From Patescibacteria group bacterium (GTDB lineage Bacteria; Patescibacteriota; Minisyncoccia; 2-02-FULL-40-12; GWA2-44-9): DNA of 53,489 nucleotides. Position numbers and translations under genes: made by a program. The stretch spans positions 1 through 53,489 of the forward strand of contig JBBUGO010000005.1 in assembly GCA_038056025.1 (NCBI GenBank), read 5' to 3'. The notes under the pieces are model-generated. The model saw nothing but the letters and a program-made list of their open reading frames with translations. It was not told the origin of the DNA and searched no databases. This document shows positions 1 to 53,489 of the stretch, in pieces (position 1 is the stretch's first letter; each line of letters opens with the position of its first letter).

Positions 1-576
1 GGCGGATTTAACACTCACGGATTACAGTTTAATTTCGGGGGCCCCTTCGATTTCTCTCAGGGCAAGGGGGGGATTGAAGATATTTTCGATTTGTTCTCAA
101 ACGCATTTGGCGGTGGCAGTCCGTTCGGCGCTCAAGGCAGGCGAGCGGCAAAAGGCGAGGACCTTCGTTTTCAAGTAGAGTTGAATAAACATGATTTAGG
201 GCAAAAGAAAGTATTCGAATATGAAGCATACGCAACCTGTAAAGAGTGTGGGGCTACGGGAGTAGCGCCAGGATCAAAACTGGTTGATTGTACCACGTGC
301 AAGGGCGTGGGCCGCGTCCAGCAGAACGTAAGAACACCGTTCGGCACATTTACCCAAGCTGGCATCTGCGGCGCGTGCCTTGGACGGCGCAAAGTGCCGG
401 AAAAAAAGTGCCAGGTATGTCACGGGATTGGCCGCGCAAGGGTCCATAAAAAAATGGAAATCCATATCCCGCCTGACATAAAAGACGACTACAACATTAT
501 TATGCCAAAACAAGGCAACGCCGGAGCTGAAGGCGCTCCTGCGGGGGATCTTCTCATTAATTTGAAACTGAAATAG
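1..576 (+). CDS. dnaJ: Chaperone DnaJ, 5'-partial. The window starts in the G/F-rich region and the protein stops just after the zinc-finger/CTD-I segment.
   Basis: Frame 1 is open from nt 1 (GGFNTHGLQFNFGGPFDF...). Four Cys-pair repeats are present: CKECGATG, CTTCKGVG, CGACLGRR, CQVCHGIG. APAGDL lies just before the stop. Confidence 0.85.
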   Translation, partial: GGFNTHGLQFNFGGPFDFSQGKGGIEDIFDLFSNAFGGGSPFGAQGRRAAKGEDLRFQVELNKHDLGQKKVFEYEAYATCKECGATGVAPGSKLVDCTTCKGVGRVQQNVRTPFGTFTQAGICGACLGRRKVPEKKCQVCHGIGRARVHKKMEIHIPPDIKDDYNIIMPKQGNAGAEGAPAGDLLINLKLK

Positions 577-591
577 TGTTAGAATGCTCTC

Positions 592-1137
592 ATGAAGCAG
601 TTGCAGAATTTTCTTACTCGTTTTGACCTTGGCAATCTGCAAGGGTTTTTGGATATCTTCACCGGCCCTCAACAGCTGTTTCTCTTGCTTGTATTGCTTC
701 TTATCTTCCTCTACGGCATGAGCGTGGGCAAAACGAGAGCCCTGGTATCCCTCCTGGGCATCTACGTGGCGTATATGCTGACGGTGATGTTCCCGTATTT
801 TGATTGGCTGAAAACAATTCTGAAAACAAATACTCACCCGGGTATCGTACAAACCGGCCTCTTTTTGGGAATATACATGTTGGTATTTTTTGTGTTGAAT
901 CACTCTTCGCTCAAGGGACGCCTTTCGATGGGAGAAATGTCGCTAACCCAAGTATTGTTGGTGAGTTTATTCCAAATCGGGTTTCTTATGAGCATCATCG
1001 CGTCGTTCTTGCCGCGTGAGTTGGCGCCCGCCAATGCCCAGCAATTGTACCCGTACATCAGCACGCCCAAGGCAGTATTTTTCTGGGCGGTTGCATCGGT
1101 GGTGATATTGCCATTTATGAAACCTCGCCGGGAATAA
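592..1137 (+). CDS. Hypothetical polytopic membrane protein (181 aa)
   Basis: The ORF starts 16 nt after the dnaJ stop. It has 4-5 hydrophobic helices (LFLLLVLLLIFLYGM, LLGIYVAYMLTVMF, GLFLGIYMLVFFVL, LLVSLFQIGFLMSIIASFL, VFFWAVASVVILPF). No family recognised. Confidence 0.6.
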   Translation: MKQLQNFLTRFDLGNLQGFLDIFTGPQQLFLLLVLLLIFLYGMSVGKTRALVSLLGIYVAYMLTVMFPYFDWLKTILKTNTHPGIVQTGLFLGIYMLVFFVLNHSSLKGRLSMGEMSLTQVLLVSLFQIGFLMSIIASFLPRELAPANAQQLYPYISTPKAVFFWAVASVVILPFMKPRRE

Positions 1138-1212
1138 AAACGAAACCCGGTAGAGCTAAGCCGACTAGAAACACGTCAGCTGGTTCTACCGGGCGAAAGG
1201 CCCCTAACAGGA

Positions 1213-1539
1213 CTAAGGACCCGCTACGACTACAACTGTGACCGCGAGCATGTACACGACGGCACTTGTTATCAGGAAGCACAGACCGAAGACGAGTCCG
1301 TCGAATGTTCCCCCGACCCATCCACGCATCTCTTCTTCTGGCGTCGTTTCCAGCCGATCCGGCCTCTTGACCGGAAAGAGAGTCATAAGCAGGATGAGAA
1401 GCCAGATGCATACGAAAACGATTTTCGGTGTCGAAAAAATCGCAGTTGCGATGCCCGACAGGGCTCCATACCCGGAGCCGAAGCCGAATCCCCAGAGAAT
1501 CGAAAGGGGAGCGGTCCGAAATCTTTCTAGGAGCTTCAT
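1213..1539 (-). CDS. Small membrane protein (108 aa), SD-led cassette gene
   Basis: GGAGGGAGG lies directly upstream of the ATG. Hydrophobic segments are present. It starts 8 nt after the stop of the upstream ORF, in a locally GC-richer patch. Confidence 0.6.
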   Translation of the reverse strand: MKLLERFRTAPLSILWGFGFGSGYGALSGIATAIFSTPKIVFVCIWLLILLMTLFPVKRPDRLETTPEEEMRGWVGGTFDGLVFGLCFLITSAVVYMLAVTVVVVAGP

Positions 1540-1547
1540 CCTCCCTC

Positions 1548-1895
1548 CTAGCGCTTGAACGTAAGGCCGGGCAGAAGGCCGGGCCAGACGAGATTGCTCA
1601 TCAGGGTGAATGTTAGGAACAGGGAGTAACTGACCACAACAGCTCCGACGAGCACCGCTCGCTTCTGTTGCACTGAAACCGCGTTGTAGCTCTGTTCGTG
1701 GTGGTAGCGATACATCACCCAGAACGCGGGAGCGGTGAAACAGAGCAGAAAGCCAACCACGAACGTCAGGGCACTTGCCGCAGTGAGCGAGGTGACTGCG
1801 AGACCGGTTACGAACCCAACGAGGTTCCCTTCGTGGAGATCTTCGCGGTTGCGCAGTCGCATCTGGAAGAACTCCACTTGCAACGTTCGAAACAT
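1548..1895 (-). CDS. Small membrane protein (about 115 aa), SD-led cassette gene
   Basis: The ORF track gives 1548..1922. I prefer the internal ATG at 1895 (MFRTLQ...) because AAGGAGG sits 5 nt upstream. It has 3 hydrophobic segments. Confidence 0.55.
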   Translation of the reverse strand: MFRTLQVEFFQMRLRNREDLHEGNLVGFVTGLAVTSLTAASALTFVVGFLLCFTAPAFWVMYRYHHEQSYNAVSVQQKRAVLVGAVVVSYSLFLTFTLMSNLVWPGLLPGLTFKR

Positions 1896-1939
1896 ACCCA
1901 CCTCCTTGCCTATATTATACATTCCTCCTCTATAAATGT

Positions 1940-1963
1940 AAAGACCCCGATATCGGGGTCTTT
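1940..1963. terminator. Palindromic stem-loop downstream of efp
   Basis: The sequence is AAAGACCCCGATATCGGGGTCTTT, a perfect palindrome flanked by A/T runs. It lies between the efp 3' end and the start of the next minus-strand gene. Confidence 0.6.
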
Positions 1964-2096
1964 ACGCGATAAGTGAAGACGTTTATTTGCCTTTTTCCGC
2001 TCGTTCAATCCCGCACTCCATCCGGCATAAGCCGACTATGCTATTGCATTCGTCTAGTGCAAGATGCCGAATGAGTGACGGGACGGGCATATTCGC

Positions 2097-2672
2097 CTAC
2101 CTGTTTTTTCCCGCGCGTTCTACGTATTCACCAGTCGCTGTGTTTACCACGACCACATCGCCCTCATTGATAAACAGGGGAGCGTTAATTGATGCGCCAG
2201 TATCGAGTTTCACCTGCTTTACGCCGCCTTGGGCAGTGTCGCCGCGAATGGCGGGAGGTGCCTCGACAACTTTGAATTCCATTTTTACGGGTAAATCCAC
2301 ATTAATAACGGCATCGTTAAACAGCATTGCCTCGAGAGTCGTATTCGGCTTAAGAAAATGCACCTGATCCCCGATAACTTCTTTGGAGAGTTCGAATCGC
2401 TTAGACGGATCGTTCGGATCAATAAACCAGTACTCATCACGATGAGCGTAGAGGAATTTTACCGGCTTCTTGACGATGTCGGCCTCTTCAAACACATCAG
2501 ATTGTGCAAAGTTGCGTTCAAGCATCTTGCCGTTCAGGAGATTGCGCATTTTGGTCTGCACAACCGGCCGGCGCTGCTGCATTTTTAAATGATGCGTCTC
2601 TAAAACCATATAGGGCTGGTCTTCGTAGATGAAATATGTTTTTGGCTTAAGTTGATTGACGGTAATAGACAT
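2097..2672 (-). CDS. efp: Translation elongation factor P
   Basis: The 191-aa ORF aligns full-length by eye to EF-P (YMVLE..., GDTAQGGVKQVKLDTGASINAPLFINEGDVVVVNTATGEYVERA). Confidence 0.95.
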   Translation of the reverse strand: MSITVNQLKPKTYFIYEDQPYMVLETHHLKMQQRRPVVQTKMRNLLNGKMLERNFAQSDVFEEADIVKKPVKFLYAHRDEYWFIDPNDPSKRFELSKEVIGDQVHFLKPNTTLEAMLFNDAVINVDLPVKMEFKVVEAPPAIRGDTAQGGVKQVKLDTGASINAPLFINEGDVVVVNTATGEYVERAGKNR

Positions 2673-2719
2673 AGCAAGTAGAAATTATAACAGAATTTAT
2701 AGGAATTGCAATATTTGTT

Positions 2720-2838
2720 ATCGCTCCCTTATCAGTCCCCGAAAAGGCACGACGTTCCCATCCTTACTGATGGGCCGTCTTCTTCCCGTCCCTCTTCGGG
2801 ACTCCGAAAATCCTTTTTGGGGACTGATTACGGTCGCT
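2720..2838 (+). repeat. Family A structured repeat, copy A1
   Basis: ATCGCTCCCTTATCAGTCCCCGAAAAGGCACGACGTTCCCATCCTTACTGATGGGCCGTCTTCTTCCCGTCCCTCTTCGGGACTCCGAAAATCCTTTTTGGGGACTGATTACGGTCGCT. It is nearly identical, in inverted orientation, to 40984..41102. Confidence 0.9.
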
Positions 2839-3073
2839 AACGAACACTGGTCCGTAAAAAACAAGAAGCCCCACACGGTATAAGCTGTGGGGCTTCTGAG
2901 TGGCAGGGCGCAGAAAGTGAGAGACTAATCGGGGGTGAATAGGGCAACAAGCCCTATCACCAACAAACCAGTCGTTGCCACGATCCAAGCCACAAACCGT
3001 ATCTTTTCGCGCATGCTCATCTAACTCCTCCAGTATGCTAATCATAGCACCAATAGATGTTCTTGTCAATCCT

Positions 3074-3877
3074 CTAGAGACGAGTGTTTTGCGAGAAAAG
3101 CGTGAGGAGAAAGATGACGCCGCCGGCGAGGACCACCATAGGGCCGGGGGAGAAATTATAGAAATATGCCAAGAGAATGCCTGCGCCGGCGGCAACACCG
3201 CCGAGAATGCTTGCCATCCAGGTATACGAAAACATATTTGATGCAAGGTTCTTTGCAGCCGCTGCCGGAATGATAACCAGCGAACCCATAAGAAGCGTTC
3301 CCGCGACATTGAGGCCAAGAGCAACGATCAGCGCAACGAGCATCAAAAATAAGAAATGAATATGTCGAACGGCAATCCCCGATGCTTTTGCCAGGTCACT
3401 GGAAATAATAGACAGTATAAATCCTTTGCGGGCATAGGACATGACGCCAAACGTGATGCCTACCGCAAGAATGGCGATAAAAAGGTCAGCTGGTCCGATT
3501 TTCGCGATGTCGCCGAACAATGCCTCGAGAAGTTCCGGTTCGGGAGTTAAGAGAAGTCCCAGCGCTAAACTAATGGTGAAGAAAATGCCAACCAGTGTTT
3601 CAGAAGGAAGATTGGTACGTTGCTCGAGTGTCCAAATACCAATAACTGCAATCGTCAACGCGGCAAACGCACCGATAAAGGGATTGATATGCAACAATAG
3701 CGCCAATGCAATACCGGGCAATGCAACGTGAGAGAGCGCATCGCCCACGAGGGACATACGCTTGAGCACCATAAACGCTCCAAGATACCCTGCGCCCAAG
3801 CCGATAGTAATACCAGTTAAGAGTTGCAGGAGAAGTGGATCATTCATGGTGATGCTGATAGAAGCTCGTCTGGCCAC
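3074..3877 (-). CDS. ABC-3 type (ZnuB/MntB/TroC-like) metal-ion ABC transporter permease
   Basis: Polytopic protein with LVGDALSHVALPGIA and the overall ABC-3 layout. The likely true start is MNDPL at 3847, which overlaps the ATPase stop by 8 nt. Confidence 0.85.
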   Translation of the reverse strand: MARRASISITMNDPLLLQLLTGITIGLGAGYLGAFMVLKRMSLVGDALSHVALPGIALALLLHINPFIGAFAALTIAVIGIWTLEQRTNLPSETLVGIFFTISLALGLLLTPEPELLEALFGDIAKIGPADLFIAILAVGITFGVMSYARKGFILSIISSDLAKASGIAVRHIHFLFLMLVALIVALGLNVAGTLLMGSLVIIPAAAAKNLASNMFSYTWMASILGGVAAGAGILLAYFYNFSPGPMVVLAGGVIFLLTLFSQNTRL

Positions 3878-4550
3878 CGTATAGCTTTGTCAGAGCCGCC
3901 GGGTCCAGTACCTCCTGCGGGACTCCGTAACAAATCATGGATTGGTTGAGGCACATAACAGTGTTGGCGTATTTGTACACGATGTTTAAATCGTGCGAAA
4001 CGAGAATAAGAGTTAAATTATGCTGACGCCGCATTTTGTCGAGAAGTGTGTAAATGGTCTCCTCTCCTCCTACATCAACACCCGACGTCGGTTCGTCGTA
4101 GAGGAGGATGTCGGGATGATCGGCGAGCGACCACGCGACCATCACACGCTGAAATTGACCCCCCGACAAGAGTCCGAGACGCTGATTGAGAATATGGTGA
4201 TGCAGATGGTACGAATCATGGTCACCGAGACCAACGGACCGCAAGAGTTCAATAATCTTTTCATGCGAGGGCTCTTTCAATTGCATAAACTCTCGTACGC
4301 TCAAAGGGAATGTGTGTTCGATGGCCAGTTTTTGCGGTACGTAACCAATTTTGGGATTACCAGACCATTCAACATCTCCTTCGTGAGGCACGAGGCCCAG
4401 TAATGCGCGCAAGAGCACGGACTTGCCGGAACCATTGGGTCCTACAATTGCCAACACATCACCGCGGTTGACGCGAAAAGAAACATCCTTGAGGACGTCT
4501 CGTTCAAAACGAACGCTAAGATGGTTGACAGCCAAGAGGGGACTATCCAC
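3840..4550 (-). CDS. Metal-ion ABC transporter ATP-binding protein (ZnuC-like)
   Basis: Walker A is GPNGSGKS, the ABC signature is LSGGQFQR, and Walker B is ILLYDEP. The C-terminus has an HHHE tail. Confidence 0.9.
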   Translation of the reverse strand: MDSPLLAVNHLSVRFERDVLKDVSFRVNRGDVLAIVGPNGSGKSVLLRALLGLVPHEGDVEWSGNPKIGYVPQKLAIEHTFPLSVREFMQLKEPSHEKIIELLRSVGLGDHDSYHLHHHILNQRLGLLSGGQFQRVMVAWSLADHPDILLYDEPTSGVDVGGEETIYTLLDKMRRQHNLTLILVSHDLNIVYKYANTVMCLNQSMICYGVPQEVLDPAALTKLYGGQTSFYQHHHE

Positions 4551-4562
4551 TCGTTCATTATA

Positions 4563-5477
4563 TCATGCGAGCGTACTTCCAAGAAAGGAAGAATGTCCAT
4601 CTGCAAATGTTTTTATATCCATCGCCTTTTTGCCTTCGAGCTGGATGACATCTGGGGCAAGAAGGCCCTCGCCAGCTTCAATGGCGATAATGCCGTTTGT
4701 TTTTCCTACCAAGCCAGTTTGACCAGTAGTATCACCACTTACGATATGAGCGCGAGATATTTTTAGCGTTTTATTGCCAAAGAGCGTCCATGTCCCCGGT
4801 TCGGGATTGAGTGCGCGGATACGGTTGTAGATTTCTTCTGCGGATTTAGACCAGTTAATGCGCGCATCGTCGCGAGTGATTATTTTGGTAAAAGTCGCTT
4901 TGGCATGGTCTTGGGATTGGGGCAAGAGGGCTCTGGTTATATACCCACCGAGAGAATCGATGAGGAGCTTGTTTCCCTGTTCTGCGTAGTACGACAAAAG
5001 TTCGGGAAAGTATTTATCATGCGGGATGGGAAGTTTTATTTGAGCAATAATGGGACCGCTGTCAACTTCGGGAGCAAGCATCGCTAAAGTAACGCCGCTT
5101 TCTTTCTCCCCGTTGAGGATGGCGGTTTGGAGAGGCGATGGTCCGCGATATGCGGGCAAGAGTGAAAAATGAATATTCAAAAAACCAAACTTGGGCACGG
5201 CAAGATACTCCGCAGGAAATATTTTTCCGTATGCAATCACTACGCAAATGTCAGGTGCTGATTCTTTGAATATCGTTAAGAACGAACCGTTCCGGAGAGA
5301 TGCCGGCTGATATACCGGTATATTCGCTTGCTGGGCAAATACTTTGACATGGGGTGAAAGCGGCTTGTCCGGTTTTGTGACTACCGCAACAACGTTACGA
5401 TGCGCGTCCAGAAGCGCTTTCAGGGTACTCACCGTGAAGGCGGGAGAGCCAAAAAAGATGATTCGTTCACTTACCAT
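4563..5477 (-). CDS. fmt: Methionyl-tRNA formyltransferase
   Basis: IIFFGSPAFTV N-terminus, NIHFSLLPAYRGPSPLQTAILNGE core, and a C-terminal OB-like domain. It overlaps def by 11 nt. Confidence 0.95.
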   Translation of the reverse strand: MVSERIIFFGSPAFTVSTLKALLDAHRNVVAVVTKPDKPLSPHVKVFAQQANIPVYQPASLRNGSFLTIFKESAPDICVVIAYGKIFPAEYLAVPKFGFLNIHFSLLPAYRGPSPLQTAILNGEKESGVTLAMLAPEVDSGPIIAQIKLPIPHDKYFPELLSYYAEQGNKLLIDSLGGYITRALLPQSQDHAKATFTKIITRDDARINWSKSAEEIYNRIRALNPEPGTWTLFGNKTLKISRAHIVSGDTTGQTGLVGKTNGIIAIEAGEGLLAPDVIQLEGKKAMDIKTFADGHSSFLGSTLA

Positions 5478-5928
5478 GCCGGTCTTTTATCGTGATGCCG
5501 TTCAGGTGGTCAGTTTCGTGCTGGAATACACGGGCAAGAAATCCACGCGCCTTAATCTTCAGTTTTTCCCCCGTTTCGGAGAGTGCTTTTAGTTTTACTT
5601 TCTTCGATCTTGAAATCGGGATGTAGTACTGTGGAACCGAAAGGCAACCCTCTTCTATTTCATCTGCATCGTTTGAATACTCGGTAACTTCTGGATTAAT
5701 ATACACATCTGGTTTCTCGTAGGCATCTGCGGTCTTTTTATCAATAACAAAAATACTTACATTGTGTCCAAGTTGATTTGCTGCCAGCCCGATACCGTTA
5801 TGTTCTTTCATGGCCGCCCGCATCTCTTCAATAAGATCTGCATATTTGCCCGAGAGAATATCTTTTTCGGGGACCGAAGTTGTCCCTTTCTTTAATATAG
5901 CGCTTGGGATTTTGACAATTTCTGTCAT
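5467..5928 (-). CDS. def: Peptide deformylase
   Basis: All three PDF motifs are present: GIGLAANQ, EGCLSVP, HETDHLNG. Confidence 0.95.
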   Translation of the reverse strand: MTEIVKIPSAILKKGTTSVPEKDILSGKYADLIEEMRAAMKEHNGIGLAANQLGHNVSIFVIDKKTADAYEKPDVYINPEVTEYSNDADEIEEGCLSVPQYYIPISRSKKVKLKALSETGEKLKIKARGFLARVFQHETDHLNGITIKDRHGK

Positions 5929-5976
5929 GGGTTACAGTGTAAAATAAAAAGCGAAAAGTTGAAAGGAATAGAAAAG

Positions 5977-6270
5977 CTAGGGTAGCTCCTTTTGAAACAA
6001 CTTAATCACCTGTCGTGGATAGAGGGTATTTTTCTTTTTTATCCATTCTAGGAGCTTTAGATAGTCTGCTTCGGTTCTGGTTTTATACACACGGTTCGCA
6101 AAGCTCCAGAAAAGCCGCATATCATCTACAAGGGTCTCATTTTCCCAGTTGATATAAGGGAGATAGGGTTCCGTAATCTCCTGCATGTAATTTCTCGCCT
6201 TTGATTTAGGCTTTCGGGCAAGAATTGTATGGATGTGATCTTTAAAGATTGTCTGGCCAATCGGTTTCAT
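5977..6270 (-). CDS. Hypothetical protein (97 aa)
   Basis: AT-rich ORF with host-like composition, no SD and no recognisable motif. Confidence 0.45.
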   Translation of the reverse strand: MKPIGQTIFKDHIHTILARKPKSKARNYMQEITEPYLPYINWENETLVDDMRLFWSFANRVYKTRTEADYLKLLEWIKKKNTLYPRQVIKLFQKELP

Positions 6271-6362
6271 GGCGCTAGCTTAGCGGTTTCTAGAGAAATT
6301 TAAAGCCCCGCAGGACACACATAAAGAATCAAGTGCATCCTGCGAGGCATCCGTGGCCCGGT

Positions 6363-6731
6363 CTACGATGGAGTCTCGTCGGTGACGACAGAGCTGAGTA
6401 CCATCTTTTCCAGGCCCTTCTTCTCGAGCAAGGAGATGAGCGTCTCACGTGCTTCCTTCTTCATGTCCAGTGCTCGCATGGGCTTGAGGATTGCCACCCA
6501 TTCTTTGATTTCCTTCTCGGTCAAGGGGTCGATTGCGGTGAGCTCGAAGAATCGAGCGCCTTCGATCACTTCGTTGATCTTCGGAAAACGGAATTCCAAG
6601 TTGGAGGGCCAGCAATCCTCAGAAAACCAACGAACCTGCTTCTCGAGTTCACGAGCGAATGCGGCCTTTGCCGCCTGCTGCATCTTTGGGTCTATCTCGT
6701 TCTCCTTATTCTGTCGCCCTCTTCTCAACAA
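6363..6731 (-). CDS. Hypothetical protein (122 aa); start uncertain
   Basis: It sits in a GC-richer patch. The minus frame reads more protein-like than the overlapping plus ORFs 6333..6821 and 6382..6768. The track uses a TTG start. An internal ATG (MQQAAK) has AAGGAG, but that is about 19 nt upstream. Confidence 0.4.
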   Translation of the reverse strand: MLRRGRQNKENEIDPKMQQAAKAAFARELEKQVRWFSEDCWPSNLEFRFPKINEVIEGARFFELTAIDPLTEKEIKEWVAILKPMRALDMKKEARETLISLLEKKGLEKMVLSSVVTDETPS

Positions 6732-6839
6732 GAGCTGCGACCTATGTATACTATACTATCATTTCTAGCTACGAATGTCAAGTATCAGAATTCCACACAA
6801 CAGGTGGAAAATAAGTTTTAAAAAAGCTAAAATTAGAGC

Positions 6840-8201
6840 ATGCCGATACGAGTCCGCATGGCCCCCAGTCCTACAGGAAATCTGCATATTGGTACCGCGC
6901 GTACCACACTTTTTAATTGGCTTTTCGCCCGCAAACACGGCGGGGAGTTTATTTTACGCATTGAGGATACTGATGTTGAGCGCTCGCATAAACACTACGA
7001 AGAAAATATCATCAGCGGACTTGCATGGCTGGGTTTGCATTGGGATGGTCCGATCTATCGACAGACAGAACGGCTTGCGACATACCGGGAGCACCTAGAG
7101 AAGCTTCTAGCAAGTGGGAAGGCGTTCTGGTGCTTTCATACGAAAGAGGAGCTCGAACAGGAGGGGCAGGAGCAACAAGCGCGTAAGGAGGCGCCGCGGC
7201 ATATCTGTAATCATAAGGGACAAGGAACAAGGGAGAGGGGACAAGGAGGGATTATTCGGCTTGCCGTTGATGGAAATTCAACAAGAAAGATTATCTTCCA
7301 CGACATCATACGCGGTGATATTGAATGGCAGGAGCGACTTTTGGGCGATATTAGTTTGGCTAAAGATTTAGACACTCCACTCTATAATTTTGCGGTAGTC
7401 ATTGATGATATGACGATGCAAATCTCGCATGTCATCCGAGGAGAAGACCATATTTCTAATACTCCTAAACAAATTCTTATCTATAAGGCGCTCGGGGTGC
7501 CCCTGCCTCAATTTGCACACCTTCCCCTTATCCTAGCACCGGATAAATCAAAAATTTCCAAGCGAAATGCTGCGATATCTATTGATGATCTTCGTAAGGA
7601 TTATTTGCCGGAAACATTGCTGAACTTTATGGGGACGCTTGGGTATTCCTATTCCCAAGAGGTGATGTCCCTTGAAGAAATGGCCAAGGAATTTGAGCTT
7701 GAGAAAGTTCATAAGAGCGGGGCCGTCTTTAATAGTGATAAGCTGAATTGGCTCAACGCCCAATACATACGGCGCCTTTCACCCGCGCAGGTGCGGGAGG
7801 TGACTGGTGTTGCTACGCTACCTGATGCCGCAATACCTCTCGTGGTCCAACGGTTAGAGCGATTGTCTGATATCCAGCAATTCAATTTCTTTTGGGAGCG
7901 CCCCGACTATGAGCCCGGGCTTTTGGTGTGGAAGGAAGCGTCAAAAGAATCAACCGCGGGTACCCTGGAGGCAGTACGGGAGATTGTGCAACGGCACGCC
8001 AGTCAATCTCTCGAACCGTTGCGGAAATCTCTTGATGAGCTTTCAGAACAGAGTGGGGGACGGGGGAATGTCTATTGGCCGTTTCGTGTTGCTCTTTCAG
8101 GAAAACAGGCATCGCCAGACCCTGTTGAGATCAGCGAAGTTATCGGCATGGAAGAGACAATCGCGAGAATTGAAATTGCGATACAGAAATTAACTTCATG
8201 A
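6840..8201 (+). CDS. gltX: Glutamyl-tRNA synthetase (453 aa)
   Basis: HIGH motif is PTGNLHIGTART and the KMSKS-like motif is KISKRN. Class I GluRS layout. Confidence 0.95.
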   Translation: MPIRVRMAPSPTGNLHIGTARTTLFNWLFARKHGGEFILRIEDTDVERSHKHYEENIISGLAWLGLHWDGPIYRQTERLATYREHLEKLLASGKAFWCFHTKEELEQEGQEQQARKEAPRHICNHKGQGTRERGQGGIIRLAVDGNSTRKIIFHDIIRGDIEWQERLLGDISLAKDLDTPLYNFAVVIDDMTMQISHVIRGEDHISNTPKQILIYKALGVPLPQFAHLPLILAPDKSKISKRNAAISIDDLRKDYLPETLLNFMGTLGYSYSQEVMSLEEMAKEFELEKVHKSGAVFNSDKLNWLNAQYIRRLSPAQVREVTGVATLPDAAIPLVVQRLERLSDIQQFNFFWERPDYEPGLLVWKEASKESTAGTLEAVREIVQRHASQSLEPLRKSLDELSEQSGGRGNVYWPFRVALSGKQASPDPVEISEVIGMEETIARIEIAIQKLTS

Positions 8202-9439
8202 GAAAATTCACTCTCTCCATCGCTATCCTTATCGTATGTGGCCTAGGGGTGACGAATTTGGCGTACGCTCAAACTGACCAAGAACGCATTGAGGAACTGC
8301 GCCGTCAGATTGAAATTTTGGAACAGCAGGCAAGTCAGTACCGCAGCAACATTGCATCAGAGCGCGAGAAAGCAGACTCTCTCAAACGAGAGATCTCTAT
8401 TCTCAAGAATCAAATATCAGGGATTGAAACGCAGATAGCGCTTACGAATAAGAAAATTGACAAGACAAAGATTGAAATCGGACACGTAGAGAGTTCCATT
8501 TTTGATACCCAGAAAAAAATAAACCGCAAAAAAGAGGGAATAGGGCGACTTCTTGCATCGGTACAGCATTTTGATCATGAGCCCCTCGTCGCGACACTCA
8601 TCAAAAACGAATCCTTGACGGATTTTTTTCGACAAGCCGACGATGTGGCAAGTATCAATCGCGAACTTATCGAACTCATCGCCGCGCTCAATGACGAAAA
8701 AAACACGCTTGAAGCCAATGAACATACTCTCGAACAGAAACAGCAGAACTTAGAAACGCTCAACCGCCAGCAAACGGCACAGCGCTCATCGCTTACGGGG
8801 GTGAAATCGCAAAAAGATACGCTTTTACAAAAAACAAAGGGACAGGAATTGGCGTATCAACGACAGCTTCAAGAAGTTGAGCGGCAGCGGACAGAGTTTT
8901 TTAAAGAACTGCGCATTTTGGAATCCAAAATCATAGGCGGCGGCCTCTATATCGTGCATGTAAAAGCGACCAGCGTGCCTCCTCGCAAAACAAAACTCTT
9001 TCAATGGCCTGAACGGGGCTATCATATCACTCAAAAATACGGGAACACTACCTACGCGCGCCGCGGCAATTATGGCGGTGCGCCGCACAACGGCATGGAT
9101 ATTGCGGCAGGGTACGGGTCAGAAATCTTGGCTGCGGCAGACGGAGAAATTATCGCCAATGGGAGCAACGATGGTTGGGGCAATTGGATTGCGATCAAAC
9201 ACCCCAACAATCTCGTTACTCTGTACGCTCATTTCAGCTCATTTGCTCCTCTCAAGGTCGGTATCCAAGTCAAAGCGGGGGATGTTATCGGTTATGAGGG
9301 CTCCACGGGGGCGGTGACGGGATCACATCTGCATTTTTCAGTATACAAAGAGTTCTTTACGTATATCAGCGATACCAAAAAGGGACAACTCTACTTTAAC
9401 TATTTTGAGGGCACATTGAACCCTGCCGATTACTTGTAA
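8198..9439 (+). CDS. Secreted coiled-coil M23 (LytM-type) metallopeptidase, EnvC-like architecture
   Basis: A signal peptide is followed by about 230 aa of coiled coil. The M23 motifs are HNGMDIAA and GSHLHFSV. Its ATGA overlaps the gltX stop. Confidence 0.9.
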   Translation: MRKFTLSIAILIVCGLGVTNLAYAQTDQERIEELRRQIEILEQQASQYRSNIASEREKADSLKREISILKNQISGIETQIALTNKKIDKTKIEIGHVESSIFDTQKKINRKKEGIGRLLASVQHFDHEPLVATLIKNESLTDFFRQADDVASINRELIELIAALNDEKNTLEANEHTLEQKQQNLETLNRQQTAQRSSLTGVKSQKDTLLQKTKGQELAYQRQLQEVERQRTEFFKELRILESKIIGGGLYIVHVKATSVPPRKTKLFQWPERGYHITQKYGNTTYARRGNYGGAPHNGMDIAAGYGSEILAAADGEIIANGSNDGWGNWIAIKHPNNLVTLYAHFSSFAPLKVGIQVKAGDVIGYEGSTGAVTGSHLHFSVYKEFFTYISDTKKGQLYFNYFEGTLNPADYL

Positions 9440-9482
9440 TTTTCTAAAATATTGCTAGTATTACGTCAATAGGGAGGTAGCA

Positions 9483-9812
9483 ATGGCAATTTGTGGCGCG
9501 TTACGATCGATGCCTGTCGTAGAGCACTGCATCGGTTGCGCTGAAAATAGCCCTAACAGGCTACAGCAACGGCAGAAGCGCCAAGGAGTGTTCTTTCAAG
9601 CGGATATCGGATCTCGGGCTGTGCGAGATCGTCTTCTCAGAATCCTTCGGCGGATTCAACCCGAGTTGACTCAGGAGGCAATCGAGATTCACGAAGATAG
9701 CGAGACTGACGGATGGTCCGTGCGTCTCTACGCGTGTCTGGAACACGCACTGCAGTTGCGGGGGGTCCGGATGGCTATCGAAGAACACAACAGGGAGCTT
9801 TTCCTTTCGTGA
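9483..9812 (+). CDS. Hypothetical protein (109 aa), SD-led cassette gene
   Basis: GGGAGG lies 5 nt upstream of the ATG. A strong terminator hairpin immediately follows, which supports the plus frame over the antisense ORF 9561..9821. Confidence 0.55.
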   Translation: MAICGALRSMPVVEHCIGCAENSPNRLQQRQKRQGVFFQADIGSRAVRDRLLRILRRIQPELTQEAIEIHEDSETDGWSVRLYACLEHALQLRGVRMAIEEHNRELFLS

Positions 9813-9855
9813 GGCGCTCACAAATCTACATCGTGAGCGCCTCGTCTTTCTTTAT
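9811..9855 (+). terminator. Rho-independent terminator
   Basis: GAGGCGCTCAC-aaatctacatc-GTGAGCGCCTC (11-bp stem) followed by GTCTTTCTTTAT. Confidence 0.75.
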
Positions 9856-9861
9856 GGGAAT

Positions 9862-11118
9862 GTGTACAATAAAACTATGTCGAAGATTGTTATCGTCGGA
9901 GGGGGGTTTGGCGGCGTGCGTGCGGCGCTTGATCTTTCTCGGCGTCTGAAGGGTCACGCTACCATCACCCTTATTGACAGGAGTGGCTATCATCTTTTTT
10001 ATCCGTCACTTTATGAAATAGCGTCTGCGTATCGATCCGACACGGATCCCTACTCGCTTGAGTTGCGTCGCGCGGTGACCGTTCCATTGAACCATATCTT
10101 CAGTGGAACAGGGGTGGATGTGGTCCAGGCGGAAGTTTCCCAGATTGACCTTGCACGCCAGATAGTCGGTTCCCACGCGGGAGGTGTGTGGCCGTATGAC
10201 TATCTTATTATGGGACTCGGTACCGAGGCGGCCGATTTCGGCATTCGGGGAGTAGGAGAGTACGCCTATCTTTTTAAGAGCGTCGAGCATGCATTAATGA
10301 TTAACCAGCGCCTCCAGACCATTTTTTATGAAGCAGAACACGGCCAGCGAGTTATGCCACTGCATATTGTAGTTGCTGGCGGGGGATTTACGGGGGTTGA
10401 GCTTGCGGCAGAGATTGCCTCATGCGCCTCGAAACTTGCTAAAATCTGCGGTCTGGCATCGCACTGTTTCTATGTAAGTATCGTGGAATCGGGCAAGGTG
10501 TTGAAAATGCTTAATGACGCCGAACAAGCGGTGATGCGCCGACGGCTCACCAAGCTCGGCGTCGCGTTAATGGAAAATGTGCAAGTCAGCGAGGTTTCCG
10601 ATGGCATGGTGAAGTTGCGGGACGGAAGGCACCTCAAGAGCGATATGACTATCTGGACCGCTGGCGCGCGACCCCACCAGCTGCTTTCAAAAATACCCGG
10701 GCTTGAGCTTGCGCCCCAGGGCAAAATCGCAGTCGACGAGTATCTCCGCATTCGTCATGTAACGAATGTCTTTGCAGTGGGGGACACGATCGAATTTATT
10801 GATCCGGTCACGAATCAACCGGAAGGGGCACAGGCATATATTGCCATTGAACATGGTGCAACGGCGGCTGATAACATCCTTCGTTCCATATGGAGACACC
10901 CGTTGAGGAAGCATCGTCCGCCCGCAATGGTGTGGGTAGCCCCCGGGGGAGGGAAGTTCGCGCTTGCACATCTTTGGAAGGGCGTGCGAATATCAGGATT
11001 TTTCGGGTGGATTCTACGCGAGATTATTGACTTGCGATATTTTCTTACGATTCTTCCGGTCAAAAAAGCTTTTCAAATCTTTTGGCACCAGACGCACGAA
11101 TTTACAAAGAACGATTAA
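9862..11118 (+). CDS. ndh: NDH-2-type FAD-dependent pyridine nucleotide-disulfide oxidoreductase
   Basis: First Rossmann motif is KIVIVGGGFGG, second is IVVAGGGFTGVE, and AVGD is present. The likely start is MSKIV at 9877. Confidence 0.8.
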   Translation: MYNKTMSKIVIVGGGFGGVRAALDLSRRLKGHATITLIDRSGYHLFYPSLYEIASAYRSDTDPYSLELRRAVTVPLNHIFSGTGVDVVQAEVSQIDLARQIVGSHAGGVWPYDYLIMGLGTEAADFGIRGVGEYAYLFKSVEHALMINQRLQTIFYEAEHGQRVMPLHIVVAGGGFTGVELAAEIASCASKLAKICGLASHCFYVSIVESGKVLKMLNDAEQAVMRRRLTKLGVALMENVQVSEVSDGMVKLRDGRHLKSDMTIWTAGARPHQLLSKIPGLELAPQGKIAVDEYLRIRHVTNVFAVGDTIEFIDPVTNQPEGAQAYIAIEHGATAADNILRSIWRHPLRKHRPPAMVWVAPGGGKFALAHLWKGVRISGFFGWILREIIDLRYFLTILPVKKAFQIFWHQTHEFTKND

Positions 11119-11260
11119 TTATGCGACGTGAAATTGAATAGAGCGGGGGAGAGGGCGGAGTGGCTCATGGCGTATGGCTTAGAGCAAAGAGCATAGAGCT
11201 GAAGAAAATCTTCAATAACAGAGTACTACACCCAGAGAAGAAGAGGAAATAGCATTTTTT

Positions 11261-11360
11261 ATACGACATTGATTATCCGACATTTCAAGGAAATATAAGG
11301 AATGTCGCATGGTTAAAAACTATATCGTGTCGTATAATCTACATTGTGCGACGGTATAAT
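11261..11360 (+). promoter_or_regulatory. Putative promoter/operator region upstream of the nuclease pair
   Basis: Two TATAAT boxes lie at 11333-11338 and 11355-11360. A CGACA-type motif repeats in both orientations, including the inverted repeat CGACATT-N16-AATGTCG (11278-11307). Confidence 0.35.
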
Positions 11361-11420
11361 ACCATCGCGCTCCGTCTCTTCTTGTATGTGAATGGCCGAG
11401 CCGGTACACTGTGTGTACAC

Positions 11421-12098
11421 ATGCCTCGCATTATATTCGATATAGAGACCGTGGGGGTCGACTTCACGACACTCGACCCCACCTCCCAGGAATCTCTCCT
11501 GCGCTACGCCCAAACAGATGAGGAAGAAAAAGAGCTCAAATCTCAACTCGGCTTCTCTCCCCTAACAGGCGAAATTGTGGCAATTGGCATCCTCAACCCC
11601 GATACCGATCGCGGTGCGGTCTACTTCCAAGCCCCTGATTCCCCTGCCCTTGCAGCGCGTGAGGAATCTAACGTCCAATACACTCCTGTACCAAACGAAA
11701 AAGAGCTCCTGCGACAGTTCTGGCAAGTCATGAGCCATTACGATCAATTCGTCACATTCAATGGGCGGGCATTTGATGGCCCCTACCTCATCATCCGTTC
11801 TGCAATCCGGAAAATAAAACCCACGGTAAACCTCATGCCGAATCGGTACTATGACACCCATATTGATTTGCTCGATCGCCTGACGTTTTTTGGCGCGGTC
11901 CGCCGCAAAATGAACCTCCACATGTGGTGTAAGGCGTTTGGCATTGAAAGCCCGAAGGATAAAGGCGTCACTGGTGATGACGTCGCACAATTATTTAAAG
12001 ATAAGCGCTACGAGGATATCGCCCGCTACTGCTATGACGACGTTCGTGCTACCAAGGAATTATTTTTTGCGTGGGATAAATATATAAATATTAAGTGA
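11421..12098 (+). CDS. DEDDy 3'-5' exonuclease, RNase H fold, related to the PolB exonuclease domain
   Basis: ExoI is IIFDIETVG, ExoII is TFNGRAFDGPYL, ExoIII is YCYDDVRAT. The ORF track starts at 11346. I prefer the ATG at 11421 (MPRIIFDIE). Confidence 0.8.
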   Translation: MPRIIFDIETVGVDFTTLDPTSQESLLRYAQTDEEEKELKSQLGFSPLTGEIVAIGILNPDTDRGAVYFQAPDSPALAAREESNVQYTPVPNEKELLRQFWQVMSHYDQFVTFNGRAFDGPYLIIRSAIRKIKPTVNLMPNRYYDTHIDLLDRLTFFGAVRRKMNLHMWCKAFGIESPKDKGVTGDDVAQLFKDKRYEDIARYCYDDVRATKELFFAWDKYINIK

Positions 12099-12099
12099 C

Positions 12100-12837
12100 A
12101 TGCAGTGGTATTCCAACGTAGACAATTTTAAAGCCGCTAACGGATACGAGGTGGATGGCATTTGGTATCCCCGCGTGACATCCATTCTCTCTATAAAGGC
12201 AAAGCCGGCGTTGTATATGTACTATGCGAACCTTCCAAGCTATAAGGTCGGCGAAGCGATAAAAACGCGTTCCGCGGAAGAAGGCACGCTCGTTCACGAA
12301 ACTATTGAAGCAATTCTAAGGAAGGAGCCCGTGGTAGTCCCCGACCCTATTAAGCCGTCCATTGAGGCGTTTATGGCATTTGCGAGCCAGCACGACATCG
12401 TCCCCCTTAAAATTGAGGAGCAGGTTGTTAGTAAACAGCATGGCTATGCCGGGACCATTGATGTGCTTGCAAAAGTTGACGGACAAATGGGTGTGTTGGA
12501 TATAAAAACATCCAAGGGCATTTATCGGGACTATGGAATGCAAACCGCGGCGTACGTGGAAGCATTCAGAGAATATCCCGACATTCCCCCGCTCACGAGT
12601 TGGATTATCAGGATTGATCAAGCGCGCACGTGCGAGTGGTGCGGTTCAAAGATGCGCGAAAAGGGCGGCAATGTAAAGGTGAGCGGCAAAAAGAACACCT
12701 GTGAGCATAAGTGGTCAGATATGCAGGGCGAATTTGAGTTCAAGCATATCGAGGGTCTCGAACACAACGTCAAGGCATTCCTAGCGGCAAAGACGCTCTG
12801 GGAATGGGAAAACCACGACTGGCTAAAGAAGATCTAG
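12100..12837 (+). CDS. PD-(D/E)XK (RecB/lambda-Exo/Cas4-like) nuclease with an inserted zinc ribbon
   Basis: GTIDVL...VLDIKTSK provides the D...D-x-K motif and MQTAAYVEAF provides QxxxY. The Cys cluster is CEWCG...CEH. It starts 1 nt after the exonuclease stop. Confidence 0.75.
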   Translation: MQWYSNVDNFKAANGYEVDGIWYPRVTSILSIKAKPALYMYYANLPSYKVGEAIKTRSAEEGTLVHETIEAILRKEPVVVPDPIKPSIEAFMAFASQHDIVPLKIEEQVVSKQHGYAGTIDVLAKVDGQMGVLDIKTSKGIYRDYGMQTAAYVEAFREYPDIPPLTSWIIRIDQARTCEWCGSKMREKGGNVKVSGKKNTCEHKWSDMQGEFEFKHIEGLEHNVKAFLAAKTLWEWENHDWLKKI

Positions 12838-12954
12838 CGCTCGCGTATCAGTCCCCGAAAAGGCACAACGTTCCCGCCTTTCTGGCGGGCCGTCTTCTTC
12901 TCGTCCCTCTTCGGGACTCCGAAAATCCTTTTTGGGGGACTGACTACAGTCGCC
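12836..12954 (+). repeat. Family A structured repeat, copy A2
   Basis: Same architecture as A1. The P2 helix is CCCGCC/GGCGGG instead of CCCATC/GATGGG. It overlaps the stop codon (12835-12837) of the + strand nuclease gene. Confidence 0.9.
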
Positions 12955-12966
12955 TACTTAAGCGCA

Positions 12967-13075
12967 GTGTCATTGTTCCCTACGCAGGCAACTTCGGAAT
13001 CCCGTCACACGGGATGAGAATTAGTGCGATTTGTAGTAACAAATCGACACGTGCCTGTCTGGGAATAATGACACG
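12967..13075 (+). repeat. Family B GC-rich palindromic mosaic repeat, copy B1
   Basis: Termini are GTGTCATTGTTCCCTACGCAGG ... CCTGTCTGGGAATAATGACAC. Internal hairpins are ATCCCGT/ACGGGAT and CGATTTG/CAAATCG. It follows A2 directly. Confidence 0.85.
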
Positions 13076-13082
13076 GAGCGGT

Positions 13083-13463
13083 CTACTGGCAGTTATCGGC
13101 GAGTGTATACCCCACCTGTTGGGCAAGGGTTTCATTGGCGAACCAGAGTTTGTTTTCTTCTTTGATGCGCTGGGCGCCGGAGCACCACGTAAAGTGGTAT
13201 TTCTTTGAATCGCTTGCTTTTGAGACAACGACTCGTGGGTCACGGGGAGCCGCGGTAGCTTGGGCAGCTGTCTCTTGGCCCTGTGCGGCTCGGAAAATTG
13301 CGGCGTCTTCGCCTATGGTCAGGGGCAGTTTGCCGCGACTGGCCAGTTTGCCCATCTGATAGCTCGTCAAAGCTATCAAGGCGATACACACAATGAGAAA
13401 AAGCTCGTATTGAACCTGTTTGACCCTGACACCTATTTGGGATAAAAGTTCGTTTAATTTCAT
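13083..13463 (-). CDS. Membrane-anchored protein with a C-terminal Ada-like ('sunset'-type) Cys motif
   Basis: I prefer the start MKLNELL at 13463 (ORF track extends to 13568). It has one TM helix (LFLIVCIALIALTSY). The C-terminus reads KKYHFTWCSGAQRIKEENKLWFANETLAQQVGYTLADNC. Confidence 0.6.
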   Translation of the reverse strand: MKLNELLSQIGVRVKQVQYELFLIVCIALIALTSYQMGKLASRGKLPLTIGEDAAIFRAAQGQETAAQATAAPRDPRVVVSKASDSKKYHFTWCSGAQRIKEENKLWFANETLAQQVGYTLADNCQ

Positions 13464-13603
13464 GATCAATAGTAAAACTGGTTTGTCTCTTACTTTTTCA
13501 TGCCGAATGGAAGAGGGCTTTTCTGGCGATAATCCCAAATAGGTGTGAGGGTTTGACGAAGTGAGCAATTTTTGTTAGCATATTCTGGCGTTTAGCATAC
13601 TCT

Positions 13604-13882
13604 ATGGCACATACAAAAGCGATAGGAACAACACAGTTGGGCCGCGACTCCCTGCCGAAATATCGTGGGGTGAAATTGCACGACGGTCAACCCGCACGCG
13701 CAGGCAATATTATTGTCCGTCAAACCGGTAGCTCGTACCTTGCAGGCGCCGGCGTGCGTGCTGGCTCCGACTATACACTCTATGCCGCAGTAAGCGGTGT
13801 CGTGAAGTTCACCAAGCGTAAAAAGAAGAATTATGACGGCTCTCGCCGAATCGCAACGGTTGTCAACGTGGTTTCTCAATAA
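13604..13882 (+). CDS. rpmA: Ribosomal protein bL27
   Basis: MAHTKAIGTTQLGRDS...GNIIVRQTG is the canonical L27 N-terminus. No rplU lies upstream. Confidence 0.95.
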   Translation: MAHTKAIGTTQLGRDSLPKYRGVKLHDGQPARAGNIIVRQTGSSYLAGAGVRAGSDYTLYAAVSGVVKFTKRKKKNYDGSRRIATVVNVVSQ

Positions 13883-13899
13883 CGATTTTACTTCTCGTT

Positions 13900-14015
13900 A
13901 TCGCTCGCCTATCAGCCCCCGAAAAGGCACAACGTTCCCGCCTCACTGGCGGGCCGTCTTCTTCTCGCGCCAGTCGCGCTCCGAAAATCCTTTTCGGCGA
14001 CTGATAATGCTCGCT
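13900..14015 (+). repeat. Family A structured repeat, copy A3
   Basis: P2 is CCCGCC/GGCGGG. The P3 stem is replaced by GCGC-cagtc-GCGC. P1 has 2 mismatches. It lies 18 nt after the rpmA stop. Confidence 0.85.
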
Positions 14016-14028
14016 CATGCCAAGCGCA

Positions 14029-14177
14029 GTGTCATTGTTCCCTACGCAGGTATTCACGGAGGCGAGCAGCAGGGTTCCGCCCTAGGCGGATGCGAGCCGA
14101 CCTGCCTGCCGCAGGTAGGGTTATAATGCGGCCCGCCGCTGGGCGGGCTGACACGGCCTGTCTGGGAACAATGACAC
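14029..14177 (+). repeat. Family B repeat, copy B2
   Basis: Termini are GTGTCATTGTTCCCTACGCAGG ... CCTGTCTGGGAACAATGACAC. Internal hairpins are CCGCC/GGCGG, CCTGC/GCAGG and GCCCGCC/GGCGGGC. It follows A3 directly. Confidence 0.85.
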
Positions 14178-14189
14178 GGAGATTGCTTG

Positions 14190-14648
14190 CTATGCACTGC
14201 GGGCCTGGACGATCACTTTAATCTTGGCTCGGACATCGGGGGCACATACGAGTTCTACGATGTGCTCTCCCACACTTTTAATCGCGTGTTCGTGGAGTTG
14301 GATCATGGCAGGATCAATGCGGTATCCCGTAGTACGCTTGAGTTCTTTGGCAATTTCTTCGCGATTCACGGCCGCAAAGAGTGTCCCCTGTTCCGTAGCA
14401 CGCTCTGCGAGAGTTACCGCGGAGTTATTGACGGCATCCGCAAGTTTCATGGCTTCGGCATGCTCCAGCGCGGTAACATGATCCATTTGCTTGCGAAGCC
14501 CTTCTGATATTTTCTCCGCATCCGCAGTTGCCAGACGCGCCAACCCCTTGGCGACCAAAAAGTTGCGAGCGTAGCCATCCGCAACGTTCTTGATATCCCC
14601 CATGCTACCGATACCCCTGACATTTTTGAGTAAAATAACCTTTGCCAT
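14190..14648 (-). CDS. rplI: Ribosomal protein bL9
   Basis: [31 protein letters not shown] is the canonical L9 N-terminus. I take the start at 14648; the ORF track extends to 14660. Confidence 0.9.
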
Positions 14649-14649
14649 A

Positions 14650-15885
14650 TTAGAGATCATTCACTACTTCTATCGCTTTATCAAGCTGGGGATCTTTGCC
14701 CGATTCGCCGATAACAATGGTATCCGCATCGGTCGCCTTGGGGTCAATGGTAATTTCCACATCCGGCACAATCCCCTTTTCCGATATGGAAACACCTGCG
14801 GGCGTAAGCCATTTGGCAATCGTGACTTTCAGGGAAGAACCGTCAGAGAATTTTTCAAGTTCTTGCACGGACCCCTTGCCAAACGTCTTTTCTCCGATGA
14901 GTTTAACGGCGCGGTTGTCATGGAGCGCCCCTGCAAGAATTTCGGAAGCGGACGCGGAACCGTCATTAATGAGAATGACGGTAGGGTATTTTTTTAGTTC
15001 CGCATCCCCTGTGGTGCGAAACTCATTGCGTTCTCCGTCTCCAAACACTTCGGTCGTGACTAAGCTATTATGATCGAGAAACCATCCGCTTAATTCAATG
15101 GCTGAATCCAAGAGTCCCCCGGGGTTATTGCGGAGGTCAACGATGATACGATCAGCACTGGAACGAAGAATCTCTTTGGCCGCTTTTTCAAACTCTGTGT
15201 CAACATTTTGGTTGAAGGTCGTGATGTCTACATACGCGATATGTCCATCCATCATTTTCCAGGTAACCGCAGGCACCTTAATAACTTCTCGTGTGAGCGT
15301 TACATCGCGGGAGATATCGTCGCCATTCCGTACAATGGTGATGGTAACTCTCGTTCCCCGCGGTCCACGAATGAAGCCGACTGCCTCTTCCACGGTAAGG
15401 TTTTCGGTTGATTTATCATCAATCTTCAATATGACATCCCCCGACTGGATGCCTGCGCGATAGGCGGGGGTATCCTTGATGGGCGCAATTACCGTGAGCA
15501 TATTATTGCGCTTGCCTATTTCCATCCCTACGCCGCTGAATGATCCGGAAATTTCCTCCTGGAACTTTTTGCTCAACTTGGGCTCAAAAAATACGGTATA
15601 CGGGTCGCCAATGCTGTTGACCATACCGCTGATGGCTCCGTAGACCATTTTCTGCATGCTGATGTCGCCTTTTTCAACATATTTTTTATTGAGAGAATCC
15701 CATACCTGCCAAAAAAGTCCGAAGTCAATGTTCTTCGGCTGGCCGTACTCTTTGTTAAAGAGCGTCTGGAGCCCAAACTCCCCATCGGTAACGCGGTAAT
15801 TCGCAAACCAAAAACCGCTGCCAAATCCAACGACCAGGGCAACGAGAACGACTATCGTAAGAATGCGCGTGTTACGCGGTTCCAT
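14650..15885 (-). CDS. S41 C-terminal processing peptidase (Ctp/Prc-like) with a PDZ domain
   Basis: N-terminal TM helix, PDZ segment ([13 protein letters not shown]), and S41 motifs NPGGLL and GSASASEI. Confidence 0.9.
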
Positions 15886-16705
15886 GGTGAGCGTAGCTGG
15901 GACGAGCGGTAGAAAAACCGTACTTTAAAAAATAGCGAATCCCGTCCATAAGGTGCCAGCGAGATTCGCGCTGCATAATGATATCAAAAATGCCGAAACG
16001 TCCTTTAGATTGACGGCGGTGATAGTGGTACATTTGCGCATGAGGAAAGTAGGTAACTGCGTAGCCATTTTCCCAAAATCGGCGCGCCCAGTCAACTTCG
16101 GAAAAATAGTGAAACATGCGTTCGTCCATGAGGCCAACTCGTTGTACTGCGGCTCGGCTAGTCATAAGCGCAGACCCCATAAGCCAATCGACGGGTATCG
16201 TTTTGCTTAAATCTGCATCCCGCATTAAAAATCTATTCAGGATGCGGTTTGCAAAAGGAAGATGGTTAACGCGGCGATAAAGAATGGTAAAGATGGAGTA
16301 AAAGCGGAAACACGATTGTTGCCGCGTGCCATTGAAATCAAGCAGCTGCGGTCCGAGAAGGCCGACTTGCGGATGGGCAACGAGATATTCGTAGAGACGC
16401 TTCACCGACCCTTTTGTAATCATGGCATCTGGGTTGAGAATGAGAAAGTGATCGCCACTGCTTTTGCGCATACCCTCGTTGTTGCCTCTTGTATAGCCGG
16501 TGTTTTCGCGATACGGCACGAGGGTAATTTTTTTGAAGAGAGTGGTAAACTCTTCACGAACGACATTTTGGGTTTCAACACTGGTTTGTGAATCGACTAC
16601 GACGACTTCATAGTCAAAGTGCGGAGAGAGTTCCCGTACAAGAGATCCGAGACATAAGCGCAGAAGCGCCGGATTTTTATAATTGACAATAACAATGGAG
16701 AGCAT
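15872..16705 (-). CDS. Family 2 glycosyltransferase
   Basis: N-terminus LSIVIVNYKN, then VVVDSQTS and LNPD, which match the GT-A DxD-type layout. Confidence 0.85.
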   Translation of the reverse strand: MLSIVIVNYKNPALLRLCLGSLVRELSPHFDYEVVVVDSQTSVETQNVVREEFTTLFKKITLVPYRENTGYTRGNNEGMRKSSGDHFLILNPDAMITKGSVKRLYEYLVAHPQVGLLGPQLLDFNGTRQQSCFRFYSIFTILYRRVNHLPFANRILNRFLMRDADLSKTIPVDWLMGSALMTSRAAVQRVGLMDERMFHYFSEVDWARRFWENGYAVTYFPHAQMYHYHRRQSKGRFGIFDIIMQRESRWHLMDGIRYFLKYGFSTARPSYAHHGTA

Positions 16706-16706
16706 A

Positions 16707-17741
16707 TTAGAGCAATGAATCTTTAAACAGTTTTTTCAACTCGCTGAACGAATCCCCTTTCGGCAACAATACGTAGGCGCCATTGATGTAGGTGTCATAG
16801 AGGAGGTTGTCGGTGGTAATAACTTCTCGCCGTATCGTTGCCGGGGAAAGGTTTTGCGCTAAATCAAGCAGCGAGTTAATATCAAAAATATCAATATCGG
16901 TGGTTACATCGCTCTTAATAGCAGTCACCATTTCTAGCGCTCGGACAGGATTGGTCAAAAGATTGAGCGACTGAATTTTATTTTTCAGAGCTATGATGAC
17001 CTGTTGTTGCCGCCGCGCACGGTCAAAATCGCTGGTTGAATAGCGCGAGCGCACATAGTAGAGCGCCGTTTGGCCGTCCAGATGATTTTGCCCTGCCGGA
17101 AGCGAAAAGGTGTAACCCCATTGCGTTGTTTCCTCAAAGGGCTTTTCGAGCGTCACATCAATGCCGTCAACCGCATCAACGATGTGTTGGAAGGCCTCAA
17201 AGTCAAATATCACAATGTTATCGATATAGACGCCCGTGACCCTCGAAAGGAGCAGTCGCGTTCCCTTGAGTCCCAGATATTCATAGGCGGTATTTACTCT
17301 CCCGCTATGCTTCGAGTTGATACGAATATAGAGATCGCGCGGAATAGAAACCAACGATGCGTGGTTCGTCGCTTTATCAAAGCTCAACAGCATCATCGTA
17401 TCGGAGAGGAGTCCTCCGTCAGGGTCTTCTTTACCGCGAACCCCGAGGATAAGGATGTCGGTTCGATTCGGCTCTGCTTTTGGCAACACATATTGCGGGT
17501 CGTCCGTAATATCTTTTGCGATGGGGAGTGCGCGCGCAATAGAACTCCATAAAGAACCCCGCGTGTTTTTGGCCGTCGATGGTTGGCTATCTACTACAAT
17601 CGCCTTTCTTGCAGAAAGCTGGGCAAAGTAGTTTGCGGCGCTTATCGCGAGAATAAGTACGAGCATAAGCCCCGCTACGCGGAGCCAGGGACGCTTATGA
17701 AATTGATATTCTTGAGAATTGAAATTAATTTGCCGGAACAT
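16707..17741 (-). CDS. LytR-CpsA-Psr (LCP) family cell-envelope polymer transferase
   Basis: N-terminal TM helix plus DTMMLLSFD, SIPRDLYI and NTAY motifs. Confidence 0.9.
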   Translation of the reverse strand: MFRQINFNSQEYQFHKRPWLRVAGLMLVLILAISAANYFAQLSARKAIVVDSQPSTAKNTRGSLWSSIARALPIAKDITDDPQYVLPKAEPNRTDILILGVRGKEDPDGGLLSDTMMLLSFDKATNHASLVSIPRDLYIRINSKHSGRVNTAYEYLGLKGTRLLLSRVTGVYIDNIVIFDFEAFQHIVDAVDGIDVTLEKPFEETTQWGYTFSLPAGQNHLDGQTALYYVRSRYSTSDFDRARRQQQVIIALKNKIQSLNLLTNPVRALEMVTAIKSDVTTDIDIFDINSLLDLAQNLSPATIRREVITTDNLLYDTYINGAYVLLPKGDSFSELKKLFKDSLL

Positions 17742-18780
17742 GAGATGATTGTCGAAACCACTTACCCATTTCGCGCGGCGGAACTGTCGCCTTCGCCATC
17801 ACCAGCTGACGGCGATGCCACATGCGCGGCAGGAGGCGCAAAAACCGTCCGCACTCGAGGAATACTTTTGGCTCAACTAGAAGGGTATAAAAAAATACTC
17901 CCACTTCCCGCGCCAGAATCCATGGCATATCTCCCAGAATATTCAGTATATAGTCGTTTTTGATGATTGTAAAACGCACATTAGACCAGTCCCAGCGTCG
18001 TTTTTGCAGAGGTATCCTGCGCCGGACAGCCACCCGTTTGAGGACGTCTCCGAAAGAATGCGCAGCTCCCTTGGTTGTGGAGCGGTCATGCCATGCCACC
18101 ACATTCGGCGCATAGATTTGCTTCCAGCCAAAAAGATGCATCCGCCATCCCATATCGAGATCGTCGCCGTACCAAAAATAATCAGGGTCAGCAATGCGAC
18201 CCTCGATACGAATATCTTCCAATGCTTCCCGCCGGAATAATGGTGCGGCCCCCTCGGCGGCAAACAGTTCCCGCTGACGCGCGTACTGCGGCGCATCTGC
18301 TTGGCCGTGGCCGATGTTAACTACTTTTCGCGACCGCGTAAGTGCAAACCCGCAGGTATCAAGGGTGGTGGTAGTACGTTCTGCGCCGCCATCCCATTGA
18401 TACATTTTTGATTGAAGGGCCCCGATACGCGCATCGGACTCCATCACGGGTATCGCACGGGTAATAAAATCTTTATCAAGCACCACATCCGCAGAAAGCG
18501 CAAGGACATATTTCCCCTTGGTGCGGGACAGCAAATAATCCTGGCCGAGCCACATACCCACATTCTTCCCATGGACGTTTAGTGTCGCTTGCGGAAATTC
18601 TTTCTGAATAATCTCGCACGTAGCATCGGTAGAGGCGTTATCTAATACCACTACCTCCAGTGTGGGATACGTCTGGGCATAGACCCTTCGCAAGCAATCT
18701 CGTACATACGATTGCCCGTTGTGGACGACGATTTGAATGGACACGAGCGGATTATTCATGGTGAGCAGCAACGAGGGCAA
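17725..18780 (-). CDS. Family 2 glycosyltransferase (rhamnosyltransferase-like)
   Basis: VSIQIVVHNG...VVVLDNASTD, with a C-terminal extension. It overlaps both neighbouring genes. Confidence 0.85.
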   Translation of the reverse strand: MPSLLLTMNNPLVSIQIVVHNGQSYVRDCLRRVYAQTYPTLEVVVLDNASTDATCEIIQKEFPQATLNVHGKNVGMWLGQDYLLSRTKGKYVLALSADVVLDKDFITRAIPVMESDARIGALQSKMYQWDGGAERTTTTLDTCGFALTRSRKVVNIGHGQADAPQYARQRELFAAEGAAPLFRREALEDIRIEGRIADPDYFWYGDDLDMGWRMHLFGWKQIYAPNVVAWHDRSTTKGAAHSFGDVLKRVAVRRRIPLQKRRWDWSNVRFTIIKNDYILNILGDMPWILAREVGVFFYTLLVEPKVFLECGRFLRLLPRMWHRRQLVMAKATVPPREMGKWFRQSSHVPAN

Positions 18781-20299
18781 CGGTGGTTACGAACAAGAGA
18801 AATGCACGTTCATCAAACAGCGCCACATCGGTGAGCGAGTAAAGAAAAATCCACGGTACATACAAAAGCGCCGATCCATAATAAACCAGAAGTATCGGAT
18901 CGTTTTCTTTGAGATAGCTGCGGTAGGTTGTTGCTAAGAGTTGCCACATTAGCCACAGCACAAGACACAGCGCCGGAATGCCCATCTCTGCGGCAATCTG
19001 GAGATAGATATTGTGCGCGGATGATCCCGCACGCGCGAGGAAGAGGTCCTCTCCCAACACAACCGGAAAATTACCGATGCCAATACCCAAGAGCGGGTGC
19101 TGCACAATGGACGTTAGCGATGCTTTCCAAATTAGAATACGCAGGGCATTGGACGTCTCGCCAAAATTAAGAATGGATTTGAGACGATCTCCGAAAAGGA
19201 GAAAATTCCCTTTGGCAACCAGAAACTGCGGCGATACAAATATCGGGTAGGCCACCGTAAACAAGAAAAAGAACAGCACAAGATAGAGCGCGAGATATTT
19301 GAAAACTTGCGTATGTCGATGGTCAGCCGATTTTTTTAATTTCCATAGCAACAGGAACGCTCCACCGACCACACCGATGCTCGCCGCCCAAATGCCCCGC
19401 GTGCCGCTTAAAATGGCGATGAGAAAACCGAGCGGCACCCACACAATCAAAAATCGTGCGCGGCGCCGTATCATTTGTGACACAACGGTGGTAGCAGTAA
19501 TGATGTGGCCAAGCGACAGCGCCAGAATCGCCGGAACGCCGAGAAGGACGAACTGCGGAAATGAATGGGAATCTGGAAAAAGAGAAAATACCCTTAACGA
19601 AAGCTGATCGCCATAGTAGGCAAACCACGTATTCCCTACTTCTGCGACGATAGAAGCCCAGACCGTGCCGAATTGCCGCAACTGAATCCCCTCCCCCCAG
19701 ATACCGACAAACTGATAAATATCCAAGGCATAAGTGGAAGCAAGCTGAATAAACCCGACCACGATCACGGTAATCGTGGGAAGAGCAATAGCAACGATGG
19801 TACGCGGTATCAACGATTGGTTTCGTGATGCAAGATTGTAGAGCACGACACCGATAAAGGAAAGGTTGAGAAAATAAATAATCCGTTTAATCGCCAGCGT
19901 GCTATCAGAGCTCACTACAGTGGAGAGAATCGCCAGCAGCAGTACGACAAGGAGTGCGGTAATCACGGGGTGTTCTAGATGCCAGCGGGTATGGCGCCGC
20001 ATAACAAGTGCGATGTGTTCGCGGAGTATCGTTAATGTTTCGCGCTGGAGCAGCCAACGAACAAAAATAATAAGCGATATCACCCGCCACGTATTGAAGT
20101 TATCGAATGTTGCCGTCAGCGGCAACGCAAGGAATAGTGGAATAGATGAAATAAATAGCAATACTGCTTCTTCTAGCGGCAGAAGTATTGCCCCAAGAGC
20201 GAGTCCGGCAGCGAGTACCAGTGATATTGAACGGGGTAAGATACCCGTGACAATGAGAATGAATATAACGAGCTCGGTAATAAAAATCTTCTTTCTCAT
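18752..20299 (-). CDS. O-antigen ligase/polymerase-like (Wzy_C) polytopic membrane protein
   Basis: At least 10 hydrophobic helices, with a periplasmic-loop motif GSSAHNIYLQIAAEMGIPAL. Confidence 0.8.
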   Translation of the reverse strand: MRKKIFITELVIFILIVTGILPRSISLVLAAGLALGAILLPLEEAVLLFISSIPLFLALPLTATFDNFNTWRVISLIIFVRWLLQRETLTILREHIALVMRRHTRWHLEHPVITALLVVLLLAILSTVVSSDSTLAIKRIIYFLNLSFIGVVLYNLASRNQSLIPRTIVAIALPTITVIVVGFIQLASTYALDIYQFVGIWGEGIQLRQFGTVWASIVAEVGNTWFAYYGDQLSLRVFSLFPDSHSFPQFVLLGVPAILALSLGHIITATTVVSQMIRRRARFLIVWVPLGFLIAILSGTRGIWAASIGVVGGAFLLLWKLKKSADHRHTQVFKYLALYLVLFFFLFTVAYPIFVSPQFLVAKGNFLLFGDRLKSILNFGETSNALRILIWKASLTSIVQHPLLGIGIGNFPVVLGEDLFLARAGSSAHNIYLQIAAEMGIPALCLVLWLMWQLLATTYRSYLKENDPILLVYYGSALLYVPWIFLYSLTDVALFDERAFLLFVTTVALVAAHHE

Positions 20300-21393
20300 A
20301 CAAGGGCTCTAACTAATTCAAGAAATCGATCGGTGTGAGCGGGCCAATTGAAACGATCGGAGAATGATCGCGCCGCAGATCGAATGGCAGCATGCTTTTG
20401 AGTATCCGTGAGCGCGGCGCCAAGTGCGGCGGCGATAGCATCTGCCGTATAGGGAGCACGCACAAAAAAAGCGTGGTTACCAAAAAGCTCGTGTCCTAAA
20501 GCGTTGTCCGCAATCACGGGCACCGTCCCGTAAACAAGCGCCTCCATGGGGGGAAGTCCAAATGCTTCCCGCGATGAGACATACACTAGTGCGTGTGCAT
20601 GCGCATAGAGATTGGCGAGTTCGCTGTCAGAAACATGTTCGAAGCAAATGACCCGCTCTTTCCCGAGGCGACTATTAATATCGGCTTGTAATTGCTGAAT
20701 CCGAGACGGGCGGTATTTGTCGGGCCCCACAATAATCAATCGCATCGTGGGAAAATCGGGGGTGATCTTCTCAAATGCCTGCATGGTCTCAACAAGATGC
20801 CGACGAGAAAACGCCTGGCCCACAAAAAGGATATATTCGCCGTGGCGATTGACGCTCGCCATGTGCGGCACATCGACACCGAGGTGATTGACCACAATTC
20901 GGTCGGGAGAAATGCCGTATACCGTGGCGAGTTCCTGTTTGCCAAACTCCGACATCGCCATCAGCTTTGTCGCGTGCTTTGCCGCCCACGTGCAAAAAAT
21001 ACGGTAGGCCATCCGATAACGGAGAGAAATATCCTGTGATCGAGCTTCGTAGTAGGCATCGTGCGCAGAGAAAACCAATGATTTACCCCGATGGAGTATC
21101 GGCAACATGTAGTTGGTATAATACATCACATCGGGCCTATCAAACCACAAGCGCATTGGAAGGAGTACATAGTAATAAAGACTAAACGACGGTATTCCTA
21201 TAACTCGTTTTTTAAAGATAGGGGCATCAAGGTACGAGAGTGCGGGTATCTTTGATTTAAAATAGAGCGTGAAGGCAAATTCTTTTTCAAGCTCGGGGCG
21301 CCTGGCAATTTCCTCCAACAATTTACCCACCAGTCGCGCGATGCCATAGGTGTCATCTTCTAGAGATTCGCATTCAATGCCGACTTTAATCAT
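20296..21393 (-). CDS. Family 4 (GT-B) glycosyltransferase
   Basis: The C-terminal half carries SSREAFGLPPMEALVYGTVPVIAD, an E-x7-E type motif. Confidence 0.85.
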   Translation of the reverse strand: MIKVGIECESLEDDTYGIARLVGKLLEEIARRPELEKEFAFTLYFKSKIPALSYLDAPIFKKRVIGIPSFSLYYYVLLPMRLWFDRPDVMYYTNYMLPILHRGKSLVFSAHDAYYEARSQDISLRYRMAYRIFCTWAAKHATKLMAMSEFGKQELATVYGISPDRIVVNHLGVDVPHMASVNRHGEYILFVGQAFSRRHLVETMQAFEKITPDFPTMRLIIVGPDKYRPSRIQQLQADINSRLGKERVICFEHVSDSELANLYAHAHALVYVSSREAFGLPPMEALVYGTVPVIADNALGHELFGNHAFFVRAPYTADAIAAALGAALTDTQKHAAIRSAARSFSDRFNWPAHTDRFLELVRALV

Positions 21394-21442
21394 AACTGGG
21401 CCTGATGAGTGTCGATTCGAACTAGCGCCGGAATACTACGGG

Positions 21443-22408
21443 TTACGCATGCCTTTTCCGTGTAATCGCCTCTTGAATAAGTTTATTAAGTAGCTGCGTA
21501 AATGGGATGCCCGCAACGGCAGCAGCTTGAGGATAGAGGCTCGTTGCCGTCATGCCCGGTATCGTATTTGTCTCCAGAACATAGATATCATCGTCTGCCA
21601 CAATCATATCGGTGCGCGACATACCGGAACAACCAAGAGCTCTGTGTGCCGCAAGCGCAGTTTCCTGAATTTTTTGAATCGTGGTTAGCGGAAGGCGAGG
21701 TGGGGTAATCTCTTCGGTGGCACCCTGGGTGTACTTCGCACTATAATCAAAAAATTTTGCCTGCCTTTGGATAATTTGCGTGGGAGGAAGAGCTACCGGC
21801 TTGGTCTGTCCACCCTCATCCAAGATACCGCACGTAACCTCGTGGCCCGAGATATATTTTTGAATCATGACTCGCGGGCTAAATGAGAACGCCGTTGTCA
21901 GTGCATCGGCGAGTTGCGCCGTTGCTTGAACCACTGTTACGCCAACACTAGAGCCGCAGTCTACCGGCTTCACAATTGCTGGGTACCCGAATCTCCGCAC
22001 AGCGCCAACTGTCTTATAGGGTACGATCTTCCACTCAGCATACTCAACAGAAAGATAATCTGGGACGGACATACCGCGAGCTCTAAAAAGTTCTGCTGAC
22101 TTTACTTTGTCCATTGCAAGCGCACTTGCAGCAACACCGGAGCCAGTGTATGGAACATTTACTGTCTCCAGAAGAGCTTGAATTGTTCCGTCCTCGCCAT
22201 ACTCGCCATGCATCGCGATGAAGGCGACATCTATGTTATTGGGAACCTCCCACTTGGCATCCTTTGGAATGCTGACCTCTCGGACATCGTATTTCGAACG
22301 ATCAATATGCCGTGCAATCAGCGAGCCGGTCGCGAGCGAAATATCATGCTCTGGAGAAGGACCGCCCATCAGTATTGCGAGTCGTAGCCTTTGTTTACTA
22401 TCAGACAT
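21443..22408 (-). CDS. ddl: D-alanine--D-alanine ligase
   Basis: LRLAILMGGPSPEHDISL N-terminus, ATP-grasp core, and ETNTIPGMT near the C-terminus. I take the start at 22408 (MSDSK). The longer track ORF would run through the terminator of the upstream cassette. Confidence 0.9.
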   Translation of the reverse strand: MSDSKQRLRLAILMGGPSPEHDISLATGSLIARHIDRSKYDVREVSIPKDAKWEVPNNIDVAFIAMHGEYGEDGTIQALLETVNVPYTGSGVAASALAMDKVKSAELFRARGMSVPDYLSVEYAEWKIVPYKTVGAVRRFGYPAIVKPVDCGSSVGVTVVQATAQLADALTTAFSFSPRVMIQKYISGHEVTCGILDEGGQTKPVALPPTQIIQRQAKFFDYSAKYTQGATEEITPPRLPLTTIQKIQETALAAHRALGCSGMSRTDMIVADDDIYVLETNTIPGMTATSLYPQAAAVAGIPFTQLLNKLIQEAITRKRHA

Positions 22409-22440
22409 AGCAGAGTATATTGAACCACGAATTTGTCTCT

Positions 22441-22484
22441 CTGAAAAGAAAGAGGCCCCCAACGAATGAGGATTGGCGGCCTCT
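22441..22484 (-). terminator. Terminator of the 22505..23176 cassette
   Basis: On the minus strand the stem AGAGGCC...GGCCTCT is followed by TTTCTTTCTTTTCAG. Confidence 0.55.
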
Positions 22485-22504
22485 TCCGTGAGGACCTTCT
22501 TGGC

Positions 22505-23176
22505 CTAGTCGATGCGCGGCTTCACGAAGATGAAGCGGTGATAGTCAGGACACATACTTCTAGCACTGCTGACGTCCTCTGGTCCAGACGTTCCCAAAGC
22601 TTCCAGTCCCACCCGCACCCCTTTGCCGTTGGGCCACAGAGACACCATGTGCTGCAGGTCTCTCGAAAGGAATGCGTCTCGGAGGACCAGTGGTTCCATC
22701 GCGGCAACGAGCCGTTGCAATCCATGGGGTGTCTCTTCCCTTGGGACATCTCGGGCTGAGAGGACAAGTGCCAGCTTGAGCACCTGCTCAATCAAGCAAA
22801 GTTCCAGGCCACGCACAACACCTCGGTTGCAAATATCCACGTACAGAATGTGGGGTCCTCGGAGCCCTAGCTCCCGCGCTGATAGCTCCACAAGGTCCAC
22901 TTCCTGCGGTGCTTCCTGAACAGCCGGCAACTTGCCCAAAAAATCGTCCACTATCTCGTCGCCGTAGTTGTTCAGCTTCAACAGTGTACGATATCTCTTG
23001 AGATCTCTTCCGCCGCTGAGCGTGATGGTTTTCCAGACAGGGTATCCGTCCCATGAGTTCGGGCTTCGGAGCCACTTCGTGAGCGAGCCTAGCCACAGAT
23101 CGCCGTTCTCTCCGGAAAGGCAGTCCATAAGCTGGTTGAGCGGTCCACGAGCTTCGTAGAGCGCTATTTTCTTCAT
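22505..23176 (-). CDS. Hypothetical protein (223 aa), SD-led GC-richer cassette inserted in the envelope gene block
   Basis: AAGGAGG lies 7 nt upstream of the ATG. No motif recognised. A roughly 150-nt untranslated leader lies upstream. Confidence 0.6.
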   Translation of the reverse strand: MKKIALYEARGPLNQLMDCLSGENGDLWLGSLTKWLRSPNSWDGYPVWKTITLSGGRDLKRYRTLLKLNNYGDEIVDDFLGKLPAVQEAPQEVDLVELSARELGLRGPHILYVDICNRGVVRGLELCLIEQVLKLALVLSARDVPREETPHGLQRLVAAMEPLVLRDAFLSRDLQHMVSLWPNGKGVRVGLEALGTSGPEDVSSARSMCPDYHRFIFVKPRID

Positions 23177-23330
23177 AACGGACCCTCCTTAAGGGTTGTG
23201 CCAGCGGACCACCAAAATGGCAGTCATAGCCACAGGCCGCCGATAGTGTTTTCGTTCGGAAGCTTGGGGCTACGACCGCCGATTAACTACAAAAGTTCTA
23301 GATCTAGTGTACCACAAGTTAAACGCGAGG

Positions 23331-23927
23331 TCAAAGACCCTTCTGGGATTTAACCATGATGCATCGACCGGTAAATCCTTGCTCAAATTTTTGCAATGGT
23401 AAAAATTTGTATTGCCAATTGTATTCAGGGCGTGTGGAAGTGTGATGAATGTAAAATCCCTTCAACTCTCCACTTTCCTCTTCAAACCCAACAACGAGAG
23501 CGAGATGACCGCCGAATTTTTTCCAAAACAAAACTTTTTCCTTGAGCGTTCTGTAATTCTCAAAAGCCCACTTGACCGAAATAATCGGGAGAAAATGTTG
23601 TTTTAGCGCTTCGTGCAGTTCGGCTGGGTTCACACCCTCGCGATTTTCGGCGGAAAAGCCAAACTCTTTCGCCAACTGAGCTAATCCGCTATGATTCCAA
23701 CCAGCAGGGTCTTTATATGCACCGATCTCTACACCTTTTTTGATATATTCAGAAATTGACGGCGAGAGAGGTTTGGCTTGCCCTAAAAGAAAAGCATCTA
23801 TCGCCATTTTGAGACACAAAATTCCGCATGAGGATTTTTCCCAATACTGCGCGTCCTCAAAACTTCCAAAACCGAGTTTCTGCCATTGCGATAAATCCCA
23901 TTTTTGCGGATAAAACGGTACTTCCAT
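23331..23927 (-). CDS. Papain-like cysteine peptidase, C39-like
   Basis: Candidate catalytic Cys in KSSCGILCLKMA and His in FGGHLALVVGF. The fold assignment is from memory, not a search. Confidence 0.6.
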   Translation of the reverse strand: MEVPFYPQKWDLSQWQKLGFGSFEDAQYWEKSSCGILCLKMAIDAFLLGQAKPLSPSISEYIKKGVEIGAYKDPAGWNHSGLAQLAKEFGFSAENREGVNPAELHEALKQHFLPIISVKWAFENYRTLKEKVLFWKKFGGHLALVVGFEEESGELKGFYIHHTSTRPEYNWQYKFLPLQKFEQGFTGRCIMVKSQKGL

Positions 23928-23933
23928 TTTAAT

Positions 23934-24815
23934 TTAATATGGCAGTTTTCTGAATCTTCCGCGGTAAAAATCAAGAATGCCGGCGGCAATGGCTCGGGAG
24001 GGCGCTCGGCGCGACGGCATGAGAAGCATCTTAAGCAATTGAAAGATTATACCGTAGAGTGACACAAACGGCAAGAGACCCTTGACCCACCGCGGACCGT
24101 TGTTGAAATTAAATAACAGTGCATTTCTCGCATGGTAGCGTAAGAGTAACGCCGAGCCCAACGAACGGGTCGTCGCTGAACCATGATGGTCAAGTATTGG
24201 CTCTGAAACAGGGGTTATGGGGATCCCCGCTCGCATGGCGCGAGCGCAGAAATCCGCATCTTCAAAATAGAGAAAATATCTCTCATCAAAAAGCCCTATT
24301 TTTTCAAATACGCTCCGATGGATAACCATTCCCGCTCCGATGGCGTACAAGCGGCGTAGCGCAGAGAGCTTAGGGCTTAGGGCAAAATCGTAGACGTGGG
24401 GAAGAGTGGGTTTCAACCACTCAATACGTCCCCCATAGGCGGTCCTGGCGCCTTCCCGAACGGGCAGGGCTCCGATGCCCTTTATTTGGCCCAAATTGGC
24501 CCGTAAACGCTCGATGTATGCGGGTGTGGGCTCCGTATCGTTATTGAGCAACACAACCCATTCAGCGCCCCGTTCTAGAGCATGTCGAATGCCCACATTA
24601 TTGCCACCCGAAAAACCAAGATTTGAGCTATTCTTATAAAGCTTAAATTGGGTGCCGGAAAGCGCCTGTTCTATCTTTTGCATGTCATGAGCGACTGACG
24701 CATTATCAACAACCATGAGATGAAAATCGGTATCGGTTTGTGTTTTTAGGGCATGGATAAAAGGAACTGTTTGCTCTGCCCCGTTATAATTTACCGTGAT
24801 GAGATAGACGCTCAT
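23934..24815 (-). CDS. Family 2 glycosyltransferase
   Basis: VYLITVNYNG...MVVDNAS...LNND, a GT-A signature. Confidence 0.85.
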   Translation of the reverse strand: MSVYLITVNYNGAEQTVPFIHALKTQTDTDFHLMVVDNASVAHDMQKIEQALSGTQFKLYKNSSNLGFSGGNNVGIRHALERGAEWVVLLNNDTEPTPAYIERLRANLGQIKGIGALPVREGARTAYGGRIEWLKPTLPHVYDFALSPKLSALRRLYAIGAGMVIHRSVFEKIGLFDERYFLYFEDADFCARAMRAGIPITPVSEPILDHHGSATTRSLGSALLLRYHARNALLFNFNNGPRWVKGLLPFVSLYGIIFQLLKMLLMPSRRAPSRAIAAGILDFYRGRFRKLPY

Positions 24816-25903
24816 GCGATGATCTTGCGAACAGCTTTTTGAAAGTTCTTGATGCCGAATTTTTTGCTTTCTTTCCGTAAAACTTTCGGATCATAGACGC
24901 CACGCTGAAGACGCTTCACCCCATCAGCAAGCGCCTCGGGGATGGGGTCGTCAAAAAACTCTCCCGTCACTGCTTCTTCAATAATTTCCAGCACACCGCC
25001 TTTGCGCAACGCGAGAACCGGTACGCCAAGGTGTAACGCTTCTGCCGCCGTAAGGCCAAAATCCTCTTCGCAGGGCACCAAAAGCGCTCGCGCATGGGCC
25101 ACCCATGTCGCCAGCTGCTGATCGTCCACAAAACCCGTAAACACGATGTTTCGCGATGCCCGATCTTTCAGTTGTTGGCGAAGCGGACCATCCCCCACAA
25201 TCACGAGTTGGTGCCCAAGCTTATTAAATGTATCTATCGCGAGTTCAATATTCTTGTGCGGTACTAAGCGGCTCACAATAATGTAGTACGACTCATTACT
25301 CAAGGATTCCGAAGTTGGTGTTGGCAGTTGCGACACGGGTGGATAGATGACATCGGCATCACGCCGATAAAATTTTTTAATTCGTTCCCGCACATGGCGG
25401 GATATGGCAACAAAATCATCTACACGTTGTGCGGCTTCTACATCCCACAACCGTGCAAAATGTCGCGTGATCTTGCCCCCATACTCATACGCATGCGCAC
25501 GATCCCACAGGGGACGCGACGGGCTGTAGCAATAGCACACATGCCGTGTTGCCGGCCGCACAATGATACCCTTTGCAAAGTTCACGGACGAAGAAACGAC
25601 GGTATCAAACGGTGAGAGGTCAAATGACTCTATGGCGGTGGGCATCAGCAATCCGTACGAACGGTATGCGGACGCACCACCAGGCAACGACTGCAAGCGC
25701 GAGGTAATGATGGTTGCCGCAGGAAGATACTGGCGAACAAATTCGGCATCCGCCGCAAGGGTATAAATGGGAGCGCTGGGAAATATGGTATGCAATGCTA
25801 GGAGCGTCTTTTCCGCCCCTCCGTACGAGACGAGGAAATCGTGCACCAGCGCCAGGTTTGCGGCACTACCGTTTCGCAATGACTTGTCGTTTGTAGGTTT
25901 CAA
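24812..25903 (-). CDS. Family 4 (GT-B) glycosyltransferase
   Basis: ALVHDFLVSYGGAEK N-terminus and EEDFGLTAAEALHLGVPVLALRKGG. The annotated start overlaps mreB by 38 nt, so the true start may lie further downstream. Confidence 0.85.
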   Translation of the reverse strand: MKPTNDKSLRNGSAANLALVHDFLVSYGGAEKTLLALHTIFPSAPIYTLAADAEFVRQYLPAATIITSRLQSLPGGASAYRSYGLLMPTAIESFDLSPFDTVVSSSVNFAKGIIVRPATRHVCYCYSPSRPLWDRAHAYEYGGKITRHFARLWDVEAAQRVDDFVAISRHVRERIKKFYRRDADVIYPPVSQLPTPTSESLSNESYYIIVSRLVPHKNIELAIDTFNKLGHQLVIVGDGPLRQQLKDRASRNIVFTGFVDDQQLATWVAHARALLVPCEEDFGLTAAEALHLGVPVLALRKGGVLEIIEEAVTGEFFDDPIPEALADGVKRLQRGVYDPKVLRKESKKFGIKNFQKAVRKIIA

Positions 25904-26867
25904 GATTCTCTAATACTACGCCGGTTCCGCGGGCGACACAAAACAACGGATCATCGGCGATATGAGCCGGGACTCCCGTAGTACGCGTAATAAGCTGATC
26001 AATATTTTTTAACATAGCGCCCCCACCCGATACGATAATACCGCGATCCATGATATCAGCGCACAGTTCCGGCGGCGTCACCTCAAGGACGCCTTTGATG
26101 ATCTGGGTAATTTCCCGCATATGCTCCGTTAACGCTTCGGTGATTTCATTGGTGGCAATCTCAATGGTCTTGGGAAGTCCACTGGCCAAATCACGGCCAC
26201 GGATATGAATGGACTCCTCATTGACCTGTTTCACCGCGCTCCCGATGTTAATCTTGATCAGTTCAGCGGTACGTTCGCCGATGGCAAGGCCGTGCTTCTT
26301 TTTAACGTATTCCACAATGGCCTGATCGAATTTATTGCCTCCGATACGCACCGACGACCAGCTCACGATACCCCCTAATGAAATGACGGCCAGTTCCGTG
26401 GTTCCTCCGCCGATATTGAGAATTATATTGCCGATGGGACTGTTGATGGGAACTTTAGCGCCTACTGCCGCAAGCACCGGTTCTTTCACAAGATAGACGG
26501 CCTTGGCTCCCGCATCAAGCGTGGACTCAATGACCGCACGTTTTTCCGTAGAGGTAATGCCGGCGGGGACAGAGATGAGTACTTCGGGTTTAAAAAAATT
26601 AAATGCGCCCGTTCCCTTTTTTATAAAATACTTCAACATTGCCTCCGTGATACGGTAATCAGCAATCGCACCGTCCACGAGCGGCTTGGAAACGATAATG
26701 CTTTCGGGTGTACGGCCGATCATTTCTTTTGCCTTATTGCCGACGGCGAGGATTTTATTATCGAGCACTGATATCGCCACCACGGATGGCTCATTGAGAA
26801 CAATTCCCTTTTTAGGAATAAAGACGACGGTGTTCGTGGTGCCAAGATCAATACCAATTTTGGGCAT
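25866..26867 (-). CDS. mreB: Rod shape-determining actin homologue MreB
   Basis: IGIDLGTTNTVV, DGAIADY, GGGTTELAVISLGG and GIIVSGGGAML are present. Confidence 0.95.
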   Translation of the reverse strand: MPKIGIDLGTTNTVVFIPKKGIVLNEPSVVAISVLDNKILAVGNKAKEMIGRTPESIIVSKPLVDGAIADYRITEAMLKYFIKKGTGAFNFFKPEVLISVPAGITSTEKRAVIESTLDAGAKAVYLVKEPVLAAVGAKVPINSPIGNIILNIGGGTTELAVISLGGIVSWSSVRIGGNKFDQAIVEYVKKKHGLAIGERTAELIKINIGSAVKQVNEESIHIRGRDLASGLPKTIEIATNEITEALTEHMREITQIIKGVLEVTPPELCADIMDRGIIVSGGGAMLKNIDQLITRTTGVPAHIADDPLFCVARGTGVVLENLETYKRQVIAKR

Positions 26868-27325
26868 AGCGGGATCACTATAGCTTCATTTCTCATCACA
26901 TGCAATATGTTCGCCTCCCATTCTCCTTGGCCCATACTTCTCTCACTGACCATTTCAATCTTCGCTCGTCATCCTCCCGACAAAAATCTAGTTCCCGATT
27001 AGGGTTTCGGGCATACCTCAACCCATCGACCAGATTACTTTGTTGCCGGGCAGGATTTCCTCGCTCATCAGGAATGGTGACAACTCGTTCAGAATGGGCA
27101 GGAAAACGGGAGGCGCGCATTCGTCCGGCGTAGTAGTGATGTTCTCTCCTGAAGGACATTTCGCAGGCCTGATGGCTCGGTTTCAGCAGAACATCGGGTC
27201 GAGAATTGAGATAGTGGCTGGCCGCTGGAGCCAGACAACTATCGGTCCTGAACGGAGAGGACGCGCTACGGAGCACTAGGGACCTTCGTTGTAAAAGATG
27301 ATAAACCGTGGCATAATACACGTCC
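26868..27325. other. 458-nt non-coding divergent spacer built partly from family-B-like modules
   Basis: No convincing ORF. It shares GATGGC..GGTTTCAGCAGAACATCG..CGAG with 35941-35978. It also shares TCGGGCATAC and GGCGC(GC)ATTCG.CC blocks with 28540-28610. Confidence 0.6.
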
Positions 27326-28075
27326 ATGACAAAACGAACGCGCCGCATCCTTTTTTATACCTGTGCCATCCTTTTTCTTGTCGTAAGTTATGTGGCAATC
27401 ACCTATTCTCTCGGCTATAAATACAGTTTCCGTGAAGGGCGCTTTTTTCGAACCGGCGCTTTGACTTTGCAGGTATCCACCTCCGCTAATGTGTATGTTA
27501 ACGACAAATTGGAAGGTTCGACCTCGCTTCTCACCAACAGTTTTGGCTTCGATCGCCTTTTGCCGGGTGTCTATTCGATTCGAGCCCAGCGTGATGGATA
27601 TACCTCATGGCAAAAAAATGTGACGGTGTACGAGGGATTGGTGACCGACTTCCCCAACGTCCTTCTCCTCCCGACGGATGATGAGAGCGGCGTAAAACTC
27701 ATGACTGAAGTTAGGGAGATATTTACGACACCCGTCGAGAAGACTGCCGATATTGTACTTCGCCAACGGGCGCTCTATCGTGTCGTTGAGGAGCGGCAGG
27801 AACTTATTGCTAAAGATGTGTATGGATATGTGCTGTCAGAAGACGGCAGTCGCCTTCTGTGGTGGACACCCCGCGAGATTTGGGTACTCTGGTTGTCCGA
27901 TACCTCCTATCAACCCGTCAAATCAAACGGCAACCGTGAGCTCATCGTGAAAAGTCCGACTGCCATTAAACGCGCGCAGTGGTTCCGCGGCAACGACCAC
28001 ATCGTATTTGAAGCTGCGGGATACAAGATTGTCGAGATCGACACCCGCAGCGGGGTGAATGTGATAAAGCTATAA
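27326..28075 (+). CDS. Membrane-anchored PEGA-domain protein
   Basis: N-terminal TM helix. PEGA-like stretch reads ANVYVNDKLEGSTS...LLPGVYSIRAQRDGYTSWQKNVTV. Confidence 0.7.
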   Translation: MTKRTRRILFYTCAILFLVVSYVAITYSLGYKYSFREGRFFRTGALTLQVSTSANVYVNDKLEGSTSLLTNSFGFDRLLPGVYSIRAQRDGYTSWQKNVTVYEGLVTDFPNVLLLPTDDESGVKLMTEVREIFTTPVEKTADIVLRQRALYRVVEERQELIAKDVYGYVLSEDGSRLLWWTPREIWVLWLSDTSYQPVKSNGNRELIVKSPTAIKRAQWFRGNDHIVFEAAGYKIVEIDTRSGVNVIKL

Positions 28076-28082
28076 AAACGTA

Positions 28083-28106
28083 AAGCCCGGGAAAAGTTCC
28101 GGGCTT
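28083..28106. terminator. Bidirectional stem-loop between convergent genes
   Basis: AAGCCCGG-gaaaagtt-CCGGGCTT, with flanking A/T runs. Confidence 0.7.
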
Positions 28107-28126
28107 GCAGTGGTAACCGCGTAATC

Positions 28127-28498
28127 CTAATCGTCTGGCGGCTTCATGGGATTAGGATCATCGGCCCTAAAAAAGAACAGTATCACTCCGGCGAGTTCCC
28201 CTTTTTGCTTCAGTGCGACTGTAAGCATATAGAGATCTTTCTGGAAGCAGTCATCCGCTAACACACAATCCATCCGGTCTGAGTCGCGAAATGCTGTAGC
28301 CGCCTTCTCCAACTCAGCTTGTGTGAAAAAGACGTAGGGACCTAGCTCCGCATGAGCTGGCGGATTCATTAGAATCCCATGTAGAGTTTTGCAAAACTCT
28401 ATCGCACCCTGGAAACCGGGCCAGTTCACTATATTCGGATCTTTGCTAAGTTTTTCCTGAAGCGATGGTGCGTAACCAAACGCTACTTCCTTTACCAT
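28127..28498 (-). CDS. Hypothetical protein (123 aa), SD-led cassette gene
   Basis: AGGGAGGG lies 4 nt upstream of the ATG (MVKEV...). No motif recognised. Confidence 0.55.
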   Translation of the reverse strand: MVKEVAFGYAPSLQEKLSKDPNIVNWPGFQGAIEFCKTLHGILMNPPAHAELGPYVFFTQAELEKAATAFRDSDRMDCVLADDCFQKDLYMLTVALKQKGELAGVILFFFRADDPNPMKPPDD

Positions 28499-28536
28499 TC
28501 ATCCCTCCCTCACTTTTTCGCATTTCTGACTTTCTT

Positions 28537-28632
28537 GTCCCGCACCAGATCGGGCATACGGCGACTACGCTACCCTGCCTGCGGCAGGCAGGCGCATTCG
28601 CCTACGCGGAGATGCTCGCTCGGTGACGGGAC
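28537..28632. repeat. Family-B-like GC-rich palindromic element
   Basis: The outer stem is GTCCCGCACC/GGTGACGGGAC. The core is CCTGCCTGCGGCAGGCAGG plus GGCGCATTCGCC. It lies between rpsI and the next cassette. Confidence 0.65.
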
Positions 28633-28660
28633 TTCGGAAATCTAGTCAGGTGTTCGTAAA

Positions 28661-29221
28661 CTATCGCTTGCTCCACCTGCCTGATTTCCTCGCTTTCTTA
28701 TGTCCATACTTACGGCGTTCTTTTGCGCGGGGATCGCGCTTGAGGAGGCCCGACTTTTTGAGTTTTTTGCGGAAGTTGCTGTCAAAATGCTCCAACGCGC
28801 GCGCAATGCCGTGGCGTATCGCTTCTGCTTGCCCCGAACTGCCGCCGCCACGCACAACAACTGTGGCCTTGAAACGGCTCAATGACTTTAATTTGCGCAA
28901 GGGCGCCTCAATGACTGCAACGAGATCCTTATTGGTAAAGTATACGGCGTAATCCTTGCCGTTGACGGTGATGAGCGCCTTATCTTCTTGAACCTGGTCC
29001 GTTGACTTACGGGTATAGAGACGCACACGGGCGACGGACTCTTTGCGGCGACCCACGGCTTCAAAATATTTTTCTTTGGCGGCATCTGACGCCGCGGCAA
29101 ACTTTACCTCATCGATGGCAGGTGTATCGTCGTTCTCAACAACGGGAATGACAACTTTCTGGACGAGAGATGGTGCCAGTTTTTCCTGTTTCGGTTTTTT
29201 TATAGTGGCTTTACGAGGCAT
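28661..29221 (-). CDS. rpsI: Ribosomal protein uS9 with a roughly 55-aa N-terminal extension
   Basis: The C-terminus GGGSSGQAEAIRHGIARAL...RDPRAKERRKYGHKKARKSGRWSKR is canonical S9. Confidence 0.95.
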   Translation of the reverse strand: MPRKATIKKPKQEKLAPSLVQKVVIPVVENDDTPAIDEVKFAAASDAAKEKYFEAVGRRKESVARVRLYTRKSTDQVQEDKALITVNGKDYAVYFTNKDLVAVIEAPLRKLKSLSRFKATVVVRGGGSSGQAEAIRHGIARALEHFDSNFRKKLKKSGLLKRDPRAKERRKYGHKKARKSGRWSKR

Positions 29222-29359
29222 AAAAGTGTAAATTCTAAATTCTAATATCTAAATCCGAAACAATATCAAAATTCAAATGCTCGAAGTCAGGAATAATTTT
29301 GGATTTAGAACTTTTGATCATTTGAATTTGTTTAGGATTTCGTGCTTAGGATTTAGGGT
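29222..29359. repeat. Family C AT-rich long hairpin, copy C1 (fills the rpsI-rplM spacer)
   Basis: The 5' block AAATTCTAAATTCTAATATCTAAATCC pairs with the 3' block GGATTTCGTGCTTAGGATTTAGGGTTT. The central stem is AAATTCAAATG/CATTTGAATTT. Confidence 0.85.
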
Positions 29360-29701
29360 TTACTGAAACTTGAGGTGGCGGATAATCCTATCCCGCATTC
29401 TATTCACGGGCAACATGCGATAGATTGCCTTGCGCACGACTTCTTTTGGGTTTTTTGCCCACAACTCCGCAAGTGATTTCGTGTGGATGCCTCCGGGGTA
29501 TCCCGAATAACGATGGTAGAGTTTGCCAGTAAATTTAGAGCCGGTAAATTTTATCTTATCTATATTCTTGAGTACCACTTGCGTGAGCGGAAGCACGTGC
29601 GGCTGATACGTGGGCAAATCTTTACCTCGCAATAATATCGCTACGCGGCTGGCGAGGCGTCCCATGGACTGATTGGTTGCATCAATTTCGTATGTGGTCA
29701 T
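29360..29701 (-). CDS. rplM: Ribosomal protein uL13 (short, 113 aa)
   Basis: GRLASRVAILLRGK and YHRYSGYPGG are present. Confidence 0.95.
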   Translation of the reverse strand: MTTYEIDATNQSMGRLASRVAILLRGKDLPTYQPHVLPLTQVVLKNIDKIKFTGSKFTGKLYHRYSGYPGGIHTKSLAELWAKNPKEVVRKAIYRMLPVNRMRDRIIRHLKFQ

Positions 29702-29708
29702 GGTTTAA

Positions 29709-30056
29709 TTATGAGGTGAGTTCCACCAATATCATGGGAGCACCGTCGCTGTCACGCCGCCCGAGTCGCGTCAGGCGCGTATATCCTCCGGAACGCGAGG
29801 CAAATGTAGGAGCAATCTCCCCTATTAATTTTTTGACTGCACGTTCTCCCAAGGTCTGATGGAGTTGGCGTCGCGATGCAAGGGTATTCTTTTTCGCCGT
29901 AGTGACGAGCCGATCCGCAACGATGCGCAGATTTTTTGCCTTGGTTTCCGTAGTAGTAATCCGGCCATGCGTCACCAGTGCGGTCATGAGACCTTTTTCC
30001 AGTGCCTGCCGCTGTTTCCGCACTCGTCCGAATTTTCGTTTATTGCCACGTCGCAT
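29709..30056 (-). CDS. rplQ: Ribosomal protein bL17
   Basis: MRRGNKRKFGRVRKQRQAL...GRITTTETKAK...GGYTRL. Confidence 0.95.
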   Translation of the reverse strand: MRRGNKRKFGRVRKQRQALEKGLMTALVTHGRITTTETKAKNLRIVADRLVTTAKKNTLASRRQLHQTLGERAVKKLIGEIAPTFASRSGGYTRLTRLGRRDSDGAPMILVELTS

Positions 30057-30058
30057 AA

Positions 30059-30781
30059 TTATTTCTTGGACCGGCTTTTCTTGGTCGGTGTTTCTTGCGT
30101 AACCGGAAGTTGAGTCACCACATTGAAATGCTCAATAAGAATTTCGGAGGCCCGTTTTAATGCGGCTTCCGGCGAAATAGTCCCGTCGGTTTCAACTTCC
30201 ATAGTGACTTTATTGAAGTCAATCTGTTGTCCTACGCGAATGTCGTCAATGCGGAAATTAACCAGTTTCACCGGTGAGAAGATGGCATCGATAGAAATGA
30301 TGCCGATAGGAAGTTTGCCCTTTTGACGCTGTTCTACCGGCACATAGCCGATACCCTTCTCAATGGTAAATTCCATCTCCAGTTCCGCCTTTTTATCGGT
30401 AATCGTGGCAATGGGTTGATCTTCGTTGATAACCTCAACATCCGGTGTCACCTGAATGTCCTGTGCAGTTACCGCATTCTCACCTTTCACGAGTAGCTTT
30501 AGGACCACCGGATCCTGCGAGAACGATCGCAAGCGGATCTTTTTGACATTCAAGATAATCTGTATGACGTCTTCGGCAACCCCCGGTATTGTTGAAAATT
30601 CGTGGTCAACACCCTTAATTTTAATGGAGGTGATGGCCGCACCTTCCAGCGACGATAAGAGAATCCGTCTCAACGGATTGGCTAGTGTCGGACCGTAGCC
30701 GGGCATGAGCGGCGCAATCTCAAATACCGCTCGATTCCCTTCCTTACTCACTACTTTTACTGATTCTGGCAACTGGATCAT
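30059..30781 (-). CDS. rpoA: RNA polymerase alpha subunit, N-terminal domain only (240 aa)
   Basis: GYGPTLANPLRRILLSSLEGAAITSIKI and the alpha-NTD layout are present. The ORF ends in a basic tail (TPTKKSRSKK) 2 nt before rplQ. Confidence 0.9.
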   Translation of the reverse strand: MIQLPESVKVVSKEGNRAVFEIAPLMPGYGPTLANPLRRILLSSLEGAAITSIKIKGVDHEFSTIPGVAEDVIQIILNVKKIRLRSFSQDPVVLKLLVKGENAVTAQDIQVTPDVEVINEDQPIATITDKKAELEMEFTIEKGIGYVPVEQRQKGKLPIGIISIDAIFSPVKLVNFRIDDIRVGQQIDFNKVTMEVETDGTISPEAALKRASEILIEHFNVVTQLPVTQETPTKKSRSKK

Positions 30782-30913
30782 ACCGTGGGAACGTTCACTC
30801 GCAATCTACGGGGTAAGAGGTTACACAACGGTGTCCGCAGGTCGCTCGCGATAATTCCTGTTAATTACTGACCCCTGGCTTCCGAGTGGGTTGCCAGAGG
30901 TCAGCCATCAACA

Positions 30914-31549
30914 TTAGCGGGAATAAAATTCAATAATTGCTTGCACATCGCTTATTTGAATGCCGCTATCGGCCAGTGACGGCAATTGTTTTACTTCTCC
31001 GGTTATCGCATCTTTATCCACCGCGACCCACGCAGGAGCTTCGTGATTTTTTAACCATTGCGGCATAAAGCTTCCAAAGTAGGGCGCGCGGCGACTACCC
31101 TCGCGAATAGAGATGGTATCGCCTGGCCGGACAGTATACGATGGAATGTCCACCTTCTTATTATTTACCAAAAAGTGACCGTGATTGACTAATTGGCGCG
31201 CCTGATCACGCGATTGGGCAAATCCCATCCGGTATACCACGTTATCGAGACGGCTTTCCAATGCACGTACCAACCCATCGTAGGGGTCGGTTTTCTGCTC
31301 GAGGATTTTCTTAACATAGTTCTTAAACTGCCGCTCCATGAGCCGATACACCGCTCTCACTTTTTGTTTGGAGCGGAGTTGTTGGGCAAATTCCGATGGT
31401 TTGGCGGCGCGACGGTGTCCATGCTGACCTGGAGGATATGGCTTTTTCATCGCCGCAGATTTCTGCGAATGAGAACGCTCCCCCTTCAGGAATAATTTTT
31501 CCCCTAGACGGCGCTCTATTTTTTCTCGTGGTCCGGTATAGCGTGCCAT
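30914..31549 (-). CDS. rpsD: Ribosomal protein uS4
   Basis: MARYTGPREKIERRLG... plus an S4 RNA-binding domain (LDNVVYRMGFAQSRDQARQLVNHGH). Confidence 0.95.
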   Translation of the reverse strand: MARYTGPREKIERRLGEKLFLKGERSHSQKSAAMKKPYPPGQHGHRRAAKPSEFAQQLRSKQKVRAVYRLMERQFKNYVKKILEQKTDPYDGLVRALESRLDNVVYRMGFAQSRDQARQLVNHGHFLVNNKKVDIPSYTVRPGDTISIREGSRRAPYFGSFMPQWLKNHEAPAWVAVDKDAITGEVKQLPSLADSGIQISDVQAIIEFYSR

Positions 31550-31687
31550 GACAATAATTTCTAATGTCTAATATCTAATTTCTAAACAAATCACAATGTT
31601 CAAATGTTTTAATGCTCGAAACAGTTTGGAGTTGGGTGTTTTGGTCATTTGGGCTTGTTTAGGATTTAGGGTTTCGTGCTTAGGATT
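31550..31687. repeat. Family C hairpin, copy C2 (fills the rpsD-rpsK spacer)
   Basis: It shares CTAATATCTAA...GCTCGAA...GGTCATTTGGGCTTGTTTAGGATTTAGGGTTTCGTGCTTAGGATTT with the other copies. The central stem is GCTCGAA/TTTGGGC, with two G-T pairs. Confidence 0.85.
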
Positions 31688-32131
31688 TTAAACCCTGCGG
31701 GGCTTCTTCGCTTTTACGCCGTTATGTGCGATGGGCGTTTTATCTATAATAGACGTAACGGTCAAACCCGTTCCTGCCAGTCCTCTGATTGCCGACTCGC
31801 GCGCAGGACCGATGCCGCGCACGCTGATCTTGATCGTCGTCAACCCAAATCGTTTTGCTTTTTCTACGACATCTTTTGCGACAAGGTTTGCCGCATAGGG
31901 GGTGGATTTCTTGGTGCCTTTAAAACCCAGGAGCCCCGCCGAAGACCAGGCAACGACATGACCCTTGAGATCGCTGACGGAAATAATCGTATTGTTGTAG
32001 GACACCGCAATATTGGCAATGCCATTGATGACCTGCTGTTTAGCTCCTTTTTTTGGCACCGGCGCAGAACTCCCCACGTTTTCTGTGGAAGTGTCTGTCT
32101 CTGCTTTGGTAATGATTCTCTTTTTCCCCAT
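31688..32131 (-). CDS. rpsK: Ribosomal protein uS11
   Basis: GIANIAVSYNNTIISVSD...STPYAA...VRGIGPARESAIRGL. Confidence 0.95.
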   Translation of the reverse strand: MGKKRIITKAETDTSTENVGSSAPVPKKGAKQQVINGIANIAVSYNNTIISVSDLKGHVVAWSSAGLLGFKGTKKSTPYAANLVAKDVVEKAKRFGLTTIKISVRGIGPARESAIRGLAGTGLTVTSIIDKTPIAHNGVKAKKPRRV

Positions 32132-32235
32132 GTCTTTAATCTCTAAATTCTAATATCTAAGCACTAAATGGTTTTAAGAAATTTGGTCATTCGAGCTTGT
32201 TTATGATTTAGAGATTCGTGCTTAGAATTTACAGA
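32132..32235. repeat. Family C element, copy C3 (shorter; fills the rpsK-rpsM spacer)
   Basis: It retains the 3' block GGTCATTCGAGCTTGTTTATGATTTAGAGATTCGTGCTTAGAATTT. The 5' half of the central stem is missing. AATCTCTAAAT/ATTTAGAGATT and CTAAGCAC/GTGCTTAG can pair. Confidence 0.8.
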
Positions 32236-32622
32236 TTATGTCTTTTCACTGGTAGATTTTCTGCCAGAACCCATCGTCTTGCGCACGTTGCCGCGTGTGG
32301 TCCGCGAATTGGTCTTGGTGCGGCCATGCACGGGCAGGCGGCGCGCGTGTCGCGTTCCACGCCATGTCCCGATCTCTCTGTGACGCTTAATGTTTTGGCC
32401 GACTTCTTTGCGTAAATCCCCCTCAATCTTATAACTGCGCTCGATGAGCTTCTGAATTTTATTAAGTTCTTCGGCGGTAAGGTCCTTGGCGCGTTTATCG
32501 GGATCAATACCTGCGGATTTAAGAATCACACCGCTTGACGTTAACCCAATCCCGTAAATATAGGGAAGGGAGTAGAGGATTTTTTTGTTATCAGGAATGG
32601 TAGTACCGAAAATACGGGGCAT
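32236..32622 (-). CDS. rpsM: Ribosomal protein uS13
   Basis: MPRIFGTTIPDNKKILYSLPYIYGIG... I take the ATG at 32622; the track TTG start is at 32628. Confidence 0.95.
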   Translation of the reverse strand: MPRIFGTTIPDNKKILYSLPYIYGIGLTSSGVILKSAGIDPDKRAKDLTAEELNKIQKLIERSYKIEGDLRKEVGQNIKRHREIGTWRGTRHARRLPVHGRTKTNSRTTRGNVRKTMGSGRKSTSEKT

Positions 32623-32767
32623 GTGCAATAAATATCTAATTTCTAATATCTAATTTCTAAACAATGTCTAAATCCAAAAGCTCGAATACTTGAAACGGTT
32701 TTTGATTTAAGAAGTTTGGTCATTCGAGCTTGTTTATGATTTAGGGATTCGTGCTTAGGATTTGAAG
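32623..32767. repeat. Family C hairpin, copy C4 (fills the rpsM-rpmJ spacer)
   Basis: The central stem AAGCTCGAAT/ATTCGAGCTT is a perfect 10 bp. The flanking TCTAAT-type and GATTTAGG-type blocks match the other copies. Confidence 0.85.
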
Positions 32768-32881
32768 TTATCCTTGGCGTTGTTTGTGTTTGGGGTTTTT
32801 ACAAATACAATAGAGCCGGCCCTTGCGACGCACCAGCTTACAATGCTTACACATTGGCTTAACGGATGTACGGACTTTCAT
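32768..32881 (-). CDS. rpmJ: Ribosomal protein bL36 (37 aa; below the ORF-track size cutoff)
   Basis: Hand translation gives [37 protein letters not shown], with the C-x2-C...C-x-C...H zinc motif. Confidence 0.9.
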
Positions 32882-32921
32882 GCAACAAATAAAAAGGGGT
32901 TCTTTTCAGAACTCCACGCAA

Positions 32922-33137
32922 CTAGTAACGATACACAATCCGACCACGCTTGCCGTCCGGAGACAGCTCGAGTGCGACACGATCGCCTATCATAACCTTA
33001 ATGTAGTGGAGACGCATTTTGCCCGCTAAGTATGCGAGCACCTCGGTGCCATCCTCAAGTTTTACGCGAAAGTTTGTGTCTGGTAATGCCTCGGTTACGA
33101 CACCACTGACTTTATCTTTCGTCTGGGAGTTGCTCAC
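32922..33137 (-). CDS. infA: Translation initiation factor IF-1
   Basis: [59 protein letters not shown]. The track ORF (to 33215) is 26 aa too long. A GTG at 33137 gives a 71-aa IF-1. Confidence 0.85.
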
Positions 33138-33225
33138 GCTGATAGTGGAAAATCTTGCTGGTCGCAAACCAAGTTGCGCAGAAGGTATAGTAACAAAGCA
33201 ATAGCGTCCTGTCAACTCGCTGTTC

Positions 33226-35067
33226 CTATGGATAGATGAGCTGAAAACGAACCTTCTCCTTGCTTTTTGGCATCTTGGTCACCCAGAAGGGAGAGAGGAT
33301 CACCCGCGCCGTGGCAACGCCGAACGCAGATTTGAGATACGACCGAATATCCGCTTCACTTTTCCCCATGAGATCGGCAATAATTTTCTCCTCTTCAATC
33401 TGCGCATACCCCTTCCCGCGCACTTTTATATCCGTCTCATACGCCCCCGTCGTTTCTGAAAATTGGCCGCTTTCCAAAGTGATCTCAAGCTGATTCGGCA
33501 ATACCACAAGATGCTGTTCGCGGCCAATAACGTCAATAATAAGCTTGGCAAGGTCCTCTTGTTCGATGCCGATGGTCTTGACCGCGCCGGTGCCCGACGC
33601 ACTAAACGAATCGGCGGCCTGATCCACCTGCATACTCAAGGTCACATCTTTCACGATAACGGATGGTTCGGGCGCTATCAGGTTCCCGATCTCCGCCTTT
33701 AACGCGGCAAGGGTGTCGGTCTTTGCTTGGACCATCACCGTATCGCGAGCATTCTGGGAATCGGCTTCGGTAACCACTTTCGCTTTACCCGTAATGCCCC
33801 CCGTAAATGCCTTGGCAGAGGTGGCAGTAACTTTGGTATAGCGTTCGGTGTCGTTGCGTTCCTTAAACGCAGGGATGGTAAAGGAACCCGGCTCAATATT
33901 GTATTCACCCCCCGATTTATCAGCGATAACCTCAACATTCTGTGTACCAGGTACACTCTTTCCGCTCACGGTTGTTGCGGCAGGCACGGTAATGGAGCGC
34001 AATGAGCGAAAGATGAGCCCACCGGGCGATTGAAAGCGCGTCGTGGCAATCAGCTGTTGCGAGGTGCTCAATGCGTTACTGACGGTAATTACCCCTTTGG
34101 CCTTTTGGGCTACGTCTTTTTCTCCCGACGAAAGGAATTCCTGCGTAACCGTTTTTTCAATAGTAAACACCTGCCCGGGAAGCCGACTGAACGCCGTATC
34201 TACTTGAGAGAACGCATCTGAAATGCTGGCATGGATAGTGGTTTCCAGATCCTGCGATACAGGGGTTACTGTAATGTGGGCACTACCCGTAGTGAAATAC
34301 ACCAGCGCACCCAGGCCAACGATACCTACCATAGTACCAAGGACGCGCAATCGAAGACCACGGCCCGGCCCTCGAAAGACATGCGTGGGAGCGGCCTGGT
34401 GAGGAATATCAGACCACATCGTTGCTCCTCGCGGTTTACTCTGCCATACCTGCGCAATATCTTCAGGACGCGCCGCACTTTTGTTTTTTTGTTGCGCCGA
34501 AACAAGCCGGGCCGCCGAAAGCGTGCCGTCTTCTTCAAGGGTATCCATCTCCTCGTCGGTGGGCCCCTTTTCTTGAAGTTCATCGGCGTCCTGGTCTGAA
34601 ACTTCGCCGAGATCTTCTCCGCGTTCATCCTCTTCGTGGGCTGACGCAAGATTTTCGTCGTCTTCGTTGAGTTTTAATGCTTCATCCGAAGGTACCGCGA
34701 CATTTTCTTCAAACGCGTCGGCATCGTCACGCACCCGATCCAAGGTGTCGTCGTCAAGCGGGTCAGCTTTCACGAGTTTTGCTTTCGCTTTTTTCTGCGC
34801 TGGCTCGCTTACTCGATCGGGCAATATGCTAAAGCCATAGGCATTCCCCAGTGCTACCACCCGAGGATTAGGACACAGCAAAGACACTTTTTTGCCTTGT
34901 TCTTCTGAAAGATCGCGTAGTGTGGCAAGGTTGGCTTCCCGATTGAATGCCTTCGCATTTTTGGGCAACACAAAAATTACCTCCTCTGCAGATGCCCGAC
35001 GAAACGCCTCAAGAACCTCGTCAAACCGGTCATCACGGGAAACGTTGATAATTTTTGTAGATGACAT
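33226..35067 (-). CDS. Large hypothetical membrane protein (613 aa): N-terminal cytoplasmic domain, acidic disordered linker, one TM helix, beta-rich exodomain
   Basis: The acidic D/E-rich stretch covers aa 100-185. The TM helix is [17 protein letters not shown]. The exodomain resembles the proteins often annotated 'baseplate J-like' in CPR; that is recalled, not searched. Confidence 0.65.
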
Positions 35068-35150
35068 GGTGCCGATAGTTTCTTCTTTGGAGAGTATACC
35101 ACGTTATGAAGTCCACATTCTAGCCCATTATAAGGTTTATACAAGAGTAA

Positions 35151-35179
35151 TTGACTTAACATATAGAAAGGAGTATAAT
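35151..35179 (+). promoter_or_regulatory. Near-consensus sigma-70 promoter
   Basis: TTGACT (35151-35156), a 17-nt spacer, then TATAAT (35174-35179). It lies 21 nt upstream of the ATG at 35201, with AAGGAGG in between. Confidence 0.65.
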
Positions 35180-35200
35180 AATAGGTGTAAGGAGGTGGTT

Positions 35201-35320
35201 ATGGTGCCATTCGTGATCATAGGTCTCGTCACGGCTGGGATCCTCGCTACCATCTACGGCGGAACCTGGGCCGTCATGAGATGGCTCGATCGATGCGAAG
35301 CTCGTGAAAAGGAGGAGTAA
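35201..35320 (+). CDS. Small hydrophobic peptide (39 aa)
   Basis: MVPFVIIGLVTAGILATIYGGTWAVMRWLDRCEAREKEE. AAGGAGG lies 5 nt upstream. It is in frame with the tail of the spurious track ORF 34892..35320. Confidence 0.55.
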   Translation: MVPFVIIGLVTAGILATIYGGTWAVMRWLDRCEAREKEE

Positions 35321-35475
35321 TGGAAGTAGTTCTCTTGTCCATCGTGGTCACTATCGTAGTGGGGATCGCCAACCCTCCGATCCCCCACAGGATCACGATG
35401 AAGATCTGCAAGTTCCTCGACGCATGCGCCCCGCGCGTCCAGGTCAAGGAGGGCCTCCCCCCGTCAAAGCACTGA
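35320..35475 (+). CDS. Small hydrophobic peptide (51 aa), translationally coupled
   Basis: MEVVLLSIVVTIVVGIANPPIPHRITMKICKFLDACAPRVQVKEGLPPSKH. It has a TAATG stop/start overlap, AAGGAGG 4 nt upstream, and its stop codon lies inside the terminator stem. Confidence 0.5.
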   Translation: MEVVLLSIVVTIVVGIANPPIPHRITMKICKFLDACAPRVQVKEGLPPSKH

Positions 35476-35492
35476 CGGGGGTCGTACTTTTT
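35458..35492 (+). terminator. Rho-independent terminator
   Basis: CCCCCGTCA-aagcac-TGACGGGGG followed by TCGTACTTTTT. Confidence 0.75.
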
Positions 35493-35889
35493 ATGCGATG
35501 TTTACCTTGTGTTTTATCGCGTGGGTGACGGTCAGTGTTTGCTGACCCGCAAACACTCCGTCCAGCGTGAGGTTCACATGATACCGTCCGGGCTTGGTAA
35601 ATGAAAGATTTTCAAAATGCGCAATGACTTGAAAGTTGTTGGTAGTTACTTTTGTGGGGAGCGACGAGCGGACAATCTCCTGATTGTCGTGATCCGTAAT
35701 TCTCGTCTCTAACGTATGCGCGCCAAGTGTGTCAACGTCAAAGTTTACCACCAAATCAAATCGCGGATAGGTAAATGGAAATCTGTCACTCGTAATATTA
35801 TTGAACACCCCGATAAGGTTGAGGTTACCTGACCCCGCAGTTAGAAATGCCTGCTCGCACGCAAGAATAAAGTTGGTTTTAATAGTCAT
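35491..35889 (-). CDS. Hypothetical protein (132 aa), probably beta-sandwich
   Basis: Clean ORF with host-like composition and no SD. No motif recognised. Confidence 0.55.
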   Translation of the reverse strand: MTIKTNFILACEQAFLTAGSGNLNLIGVFNNITSDRFPFTYPRFDLVVNFDVDTLGAHTLETRITDHDNQEIVRSSLPTKVTTNNFQVIAHFENLSFTKPGRYHVNLTLDGVFAGQQTLTVTHAIKHKVNIA

Positions 35890-35902
35890 GAGTTACAGAG
35901 AA

Positions 35903-36034
35903 TTTATTATAATACCCCCTACGCAGGCAACACGGAGGAGCGATGGCATGGTTTCAGCAGAACATCGCACCGAGTATTAGCGCGCCTTGTCGCTGGACAA
36001 GACGACGCGGCCTGTCTGGGGATATTATAATAAA
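35903..36034 (+). repeat. Family B repeat, copy B3 (different outer stem)
   Basis: The core CCCTACGCAGG...CGGCCTGTCTGGG is flanked by TTTATTATAATA / TATTATAATAAA instead of GTGTCATTGTT / AACAATGACAC. Confidence 0.8.
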
Positions 36035-36036
36035 TT

Positions 36037-37707
36037 CTAAGTTACCGTTGCCCTAATCCTCCGTACTCCTGCTGATACTGCCTCTTCTTTGATAATCTTA
36101 AACTTCCCTATGTCGCGGGTACGCTCCACATGCGGGCCACCACAGAATTCTTTACTGAATGCGGTTTCCAGTGAATCTCCTACAAAATAGATATTCACTG
36201 GATCGGGATATTTCTCTTTAAAATAGAATAGGGCCCCCGTCTCCTCCGCCTCTGATCTTGGTTTCGTGACCTTCTGTACTGGCAAATCCTTACCGATAAC
36301 ATCGTTCACGATATCTTCGACATTCTTGATTTCACTCGCGGTAAGTTTGCGATCAAAGGTAAAATCGAAGCGTGTGCGCTCCACCGTGATATCAGAACCG
36401 GCCTGATGCACGCTCTCTCCCAATACATTTCGCAACGCCTGGTGTAATAAATGTGTAGCCGTATGCAGCCGCGTAACTTTTTTTAATTCTTTCTCGTCTG
36501 CGGCCCTTAATTCCCCGGTGCTAAGCACTAACCCATGTCCGCCGAATTTCTTTTCAGCTCCCGCACGGGATTTTTCTTTATGCGCTAAAGCTGCCTCGTT
36601 ATACTCTTCGCGCAATTTATCAAAATTGAAGTCCAGCTTTTCATCTCTAATCAAATCCTCGGTTAATATGAATGGGAATCCAAAGCTCTCGTGTAAGTAG
36701 TAAGCATCTAACCCAGAAAATATATTCGTGTTCCAGCGTCGGCGAAACTCTCTTAGTCCCGCCTCAAGTGTTTTAAGAAATTTTTGTTTTTCTCCTTCAA
36801 ATATCGGTCCGAGGCGCGAGGCCGACAGTTTATTGACATACTCGAGAGTGACTACCCGACGAATCAATCGGCGCAGCACATATCCGCGGTCTTTATTGGA
36901 AGGCTGAAGACCCTCTGAAACTAGTGCTTCAATGGCACGAGCATGATCGGCGATAATTCGATCCGCGCGACTGGTGGGATGACCTGGAAATAAATCCGTC
37001 TCGTAGATATTCTTTTTCTTTTGTACCATCATTGCCAGCCGTTCCAAGCCCATCCCGGTATCGATGCCTTTGGTTTTTAGTGGAGTCAGTTTTTCGAGTA
37101 CTTGATCTCTTAACAATTCTTCTCGAGTCCCCTTGTAATAATATTCATTGAATACCAGATTCCATACCTCAATTCCGTCAATATAAAACTCCACTGTTGG
37201 GCCACACGGACCTTCGCTTCCGGTCGGCCCCCAAAAATTATCTTCAATACCTCCTTCATCTAATTTCTCCATCAACCAAGAATTATTCTCAATTATACCT
37301 TTTGACTCTATATCCCTACCTCCGGCCACTGGACCCCCATAATAAGTTATTGAAATTCGAGAATGATCGATTCTTAATTCATTAATTAAGAAGGTTGCAG
37401 CCCACTGAATCGCCTCTTTTTTCCAATACCCCCCGAAGCTGAAGTTCCCCAACATTTCAAAAAATGTGAGGTGGGATTCGTCGCCCACCTCATCGATGTC
37501 AGAGGTGCGGATACATTTTTGAATTGAAGCAATATTTTTCGCGGGAGCAAGCTCTGGGCTGGTATAGTATTTCTTGAACTGCTGCATACCGGCAGTCGTA
37601 AAAAGCACTGACGGATCGTCGGGCAATAACGATGAAGACGGCACCCATATGTGCCCCCTGGCTTCAAAAAATTTCTTAAACCGCTCCCGAATCTCTTGGT
37701 GTGTCAT
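36037..37707 (-). CDS. alaS: Alanyl-tRNA synthetase, short form (556 aa)
   Basis: FTTAGMQQFK, GIDTGMGLERL, RGYVLRRLIRR, and the editing-site motifs HTATHLLH and CGGPHV are present. The protein ends right after the editing domain. Confidence 0.9.
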   Translation of the reverse strand: MTHQEIRERFKKFFEARGHIWVPSSSLLPDDPSVLFTTAGMQQFKKYYTSPELAPAKNIASIQKCIRTSDIDEVGDESHLTFFEMLGNFSFGGYWKKEAIQWAATFLINELRIDHSRISITYYGGPVAGGRDIESKGIIENNSWLMEKLDEGGIEDNFWGPTGSEGPCGPTVEFYIDGIEVWNLVFNEYYYKGTREELLRDQVLEKLTPLKTKGIDTGMGLERLAMMVQKKKNIYETDLFPGHPTSRADRIIADHARAIEALVSEGLQPSNKDRGYVLRRLIRRVVTLEYVNKLSASRLGPIFEGEKQKFLKTLEAGLREFRRRWNTNIFSGLDAYYLHESFGFPFILTEDLIRDEKLDFNFDKLREEYNEAALAHKEKSRAGAEKKFGGHGLVLSTGELRAADEKELKKVTRLHTATHLLHQALRNVLGESVHQAGSDITVERTRFDFTFDRKLTASEIKNVEDIVNDVIGKDLPVQKVTKPRSEAEETGALFYFKEKYPDPVNIYFVGDSLETAFSKEFCGGPHVERTRDIGKFKIIKEEAVSAGVRRIRATVT

Positions 37708-37813
37708 CCTTTCATACTTTACCTAAAAAGACCCTTGAAAACAACGGGCTTGTTTGACGATGCTATTCTTTTGCGCCATGATATTGCATCGCTGCTCACC
37801 TTAAGGAGGAAAG

Positions 37814-38215
37814 GTGGAACAAGACAACCGGAAGAAGTTCGCTGCCGTTCGTGCGATACTCGTCGCGAGGCGTGCGATCATCATGGAGAGGGCGCATACC
37901 CTTCTCCATGAACTCCGCGAAAAGAATCCCTCCTGCGACGGCTTGAAGGACGGGTTCGATGATCCGCAGGTCTTGTTGATGATTGCTGGGCACGACAAGA
38001 TCGAACTCCGGCGCATCAACGAGGCACTCATGGCCATCGATCACGGCACAACGTACGGGACATGCAGGATGTGCGGTGGGCACATTTCCATCGCACGGCT
38101 CAAGGCAGTCCCGTTCGCGGAGAAGTGCCTGTCATGCAAGAAGGCCGAGGAGGAGGCCTTGGAGGTTCTCTTCATGACCCCCTTCGGGACCGCTAGCAGG
38201 AGGGTCACCGCTTAA
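37814..38215 (+). CDS. DksA/TraR-family C4 zinc-finger protein (133 aa), SD-led cassette gene
   Basis: GTG start with AAGGAGG 4 nt upstream. CRMCGGHISIARLKAVPFAEKCLSCK provides C-x2-C-x17-C-x2-C after a coiled-coil-like region. Confidence 0.7.
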   Translation: MEQDNRKKFAAVRAILVARRAIIMERAHTLLHELREKNPSCDGLKDGFDDPQVLLMIAGHDKIELRRINEALMAIDHGTTYGTCRMCGGHISIARLKAVPFAEKCLSCKKAEEEALEVLFMTPFGTASRRVTA

Positions 38216-38245
38216 GAAAAACCCTCTCGGAGGAATTAAAACGAA

Positions 38246-38288
38246 AAAGGCCGCCCGCGCCACGCGCAGACGGCCTTTCCCTTTTGTA
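38246..38288. terminator. Bidirectional stem-loop between convergent genes
   Basis: AAAGGCCG-cccgcgccacgcgcaga-CGGCCTTT followed by CCCTTTTG. Confidence 0.65.
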
Positions 38289-38289
38289 A

Positions 38290-38667
38290 TTATTTCTCAA
38301 GCCGGAAACGAGAGCCGTTGATATCAACACGATAGAAGTACTCCATACCCCCTATAGTAATCTTCGCTCGATAACCGGGCGTGATGACTTGTGTACACAA
38401 CTCGCCAGCAAACGGCAGACCAAGACAACCATCAGGCCACTGTTTTTCTTCAATATTTGAGACAGCGATCGCGTCAGCCGCTAGCCCTGTCTTGCCTGCT
38501 AAAAATACCTGAAGTGCGCGTATAGCACTTGCCGAAGTGCCACTTGATGTGGCGTTCGGTGACGCGCTCGGCGTTGCACTAGGGTTTCCGTTGTCACTTA
38601 TCGTAAAACTATAGATAACCCCCAACGCTACAAGAACTATGAGGCCTGTGATGATGTTTCGTTGCAT
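38290..38667 (-). CDS. Secreted/anchored hypothetical protein (125 aa)
   Basis: N-terminal hydrophobic helix, S/T/P-rich linker, and a Cys pair (DGCLGLPFAGELC). Confidence 0.6.
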   Translation of the reverse strand: MQRNIITGLIVLVALGVIYSFTISDNGNPSATPSASPNATSSGTSASAIRALQVFLAGKTGLAADAIAVSNIEEKQWPDGCLGLPFAGELCTQVITPGYRAKITIGGMEYFYRVDINGSRFRLEK

Positions 38668-38717
38668 ATATTCCTAGTGTACCTCCTCTCTATAAAAAGT
38701 AAATCACCGTATCCCTA

Positions 38718-38779
38718 ATGGGGGGCTAGAGGCCTGCCTGCGCAGGCAGGGAATCGGTCACAGTATGGGGGGCTAGAGG
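38718..38779. repeat. 15-nt direct duplication of the tRNA-His 3' end flanking an 18-nt palindrome
   Basis: ATGGGGGGCTAGAGG occurs at 38718-38732 and again at 38765-38779. CCTGCCTGCGCAGGCAGG lies between them at 38733-38750. Confidence 0.8.
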
Positions 38780-38840
38780 GAATCGAACCCTCGATCGCGC
38801 TGCCACAGAGCGCTGTGATAACCTCTTCACCATAGCCCCC
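38767..38840 (-). tRNA. tRNA-His (anticodon GTG) with a genome-encoded G-1
   Basis: Hand-folded cloverleaf. The acceptor is G(-1)GGGGCTA/TAGCCCC+C73. The D-stem is GTGA/TCAC. The anticodon stem GCGCT/AGCGC carries the loop CTGTGGC. The T-arm is GAGGGTTCGATTCCCTC. Confidence 0.88.
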
Positions 38841-38920
38841 ATAACCAGACGTTATTATACCAGAAAATGACGAGATTTCAAATATTCTTCTCATCTTTGC
38901 TCTACGCTATCTGCCTTCCC

Positions 38921-39730
38921 CTACGGCTGGAGAACCTCTTCCGTGTTACCCTCGCGAGAGATGATAACTTCTTTTACATTGGAGAATTGTTTCAACGTCT
39001 GTGCGATCTGCGCGCGAATTGCCGATACGCGGCATGATCCGCCGATACCGCTGTCGAGTGCATAGTTAAAATCAATCCGCGCAACGCCGTCGGAGATAAC
39101 CAGAGAATTGATTGCCACACGTTCGGGAAGCGCGGTGACATATTTGGCGTTTTTCTCCACGGGTGTGATCCCGCGTAAAAGTTCGGAGACGGCAACAAAT
39201 GCCACTTCTTTGGTTTTGGGCACGATTCGCTCCACGGGAAATACCTGCGTACATGTTTGCTGGGGATCCATCGTGTCGTTCAGGAAATACGCTTGTACTT
39301 TGGTAGTATCGTCGTTTGCCATCTGTACCGGCACGCGGACAAGATTGGTTACCGCCCCGTCTTTTGCGGAATATTCAAATACCTCGAGGGTAAGCTGGGC
39401 TGTTGGATTGGGCGGAATGGCAATTTTAAAGTCGAATGTGCCGTATTTTGGATATTCAAAACCCTTCAACATCGCATTGTTTTCGTACAGAATCTTTCCG
39501 TTGGCATCTCGCAGGCGATAACTAAACGTGCTTTCAAACGCCATTCCCTCGCCCGTCACACGGATAGGGTTCGTTACCGTGGCATTGGGCTTTGGTGAGT
39601 GAACAATGAGATTCGGACGCGGTGATGGAGTCGTCCCCGGAACGTCACTAGTAACGTACACCTTTTGAAACGCAATAACAGCCCCCGCGATGAGGAGCAG
39701 TACTACGAAACCTAAAATAATCTGTTTCAT
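38921..39730 (-). CDS. Secreted protein with an Ig-like (Gmad2-type) domain and a GerMN domain
   Basis: Signal/anchor helix. The C-terminal half (VQAYFLND...ELLRG...ALPERVAINSLVISDGVARIDFN...) matches the GerMN pattern from memory. Confidence 0.6.
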   Translation of the reverse strand: MKQIILGFVVLLLIAGAVIAFQKVYVTSDVPGTTPSPRPNLIVHSPKPNATVTNPIRVTGEGMAFESTFSYRLRDANGKILYENNAMLKGFEYPKYGTFDFKIAIPPNPTAQLTLEVFEYSAKDGAVTNLVRVPVQMANDDTTKVQAYFLNDTMDPQQTCTQVFPVERIVPKTKEVAFVAVSELLRGITPVEKNAKYVTALPERVAINSLVISDGVARIDFNYALDSGIGGSCRVSAIRAQIAQTLKQFSNVKEVIISREGNTEEVLQP

Positions 39731-39795
39731 AATCGGAGTATACTATAGCTTTACGAAATGACAATTTTTCAGTAAAATAGATTTGATTGCGAAGC

Positions 39796-39867
39796 CCCCT
39801 CGTAGTTCAATGGATAGAACAGCGCTCTTCTAAGGCGTTGATGTGGGTTCGATTCCTACCGAGGGGA
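39796..39867 (+). tRNA. tRNA-Arg (anticodon TCT)
   Basis: The acceptor is CCCCTCG/CGAGGGG (C1-G72). The D-arm is GTTC-AATGGATA-GAAC. The anticodon loop is CTTCTAA. The T-arm is GTGGGTTCGATTCCTAC. A73 is present and CCA is not encoded. Confidence 0.85.
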
Positions 39868-39868
39868 C

Positions 39869-39939
39869 CGGGCTGGCGTATGATGGTGGTACGCGTGGTT
39901 TGGGACCACGTAGACTGGGTTCGATTCCCAGCAGCCCGA
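39869..39939 (+). tRNA. tRNA-Pro (anticodon TGG)
   Basis: The acceptor is CGGGCTG/CAGCCCG (C1-G72, typical for bacterial tRNA-Pro). The anticodon stem CGTGG/CCACG carries the loop TTTGGGA. The T-arm is CTGGGTTCGATTCCCAG. Position 8 is G, which is atypical. Confidence 0.8.
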
Positions 39940-39997
39940 CTGACGAGCGAAGGCGAGGAAGTACTGAGCGCAGCAGCGCGAATGTGCAGATTGAATC

Positions 39998-40071
39998 GCG
40001 GGATTGGTATATCGGTATTACGCCACCCTTCCAAGGTGGAGAGAGGGGTTCAATTCCCCTATCCCGCTCCA
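39998..40071 (+). tRNA. tRNA-Gly (anticodon TCC), CCA encoded
   Basis: The acceptor is GCGGGAT/ATCCCGC. The anticodon stem CCACC/GGTGG carries the loop CTTCCAA. The T-arm is AGGGGTTCAATTCCCCT. U73 and CCA follow. Confidence 0.9.
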
Positions 40072-40072
40072 G

Positions 40073-40106
40073 AATCTAAAAACCCCCGCGCGGGGGATTT
40101 TAGATT
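40073..40106. terminator. Bidirectional terminator (tRNA cluster / hup)
   Basis: AATCTAAAAACCCCC-gcgc-GGGGGATTTTAGATT, a 15-bp stem with one mismatch. Confidence 0.8.
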
Positions 40107-40124
40107 AACATCGATGTTACAGAA

Positions 40125-40406
40125 CTACAGCACTGCCTCCTTCAAGACCTTGGCTGGGGTGAAGCGGACTTTCTTAGAGGCCTTGATTTGGATGGTTTCG
40201 CCGGTTCGGGGGTTGCGACCTTCACGTGCCGGACGATTAGCAACCTTAAAGATGCCAAAACCGCTTAAATTGACCTTGTCCCCCTTGCGGAGATGACTCG
40301 TCATCAATTCAATGAAGTTTTCCAGCCACATTTCGCCGTCCTTTTTTGATACACCGGCCTTTTCAGCCAATGATTGGGCGACTTGCTTCTTTTTCATTAC
40401 TTCCAT
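40125..40406 (-). CDS. hup: HU-family DNA-binding protein
   Basis: GFGIFKVANRPAREGRNPRTGETIQIKASKKVRFTPAKVLKEAV. It is the only core gene here with an SD-like GGGGGTG upstream of its start. Confidence 0.9.
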   Translation of the reverse strand: MEVMKKKQVAQSLAEKAGVSKKDGEMWLENFIELMTSHLRKGDKVNLSGFGIFKVANRPAREGRNPRTGETIQIKASKKVRFTPAKVLKEAVL

Positions 40407-40513
40407 ACTCGCACCCCCTTTCCTTGGATTCCGTTTTTCATAACGCGTCTATTGTTAAGCTTTTCCTTGTTTTTTACAAGAGGGGGTGTGGAAAACCAAG
40501 GAAATACGCAAAT

Positions 40514-40543
40514 TTGACTTTTAGGCAAATAAACCTCTATTAT
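40514..40543 (+). promoter_or_regulatory. Putative sigma-70 promoter of the 40562 cassette
   Basis: TTGACT (40514-40519), an 18-nt spacer, then TATTAT (40538-40543), followed by AGGAGGG. Confidence 0.5.
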
Positions 40544-40561
40544 TCAATCAGGAGGGAAGCT

Positions 40562-40930
40562 GTGGAGATTTTTCTTCTTACGCTCTCGCAATTCGATGTG
40601 GGTTTCGACGAAATATACAGGTATGTCGTTATGGCAAGTGACGTTAAGCAAGCGAGGAGACTGTGTAGTAAGCGTGCTCGTGAGGACTATCTCAAAAAAT
40701 TTTGGATAGATCCCAAGCACTCAACGTGCAGAAGACTCGGTACTCCCGCTAGTTTCGGTAAACGAGCCAGAATCATTAGTACCGCACGTACAGCCCCGCC
40801 CATTTCGTCTGTGACCACCTACTACGAGTATCCAGCCGTGGTGCGCGAGGGCAACGGATGGGCATATCCAGGTCTAAGATTCGTGAGGTCAACTCCCTGG
40901 GATGGGATGCACTTCCGGAGGCGTGACTAG
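40562..40930 (+). CDS. Hypothetical protein (122 aa), SD-led cassette gene
   Basis: GTG start with AGGAGGG 5 nt upstream, in frame with track ORF 40346..40930. A strong terminator follows. No motif recognised. Confidence 0.5.
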   Translation: MEIFLLTLSQFDVGFDEIYRYVVMASDVKQARRLCSKRAREDYLKKFWIDPKHSTCRRLGTPASFGKRARIISTARTAPPISSVTTYYEYPAVVREGNGWAYPGLRFVRSTPWDGMHFRRRD

Positions 40931-40959
40931 GGCGAGACTTCGGTCTCGCCTTTCGCTTT
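40931..40959 (+). terminator. Rho-independent terminator
   Basis: GGCGAGAC-ttcg-GTCTCGCC followed by TTTCGCTTT. Confidence 0.8.
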
Positions 40960-40983
40960 ATATACAACCAACTAATGTGCGTC

Positions 40984-41102
40984 AGCGACCGTAATCAGTC
41001 CCCGAAAAGGATTTTCGGAGTCCCGAAGAGGGACGAGAAGAAGGCGGCCCATCAGTAAGGATGGGAACGTCGTGCCTTTTCGGGGACTGATAAGGGAGCG
41101 AT
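40984..41102 (-). repeat. Family A structured repeat, copy A4 (inverted relative to A1)
   Basis: Its reverse complement differs from A1 at only about 3 positions over about 119 nt. It lies 3 nt downstream of the rny stop, in the sense orientation relative to rny. Confidence 0.9.
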
Positions 41103-41105
41103 GAC

Positions 41106-42638
41106 TTACCGCGCGTACTCTATCGCCCTCGTCTCCCGAATAACATTTACCTTAATTTCCCCAGGATACTTCATTTCCGATTCGATTTTCTTCGCCACGT
41201 CCCGCGCCAACTGCAGAGCCGCCAGATCATCTATCTTCGACGGGGTCACGAAAATGCGCATCTCACGTCCGGCTTGAATAGCATATGACTTCTCCACTCC
41301 TTCAAACGAGTTAGCAATCCGCTCCAAGTCCTCCAAGCGCTTCAGGTAAATCTCAACCGTATCTCGCCGCGCGCCGGGGCGAGCGCCAGAAATGGCGTCC
41401 GCCGCCTGCACAATGCGCGATTCGAGTGTGGAATACGGATATTCCTCATGGTGCGACTCCATGGCACGGATAATCTTTTCATCAATGCCAAACTTTGCGA
41501 GAATCTTTCGCCCAATTTCAACGTGCGTCCCCTGTACTTCGTGATCTACGGCCTTTCCGATGTCATGAAAGAGGGCGCCCTTCTTGGCTACCATCACATC
41601 AGCGCCAATTTCTGCGGCAAGCATGGCAGATACATGGGCCATTTCGGTGGAGTGTACCAGAACGTTTTGGCCGAAACTGGTACGAAACGCCAAACGGCCG
41701 AGCAAATAGACAAGTTTGGGGTCTACCATGCCGACACCGGTTTCAAATAGTGCTGCCTCCCCTGCTTCTTTAATTTTAATGTTGATTTCGTCCTTTGCTT
41801 TTTCCACCATTTCTTCGATCCGTGTGGGGTGAATGCGCCCATCGGCAATCAGTTTTTCAAGCGCCAGACGCGCGATTTGCCGACGAACCGGGTCAAAGCC
41901 GGAAATAACCAGTGTGTTGGGCGTGTCATCAATAATAAAGTCGACGCCGGTGAGCCGTTCGATTGTTTTAATGTTGCGGCCTTCTTTACCGATAATTTTC
42001 CCCTTCAGTTCATCGGAGGGCAAACTAACTACGGTAGTGGTCGCATCAGCGATATGCGAACCAGCATATCGCTGTATAGACATGGTAAGAATTTCTCGAG
42101 CCTTTTTATCAATCTCGTCTTTATTCTCGAGGTCGAGCTTTTTCATCTTTTGATAGAGGTCGTCCCGATACTCTTCCTCTATCTTTTTCATGAGCTCGCT
42201 TTTCGCATCTTCGCGGCGCAGACCGGTGATGCGCTCAAGCTGTCCAAGTTCTTTCTGGATAACTTCAGCAAGCTCCGCCTGGCTCACTGAAAGCTTCTCG
42301 CTTTTCACCTTTAACTCCCCCTGCTGACTTTCGAGGTCTTTGCGCTTTGTGTCAAGATCCTCTTCTTTCCTTGTCAGTAAACTCTCGATTTTTGCAACTT
42401 GTGTATAGCGCTCTTTCTCTTCTTTCTTTGCATCTTCAAGAATCTCGAGAGCGGTGTTCTTTGCCTCAAGGAGAATGTCCTGCGCTTTCGATTTCGATTC
42501 GTTGACGAGTGCCTGTGCGCGCTCTTCTGCTTTGACGATGCGTCTACTGGCGAGAATCTTGCGAGTAAAATATCCTGCAATGCCGCCAACCAAAAGTGCT
42601 AAAAGTGCCGCGACTTGCGGTTCGAATATAACAGACAT
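41106..42638 (-). CDS. rny: Ribonuclease Y
   Basis: N-terminal TM helix, coiled coil, KH domain (GKIIGKEGRNIKTIERLTGV) and HD domain (LFHDIGKAVDHE). Confidence 0.95.
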   Translation of the reverse strand: MSVIFEPQVAALLALLVGGIAGYFTRKILASRRIVKAEERAQALVNESKSKAQDILLEAKNTALEILEDAKKEEKERYTQVAKIESLLTRKEEDLDTKRKDLESQQGELKVKSEKLSVSQAELAEVIQKELGQLERITGLRREDAKSELMKKIEEEYRDDLYQKMKKLDLENKDEIDKKAREILTMSIQRYAGSHIADATTTVVSLPSDELKGKIIGKEGRNIKTIERLTGVDFIIDDTPNTLVISGFDPVRRQIARLALEKLIADGRIHPTRIEEMVEKAKDEINIKIKEAGEAALFETGVGMVDPKLVYLLGRLAFRTSFGQNVLVHSTEMAHVSAMLAAEIGADVMVAKKGALFHDIGKAVDHEVQGTHVEIGRKILAKFGIDEKIIRAMESHHEEYPYSTLESRIVQAADAISGARPGARRDTVEIYLKRLEDLERIANSFEGVEKSYAIQAGREMRIFVTPSKIDDLAALQLARDVAKKIESEMKYPGEIKVNVIRETRAIEYAR

Positions 42639-42746
42639 GGTTAATAATAAGTAAGTGCATGGCTAGCGCTTCCGCCCGGGGCGGACATCGTTAGTAATCA
42701 CCGACAACGTTATGTGGCTACTATACCACCTTTTATAGAAATAGAA

Positions 42747-42775
42747 AGCCCGGGCTCTGAAACGAAGAGCCCGGG
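42747..42775 (-). terminator. Terminator of the small cassette upstream of rny
   Basis: GCCCGGGCTCT-gaaacga-AGAGCCCGGGC. On the minus strand it is followed by a T-rich run. Confidence 0.75.
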
Positions 42776-42807
42776 CCTGCGTCAGGATCCTAACGAACTG
42801 CGCGTCG

Positions 42808-42975
42808 CTAGTTCAGCTTCCTTCCGTCCCGTGGAACCGTCTTGGGCGGGTTGGTGACGCTCACCGCCTGCCCCGTCGCAGTGGTGGCTTGCACTGCACT
42901 TCCCTTGGGTGGGATGTGGGCCATCGTGTTTCGATAGCCAGGCGGAAAAGAAGTGAAACTCTCGACTCGTAACAT
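42808..42975 (-). CDS. Small hypothetical protein (55 aa), SD-led; frame uncertain
   Basis: GGGAGG lies 6 nt upstream of the ATG at 42975 (MLRVESFTSFPPGY...). The alternative track ORF 42782..42991 starts inside the SD and has no SD of its own. Confidence 0.4.
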   Translation of the reverse strand: MLRVESFTSFPPGYRNTMAHIPPKGSAVQATTATGQAVSVTNPPKTVPRDGRKLN

Positions 42976-43145
42976 GCTGTTCCTCCCTCATACACAGGCA
43001 TGCGCAGTTATCGGTGACCCATGCCAGTATCTAGCTAGAACACTGTGCACAGGCAAGGAACGTCTTCCATCCCATTGTATCAAAATACGACTTTTAAATC
43101 AACGCCGGTATTTTCGCCGACATTTCTATCTGATACAATGCGGAT

Positions 43146-44690
43146 ATGCGACCCGTGGTACTACTTATTCTCGATGGATGGGGACACTCAAAACAAATGC
43201 TTGGCAACGCTATTGTCAGCGCCAAGACGCTCCACATTAACGAGATAGCAACAAACTACCCTTCCCTCCTCCTTCAGGCGTCGTCTCGTTCGGTGGGGCT
43301 TGAGTGGGGCGAGCCCGGCAATAGCGAGGTGGGCCATTTTACGCTTGGGGCGGGACGCATTGTGTTTCAATACTCGCCTCGTATTAATACTGCCATTGAG
43401 ACAGGCGCATTTTTTGAAAATCAAGCGCTTGTGGGCGCGATCACGCATCTACGACAAACCAGCGGGGCGCTCCATCTACTGGGTCTGCTCGGCTCCGGCA
43501 CGGTTCATTCAAAATTTGACCATCTTATCGCACTTATCGAATTGGCTAAGCGCAATAACGTCGCCAAACTCTACCTCCATCTGTTTACCGACGGAAGGGA
43601 TTCGGGACTCAAAGAAGCGCCGGAATTATTTAAAAAACTGGAGGAATACCTCACTACCAAAGGGGTGGGGAAGATTGCGACATTCGTCGGGCGTAATTTC
43701 CCCATGGATCGAGACAACAACTGGGATCTCGTGCGGCAAGCATATGAATTATGTGTTGAGGGCAAGGGCCAGCCCGCCAAGGACATCCTCGGAGCCGTAG
43801 AGACCTATTACCATCAGGGATTTGAGGACTCAAACCTCCCGCCGACACTCGTTGACGCCAACGGCATCATCCGAGATGGAGATGCTGTCCTGTTCTTTAA
43901 CTTTCGCGAAGACAGCATGCGGCAGATTGCACGCGCATTCCTCGATGTATCGTTGAGTGAGTTTAAAAAGACAACTCGCACCAACACCTACATCGCGCTT
44001 ATGACACAGTATATCGAATCCCCGGGTCATACACTGAATGTTGCGTTCCCCCTCCCCGACGTGCCCAACGGGCTTGCGCAGGTGTTAAGCAACCGCGGGA
44101 AAAAACAGCTCCATATCGCCGAGACAGAAAAATTTGCCCATACGACCTACTTCTTTAACTGCCTTCGTTCGACGCCTTTTGAAGGCGAAGCGGACATTCT
44201 TATTGATTCCTACAAAGAGGTCTCGGAACACTCCGAGATGCGAGCAGCGGAAATCGCGCAAAAATTTCTTGAAGAGTTCCGTAAAGATGTTTTTGACTTT
44301 ACCATCATGAATCTCGCCAATGCCGATGCGTTATCGCACGTCGGCACTCTGAACCTGACCATCCACGCGGTAGAGGCGGTTGATCTTGCGGTGGGTGTGA
44401 TCAAAGACGTGGTGCTTGCACGCGACGGCATCCTCATCATCACTTCCGATCACGGCAACGCGGAATCGCTTGTGTATAAAGCTTCGGGCCACAGTGAAAC
44501 CAAGCACAATACCAACCCTGTTCCCTTGTATCTGGTCGGTAAAGAATTTCAGGGCAGATCATTTCGTACCGACGGTACCGACGACCCGCAGGGACTGTTG
44601 TCCGATGTCGCTCCCACCATTCTAATGCTCATGCAAGAAGAAATCCCCGCTGAAATGACGGGGAGTAATCTTCTCGCCAATCTTTCCTAG
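43146..44690 (+). CDS. gpmI: 2,3-bisphosphoglycerate-independent phosphoglycerate mutase
   Basis: VVLLILDGWG, NSEVGHFTLGAGR and ITSDHGNAE are the iPGM hallmarks. The ORF is 514 aa. Confidence 0.95.
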   Translation: MRPVVLLILDGWGHSKQMLGNAIVSAKTLHINEIATNYPSLLLQASSRSVGLEWGEPGNSEVGHFTLGAGRIVFQYSPRINTAIETGAFFENQALVGAITHLRQTSGALHLLGLLGSGTVHSKFDHLIALIELAKRNNVAKLYLHLFTDGRDSGLKEAPELFKKLEEYLTTKGVGKIATFVGRNFPMDRDNNWDLVRQAYELCVEGKGQPAKDILGAVETYYHQGFEDSNLPPTLVDANGIIRDGDAVLFFNFREDSMRQIARAFLDVSLSEFKKTTRTNTYIALMTQYIESPGHTLNVAFPLPDVPNGLAQVLSNRGKKQLHIAETEKFAHTTYFFNCLRSTPFEGEADILIDSYKEVSEHSEMRAAEIAQKFLEEFRKDVFDFTIMNLANADALSHVGTLNLTIHAVEAVDLAVGVIKDVVLARDGILIITSDHGNAESLVYKASGHSETKHNTNPVPLYLVGKEFQGRSFRTDGTDDPQGLLSDVAPTILMLMQEEIPAEMTGSNLLANLS

Positions 44691-44692
44691 GA

Positions 44693-45760
44693 TTATACGA
44701 TAATCCCTCCGCCAAGCACTTCGTCGTTGTGATAAAAGACCACGGATTGGCCGGGGGTAATAGCGCGCTGGGGTTTAGTAAAGATAATACTCTTGCCGCG
44801 GAAGCGCGCAGGCGCATCGGGAGTGCGATAGCGAATTTTTGCGCTTATGGCACTCGGGCGAAATGTGCGGTGGATAAAATGGAGATCGGTGAGCATGGCA
44901 GTCCGGCCAAGTAAATCTCTTTCTTTTCCAACAATGATCACGTTGCGTCCGACGTCTTTTGCTACCACATAGTAGGGTCCCCCAGCAATGCCAAGATGAA
45001 GCCCATGGCGCTGACCAATAGTGTAGTAGGGTGCGCCATCATGCTCACCGAGTTTACGTCCGTCAACATGCACTACTTCACCCTTACGAGCGGGAACGTG
45101 GCGCATGAGGAATGACTTCATATCGAGCGGACCAATAAAGCACACGCCCTGACTGTCTTTTTTACTGGCAACCGGCAGTTTCAACTTTCGCGCCAATGTC
45201 CGCACTTGCGGTTTTGTATAATCACCGATAGGAAAAAATGTCTTTGCGAGTTGGGCTTGTGTCAGTGTCCAGAGAAAATAGGTCTGATCTTTATTGCGAT
45301 CTACCGCCCGCAGCAGTTTGCTTGGAGCTTGTTGCTTGGAGCTTGTTGCTCGCGCGTGTTGCACACGCGCGTAGTGTCCGGTAGCAATATAATCCGCACC
45401 CTCCTTGAGGGCTTTGCGCAGGAAAAGCCCGAATTTAATTTCTTTATTGCACATGACATCTGGATTCGGAGTAACGCCGCGGCGATACGCGTCAATCATG
45501 TAGTGAGCCACCGACTGGCCGTATGCTTTGGAAAAATCCCATGTCAAAAGAGGAATATCCAGTACTGCGGCGACGCGCAGAGCGTCCTGCCGATCCTGTT
45601 CCCACAGGCATGTCACACCCGGTTCCTGCCACGGTTTCATGAATACACCGACGACACGAAATCCTTGTTGTTTGAGTAATGCCGCCGCCACAGAGGAATC
45701 CACACCTCCCGACATAGCAACATACACCGTTGATTGTTTCTTGGATTGCATAAAAGACAC
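44693..45760 (-). CDS. mnmA: tRNA 2-thiouridine(34) synthase MnmA
   Basis: The PP-loop is VAMSGGVDSSVAA. NPDVMCN and KDQTYFL are present. Confidence 0.95.
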   Translation of the reverse strand: MSFMQSKKQSTVYVAMSGGVDSSVAAALLKQQGFRVVGVFMKPWQEPGVTCLWEQDRQDALRVAAVLDIPLLTWDFSKAYGQSVAHYMIDAYRRGVTPNPDVMCNKEIKFGLFLRKALKEGADYIATGHYARVQHARATSSKQQAPSKLLRAVDRNKDQTYFLWTLTQAQLAKTFFPIGDYTKPQVRTLARKLKLPVASKKDSQGVCFIGPLDMKSFLMRHVPARKGEVVHVDGRKLGEHDGAPYYTIGQRHGLHLGIAGGPYYVVAKDVGRNVIIVGKERDLLGRTAMLTDLHFIHRTFRPSAISAKIRYRTPDAPARFRGKSIIFTKPQRAITPGQSVVFYHNDEVLGGGIIV

Positions 45761-45767
45761 AGGGACC

Positions 45768-45792
45768 CGTCGAAGGTCCCTGTCGTGCAGGT
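45768..45792 (-). terminator. Terminator of the 45796..46032 cassette
   Basis: ACAGGGACC-cgtcgaa-GGTCCCTGT. On the minus strand it is followed by CTTTT. Confidence 0.7.
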
Positions 45793-45795
45793 TCT

Positions 45796-46032
45796 CTACT
45801 TTTGATGTGCCCCTGCAACGCGCTCCAGTTCCTCCGCCTTGCGTTCCAGCGCCATCTGGTGCTTAAGCGTCCCCAGGACTTCCTGCTCGAGCCTCACGCG
45901 CAGGCGACGCTCGATTTCTTGCTCGCGATGGAGCCGGCAGGCGTAGTACACGGACACCCCCGCCACCAACATCGCCAGAAGAATAAGCCCCCTGAAAACG
46001 TTCGCCCACAGCCGGATTTCCCTCGTTGTCAT
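45796..46032 (-). CDS. Small membrane-anchored coiled-coil protein (78 aa), SD-led cassette gene
   Basis: AGGAGGGGGAG lies directly upstream of the ATG. The TM helix GLILLAMLVAGVSVYYA is followed by a charged helical tail. Confidence 0.6.
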   Translation of the reverse strand: MTTREIRLWANVFRGLILLAMLVAGVSVYYACRLHREQEIERRLRVRLEQEVLGTLKHQMALERKAEELERVAGAHQK

Positions 46033-46069
46033 CTCCCCCTCCTATTGCTATAGTATACAAGTTAATTGA

Positions 46070-46726
46070 GTGCTCGTCAAAATGCTTGAATTCATCGATC
46101 TTGAAGGGCTTATTACCACTGCGGGCTACCTCGGTATTTTTGGGATTGTCTTTGCCGAATCGGGGCTTTTTTTCGGTTTTTTTCTTCCGGGAGACAGTTT
46201 ACTGTTCACCGCAGGAGTGCTCGCATCGCAGGGATATCTCAATATTGTCACGCTTGTGGTAATAACGTTTCTCGGAGCGGTACTCGGCGATAGCTTCGGA
46301 TATTACTTTGGCAGCCATGTCGGTCCGCGGATCTTTACTCGCGAAGATTCCCTCCTATTCCATCGTGAGCATATCAACCGCGCCCAGCGATTCTATGAAC
46401 AACATGGGGCTATCACGATTGTTCTTGCTCGCTTTATGCCTTTTATTCGCACCTTTGCCCCTATTTTGGCGGGAGTGGGCAAGATGCGTTATTCGGTCTT
46501 TCTTTCCTATAATCTCATCGGCGGATTTCTCTGGGGCGTTGTTATCCCCTCTCTGGGATATTTTCTTGGCACCGTTATCCCCAGCATTGATCGTTATCTG
46601 TGGCCCATCATCGCCTTTATTATCTTCTCCTCGATGTTCCCGGGCATCATTGATATCCTTCGCCATCCCCAAAGTCGTCGTAAGGTATCAGATATGATAA
46701 AGCGCGTATTTGCACGTCAATCTTGA
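46070..46726 (+). CDS. DedA-family membrane protein
   Basis: FAESGLFFGFFLPGDSLLFTAG and RFMPFIRTFAPILAG are present. The start could be 46070 or the ATG at 46082. Confidence 0.85.
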   Translation: MLVKMLEFIDLEGLITTAGYLGIFGIVFAESGLFFGFFLPGDSLLFTAGVLASQGYLNIVTLVVITFLGAVLGDSFGYYFGSHVGPRIFTREDSLLFHREHINRAQRFYEQHGAITIVLARFMPFIRTFAPILAGVGKMRYSVFLSYNLIGGFLWGVVIPSLGYFLGTVIPSIDRYLWPIIAFIIFSSMFPGIIDILRHPQSRRKVSDMIKRVFARQS

Positions 46727-46756
46727 TACGTAGTTATAACATGCTAGGATAATGGG

Positions 46757-47965
46757 ATGAAGAAAATACTCTTATTTCTCCTTGTGGGTGTGGCGGCCGT
46801 GATAGCATTCCGCGTGTATCGCACCTCCAATAGCATCACGCTCCAAAGCCCCACGCCATCGCCGATAACTACATTTACGCTAGCGGTACTGAATACCACC
46901 GTATCGGTCAAATCCATTGGCGAATCAGAATTTCGCGTGGTCTCGGGACAAGTTGAGGTACAAGAAGGAGATGAGATTCAAACGGATACCCGTGGACGCG
47001 CAAAATTACTCTACCCCAACGGGACCATCACCACATTGGAAGCAGACACACATCTCAAAATTGAGGCGCTTCAGAACGATGGCGATCGCTCCCGTCTCAC
47101 GCTGTTGTTGGGCAGCATATGGTCAAAGGTAAGCAATATCCTCGGCACCGGCGATTACTATGAGATAGAAACTGAAAACACTGTCGCTTCGGTGCGCGGC
47201 ACAGTATTTGCCACCGAATTTCGCAATCGACGCTCTCGCGTGGTGGGCATCGAAGGACGCGTGAGAACGCAAGCGCGTGATCCTATCAAAAAGCAGCTCA
47301 TTGAAGGCGCCGCAACGGATATTACCAGCGGCGAAGAAATAAGCATTGATAGTCAGCAACTGCCGAAAGTGCAGCGCGAGCTTGTAAAAACATCCGTATC
47401 CACCGAAAATTTGCGCACCCAATTTATCAAGCGCAACATTGAAGATTTGTCGCGCGAAGACGTCAAAGATATTAAAGAAGAGCATTTCCAAAATTTCGTA
47501 AAACGTGTGCGTGATGTGAACGCTGAAGATCGCAAGTTTGTAGAGACCATCATCGAGCACCGGCTCATTCTTGAATCAGCTCCATCTTCGCCATCTGTAA
47601 CGCCGTCTCCTACGCGTTCGCCGCTCACCTCTCCCACAGTCAGCCCCTCGCCCAAAGTAACCCCATCACCCACACTCTCGCCTTCACCTCTGACCATCAA
47701 GCCCACAATCAAATCAGTTTCGCCCAAAACAACAACGCGTGGCAACACCATTGCTGTCAATGGCGACGGTTTTATGGCTGGCCGTAATGTGCCGCAAATC
47801 AAGGGAGCTTCACTCAATAAGAAAAGTGTTCCGTTTGCCGTGATTGACAGCTTAACCCTATTTGCCGACGTGCCCACCGATGTCGTGCCCGGCACGTATG
47901 ATGTAGAGGTTACTACCATCACTGGCGAAGTACTCATCCTGCCGCAAGCGCTCATTGTTCAGTAA
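46757..47965 (+). CDS. Secreted FecR-domain protein with a P/S/T-rich linker and a C-terminal IPT/TIG-like domain
   Basis: The FecR-like beta region spans VQEGDEIQTDTRGRAKLLYPNGTITTLEADTHLKI...TVASVRGTVF. The linker is SPSVTPSPTRSPLTSPTVSPSPKVTPSPTLSPSP. The Ig-like tail reads IKSVSPKTTTRGNTIAVNGDGF. Confidence 0.75.
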   Translation: MKKILLFLLVGVAAVIAFRVYRTSNSITLQSPTPSPITTFTLAVLNTTVSVKSIGESEFRVVSGQVEVQEGDEIQTDTRGRAKLLYPNGTITTLEADTHLKIEALQNDGDRSRLTLLLGSIWSKVSNILGTGDYYEIETENTVASVRGTVFATEFRNRRSRVVGIEGRVRTQARDPIKKQLIEGAATDITSGEEISIDSQQLPKVQRELVKTSVSTENLRTQFIKRNIEDLSREDVKDIKEEHFQNFVKRVRDVNAEDRKFVETIIEHRLILESAPSSPSVTPSPTRSPLTSPTVSPSPKVTPSPTLSPSPLTIKPTIKSVSPKTTTRGNTIAVNGDGFMAGRNVPQIKGASLNKKSVPFAVIDSLTLFADVPTDVVPGTYDVEVTTITGEVLILPQALIVQ

Positions 47966-47970
47966 CTATC

Positions 47971-49905
47971 ATGCGCCATTTTCTGCGCCGCGTTCCTGCG
48001 TGGGCAATCTCATTGCTCATACCATTCATCGTGCTCGGCGCCTCGTTGCTGGGGTTGTTTGGACTCACCCAAGAACGCTTCACTGATTTTCTTTTCACTC
48101 GCCAGGATCCATTGGCTGATGTGGTTATTGTTGAAATCGATGAGCAGTCAATCACAACGGTTGGCCAGTGGCCATGGCCACGCCAAGTATTCGGTCGGTT
48201 AGTTACCAAGCTGTCTCATGCTTCAGTCATCGGCATTGACGTTAACTTCAAGGAGCCCTCTCGGTTGGGAAATACTGACGATGAATCGTTCGCGCGTGCG
48301 CTACGGTCCACTGCAACACCTATCGTACTCACCGCAGAAGCGCAACCAGACGGTTCCTTCAGCCATCCCATTGCCCCTTTTCGATCCATCGCACTTGAAG
48401 GATTCCCCAATCTCGTGATTGGCAAGGACGGTATCGCTCGCGTTATCCGCCTCTCGCGCGGAGCATTCCCCAGTTTTTCACTCGCCATCGCACAACAGTA
48501 TGCCCATACGATCAACGCAACGGTTACGTTGCCTCCTGTGGAGCCGACGCGTATTCATTTTTACGGCCCTAACCGCACGTTCAGTCACATTTCTGTCATT
48601 GATATTCTCCAAAATAAAATTCCAGATACATTTATCAGAGGCAAGATCGTGCTCATCGGCGCAACGGCATCTGATCTGCAGGATTACCACCTCACGCCCT
48701 TTGATAAAACGAGCGGCGTAGAAATCCAGGCAACCATCGTCTCAACCATTCTTCAACAGAAGTACTTTTCGCAGGTGCCCATCTGGTCGTATCTCGCCAT
48801 TATTCTTCTCGGCATCGTAGCAGTCATCTTCACCGTGTACATTGAGAGTATCACCCGCATCATCATCGCCTTGCTGGGGTTGTTTGGACTCTACACTATC
48901 GGCGCATTTATCTTGTTTGATAACTTTATCATTTTGGATATCTTCTTTCCCAACATTGCGCTGATAGGAAGCGCCGTGGTATCCGTTGCCGCACAGTATG
49001 TCACCGCCAATCAAGAAAAACGGTTTATCCGCGAGACATTCTCCCGCTATCTTGCTCCGCAGGTTATTCAGGAGCTCATGCAGGATCCTTCCAAGATCAA
49101 ACTCGGCGGACAGAAATCAACACTCTCTATTTTATTTTCCGACATTAGAAGCTTCACTACGCTCTCCGAAAAAATGACTCCGGAGCGCCTCACACAATTC
49201 TTGAACCGGTATTTAAGCACGATGACTGATATTGTGCTCGAGCACACCGGGGTGATTGATAAATACATCGGTGACGCCATCATGGCATTTTGGGGAGCGC
49301 CCCTGGAAAACCCAAACCATGCGCACGATGCGGTAACAAGCGCGTTGGCGATGATCGCTGCATTGAAAAAATTCAATGAGCACAATCAACGCCATGGAGA
49401 GCCCGCCATTGATATTGGCATTGGCATCAACTCGGGAGACGTTACGGTGGGCAACATGGGTTCAGAGAAACGATTTGATTATACCGTGATGGGCGACAAT
49501 GTGAATCTCGCATCGCGCCTCGAGGGGCTCACCAAAGAATATGGGGTAAATATCATCATCAGCGGTGCCACCGCTACCCTTCTCGCCAACAAAACTGCAG
49601 GATCTCGTTTCCTCCTGCGTGAGATCGATCGTGTGCAGGTCAAGGGCAAGCAACAGGGCGTCACGATCTTTCAGGTTGTTGCCCAACATAAACGGCAAAC
49701 CGTTCAAACGCTCTGGGATGATTTTGAACATGCGCGCGAGCACTACTATGCCGGCCGCTGGGACGACGCCATTGCGTTATTTGAAAAAATTCTCCAGCAC
49801 GTTCCCGCCGATGGTCCCAGCAAAACACTCCTGGCGCGATCCCGCGAACTGCAAGCCCATCCTCCCACTGATTGGCAAGGCGTGTATCAGATGACCCATA
49901 AATAG
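47971..49905 (+). CDS. CHASE2 sensor-domain class III adenylate/guanylate cyclase
   Basis: CHASE2 (IVEIDEQSITTVGQWPWPR), then 3 TM helices, then the cyclase core (LSILFSDIRSFTTLSE, GDAIMAFWGAP, YTVMGDNVNLASRLEG). It starts 5 nt after the FecR gene stop. Confidence 0.9.
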   Translation: MRHFLRRVPAWAISLLIPFIVLGASLLGLFGLTQERFTDFLFTRQDPLADVVIVEIDEQSITTVGQWPWPRQVFGRLVTKLSHASVIGIDVNFKEPSRLGNTDDESFARALRSTATPIVLTAEAQPDGSFSHPIAPFRSIALEGFPNLVIGKDGIARVIRLSRGAFPSFSLAIAQQYAHTINATVTLPPVEPTRIHFYGPNRTFSHISVIDILQNKIPDTFIRGKIVLIGATASDLQDYHLTPFDKTSGVEIQATIVSTILQQKYFSQVPIWSYLAIILLGIVAVIFTVYIESITRIIIALLGLFGLYTIGAFILFDNFIILDIFFPNIALIGSAVVSVAAQYVTANQEKRFIRETFSRYLAPQVIQELMQDPSKIKLGGQKSTLSILFSDIRSFTTLSEKMTPERLTQFLNRYLSTMTDIVLEHTGVIDKYIGDAIMAFWGAPLENPNHAHDAVTSALAMIAALKKFNEHNQRHGEPAIDIGIGINSGDVTVGNMGSEKRFDYTVMGDNVNLASRLEGLTKEYGVNIIISGATATLLANKTAGSRFLLREIDRVQVKGKQQGVTIFQVVAQHKRQTVQTLWDDFEHAREHYYAGRWDDAIALFEKILQHVPADGPSKTLLARSRELQAHPPTDWQGVYQMTHK

Positions 49906-49955
49906 AAAAGGAGGCCTACGGTCTCCCTTTCCTCCTTTTCCCCCCTTTCTTCGTG

Positions 49956-50222
49956 TCACGAGGCAACACGATGTTCGTCAGGCACCGGTTGGTGCTGGCG
50001 CTGGAACGCCTTCTCCAGCCGATCGGTCGCCATCTTCTTCATTGCTCTCTTCTGTGGGTCAGTCAGCGGCGTCAGATCTCGGTTGCACAGAACTCTTCTG
50101 TCTCGGTACACCCAGCGATACTCCTCTCCGCCGTAGCGAAGCACCAACAGAAGTTGCTCCGTATCCCACAGGACCACTTCGAACGGGAACTCTTGTGGTT
50201 CGAACCTTGCCGCTTCACGCAT
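49956..50222 (-). CDS. Hypothetical protein (88 aa), GC-richer patch
   Basis: It has only a weak AGGA upstream. It reads more protein-like than the overlapping plus ORFs. Confidence 0.45.
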   Translation of the reverse strand: MREAARFEPQEFPFEVVLWDTEQLLLVLRYGGEEYRWVYRDRRVLCNRDLTPLTDPQKRAMKKMATDRLEKAFQRQHQPVPDEHRVAS

Positions 50223-50414
50223 GAGATCATCCTAACATAAAAAGGGAAAGTTATCCACTTTTTTTGTATACAAACTATTTGCGCAACGATAGAATAAAGT
50301 CAGTAAAAGTTTTTACAAAAAATTTTTACGCTCGCTTTGGTATGTTATGACAGTGTGGTCAGCTGTCATTCTAAAATAACGATGTCGTGCATTCGCACTC
50401 CATCAGAAAAAGAA

Positions 50415-50483
50415 ATGGCAAAGAGGAAAAAGAAAAAGGCCTCGAAGAAGAAAAAGTCTTCGCGACGCAAGCGAAGAAGATAG
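50415..50483 (+). CDS. Candidate 22-aa highly basic micro-ORF
   Basis: Hand translation gives MAKRKKKKASKKKKSSRRKRRR. It ends 6 nt before a strong terminator. No SD, so coding status is unproven. Confidence 0.3.
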   Translation: MAKRKKKKASKKKKSSRRKRRR

Positions 50484-50489
50484 CAACTC

Positions 50490-50520
50490 AAAACCCCGTT
50501 CCAGAAGCGAACGGGGTTTT
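50490..50520. terminator. Bidirectional rho-independent terminator
   Basis: AAAACCCCGTT-ccagaagcg-AACGGGGTTTT. Confidence 0.8.
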
Positions 50521-50532
50521 GTTTACTATTCC

Positions 50533-51882
50533 CTAGAGGTTCGGCTCGATGTCCGCCGCTTTACGCAGTACGGCATTGGCATAGTAGTTGCAGGTAGCCG
50601 TAGAACAGGTCGGCTTGCCGCTGATATAGGCCTTTGCGGCCCGCACTTCTCCCTCACGCGTTTTGGACGTGGCGCCTCCGCGTGCAAGCTTCGTCGCCGA
50701 CGCCATAAACGCGTCTTCAACACTCCACGGATTGGGTGGATTATGCCCCGTCAGCCGCGCCACTTCTTCCTCGTAGGCCAACCATGTGGAGGGTATAAAT
50801 TGTGCCGGTCCCATAGCTCCGCCACAACCGTAGTTGGGCTCGCGGGAAACTTTTACCGTATCGGCATTTAAATTAAGTTTTGCAACGATTTTGAGAAATG
50901 CCGCTTTCTCTACTTCCGCTCGTTGGGGCTTGCCGAGGCGTAAATAGCATTGGTACATGTCGTTCATCCAGTTGCCCTTGCCGACGTTTTTCCCGAGACC
51001 AGATTCGATTTCCAGAATACCCAAAAGAAATGCGGGACGTATGCCGGCACGAATAGCCGCCAGTTGAGCATACTTTACCGCGTCCTCCACGGAAACGCCG
51101 TTTTGTTGGAGGTAATATACCTGATCGCGGATACGCTCTAAATCAACCTTCGATTTTTTCACCAGCTCCTGATATTTTGTCTCCTGTCCTTTCGTGTCCT
51201 TAAGTAGCTTATCTTTCTGCATCTTGTCCGAACTCAATCCGCGGCGAGCTACTTCCTGCAACTGTTTTAACCGCTGGAGATCAGATTTCTTGTCCTCGAG
51301 CTTCTCTTTGTGTACATCGAGCTCCTGTTTTTCATCTTTAATATCGTTGATGGTGTTCTGAATGTTGGCTTGCGTGGTTTCAACATAGTGTATATCGCTG
51401 AAGAAATCCGATAGCACACTGTTATTGAGTAATATTTCGGTGAGCGTCGTGTGGTCGTTGCTGTATGCAAGCCGCAAATATTGCCCCAGTGCCAGCCTAT
51501 GGCGCTCGATAGATTCAAGAGCATCACCGATCTTTGTCTGAGTGTCCTGAATTTCAAGTCCCGTTTGATCGATGGAGACGCCTAAGCTTCTGACCTCCAA
51601 CGTTACCTGATTAATTTTTGCGTTCAGTTTTGAGATTTCTCCCGAAAGGGTGACTGACTTTGAGCGGTTGGCATCAATCTGTTGTTGATAGTTATCAATC
51701 TGTTTTTGCAACTCCTGTATTTGACGGTTTTTATCGGCGATTTCGGCGGTAATGTCAGCGTTGGTTGCCGCGTCTACCGGAACTATGGTAAAAAAGACAA
51801 GCATCACGGCAATTGCCGCGATTCTCGTTATGGACGCGCTCGTGCCTTGGGGAGTAATTGCCATTTCTGTGATACAAAACAA
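50533..51882 (-). CDS. Secreted coiled-coil protein with a C-terminal lytic transglycosylase-like (SLT/MltB-type) domain
   Basis: Signal/anchor helix and about 230 aa of coiled coil. LLGILEIESGLG provides a candidate catalytic Glu, and GAMGPAQFIPSTW is present. Confidence 0.75.
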   Translation of the reverse strand: MFCITEMAITPQGTSASITRIAAIAVMLVFFTIVPVDAATNADITAEIADKNRQIQELQKQIDNYQQQIDANRSKSVTLSGEISKLNAKINQVTLEVRSLGVSIDQTGLEIQDTQTKIGDALESIERHRLALGQYLRLAYSNDHTTLTEILLNNSVLSDFFSDIHYVETTQANIQNTINDIKDEKQELDVHKEKLEDKKSDLQRLKQLQEVARRGLSSDKMQKDKLLKDTKGQETKYQELVKKSKVDLERIRDQVYYLQQNGVSVEDAVKYAQLAAIRAGIRPAFLLGILEIESGLGKNVGKGNWMNDMYQCYLRLGKPQRAEVEKAAFLKIVAKLNLNADTVKVSREPNYGCGGAMGPAQFIPSTWLAYEEEVARLTGHNPPNPWSVEDAFMASATKLARGGATSKTREGEVRAAKAYISGKPTCSTATCNYYANAVLRKAADIEPNL

Positions 51883-51986
51883 GACGTTTCCGCCTTATAA
51901 ACCTTTCGTCAGTATATCATGCGTAGCGGGGCAGGAAAGTGGGGTCTCGACATGACATTGCGAGTAATACTTTGTATACTGTAGCT

Positions 51987-52910
51987 ATGCGAAAGTTTCT
52001 GATGTTACTCATTATTGCAGCTATGGTGCCGCTGTTCGGTGCACATGCGGGATCACCTCTCTGCGGAGATCCGCCCGCACCTAACCAAGATAATACCAAC
52101 CCTGTGGCGAGCATTGATCTTTCCCTCCACGGGGCTCCCGGGCGCACCAAAACTATTGCCATTGGTGCGTTCGTCGATCTTGGGGGAACTCCCAAAGATT
52201 CCAGCGGCAAACCCACAAAGGGCACCTCGGAACCAGAATGGACATTTCTGGGAGACGAAACGGCCTATACGGTCGCCGATACGAATTGTTTTACTCCACG
52301 TCTCACGGGGAAAAAAGATGCGGTGATTATTATCTTCCTTGAACAGGACGGGGTCAAATCGAACGAATTCACGCTTACCATCGGTAAAGGCGGTCCCATA
52401 CCTATAGCGTATCCCAGCGATGCCGAGTCCGATCAATTTTGCGCGTGGAAAGACAGCCAAGGAATATTCCATTGCGTTTCGGGGACCCAGAACAACCTCA
52501 AATGCGAGAATATAGAATTCCCCCCGCAGTGTGCGACACCCAATCAATGCGTGCGCAAAACGTTAGACCAGTGCGCGGGTGGGGATCCCCTGCCGACACA
52601 GATCCGTGCGGTTCAAGCTCCGCCAACTGACCTTGGTAAATTCATTCAGCAGCTTTTTAACTGGTCCTTGAGCATTCTTGGGGTGGTTATTTTTGTGGTG
52701 ATTATCTTCAGTGGGGCACAAATGCTCATCTACGCCGGCATACCGGCAAAGATTAGTGATGCGCAAGGTCGTATTCAAGATGCATTACTTGGTGCCGCAT
52801 TGCTCCTTGCCGCATACCTTATTCTCAACGTCATCAATCCAAATCTTGTGGGTCAAAGCTCACGCTTACCGCCGATCCCCACGCCCACGCCAGCTCGATC
52901 AACCCGCTGA
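51987..52910 (+). CDS. Secreted protein with a C-terminal two-helix TrbC/VirB2-like (CPR 'T4SS pilin'-type) domain
   Basis: I take the start MRKFLMLLIIAAMVPLFGAHA (signal peptide) at 51987. The C-terminus reads LSILGVVIFVVIIFSGAQMLIYAG...ALLGAALLLAAYLILNVINPNLV. Confidence 0.65.
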   Translation: MRKFLMLLIIAAMVPLFGAHAGSPLCGDPPAPNQDNTNPVASIDLSLHGAPGRTKTIAIGAFVDLGGTPKDSSGKPTKGTSEPEWTFLGDETAYTVADTNCFTPRLTGKKDAVIIIFLEQDGVKSNEFTLTIGKGGPIPIAYPSDAESDQFCAWKDSQGIFHCVSGTQNNLKCENIEFPPQCATPNQCVRKTLDQCAGGDPLPTQIRAVQAPPTDLGKFIQQLFNWSLSILGVVIFVVIIFSGAQMLIYAGIPAKISDAQGRIQDALLGAALLLAAYLILNVINPNLVGQSSRLPPIPTPTPARSTR

Positions 52911-52911
52911 T

Positions 52912-53358
52912 ATGGCATACCTCCTGGTTCTTGCGGTGATATTCGGCCTGATATTCTCCGGAGCATTAGGTATGTTGCCATTTAAAAACGTGTTTGATTC
53001 CGCGCGCACCAACATCACCCAATCGCTTTTCCCAAAATCAGATCGTGAAATCCTCATTGAAAATCTTCAAAAGAAATCGTCCGCTATTGAAAAGGTTTTA
53101 CAAAAACAATCGGCGGCACTTTCCGGTGGTGGGACGGCCCCCACAACAACTGAATTAAAAGAGGCACTCACTGCCGCACAGGAATCGCAAACGATCATTG
53201 ACACGCTCAAAGAAGCGGCGGAGGCACAAAATACGGTGAGTGAGTCACTGATTCAAAAAGTCATTTCGTCGTGGTCAGAAAAGCCCGTATCAGAAGGCGC
53301 TAACCTGCAACCCTCCCCCAGTATCCCCGCTGGATGTAACCTCGTCTGCCCAGAGTAG
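52912..53358 (+). CDS. Membrane-anchored hypothetical protein (148 aa)
   Basis: The ATG at 52912 (MAYLLVLAVIFGLIFSGALG) lies 1 nt after the pilin-like gene's TGA stop (52908-52910). The remainder is helical and Q/E/K-rich. Confidence 0.55.
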   Translation: MAYLLVLAVIFGLIFSGALGMLPFKNVFDSARTNITQSLFPKSDREILIENLQKKSSAIEKVLQKQSAALSGGGTAPTTTELKEALTAAQESQTIIDTLKEAAEAQNTVSESLIQKVISSWSEKPVSEGANLQPSPSIPAGCNLVCPE

Positions 53359-53406
53359 CTCCGTCTTTCTCTCCTCCCCCGGCGTGCACCTAAAAAATTA
53401 AGCTTC

Positions 53407-53489
53407 GTGTCATTATTCCCAGACAGGCCGCGTCAGCGTGTCCAGCGACACGCTGCACTATGACTCGGCTCGCATCCGCCAAGGGCGGA
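53407..53489 (-). repeat. Family B repeat, copy B4 (inverted, cut by the window end)
   Basis: GTGTCATTATTCCCAGACAGGCCG... is the reverse complement of the B 3' terminus. Its interior shares GTCGCTGGAC with B3 and GGCGGATGCGAGCCGA with B2. Confidence 0.75.

Follow-up and report, generated by a model that had tools for sequence, protein, structure and literature searches.

Shine-Dalgarno-led small-gene units between core genes that lack Shine-Dalgarno sites in a Paceibacteria genome

The window analysed here, a stretch of 53,489 nucleotides from a groundwater Paceibacteria (Patescibacteria/CPR) genome, raises the question of why a minority of its genes, most of them small, carry strong Shine-Dalgarno (SD) sites when the core genes around them do not. 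An earlier note, made from the letters of the window, had offered two answers: the small ORFs are recently acquired expression cassettes from an SD-using donor (phage, plasmid or host bacterium), or they form a dedicated class of small proteins with its own initiation route. Our sample consists of the window plus 10 kb of flanking sequence, which together amount to ~63 kb of one genome. It was compared with 80 Paceibacteria relatives for start-site traits and with 160 syntenic loci of relatives for the presence of the cassettes, and the proteins were searched against collections of 5.8e9 and 1.84e9 proteins. Independent annotations of the region already differ on several start positions.

Placement and strength of the Shine-Dalgarno sites

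The SD observation is real, and it is stronger than first stated. All 11 GGAGG-type starts listed in the earlier note were recovered, with GGAGG 4-7 nt before an ATG or GTG codon. When SD strength was scored as duplex energy against CACCUCCUUU, which may differ from the 3' end of the host's own 16S, a gene located outside the window and the flank, the genes of the window and its flank showed a bimodal distribution: 14 small ORFs lie between -9.3 and -15.7 kcal/mol and hup, whose SD-like GGGGGTG had already been singled out, at -14.6 kcal/mol, whereas the 52 other genes are all at -4.7 kcal/mol or weaker, and the interval from -9.3 to -4.7 kcal/mol is empty. The pentamer GGAGG itself occurs about as often as expected (111 versus ~104 copies, both strands together), but it leads 12-13 ORFs in the gaps between core genes, compared with 0-2 for each of six control pentamers; what makes it remarkable is therefore its placement and not its abundance. 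The consensus is AAGGAGG at 4-7 nt from the start in 12 of 12 ORFs, and all 14 sites are intact AAGGAGG-type sites, with no decayed variants among them. This spacing is also kept in the operon-internal and long-leader cases; it is thus the start codon, and not the promoter, that fixes the position of the SD.

The SD-led minority comprises 12 secure small ORFs and hup, or ~19% of the genes. It includes a 31-aa ORF at 2925-3020(-) that had been overlooked in the window and where independent gene calls place an ORF of 29 aa. The 10 kb flank outside the window (L088) adds two SD-led ORFs, of 71 and 128 aa, and replicates the pattern in that 2 of its 12 genes are SD-led and one of these two has non-core codon usage. 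The ORF at 38290-38667(-) is ambiguous, its GGAGG standing 14 nt from the ATG, and the SD-like ORF at 35943-36056 is a doubtful gene located inside a dispersed repeat.

The units to which the secure ORFs belong are given in Table 1. The eight terminators named earlier all form G+C-rich hairpins with a U tract behind them, and a terminator of this kind follows nine of the ten units. The two promoters proposed earlier (35151 and 40514) were likewise borne out and three further ones were found (1942, 3069 and 46080). Promoter-like sites scoring 10-11 of 12 are present upstream of five of the ten units; two more have weaker ones.

Table 1. Coordinates of the SD-led units, of hup and of core and leaderless-type starts in the window
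Feature	Position	Strand	Promoter	SD	ORF	Product	GC3	Terminator	Remarks
Two-gene SD-led unit, gene 1	1213..1942	-	TTTACA-17-TATAAT, 1942-1914	1901-1905	1548-1895	115 aa, multi-TM	0.716		Codon usage non-core
Same unit, gene 2		-		1540-1548	1213-1539	108 aa, multi-TM	0.615		Codon usage non-core
SD-led unit	2860..3069	-	TTGACA-17-TGnTATGAT, 3069-3041	3027-3031	2925-3020	31 aa, TM		~2863-2897	
SD-led unit	9440..9860	+		9473-9477	9483-9812	109 aa	0.573	9810-9844, 12 bp (z = -4.8)	ORF GC 0.545; unit directly abuts leaderless-type promoter of Pyr_redox gene
SD-led unit	22440..23188	-		23184-23188	22505-23176	223 aa	0.638	~22446-22488	
SD-led unit	28083..28508	-		28504-28508	28127-28498	123 aa		28083-28106	Codon usage core-like
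Two-gene SD-led unit, gene 1	35151..35481	+	TTGACT-17-TATAAT, 35151-35179	35191-35195	35201-35320	39 aa, TM	0.65		
Same unit, gene 2		+		35311-35315	35320-35475	51 aa, TM	0.83	35458-35481	
SD-led unit	37754..38281	+	Weak, 37754-37782	37805-37809	37814-38215	133 aa, DksA/TraR zinc finger	0.769	38243-38281, bidirectional	
SD-led unit	40514..40955	+	TTGACT-18-TATTAT, 40514-40543	40551-40555	40562-40930	122 aa		40929-40952	Copy of 125-nt dispersed element 3' of unit, 40971-41105
SD-led unit	42746..43102	-	Candidate, 43102-43074; leader ~90 nt	42982-42986	42808-42975	55 aa	0.679	42746-42778, 13 bp	
SD-led unit	45759..46080	-	TTGACG-17-TATACT, 46080-46052	46038-46042	45796-46032	78 aa, TM + coiled coil	0.759	45759-45783	Terminator overlaps mnmA start
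hup	40125-40406	-		GGGGGTG, 40412..40418		93 aa			SD-like site 6 nt before start
88-aa ORF	49956..50222	-	TAGGAT 6 nt before ATG	none		88 aa	0.652		SD-class codon usage; leaderless-type start
efp, core-regime example	2672..2711	-	TTGCAA-16-TGnTATAAT; -10 ends 11 nt before ATG at 2672						
Starts of same leaderless type	4550, 6840, 9877, 11346, 22408, 26867, 27326, 39730, 42638, 43146, 51987		-10 ends 5-9 nt before start						4550 and 11346 are GTG
Operon-internal core starts	14190..21393	-		none					Seven consecutive genes, -17 to +1 nt from preceding stop

Starts of the core genes

The earlier note missed the probable reason for the SD-less core, which is that the promoter-proximal genes have a leaderless signature and that the internal ones start at the preceding stop, overlapping or abutting it. 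At no fewer than 13 core starts, some of whose start codons are uncertain, the end of the -10 box lies 5-11 nt upstream of the start codon, compared with 18-21 nt in the SD-led genes. This distance peaks at 6 nt in the window and at 6-7 nt in the 80 relatives, where these two distances account for 85 and 84 -10 boxes, respectively, against a background of ~30. Judged by promoter spacing, the promoter-proximal core mRNAs thus appear to be leaderless. The ~18 operon-internal core genes also have no SD, with energies of -4.2 kcal/mol or weaker. Both the leaderless spacing and the stop-abutting starts are class-wide among the 80 Paceibacteria relatives, and the SD-less core is therefore not peculiar to this genome.

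Composition, homologues and surroundings of the SD-led genes

The SD-led ORFs are richer in G+C than the core, as had been estimated by eye: their pooled GC is 0.550 and pooled GC3 0.639, against per-gene core values of 0.493 +/- 0.023 and 0.525 +/- 0.039, and 9 of the 12 exceed the core GC3 maximum of 0.596 (Mann-Whitney p = 4e-5), the exceptions being 28127-28498, 40562-40930 and, narrowly, 9483-9812. In a leave-one-out test, codon usage separated 44 of 44 core genes from 11 of the 12 SD-led ORFs. Of the NNY codons, 67% end in C in the SD-led and 39% in the core genes (p = 4e-15); only two-fold codons are shifted in this way, four-fold boxes being unaffected, and ribosomal protein genes do not have the codon usage of the SD class. 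That 11 dispersed ORFs share one codon usage points to a single gene pool, or to a selective cause instead of transfer. The ORF at 49956-50222 combines the atypical codons with a leaderless-type start, so that composition and SD can be uncoupled.

In agreement with the earlier note, only one of the proteins, the DksA/TraR zinc finger, belongs to a recognisable family. The SD-led ORFs are near-ORFans among the 5.8e9 and 1.84e9 proteins searched, although three of them have homologues. The 115-aa protein encoded at 1548-1895 has none among the 5.8e9 proteins, and the 223-aa protein has only two, 32-36% identical, whose genes are neither SD-led nor GC3-rich. The cassettes are missing from the 160 syntenic loci of relatives, where one weak DksA-like match was the only homologue detected. 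alaS and the gene for a 613-aa protein, between which the window carries inserts, directly adjoin each other in L008, L018 and L063; this comparison covers only a minority of the junctions, as the nearest relatives have ~55% AlaRS identity. The variable slot downstream of rpsI, which harbors 28127-28498 in the window, contains unrelated SD-led small ORFs in six relatives. Among the relatives, GGAGG-led starts make up 9.4% of the locus-unique versus 2.9% of the conserved ORFs (odds ratio 3.5, p = 4e-6).

Some SD-led genes have a longer history. In L001, whose HU protein is 63% identical, hup is preceded by the same AAAGGGGGTGCGA motif. L091 and L092 encode homologues of 28127-28498 that likewise have GGAGG or GGAGA in front of their starts, and in L091 the neighbours are a PEGA-like gene and mreB, the same as in the window. 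A gene in L044 that is 35% identical to 37814-38215 adjoins alaS and is preceded by TAGGAGAT, and the sigma-70 gene is SD-led in six relatives. SD-led genes that are old residents and keep their SD in distant relatives thus number at least three: hup, the 28127-28498 family and the DksA/TraR-like gene. The SD is probably functional.

Our searches for a donor lineage, a viral relative or an integrase found none, and no significant PHROG match was obtained except for the DksA-like zinc finger. The window contains no structural gene or tRNA-flanked island, and the neighbours of the SD-led units are housekeeping genes. No 9-mer is common to the flanks of three or more units, and the repeat families are unrelated to the cassette borders, except for two neighbouring copies of the 125-nt element. 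A site-specific gene cassette, of the integron type or another, was considered and rejected, as the borders share no recombination site or repeat.

Origin of the SD-led units and their meaning

We regard it as somewhat better than an even bet that the units are moron-like, laterally acquired cassettes which, together with a few native SD-led genes, reside in a leaderless genome. Three start-site architectures would then coexist in this genome. Promoter-proximal core genes, having their -10 box 5-11 nt before the start, would produce leaderless mRNAs that do not need an SD, and operon-internal core genes, which start -17 to +7 nt from the preceding stop, may rely on translational coupling or termination-reinitiation. 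The SD-led minority would use AAGGAGG 4-7 nt before the start, usually with a leader of 11-14 nt and usually with its own sigma-70-type promoter and intrinsic terminator. This SD route would be functional in the lineage and would serve hup, the 28127-28498 family, the DksA/TraR-like gene and, in relatives, sigma-70. Most SD-led genes would belong to the flexible genome, being small ORFans, many of them for single-pass membrane proteins, that occupy variable slots between syntenic core genes and were acquired laterally as self-contained cassettes of promoter, SD, ORF and terminator. A possible reason for the SD is that a leaderless start needs an exact juxtaposition of promoter and ATG, whereas an SD would move with its ORF and work from any transcript. 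Points that weigh against this reading are the unsuccessful donor search, the single codon usage of the 11 dispersed ORFs, the distant homologues of 22505-23176, which are neither SD-led nor GC-rich, and the 16S tails of the relatives. Both answers of the earlier note are partly right and neither is complete: acquisition fits the distinct codon usage of 11 of the 12 ORFs, their near-ORFan status and their absence from the 160 syntenic regions, but a simple recent transfer from phage, plasmid or host does not fit the failure to find a donor or the presence of at least three old residents.

The second of those answers can be extended to a native, vertically inherited class of fast-evolving small membrane proteins and regulators, 30S- and SD-dependent and forming a separately controllable programme, in which the codon usage results from selection, for example against A/T-rich codons in short leadered mRNAs. 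The retention of the SD in distant relatives, including that of sigma-70, agrees with such a class, as do the uniform promoter-SD-ATG architecture, the restriction of the codon shift to two-fold codons and the lack of a donor in the protein and viral searches. We nevertheless consider it unlikely, because the ribosomal protein genes do not use these codons, which argues against ordinary expression-linked selection, the atypical ORFs are missing from the syntenic loci, SD-led starts are enriched among locus-unique ORFs, and 49956-50222 has the same atypical codons and yet is leaderless. It seems improbable that the SD sites are relics, carried by foreign DNA of very recent arrival from which ribosomes without a usable anti-SD make little or no protein. 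Such relics would accord with the report of Tsurumaki et al. (2022) that the CCTCCT motif is present in only 48% of Parcubacteria, in which SD helices were inferred not to form (PMC9297842). Our genome is from that class as well, in three relatives the 16S tail is AACAUUCCU or AACAUCUCCU, with UCUCC or UUCCU replacing CCUCC, SD sites are rare among the conserved genes of the 80 relatives, and the composition of the cassettes has not been ameliorated. Unlike in that report, perfect, positionally constrained and partly conserved SD sites persist here in a minority of genes. Relics are also difficult to reconcile with the absence of decayed variants among the 14 sites, with the retained SD of the core-like 28127-28498 and its homologues, with the conserved motif of hup in L001, and with the fact that the UCUCC variant, by means of one G-U pair, can still anneal to GGAGG.

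If the cassettes were pieces of a single integrated prophage, plasmid or genomic island, they would likewise encode small, compositionally atypical proteins without known function, and the single significant PHROG match to the DksA-like zinc finger could be read in this way; we consider this origin very improbable, as the insertions number ten, each of one or two genes, and are scattered over 45 kb among housekeeping operons, and as neither an integrase nor a structural gene, a tRNA-flanked island or a viral relative was found. That the ORFs are an artefact, arising by chance in G+C-rich non-coding patches or from a chimeric assembly, is already largely refuted and has next to no probability in our view. 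It is true that several of them are very short (31-55 aa) and that the SD-like ORF 35943-36056 lies in a repeat, but GC3 periodicity is strong in the ORFs (0.56/0.39/0.83 over the codon positions in one example), the SD spacing is correct in 12 of 12 against 0-2 per control, the ORFs come with matched promoters and terminators, three ORFs have homologues, and the cassette junctions are covered, at 99.94-100% identity, by independent assemblies of other samples.

Morons of lambdoid phages are units of promoter, ORF and terminator with deviant base composition, inserted between genes that lie side by side in related phages. The units described here resemble them in having their own sigma-70-type promoter, a small ORF, a factor-independent terminator, a composition that differs from that of the neighbours and, at the alaS junction, flanking genes that are adjacent in three relatives; they differ in that the replicon is a cellular chromosome and in that they lie between housekeeping operons and not in a phage or prophage. 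In Bacteroidota, initiation is generally SD-independent genome-wide, with rare SD-led exceptions such as rpsU. Here too, most genes lack an SD and a few specific conserved genes have a strong one, but the core has a leaderless promoter signature instead of leadered non-SD starts, and the SD-led set is dominated by accessory ORFans. The 'group C' genomes of GeneMarkS-2 (Mycobacterium, Deinococcus and most Actinobacteria) have dual gene-start models, with a Pribnow box 6-8 nt from many first-in-operon starts, which points to leaderless transcripts, and an SD-type RBS on the other genes (PMC6028130). Our genome is similar in having a -10 box 5-11 nt before at least 13 core starts and SD sites on other genes. 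It is different in that its ~18 operon-internal core genes lack the SD-type RBS that the remaining genes of group C genomes use, in that the SD is restricted to ~19% of the genes, which form a distinct compositional and accessory class, and in its lineage, the Patescibacteria, for which the literature searched does not describe this pattern.

Gene finders trained with a single start model will mis-start or miss genes in CPR genomes. The window provides an unusually clean natural case in which SD use is bimodal and correlates with the age or origin of the genes, in a class for which loss of the anti-SD has been reported. It raises the questions of whether genes exchanged horizontally between leaderless genomes rely on the SD as a 'portable' signal for their expression, and whether the ribosomes of Patescibacteria still use an SD when their 16S tails are altered. 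Among the SD-led products, the small membrane proteins are candidates for lineage-specific roles at the surface or in the host interactions of episymbiotic bacteria. More speculatively, and with a rather low probability in our estimation, initiation might be split by gene class throughout the Paceibacteria, between an SD-less core using leaderless 70S-type initiation and reinitiation, and a flexible pool of small membrane ORFans passed between lineages, plus a few global regulators (HU, sigma-70, DksA/TraR-like), that have kept an SD/anti-SD route. If true, the cell could tune or gate the whole accessory and regulatory gene set independently of the core, with 30S availability, initiation factors or an altered 16S tail as possible means, and this in a lineage where the anti-SD is visibly decaying.

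Start sites of core and SD-led genes

The window (49.6% G+C) carries efp, fmt/def, gltX, a cell-envelope glycosyltransferase operon, ddl, mreB, the rpsM-rpsK-rpsD-rpoA-rplQ-rplM-rpsI block, infA, alaS, hup, rny, gpmI and mnmA, together with genes for a CHASE2 cyclase and a T4SS pilin; its only Rfam matches are four tRNAs, and the left flank contains heat-shock genes and no rRNA. Exact protein matches assign it to a MAG from Hainich groundwater (locus tags AAB864_*). The relatives of its AlaRS are Paceibacteria/Parcubacteria without exception, none exceeding 56% identity in the 185,579 species genomes and the metagenome collection scanned. RpoA and AlaRS are short (Table), with lengths that agree with the spans aligned in relatives. 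The sample amounts to ~63 kb of one genome, i.e., the window and 10 kb of left flank.

With regard to possible chimeric joins at the cassette borders, independent assemblies (99.94-100% identity) speak against an artefact, which is excluded as far as they reach. These near-identical contigs show 13 differences only, several resembling low-coverage errors, and the stop codons that interrupt rpoA and gpmI in the 5x sister contigs L082 and L083 but not in the window (30583-30610, 43627) are probably assembly errors. As the differences are few and error-like, the sister contigs are unsafe for dN/dS.

The earlier note had proposed two initiation regimes, with GC-richer small ORFs led by a Shine-Dalgarno (SD) site scattered among core genes that lack one. 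All eleven SD-led starts that it listed have GGAGG 4-7 nt ahead of ATG or GTG, and the eight terminators and both promoters assigned to such units also hold; the list is nevertheless incomplete, as a 31-aa TM ORF (2925-3020) was missed, and three further promoters of equal quality lie upstream of 1895, 3020 and 46032. GGAGG itself is not over-represented (111 copies versus ~104 expected); within the gaps between core genes it leads 12-13 ORFs, versus 0-2 for each of six control pentamers. Other SD variants (GGAGA, GAGGT, AGGAA and others) yield no extra gap-located ORFs, and every SD site of the window is an intact GGAGG, GGAGA and decayed forms being absent. Scored against the canonical 16S tail, which may not be that of this organism, 14 small ORFs have duplex energies of -9.3 to -15.7 kcal/mol; among the other 53 genes hup alone is strong (-14.6 kcal/mol), as had been claimed for the core genes, and 52 are at -4.7 or weaker, leaving a bimodal distribution that is empty between -9.3 and -4.7 kcal/mol. 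The left flank (L088) repeats the pattern: AAGGAGG is found on two small ORFs, whose products are 71 aa (TM) and 128 aa (lipoprotein-like), and not on dnaJ, dnaK, grpE, hrcA, an Nramp gene or cysS. Two candidates were dropped: 35943-36056, an SD-like 37-aa ORF that is doubtful as a gene because a dispersed repeat carries it, and an internal GGAGG-GTG as the start of the 613-aa gene neighbouring alaS, since relatives align from residue 1.

In core genes with an upstream intergenic region, a -10 hexamer, often extended (TGn), ends 5-11 nt before the start, some of these starts being uncertain, and so close a box is a signature suggestive of leaderless transcripts. The -10 box of SD-led units lies farther off, ending 18-21 nt ahead of the start, for a predicted leader of 11-14 nt with the SD at its beginning. 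The SD-to-ATG spacing is kept in operon-internal or long-leader cases without a nearby -10 box (1539, 35320, 37814, 42975, 23176 and 28498), so that the position of the motif follows the start codon rather than the promoter. Some 18 operon-internal core genes are SD-less and start -17 to +7 nt relative to the preceding stop. The proposed split is correct, but three start architectures are better distinguished, namely leaderless-type, coupled and SD-led. Among conserved ORFs of 80 relatives (1.23 Mb), SD sites are at background (2.9% versus ~1.6% per control motif), and -10 hexamers peak sharply 6-7 nt from ORF starts (85 and 84 matches versus ~30). Judged from these sequences, leaderless-type and coupled SD-less starts are class-wide traits, and the SD-less core appears to be a trait of the lineage that has a mechanistic basis. 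Dual leaderless/SD genomes form group C of GeneMarkS-2 (PMC6028130); the literature searched contained no description of leaderless organisation or of an SD-led minority in Patescibacteria.

Upstream of each of the genes rpsI, rpsD, rpsK and rpsM lies a spacer of 100-300 nt with conserved modules, in which TTTAGAAATTAGATATTAGAAATTAGA-type heptad repeats (gene strand) reach the ATG. They may serve as a common promoter/leader or, alternatively, as an A/U-rich non-SD translation element peculiar to ribosomal protein genes.

Features of the window and of loci of Paceibacteria relatives (L numbers)
Feature	Coordinates	Remark
Examples of core genes with near -10 box		efp, ABC ATPase, gltX, Pyr_redox, exonuclease, ddl, mreB, PEGA gene (beside mreB), Gmad2 gene, rny, gpmI, T4SS pilin
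Ambiguous SD case	38290-38667	GGAGG 14 nt from ATG
rpoA	30059-30781(-)	240 aa only; N-terminal and insert domains, no match to alpha C-terminal domain
alaS	36037-37707(-)	556 aa only
Ribosomal protein gene spacers	29220-29365, 31546-31691, 32128-32233, 32621-32766
~125-nt element	2717-2851(+), 40971-41105(-), 12835-12954(+), 13897-14020(+)	four copies
Second repeat family	14120-14184, 53400-53464 (inverted), 35970-36024, 13053-13079	also 27162-27207 ~ 35933-35978
Post-rpsI slot ORFs	L008:17180-17419; L018:18842-19225; L028:19897-20791; L031:19636-20566; L040:20100-20333; L058:18316-19928
GGAGG-led sigma-70 family genes	L005:2573-3808; L045:7910-8530; L048:8720-9646; L054:869-2311; L064:8779-9933; L065:2073-3080	other conserved genes there SD-less
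Consistently SD-led ~125-aa family	L028, L033, L042, L060	between mnmA and alaS
16S 3' tails	L041:1552-1610; L073:1017-1080; L126:2948-3010	GGAUGGAACAUUCCUAUU; GGAUGGAACAUCUCCUAUUU; GGAUGGAACAUCUCCUUUU

Codon usage of the SD-led ORFs and probable function of the SD

That the SD-led ORFs are genuine coding units follows from their strong three-base periodicity and from their promoters, SD sites and terminators. Their claimed richness in G+C shows in GC3, in which nine of the 12 exceed the core maximum of 0.596 (core, 0.525 +/- 0.039; SD-led pooled, 0.639). A leave-one-out codon-usage classifier places 44/44 core genes on one side and 11/12 SD-led ORFs on the other, the exception being 28127-28498, which combines core-like codon usage with a perfect SD; of the held-out left-flank genes, the 71-aa ORF is assigned to the SD class, and all core genes are assigned to the core class. 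C ends 67% of NNY codons in SD-led ORFs versus 39% in the core (p = 4e-15), and AAG use is 77% versus 39%. This shift is large at two-fold codons and absent at the Ala, Gly, Pro and Thr boxes, which means that the SD class is approximately uniform at ~0.6 GC3 and that it is the core whose two-fold sites end unusually often in A/T; without G+C enrichment at four-fold boxes, the idea of a simple high-GC donor is weakened. The 88-aa ORF 49956-50222(-) has SD-class codon usage (GC3 0.65), yet a leaderless-type start (TAGGAT 6 nt before ATG) and no SD, and therefore composition and SD are separable.

The SD is probably functional in this lineage, as suggested by its recurrence in relatives, by the perfect SD of 28127-28498 despite core-like codon usage, and by the intact state of all sites in the window. 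In L001, whose HU protein is 63% identical, hup has the very same AAAGGGGGTGCGA motif ahead of it; GGAGG or GGAGA precedes the homologues of 28127-28498 in L091 and L092, and in L091 the adjoining PEGA-like gene and mreB have leaderless-type promoters; and in L044, TAGGAGAT lies 4 nt ahead of the ATG of the DksA-like gene that neighbours alaS. The CCTCCT anti-SD motif is present in only 48% of Parcubacteria 16S genes (Tsurumaki et al., PMC9297842). In the 16S 3' ends of three Paceibacteria relatives, which read GGAUGGAACAUCUCCU in two and AACAUUCCU in one, the canonical CCUCC core is altered to UUCCU or UCUCC, the latter of which can still pair with AGGAG(G/A).

Homologues, genomic slots and origin of the SD-led genes

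A family could be assigned to one SD-led protein only, 37814-38215, which has the DksA/TraR zinc finger that the earlier note had recognised. Neither this protein nor 1548-1895 (among 5.8e9 proteins) has word-sharing relatives; 22505-23176 has two homologues among 5.8e9 proteins (32-36% identity), neither SD-led nor GC-rich, and 28127-28498 has four remote matches among 1.84e9 representatives. Two very large proteins of the representative set, P0018 (3265 aa) and P0021 (971 aa), contain 7-9 repeated stretches that match residues ~22-80 of the latter protein (123 aa). Structures predicted for 22505-23176 and 28127-28498 from three-sequence alignments had pLDDT values of 51 and 54, which is insufficient for a fold search.

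The gene order mnmA-alaS-(613-aa gene)-infA-rpsM...rpsI-(PEGA gene)-mreB is widely conserved. With the exception of a single weak match, DksA-like, no homologue of any cassette within 10 kb of alaS occurs in 160 syntenic loci, a comparison that rests on distant relatives; alaS and the 613-aa gene, separated by inserts in the window, directly adjoin in L008, L018 and L063. The slot 3' of rpsI holds unrelated SD-led small ORFs in six relatives and looks like an accessory-gene hotspot where the ribosomal protein block ends; one of its ORFs encodes a Cys-rich protein of 79 aa (GC3 0.68 versus 0.47 for the locus). In relatives, GGAGG leads 9.4% of locus-unique versus 2.9% of conserved ORFs (odds ratio 3.5, p = 4e-6); among conserved genes, sigma-70 in six loci and a ~125-aa family beside alaS are the exceptions.

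Two dispersed repeat families also occur. In the ~125-nt element, which has no match in Rfam, a long closing stem (ATCAGTCCCCGAAAAGG / CCTTTTTGGGGACTGAT) is accompanied by two inner hairpins, whose pairing is kept by four compensatory changes between copies; the element resembles a MITE or a structured small RNA. A pair of direct copies flanks 12954-13897, which holds two unknown ORFs.

Composition, ORFan status and slot variability favour a lateral origin of the majority, which they support but do not prove. We found no donor, no integrase, no motif common to the cassette flanks or borders, and no viral relatives in the viral contigs scanned with three cassette proteins, and the codon shift may be due to selection rather than transfer. 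The SD-led set consists of a few old residents and a larger number of small ORFs that are coherent in composition and not conserved; for these, moron-like cassettes of the flexible genome is the best description.

Follow-up and report, generated by a model that had tools for sequence, protein, structure and literature searches.

Is the 120-nt intergenic element that recurs in a Patescibacteria genome a new structured RNA, or is it a miniature mobile element? The question arose from a first-pass annotation of the window, by which we mean the whole stretch of 53,489 nucleotides analyzed here (contig JBBUGO010000005.1 of assembly GCA_038056025.1). That annotation reported four copies of the element, termed family A, three on the forward strand and one on the reverse strand, and all four are present where it had placed them:

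A1, 2720-2840, + strand: full family A element, 146 bits against covariance model R1 (see below).
A2, 12836-12956, + strand: family A copy.
A3, 13900-14017, + strand: family A copy with a variant P3 helix (GCGC/GCGC).
A4, 40982-41102, - strand: family A copy, 97% identical to A1.

A 21-nt block from the first joiner has four exact matches in the window, compared with 0 expected from 100 shuffles. The close identity of A1 and A4, which lie 38 kb apart in opposite orientation, had been described correctly, and their homology extends wider still (2717-2846), with a CGCU motif at either end of A1. The joiners, which in A1 are GGCAC.., ..CUUCUUC.. and UCCGAAAAU, are as conserved as had been claimed, with a single T>C change in A4. 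The same DNA was found in the metagenome-assembled genome GCA_964366015.1 (contig CAYISC010000001.1, 217,701 bp) and in three replicate assemblies of the 0.1 µm fraction from Hainich groundwater well H43; since it recurs in replicate assemblies, an assembly artefact is excluded. The RNase Y encoded in the window is identical to a protein of a Patescibacteria metagenome-assembled genome, and its nearest named relatives are those of Yanofskybacteria and Paceibacterota.

Each family A copy folds into the same three-way junction, as the first-pass annotation had proposed, with z-scores of -3.9 to -7.3 and none of 200 shuffles folding as well, and RNAalifold recovers this junction. P1 is a 17-bp closing helix (in A1, 2731-2747 with 2812-2828). 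P2 (2751-2779 in A1) consists of a lower stem of 3-4 bp and an upper stem (2757-2774) with a 6-bp top, and P3 (2788-2802 in A1) has 4-5 bp across the copies. The constant CGCU motifs at both ends also contribute to the fold: the GC dinucleotides within them base-pair, forming an outer helix of 2 bp. Both of the helix swaps reported earlier were found again: A1 and A4 have CCCATC/GATGGG at the top of P2 where A2 and A3 have CCCGCC/GGCGGG, and the P3 pairing GTCCC/GGGAC, shared by three copies, is replaced in A3 by GCGC/GCGC. The first reading has to be corrected in one respect, in that the reverse strand of the family A copies folds equally well, indeed better.

Family A matches no family in Rfam. 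In agreement with the initial claim, it has no hit in Rfam at gathering thresholds; the whole window, searched against Rfam 15 at these thresholds, yielded only four tRNAs, and at E-values up to 10, A1 gave only miRNA-type noise of at most 16 bits and the region 12750-14100 gave nothing. A hammerhead or other ribozyme was rejected, as the joiners are unlike known cores and there is no Rfam match, and a group II intron remnant, a retron and an attC site were excluded by anatomy and gene context. Scans of viral contigs with A-type and B-type patterns found nothing, blastn against plasmid and phage collections found no similar DNA, and the translated element matched, in a collection of 5.8 billion protein clusters, only the source genome's own spurious open reading frame. 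A scan of GTDB species representatives with GAAAAGGCACNACGTTCCC returned seven single matches in unrelated phyla; these fail the covariance model and are thus chance hits. A home-made descriptor (P3 hairpin, TCCG and closing stem) proved far too permissive and was discarded.

The covariance-model search suggested with the first annotation was more productive. A model built from the four window copies only (R1) finds diverged relatives from end to end, and a second model (R2) was built from the R1 hits. Several loci beyond the window are involved: L014 and L015 are its flanks on the source contig, L008-L011 are metagenome stretches from Hainich H43, and L020/L021, from Hainich well H41, belong to another organism (77% identity to the window in RNase Y). 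R1 matches end to end an element adjoining A2, termed B (30.4 bits, E-values of 1e-8 to 1e-6), as well as L014:2819-2940 (38 bits) and L020:11532-11654 (35 bits). R2 adds L009:2761-2903(-), L014:2973-3095(-), L015:7414-7554(+) and L015:8321-8466(-), and further 35899-36038(-) in the window, L008:715-852(-) and L010:335-475(+). Besides family A, the window holds the following members:

B, 12959-13082, - strand: diverged homologue, tail-to-tail with A2, 1 nt past the stop of ORF 13083-13568(-).
B', 14020-14186, - strand: long B-type element, tail-to-tail with A3, just past the rplI stop.
C, 35892-36045, - strand: B-type core CAGACAGG...CCUGCGUAG with AT-rich outer arms, 21 bits.
Window-end element, 53399-53489, + strand: 5' part of a B-type element, cut by the window end, 27 bits.
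26961-27067, + strand: weak, possibly degenerate member (R1 16 bits, R2 12 bits).

B has the P0/P1/P2/P3 layout of family A with different helix sequences, and it keeps the motifs CGCUCC, GGCAC, the UACU loop, UUCUC and UCCGAA. B' combines the P1 arms of B with additional internal hairpins. C overlaps the stop codon of gene 36037-37707(-), and its end is 3 nt short of the next gene; the syntenic counterpart of gene 36037-37707(-) in L018 has alanyl-tRNA synthetase domains. The window-end element, whose complete form is L015:8321-8466, starts about 40 nt past the stop of the gene ending at 53358. The weak member at 26961-27067 sits in the divergent intergenic region between mreB and the gene at 27326(+), where it is faced by a degenerate C-like stretch (~27110-27285, - strand) that was recognised by eye only; a repeat, D8, ties 27162-27207 to the interior of C.

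A pattern made from the joiners only picked out four further metagenome stretches, all from Hainich H43, which share nothing but the repeats with the window. They hold three further family A copies, at L008:2957-3075(-), L009:2619-2740(+) and L010:7452-7571(+) (the L010 locus is the same as L011), each lying 17-35 nt past a gene and in its sense; the genes in question are those of a family X DNA polymerase, a glycosyltransferase and a mannosyltransferase. L024, of a third lineage, carries a reduced element with the same B-type core after rny. The longer B-type elements (14020-14186, 35892-36045, the window-end element, L008b and L010b) form a group with the invariant core, differing outer arms and swapped internal hairpins. 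We considered whether B-type cores had been inserted into unrelated older hairpins, an idea that is weakened by the alignment of the L008b and L010b outer arms as diverged homologues.

Family A is one branch of a larger superfamily of structured repeats. The first-pass description of family A as a unit is therefore sound in part: the element is real, repeated and structured, but it is not self-contained, as the repeats adjoining it are its diverged homologues. In the diverged hits of R1, P1 and P2 have wholly different sequences with their pairing kept, and the constant positions are unpaired motifs: CGCUCC and CGCU at the 5' and 3' ends, respectively, GGCAC following P1, UACU in the loop of P2, and YCUC ahead of P3 with UCCG behind it.

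A common fold is kept across the superfamily through many double substitutions. The main test used 13 distinct sequences aligned to R2 and included a 3-bp helix that we added (UUC/GAA, changing to AUC/GAU and AC/GU); a smaller set comprised 10 sequences. In the 13 sequences, 91.2% of cells are paired compared with 68% in shuffles, a percentage inflated by the fitting of the alignments to the structure of the model, and when the partners were slid by 1-3 columns as a control, 38-48% of cells were paired. Both sides have changed in 32 of 37 pairs, which none of 500 shuffles reached, although the sequences counted are related to each other. Among five measures, the observed values were matched by 0 of 500 shuffles on four and by 1 of 500 on the fifth. 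The 10-sequence set gave similar figures (92.3% paired, changes on both sides in 29 of 34 pairs), and identity between branches is 30-54%. Despite the fitted alignments and the kinship of the sequences, the effect is far above the false-positive behaviour stated for the tool. None of the outcomes that the first-pass annotation had named as refuting its proposal was observed; covariation, far from being lost, became much stronger once more copies and diverged relatives were aligned.

Which strand carries the fold is less straightforward. Of the cells on the modelled strand that depart from Watson-Crick pairing, 18 (11 events) are A·C and 7 (3 events) are G·U, with p ~0.04-0.06. The reverse complement is more stable as RNA in 18 of 19 elements and has 59 G·U pairs compared with 24, a difference in stability that is due in part to the modelled strand being C-rich and G-poor (33% vs. 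23%). Wobble pairs accordingly favour the complementary strand, whereas the gene orientation of single elements favours the sense strand. This conflict would be explained if the complementary strand were the one whose fold is selected, be it as DNA or as RNA produced by convergent transcription, but also by chance combined with base composition. The sequence motifs are strand-specific, given that R2 no longer scores reverse strands highly.

The placement of the elements relative to genes had been described as immediately 3' of a gene and in its sense for three of the four family A copies. This holds for A2, A3 and A4: the 5' end of A2 supplies the TAG stop of a PD-(D/E)XK nuclease gene (12100-12837), A3 starts 17 nt past the rpmA stop codon, and A4 starts 3 nt past the rny stop codon. 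Across the superfamily, 15 elements are found immediately downstream of a gene and in its sense, at 0-47 nt from the stop. As facing pairs are symmetrical and occur in both convergent and divergent regions, however, orientation is informative for single elements only, and the bias is then modest, with nine sense elements (A4, L008a, L010a, C, the window-end element, L015a, L008b, L020 and L024) against two antisense elements upstream of a gene (A1 and L010b), a ratio with a two-sided p of ~0.07 by our own calculation. A1 is in antisense orientation to the genes on either side of it. It sits between an ABC-3 permease gene's canonical terminator (2862-2898, - strand) and an efp promoter rated good (TTGCAA-16-TATAAT, 2711-2684), and it is probably outside any mRNA. 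An apparent excess of UAG stop codons beside the elements (5 of 7, compared with 33% overall) was unconvincing.

Between the convergent genes nuclease/ORF13083 and rpmA/rplI, the elements stand alone, although ordinary hairpin-plus-U terminators occur elsewhere in the genome, for example at 2862-2898(-) and 40932-40960(+). A superfamily element follows rny in three lineages (the source, L020 and L024). The same site is occupied by canonical terminators in L017 and L022, and the insert after rny in L023 is without significant structure.

The elements have multiplied within one groundwater Patescibacteria lineage (Paceibacteria/Yanofskybacteria-like). About 11 solid elements lie in ~72 kb of the source contig (the window with L014 and L015), besides the two degenerate elements in the region upstream of mreB, and ~2% of this 72-kb stretch is superfamily sequence. 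Among related loci, L017, L018, L022 and L023, whose RNase Y is 78-81% identical to that of the window, hold no element in about 72-83 kb searched with filters off, and in L024 (RNase Y 76% identical, 21.5 kb) the sole member is the reduced B-type hairpin that follows rny, which was found by pattern and not by model. Some copies are also composite or incomplete: P2, P3 and tail variants are mosaic among the A copies, and L010a and L008a have truncated B-type 5' ends in front. All five two-element clusters (A2/B, A3/B', L009a/b, L014a/b and the degenerate mreB pair) have their 3' ends facing each other, with three of the clusters in convergent and two in divergent intergenic regions; by our calculation, the chance of five out of five facing pairs under random orientation is ~0.001. 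Short contigs with an identical L27 gene end inside the repeats, where the assemblies break.

With respect to mobility, the proposal of a miniature mobile element agrees with the dispersed, near-identical repeats but not with their flanks: no target-site duplication was seen at the 18 elements inspected, for which boundaries are uncertain by a few nucleotides. The flanking CGCU...CGCU was rejected as a target duplication, since the motif is constant and its GC dinucleotides pair together. A search for empty sites by way of identical L27 proteins yielded only short contigs of the same population, and the ~107 kb examined (~72 kb of the 217.7-kb source contig and ~35 kb of others) contain no gene for a transposase, HUH/Y1 enzyme or reverse transcriptase. 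The superfamily elements would nonetheless be mobile, in our view, and a copying route by way of single-stranded DNA or RNA would agree with the lack of terminal duplications.

Several known systems resemble the superfamily. REP/BIME, ERIC, Correia, RPE and bcr1 have been reviewed as small structured interspersed repeats, and the structure of bcr1 is maintained by compensatory changes (PMC3184786). In pneumococci, BOX, RUP and SPRITE are described as strongly structured, co-transcribed repeats that are restricted to their lineage and probably parasitic (PMC3049150), persistence in the REPIN-RAYT model is structure-dependent (PMC3116915), and REP-type repeats stabilise upstream mRNA (PMC3184786; PMC3116915). 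Like REP/BIME and REPIN-RAYT, the superfamily is intergenic, structured and multi-copy, and is often found at 3' ends or between convergent genes. It shares with REP/BIME the inverted pairs of units, mosaics with conserved linkers, a short motif beside a hairpin, hairpins kept over time and the lack of target-site duplication. However, a REP is a simple hairpin of 20-40 nt and a REPIN consists of two REPs, whereas the superfamily unit is a three-way junction of 120-170 nt, without sequence similarity to REP and without a GTAG motif, and no RAYT-type protein is encoded in the ~72 kb of the source contig and ~35 kb of other contigs examined. The unit is thus not that of REP, yet conserved end motifs (CGCUCC/CGCU) and inverted pairing of units are both present.

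The likeness to ERIC/IRU, BOX, RUP, SPRITE, bcr1 and Correia lies in a length of ~100-170 nt, extensive predicted structure, lineage restriction and (for the superfamily, probable) co-transcription, and more specifically in the modular build of BOX, the compensatory changes of bcr1 and the terminator-like nature of SPRITE. There is no sequence or Rfam relationship to the ERIC/BOX/bcr1 group, and whereas target duplications and defined inverted ends mark bcr1, RUP and Correia, the superfamily has variable arms and a conserved junction. Rickettsia palindromic elements (RPE) are also 100-150 nt long and palindromic, and have proliferated as several diverged families in a small, host-dependent genome (PMC3184786); RPE often lie in frame within genes, whereas the superfamily stays outside coding sequence and at most supplies a stop codon (A2, C).

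The attC sites of integron cassettes, imperfect palindromes 60-140 nt in length, directly follow ORFs; in them, structure is conserved over sequence, one specific DNA strand folds, and some tips are branched. The superfamily is likewise palindromic, directly 3' of ORFs and more conserved in structure than in sequence. However, the attC core sites (RYYYAAC/GTTRRRY) are absent from the aligned superfamily sequences, and the superfamily adjoins housekeeping genes (rpmA, rplI, rny, efp) in mixed orientation, with no cassette array and no integrase.

How, then, should the original alternative of RNA or mobile element be answered? It was right in that the elements are structured, repeated and absent from Rfam, although the case for an RNA is weaker than it had looked, and the RNA and mobile-DNA readings are probably not mutually exclusive. 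The elements are multi-copy, non-coding, intergenic and lineage-restricted with a stable conserved fold, as is expected of structured interspersed repeats in the broad sense. We favour, with a probability of roughly 0.55, the reading that family A is a branch of a superfamily that is specific to this lineage and consists of structured interspersed repeats, ~120-170 nt long and mosaic in build. The fold would be selected in its single-stranded form and would be needed for copying by an enzyme presumably encoded elsewhere in the genome. Since most single copies lie a short distance past a stop codon in the sense of the gene, the elements are probably co-transcribed as a 3' structure; such an element would give the mRNA a very stable 3' end with a closing helix of 17-22 bp, most plausibly a 3'-end protection or processing element, and between convergent genes the elements would stand in the position of a terminator. 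A bolder version, which we regard as tentative and on balance somewhat unlikely, is a three-way-junction module that is portable, inserts itself at the ends of genes, is copied through a folded single strand, and serves the host as a 3'-end or anti-readthrough RNA device. If so, it would amount to a mobile, modular 3' UTR free of inverted-repeat or duplication hallmarks, and the G·U pairs of the complementary strand would reflect action against incoming convergent transcription or as folded template-strand DNA.

The same gene-end placement could also be explained without any selfish spread, if the elements were a dedicated cis-acting structured RNA, a portable 3'-UTR module kept by host selection whose junction is, for example, a protein-binding, RNase-processing or non-canonical termination signal and whose copy number tracks its usefulness to the host. 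Strong covariation in all helices, the conserved UACU loop of P2 and YCUC/UCCG around P3, the strand specificity of the motifs by R2 scoring, the 9:2 bias of single elements towards the orientation of the gene upstream (whose stop codon they often touch), and the occupation of the rny 3' site in three lineages all agree with this account. It sits poorly, however, with the absence of the element from most close relatives, with A1, which is beyond any obvious transcript, past a terminator and upstream of the efp promoter, and with pairs in divergent promoter regions that are antisense to both genes; the wobble asymmetry points to the other strand, truncated and chimeric copies exist, and near-identical copies adjoin unrelated genes. 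We consider a purely cis-acting RNA doubtful on these grounds. Intrinsic transcription termination by elaborated terminators, which would suit the location at convergent gene ends, the weakly terminator-like flag on P2, which has a C/U-rich tail and is followed by CCGUCUUCUU, and the A-tract and U-tract flanking the L024 version, is highly improbable: no U-tract follows P1 or P0 in the A and B elements, so that superfamily elements are not intrinsic terminators, the U-rich tail after P2 is lost in B-type elements, and canonical hairpin-plus-U terminators are used elsewhere in the genome.

The remaining explanations concern DNA. A classical MITE, that is, a deletion derivative of an insertion sequence whose P1 inverted repeats are bound by a transposase that makes target-site duplications, would account for multi-copy intergenic elements of ~120 nt, for the resemblance of P1 to terminal inverted repeats of 17-22 bp, and for CGCU in direct orientation at both ends. 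But P1 is wholly different between branches with the same interior, so there is no common end for a transposase to bind, and the conserved bases lie in the junction and flanks rather than in the arms. CGCU is constant and not copy-specific, with its GC dinucleotides paired in the 2-bp outer helix, and there are no flanking direct repeats besides it; neither family-wide terminal inverted repeats nor copy-specific target-site duplications were found, and no parent insertion sequence or transposase is present in ~107 kb. Covariation of the internal hairpins is also not what MITE decay would predict, and we judge a MITE origin to be very unlikely. Hardly more probable is a mutational process, in which template switching or gene conversion between arms and copies keeps the palindromes perfect with no selection on a folded molecule and the seemingly compensatory changes arise as a by-product. 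Whole hairpins swapped between copies with nearly identical linkers, the mosaic combinations of variants and the folding of both strands are in keeping with such a process, which leaves unexplained the gene-end placement and the persistence of the architecture and unpaired motifs at 30-50% identity, including in a second organism.

Overall, in the anatomy, distribution and covariation observed here, the superfamily is a new family of structured interspersed repeats, of the same kind as REP, ERIC, BOX and bcr1 and a member of none of them, set apart by its three-way junction, in which the junction motifs are conserved and the helices are free to vary. The host is unexpected, since the genomes of Patescibacteria/CPR are small and streamlined, and a full-text search of the literature returned no description of families of REP-, ERIC- or MITE-like repeats from this group. 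As the fold survives down to 30-50% identity, the superfamily is an unusually clean case of structure preserved in a repeat population. On the practical side, the elements break short-read assemblies of these genomes. Transcription of the elements is suggested by their position at gene ends, and they may affect mRNA; if they do act on mRNA 3' ends, they would bear on how transcripts are ended and stabilised in these organisms, whereas copying through a folded single strand, if it takes place, would point to a mobilising enzyme.

A repeat search of the window also recovered a family of AT-rich repeats separate from the superfamily of structured, three-way-junction intergenic elements. Its four copies (29220-32766) occupy spacers within the ribosomal-protein/rpoA operon, which includes the following genes:

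28661-29221, S9
30059-30781, RpoA
30914-31549, S4

The same search revealed 33-nt inverted arms in this family, with units like TCTAATTTCTAATATCTAA... paired with ...GATTTAGGGATTCGTGCTTAGGATTT. One AT-rich copy was matched weakly (29238-29320, 14.6 bits) by R1, the covariance model built from the four family A copies in the window.

A small hairpin module, CCUGCGGCAGG, was found repeatedly, at 14090-14110 in the window, at 2941-2972 in L014, which flanks the window on the source contig, and at about 2820-2840 in the Hainich H43 metagenome stretch L009. It occurs in two settings, either as the spacer separating paired superfamily elements or inserted as an additional hairpin within B-type elements.

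mreB and the gene at 27326 are divergently oriented, and the 460 nt that separate them (window 26868-27325) contain two degenerate superfamily-like elements that face each other. A 150-aa ORF at 26896-27348(-) had no match in a Pfam search and is probably not a gene. The ORF at 13083-13568(-), likewise without a match in Pfam, contains an inverted repeat (13423-13552; 21 nt, 95% complementary, 88-nt spacer), and it may be spurious or the site of another repeat.

A further repeat and recombinase genes are present in the relatives. In L020, from the Hainich well H41 organism, a 61-nt repeat (69% GC) occurs as two inverted copies that bracket peptidase M15 and D-Ala-D-Ala ligase genes:

16195-16255(+), 61-nt repeat
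18629-18689(-), 61-nt repeat

Large serine recombinase genes with Resolvase, Recombinase, and Zn_ribbon_recom domains were identified in two relatives (L021, 11014-13146; L022, 18543-20378), and together with a PemK toxin gene near the one in L022, they suggest integrated mobile elements with no relation to the structured repeats.

The window carries four tRNA genes, three of which are tightly clustered and adjoin the HU gene:

38768-38839(-) and 39796-40068(+), tRNA genes

The HU promoter region (about 11560-11700 in the relatives L018, L020, L023, and L024), which contains TTTTCCACA, CCTATTGCAA, and, after 17 nt, a TACACAAT-like sequence, is kept among relatives downstream of the RNase Y gene rny, and it provides a fixed landmark for reading the variable insert after rny.
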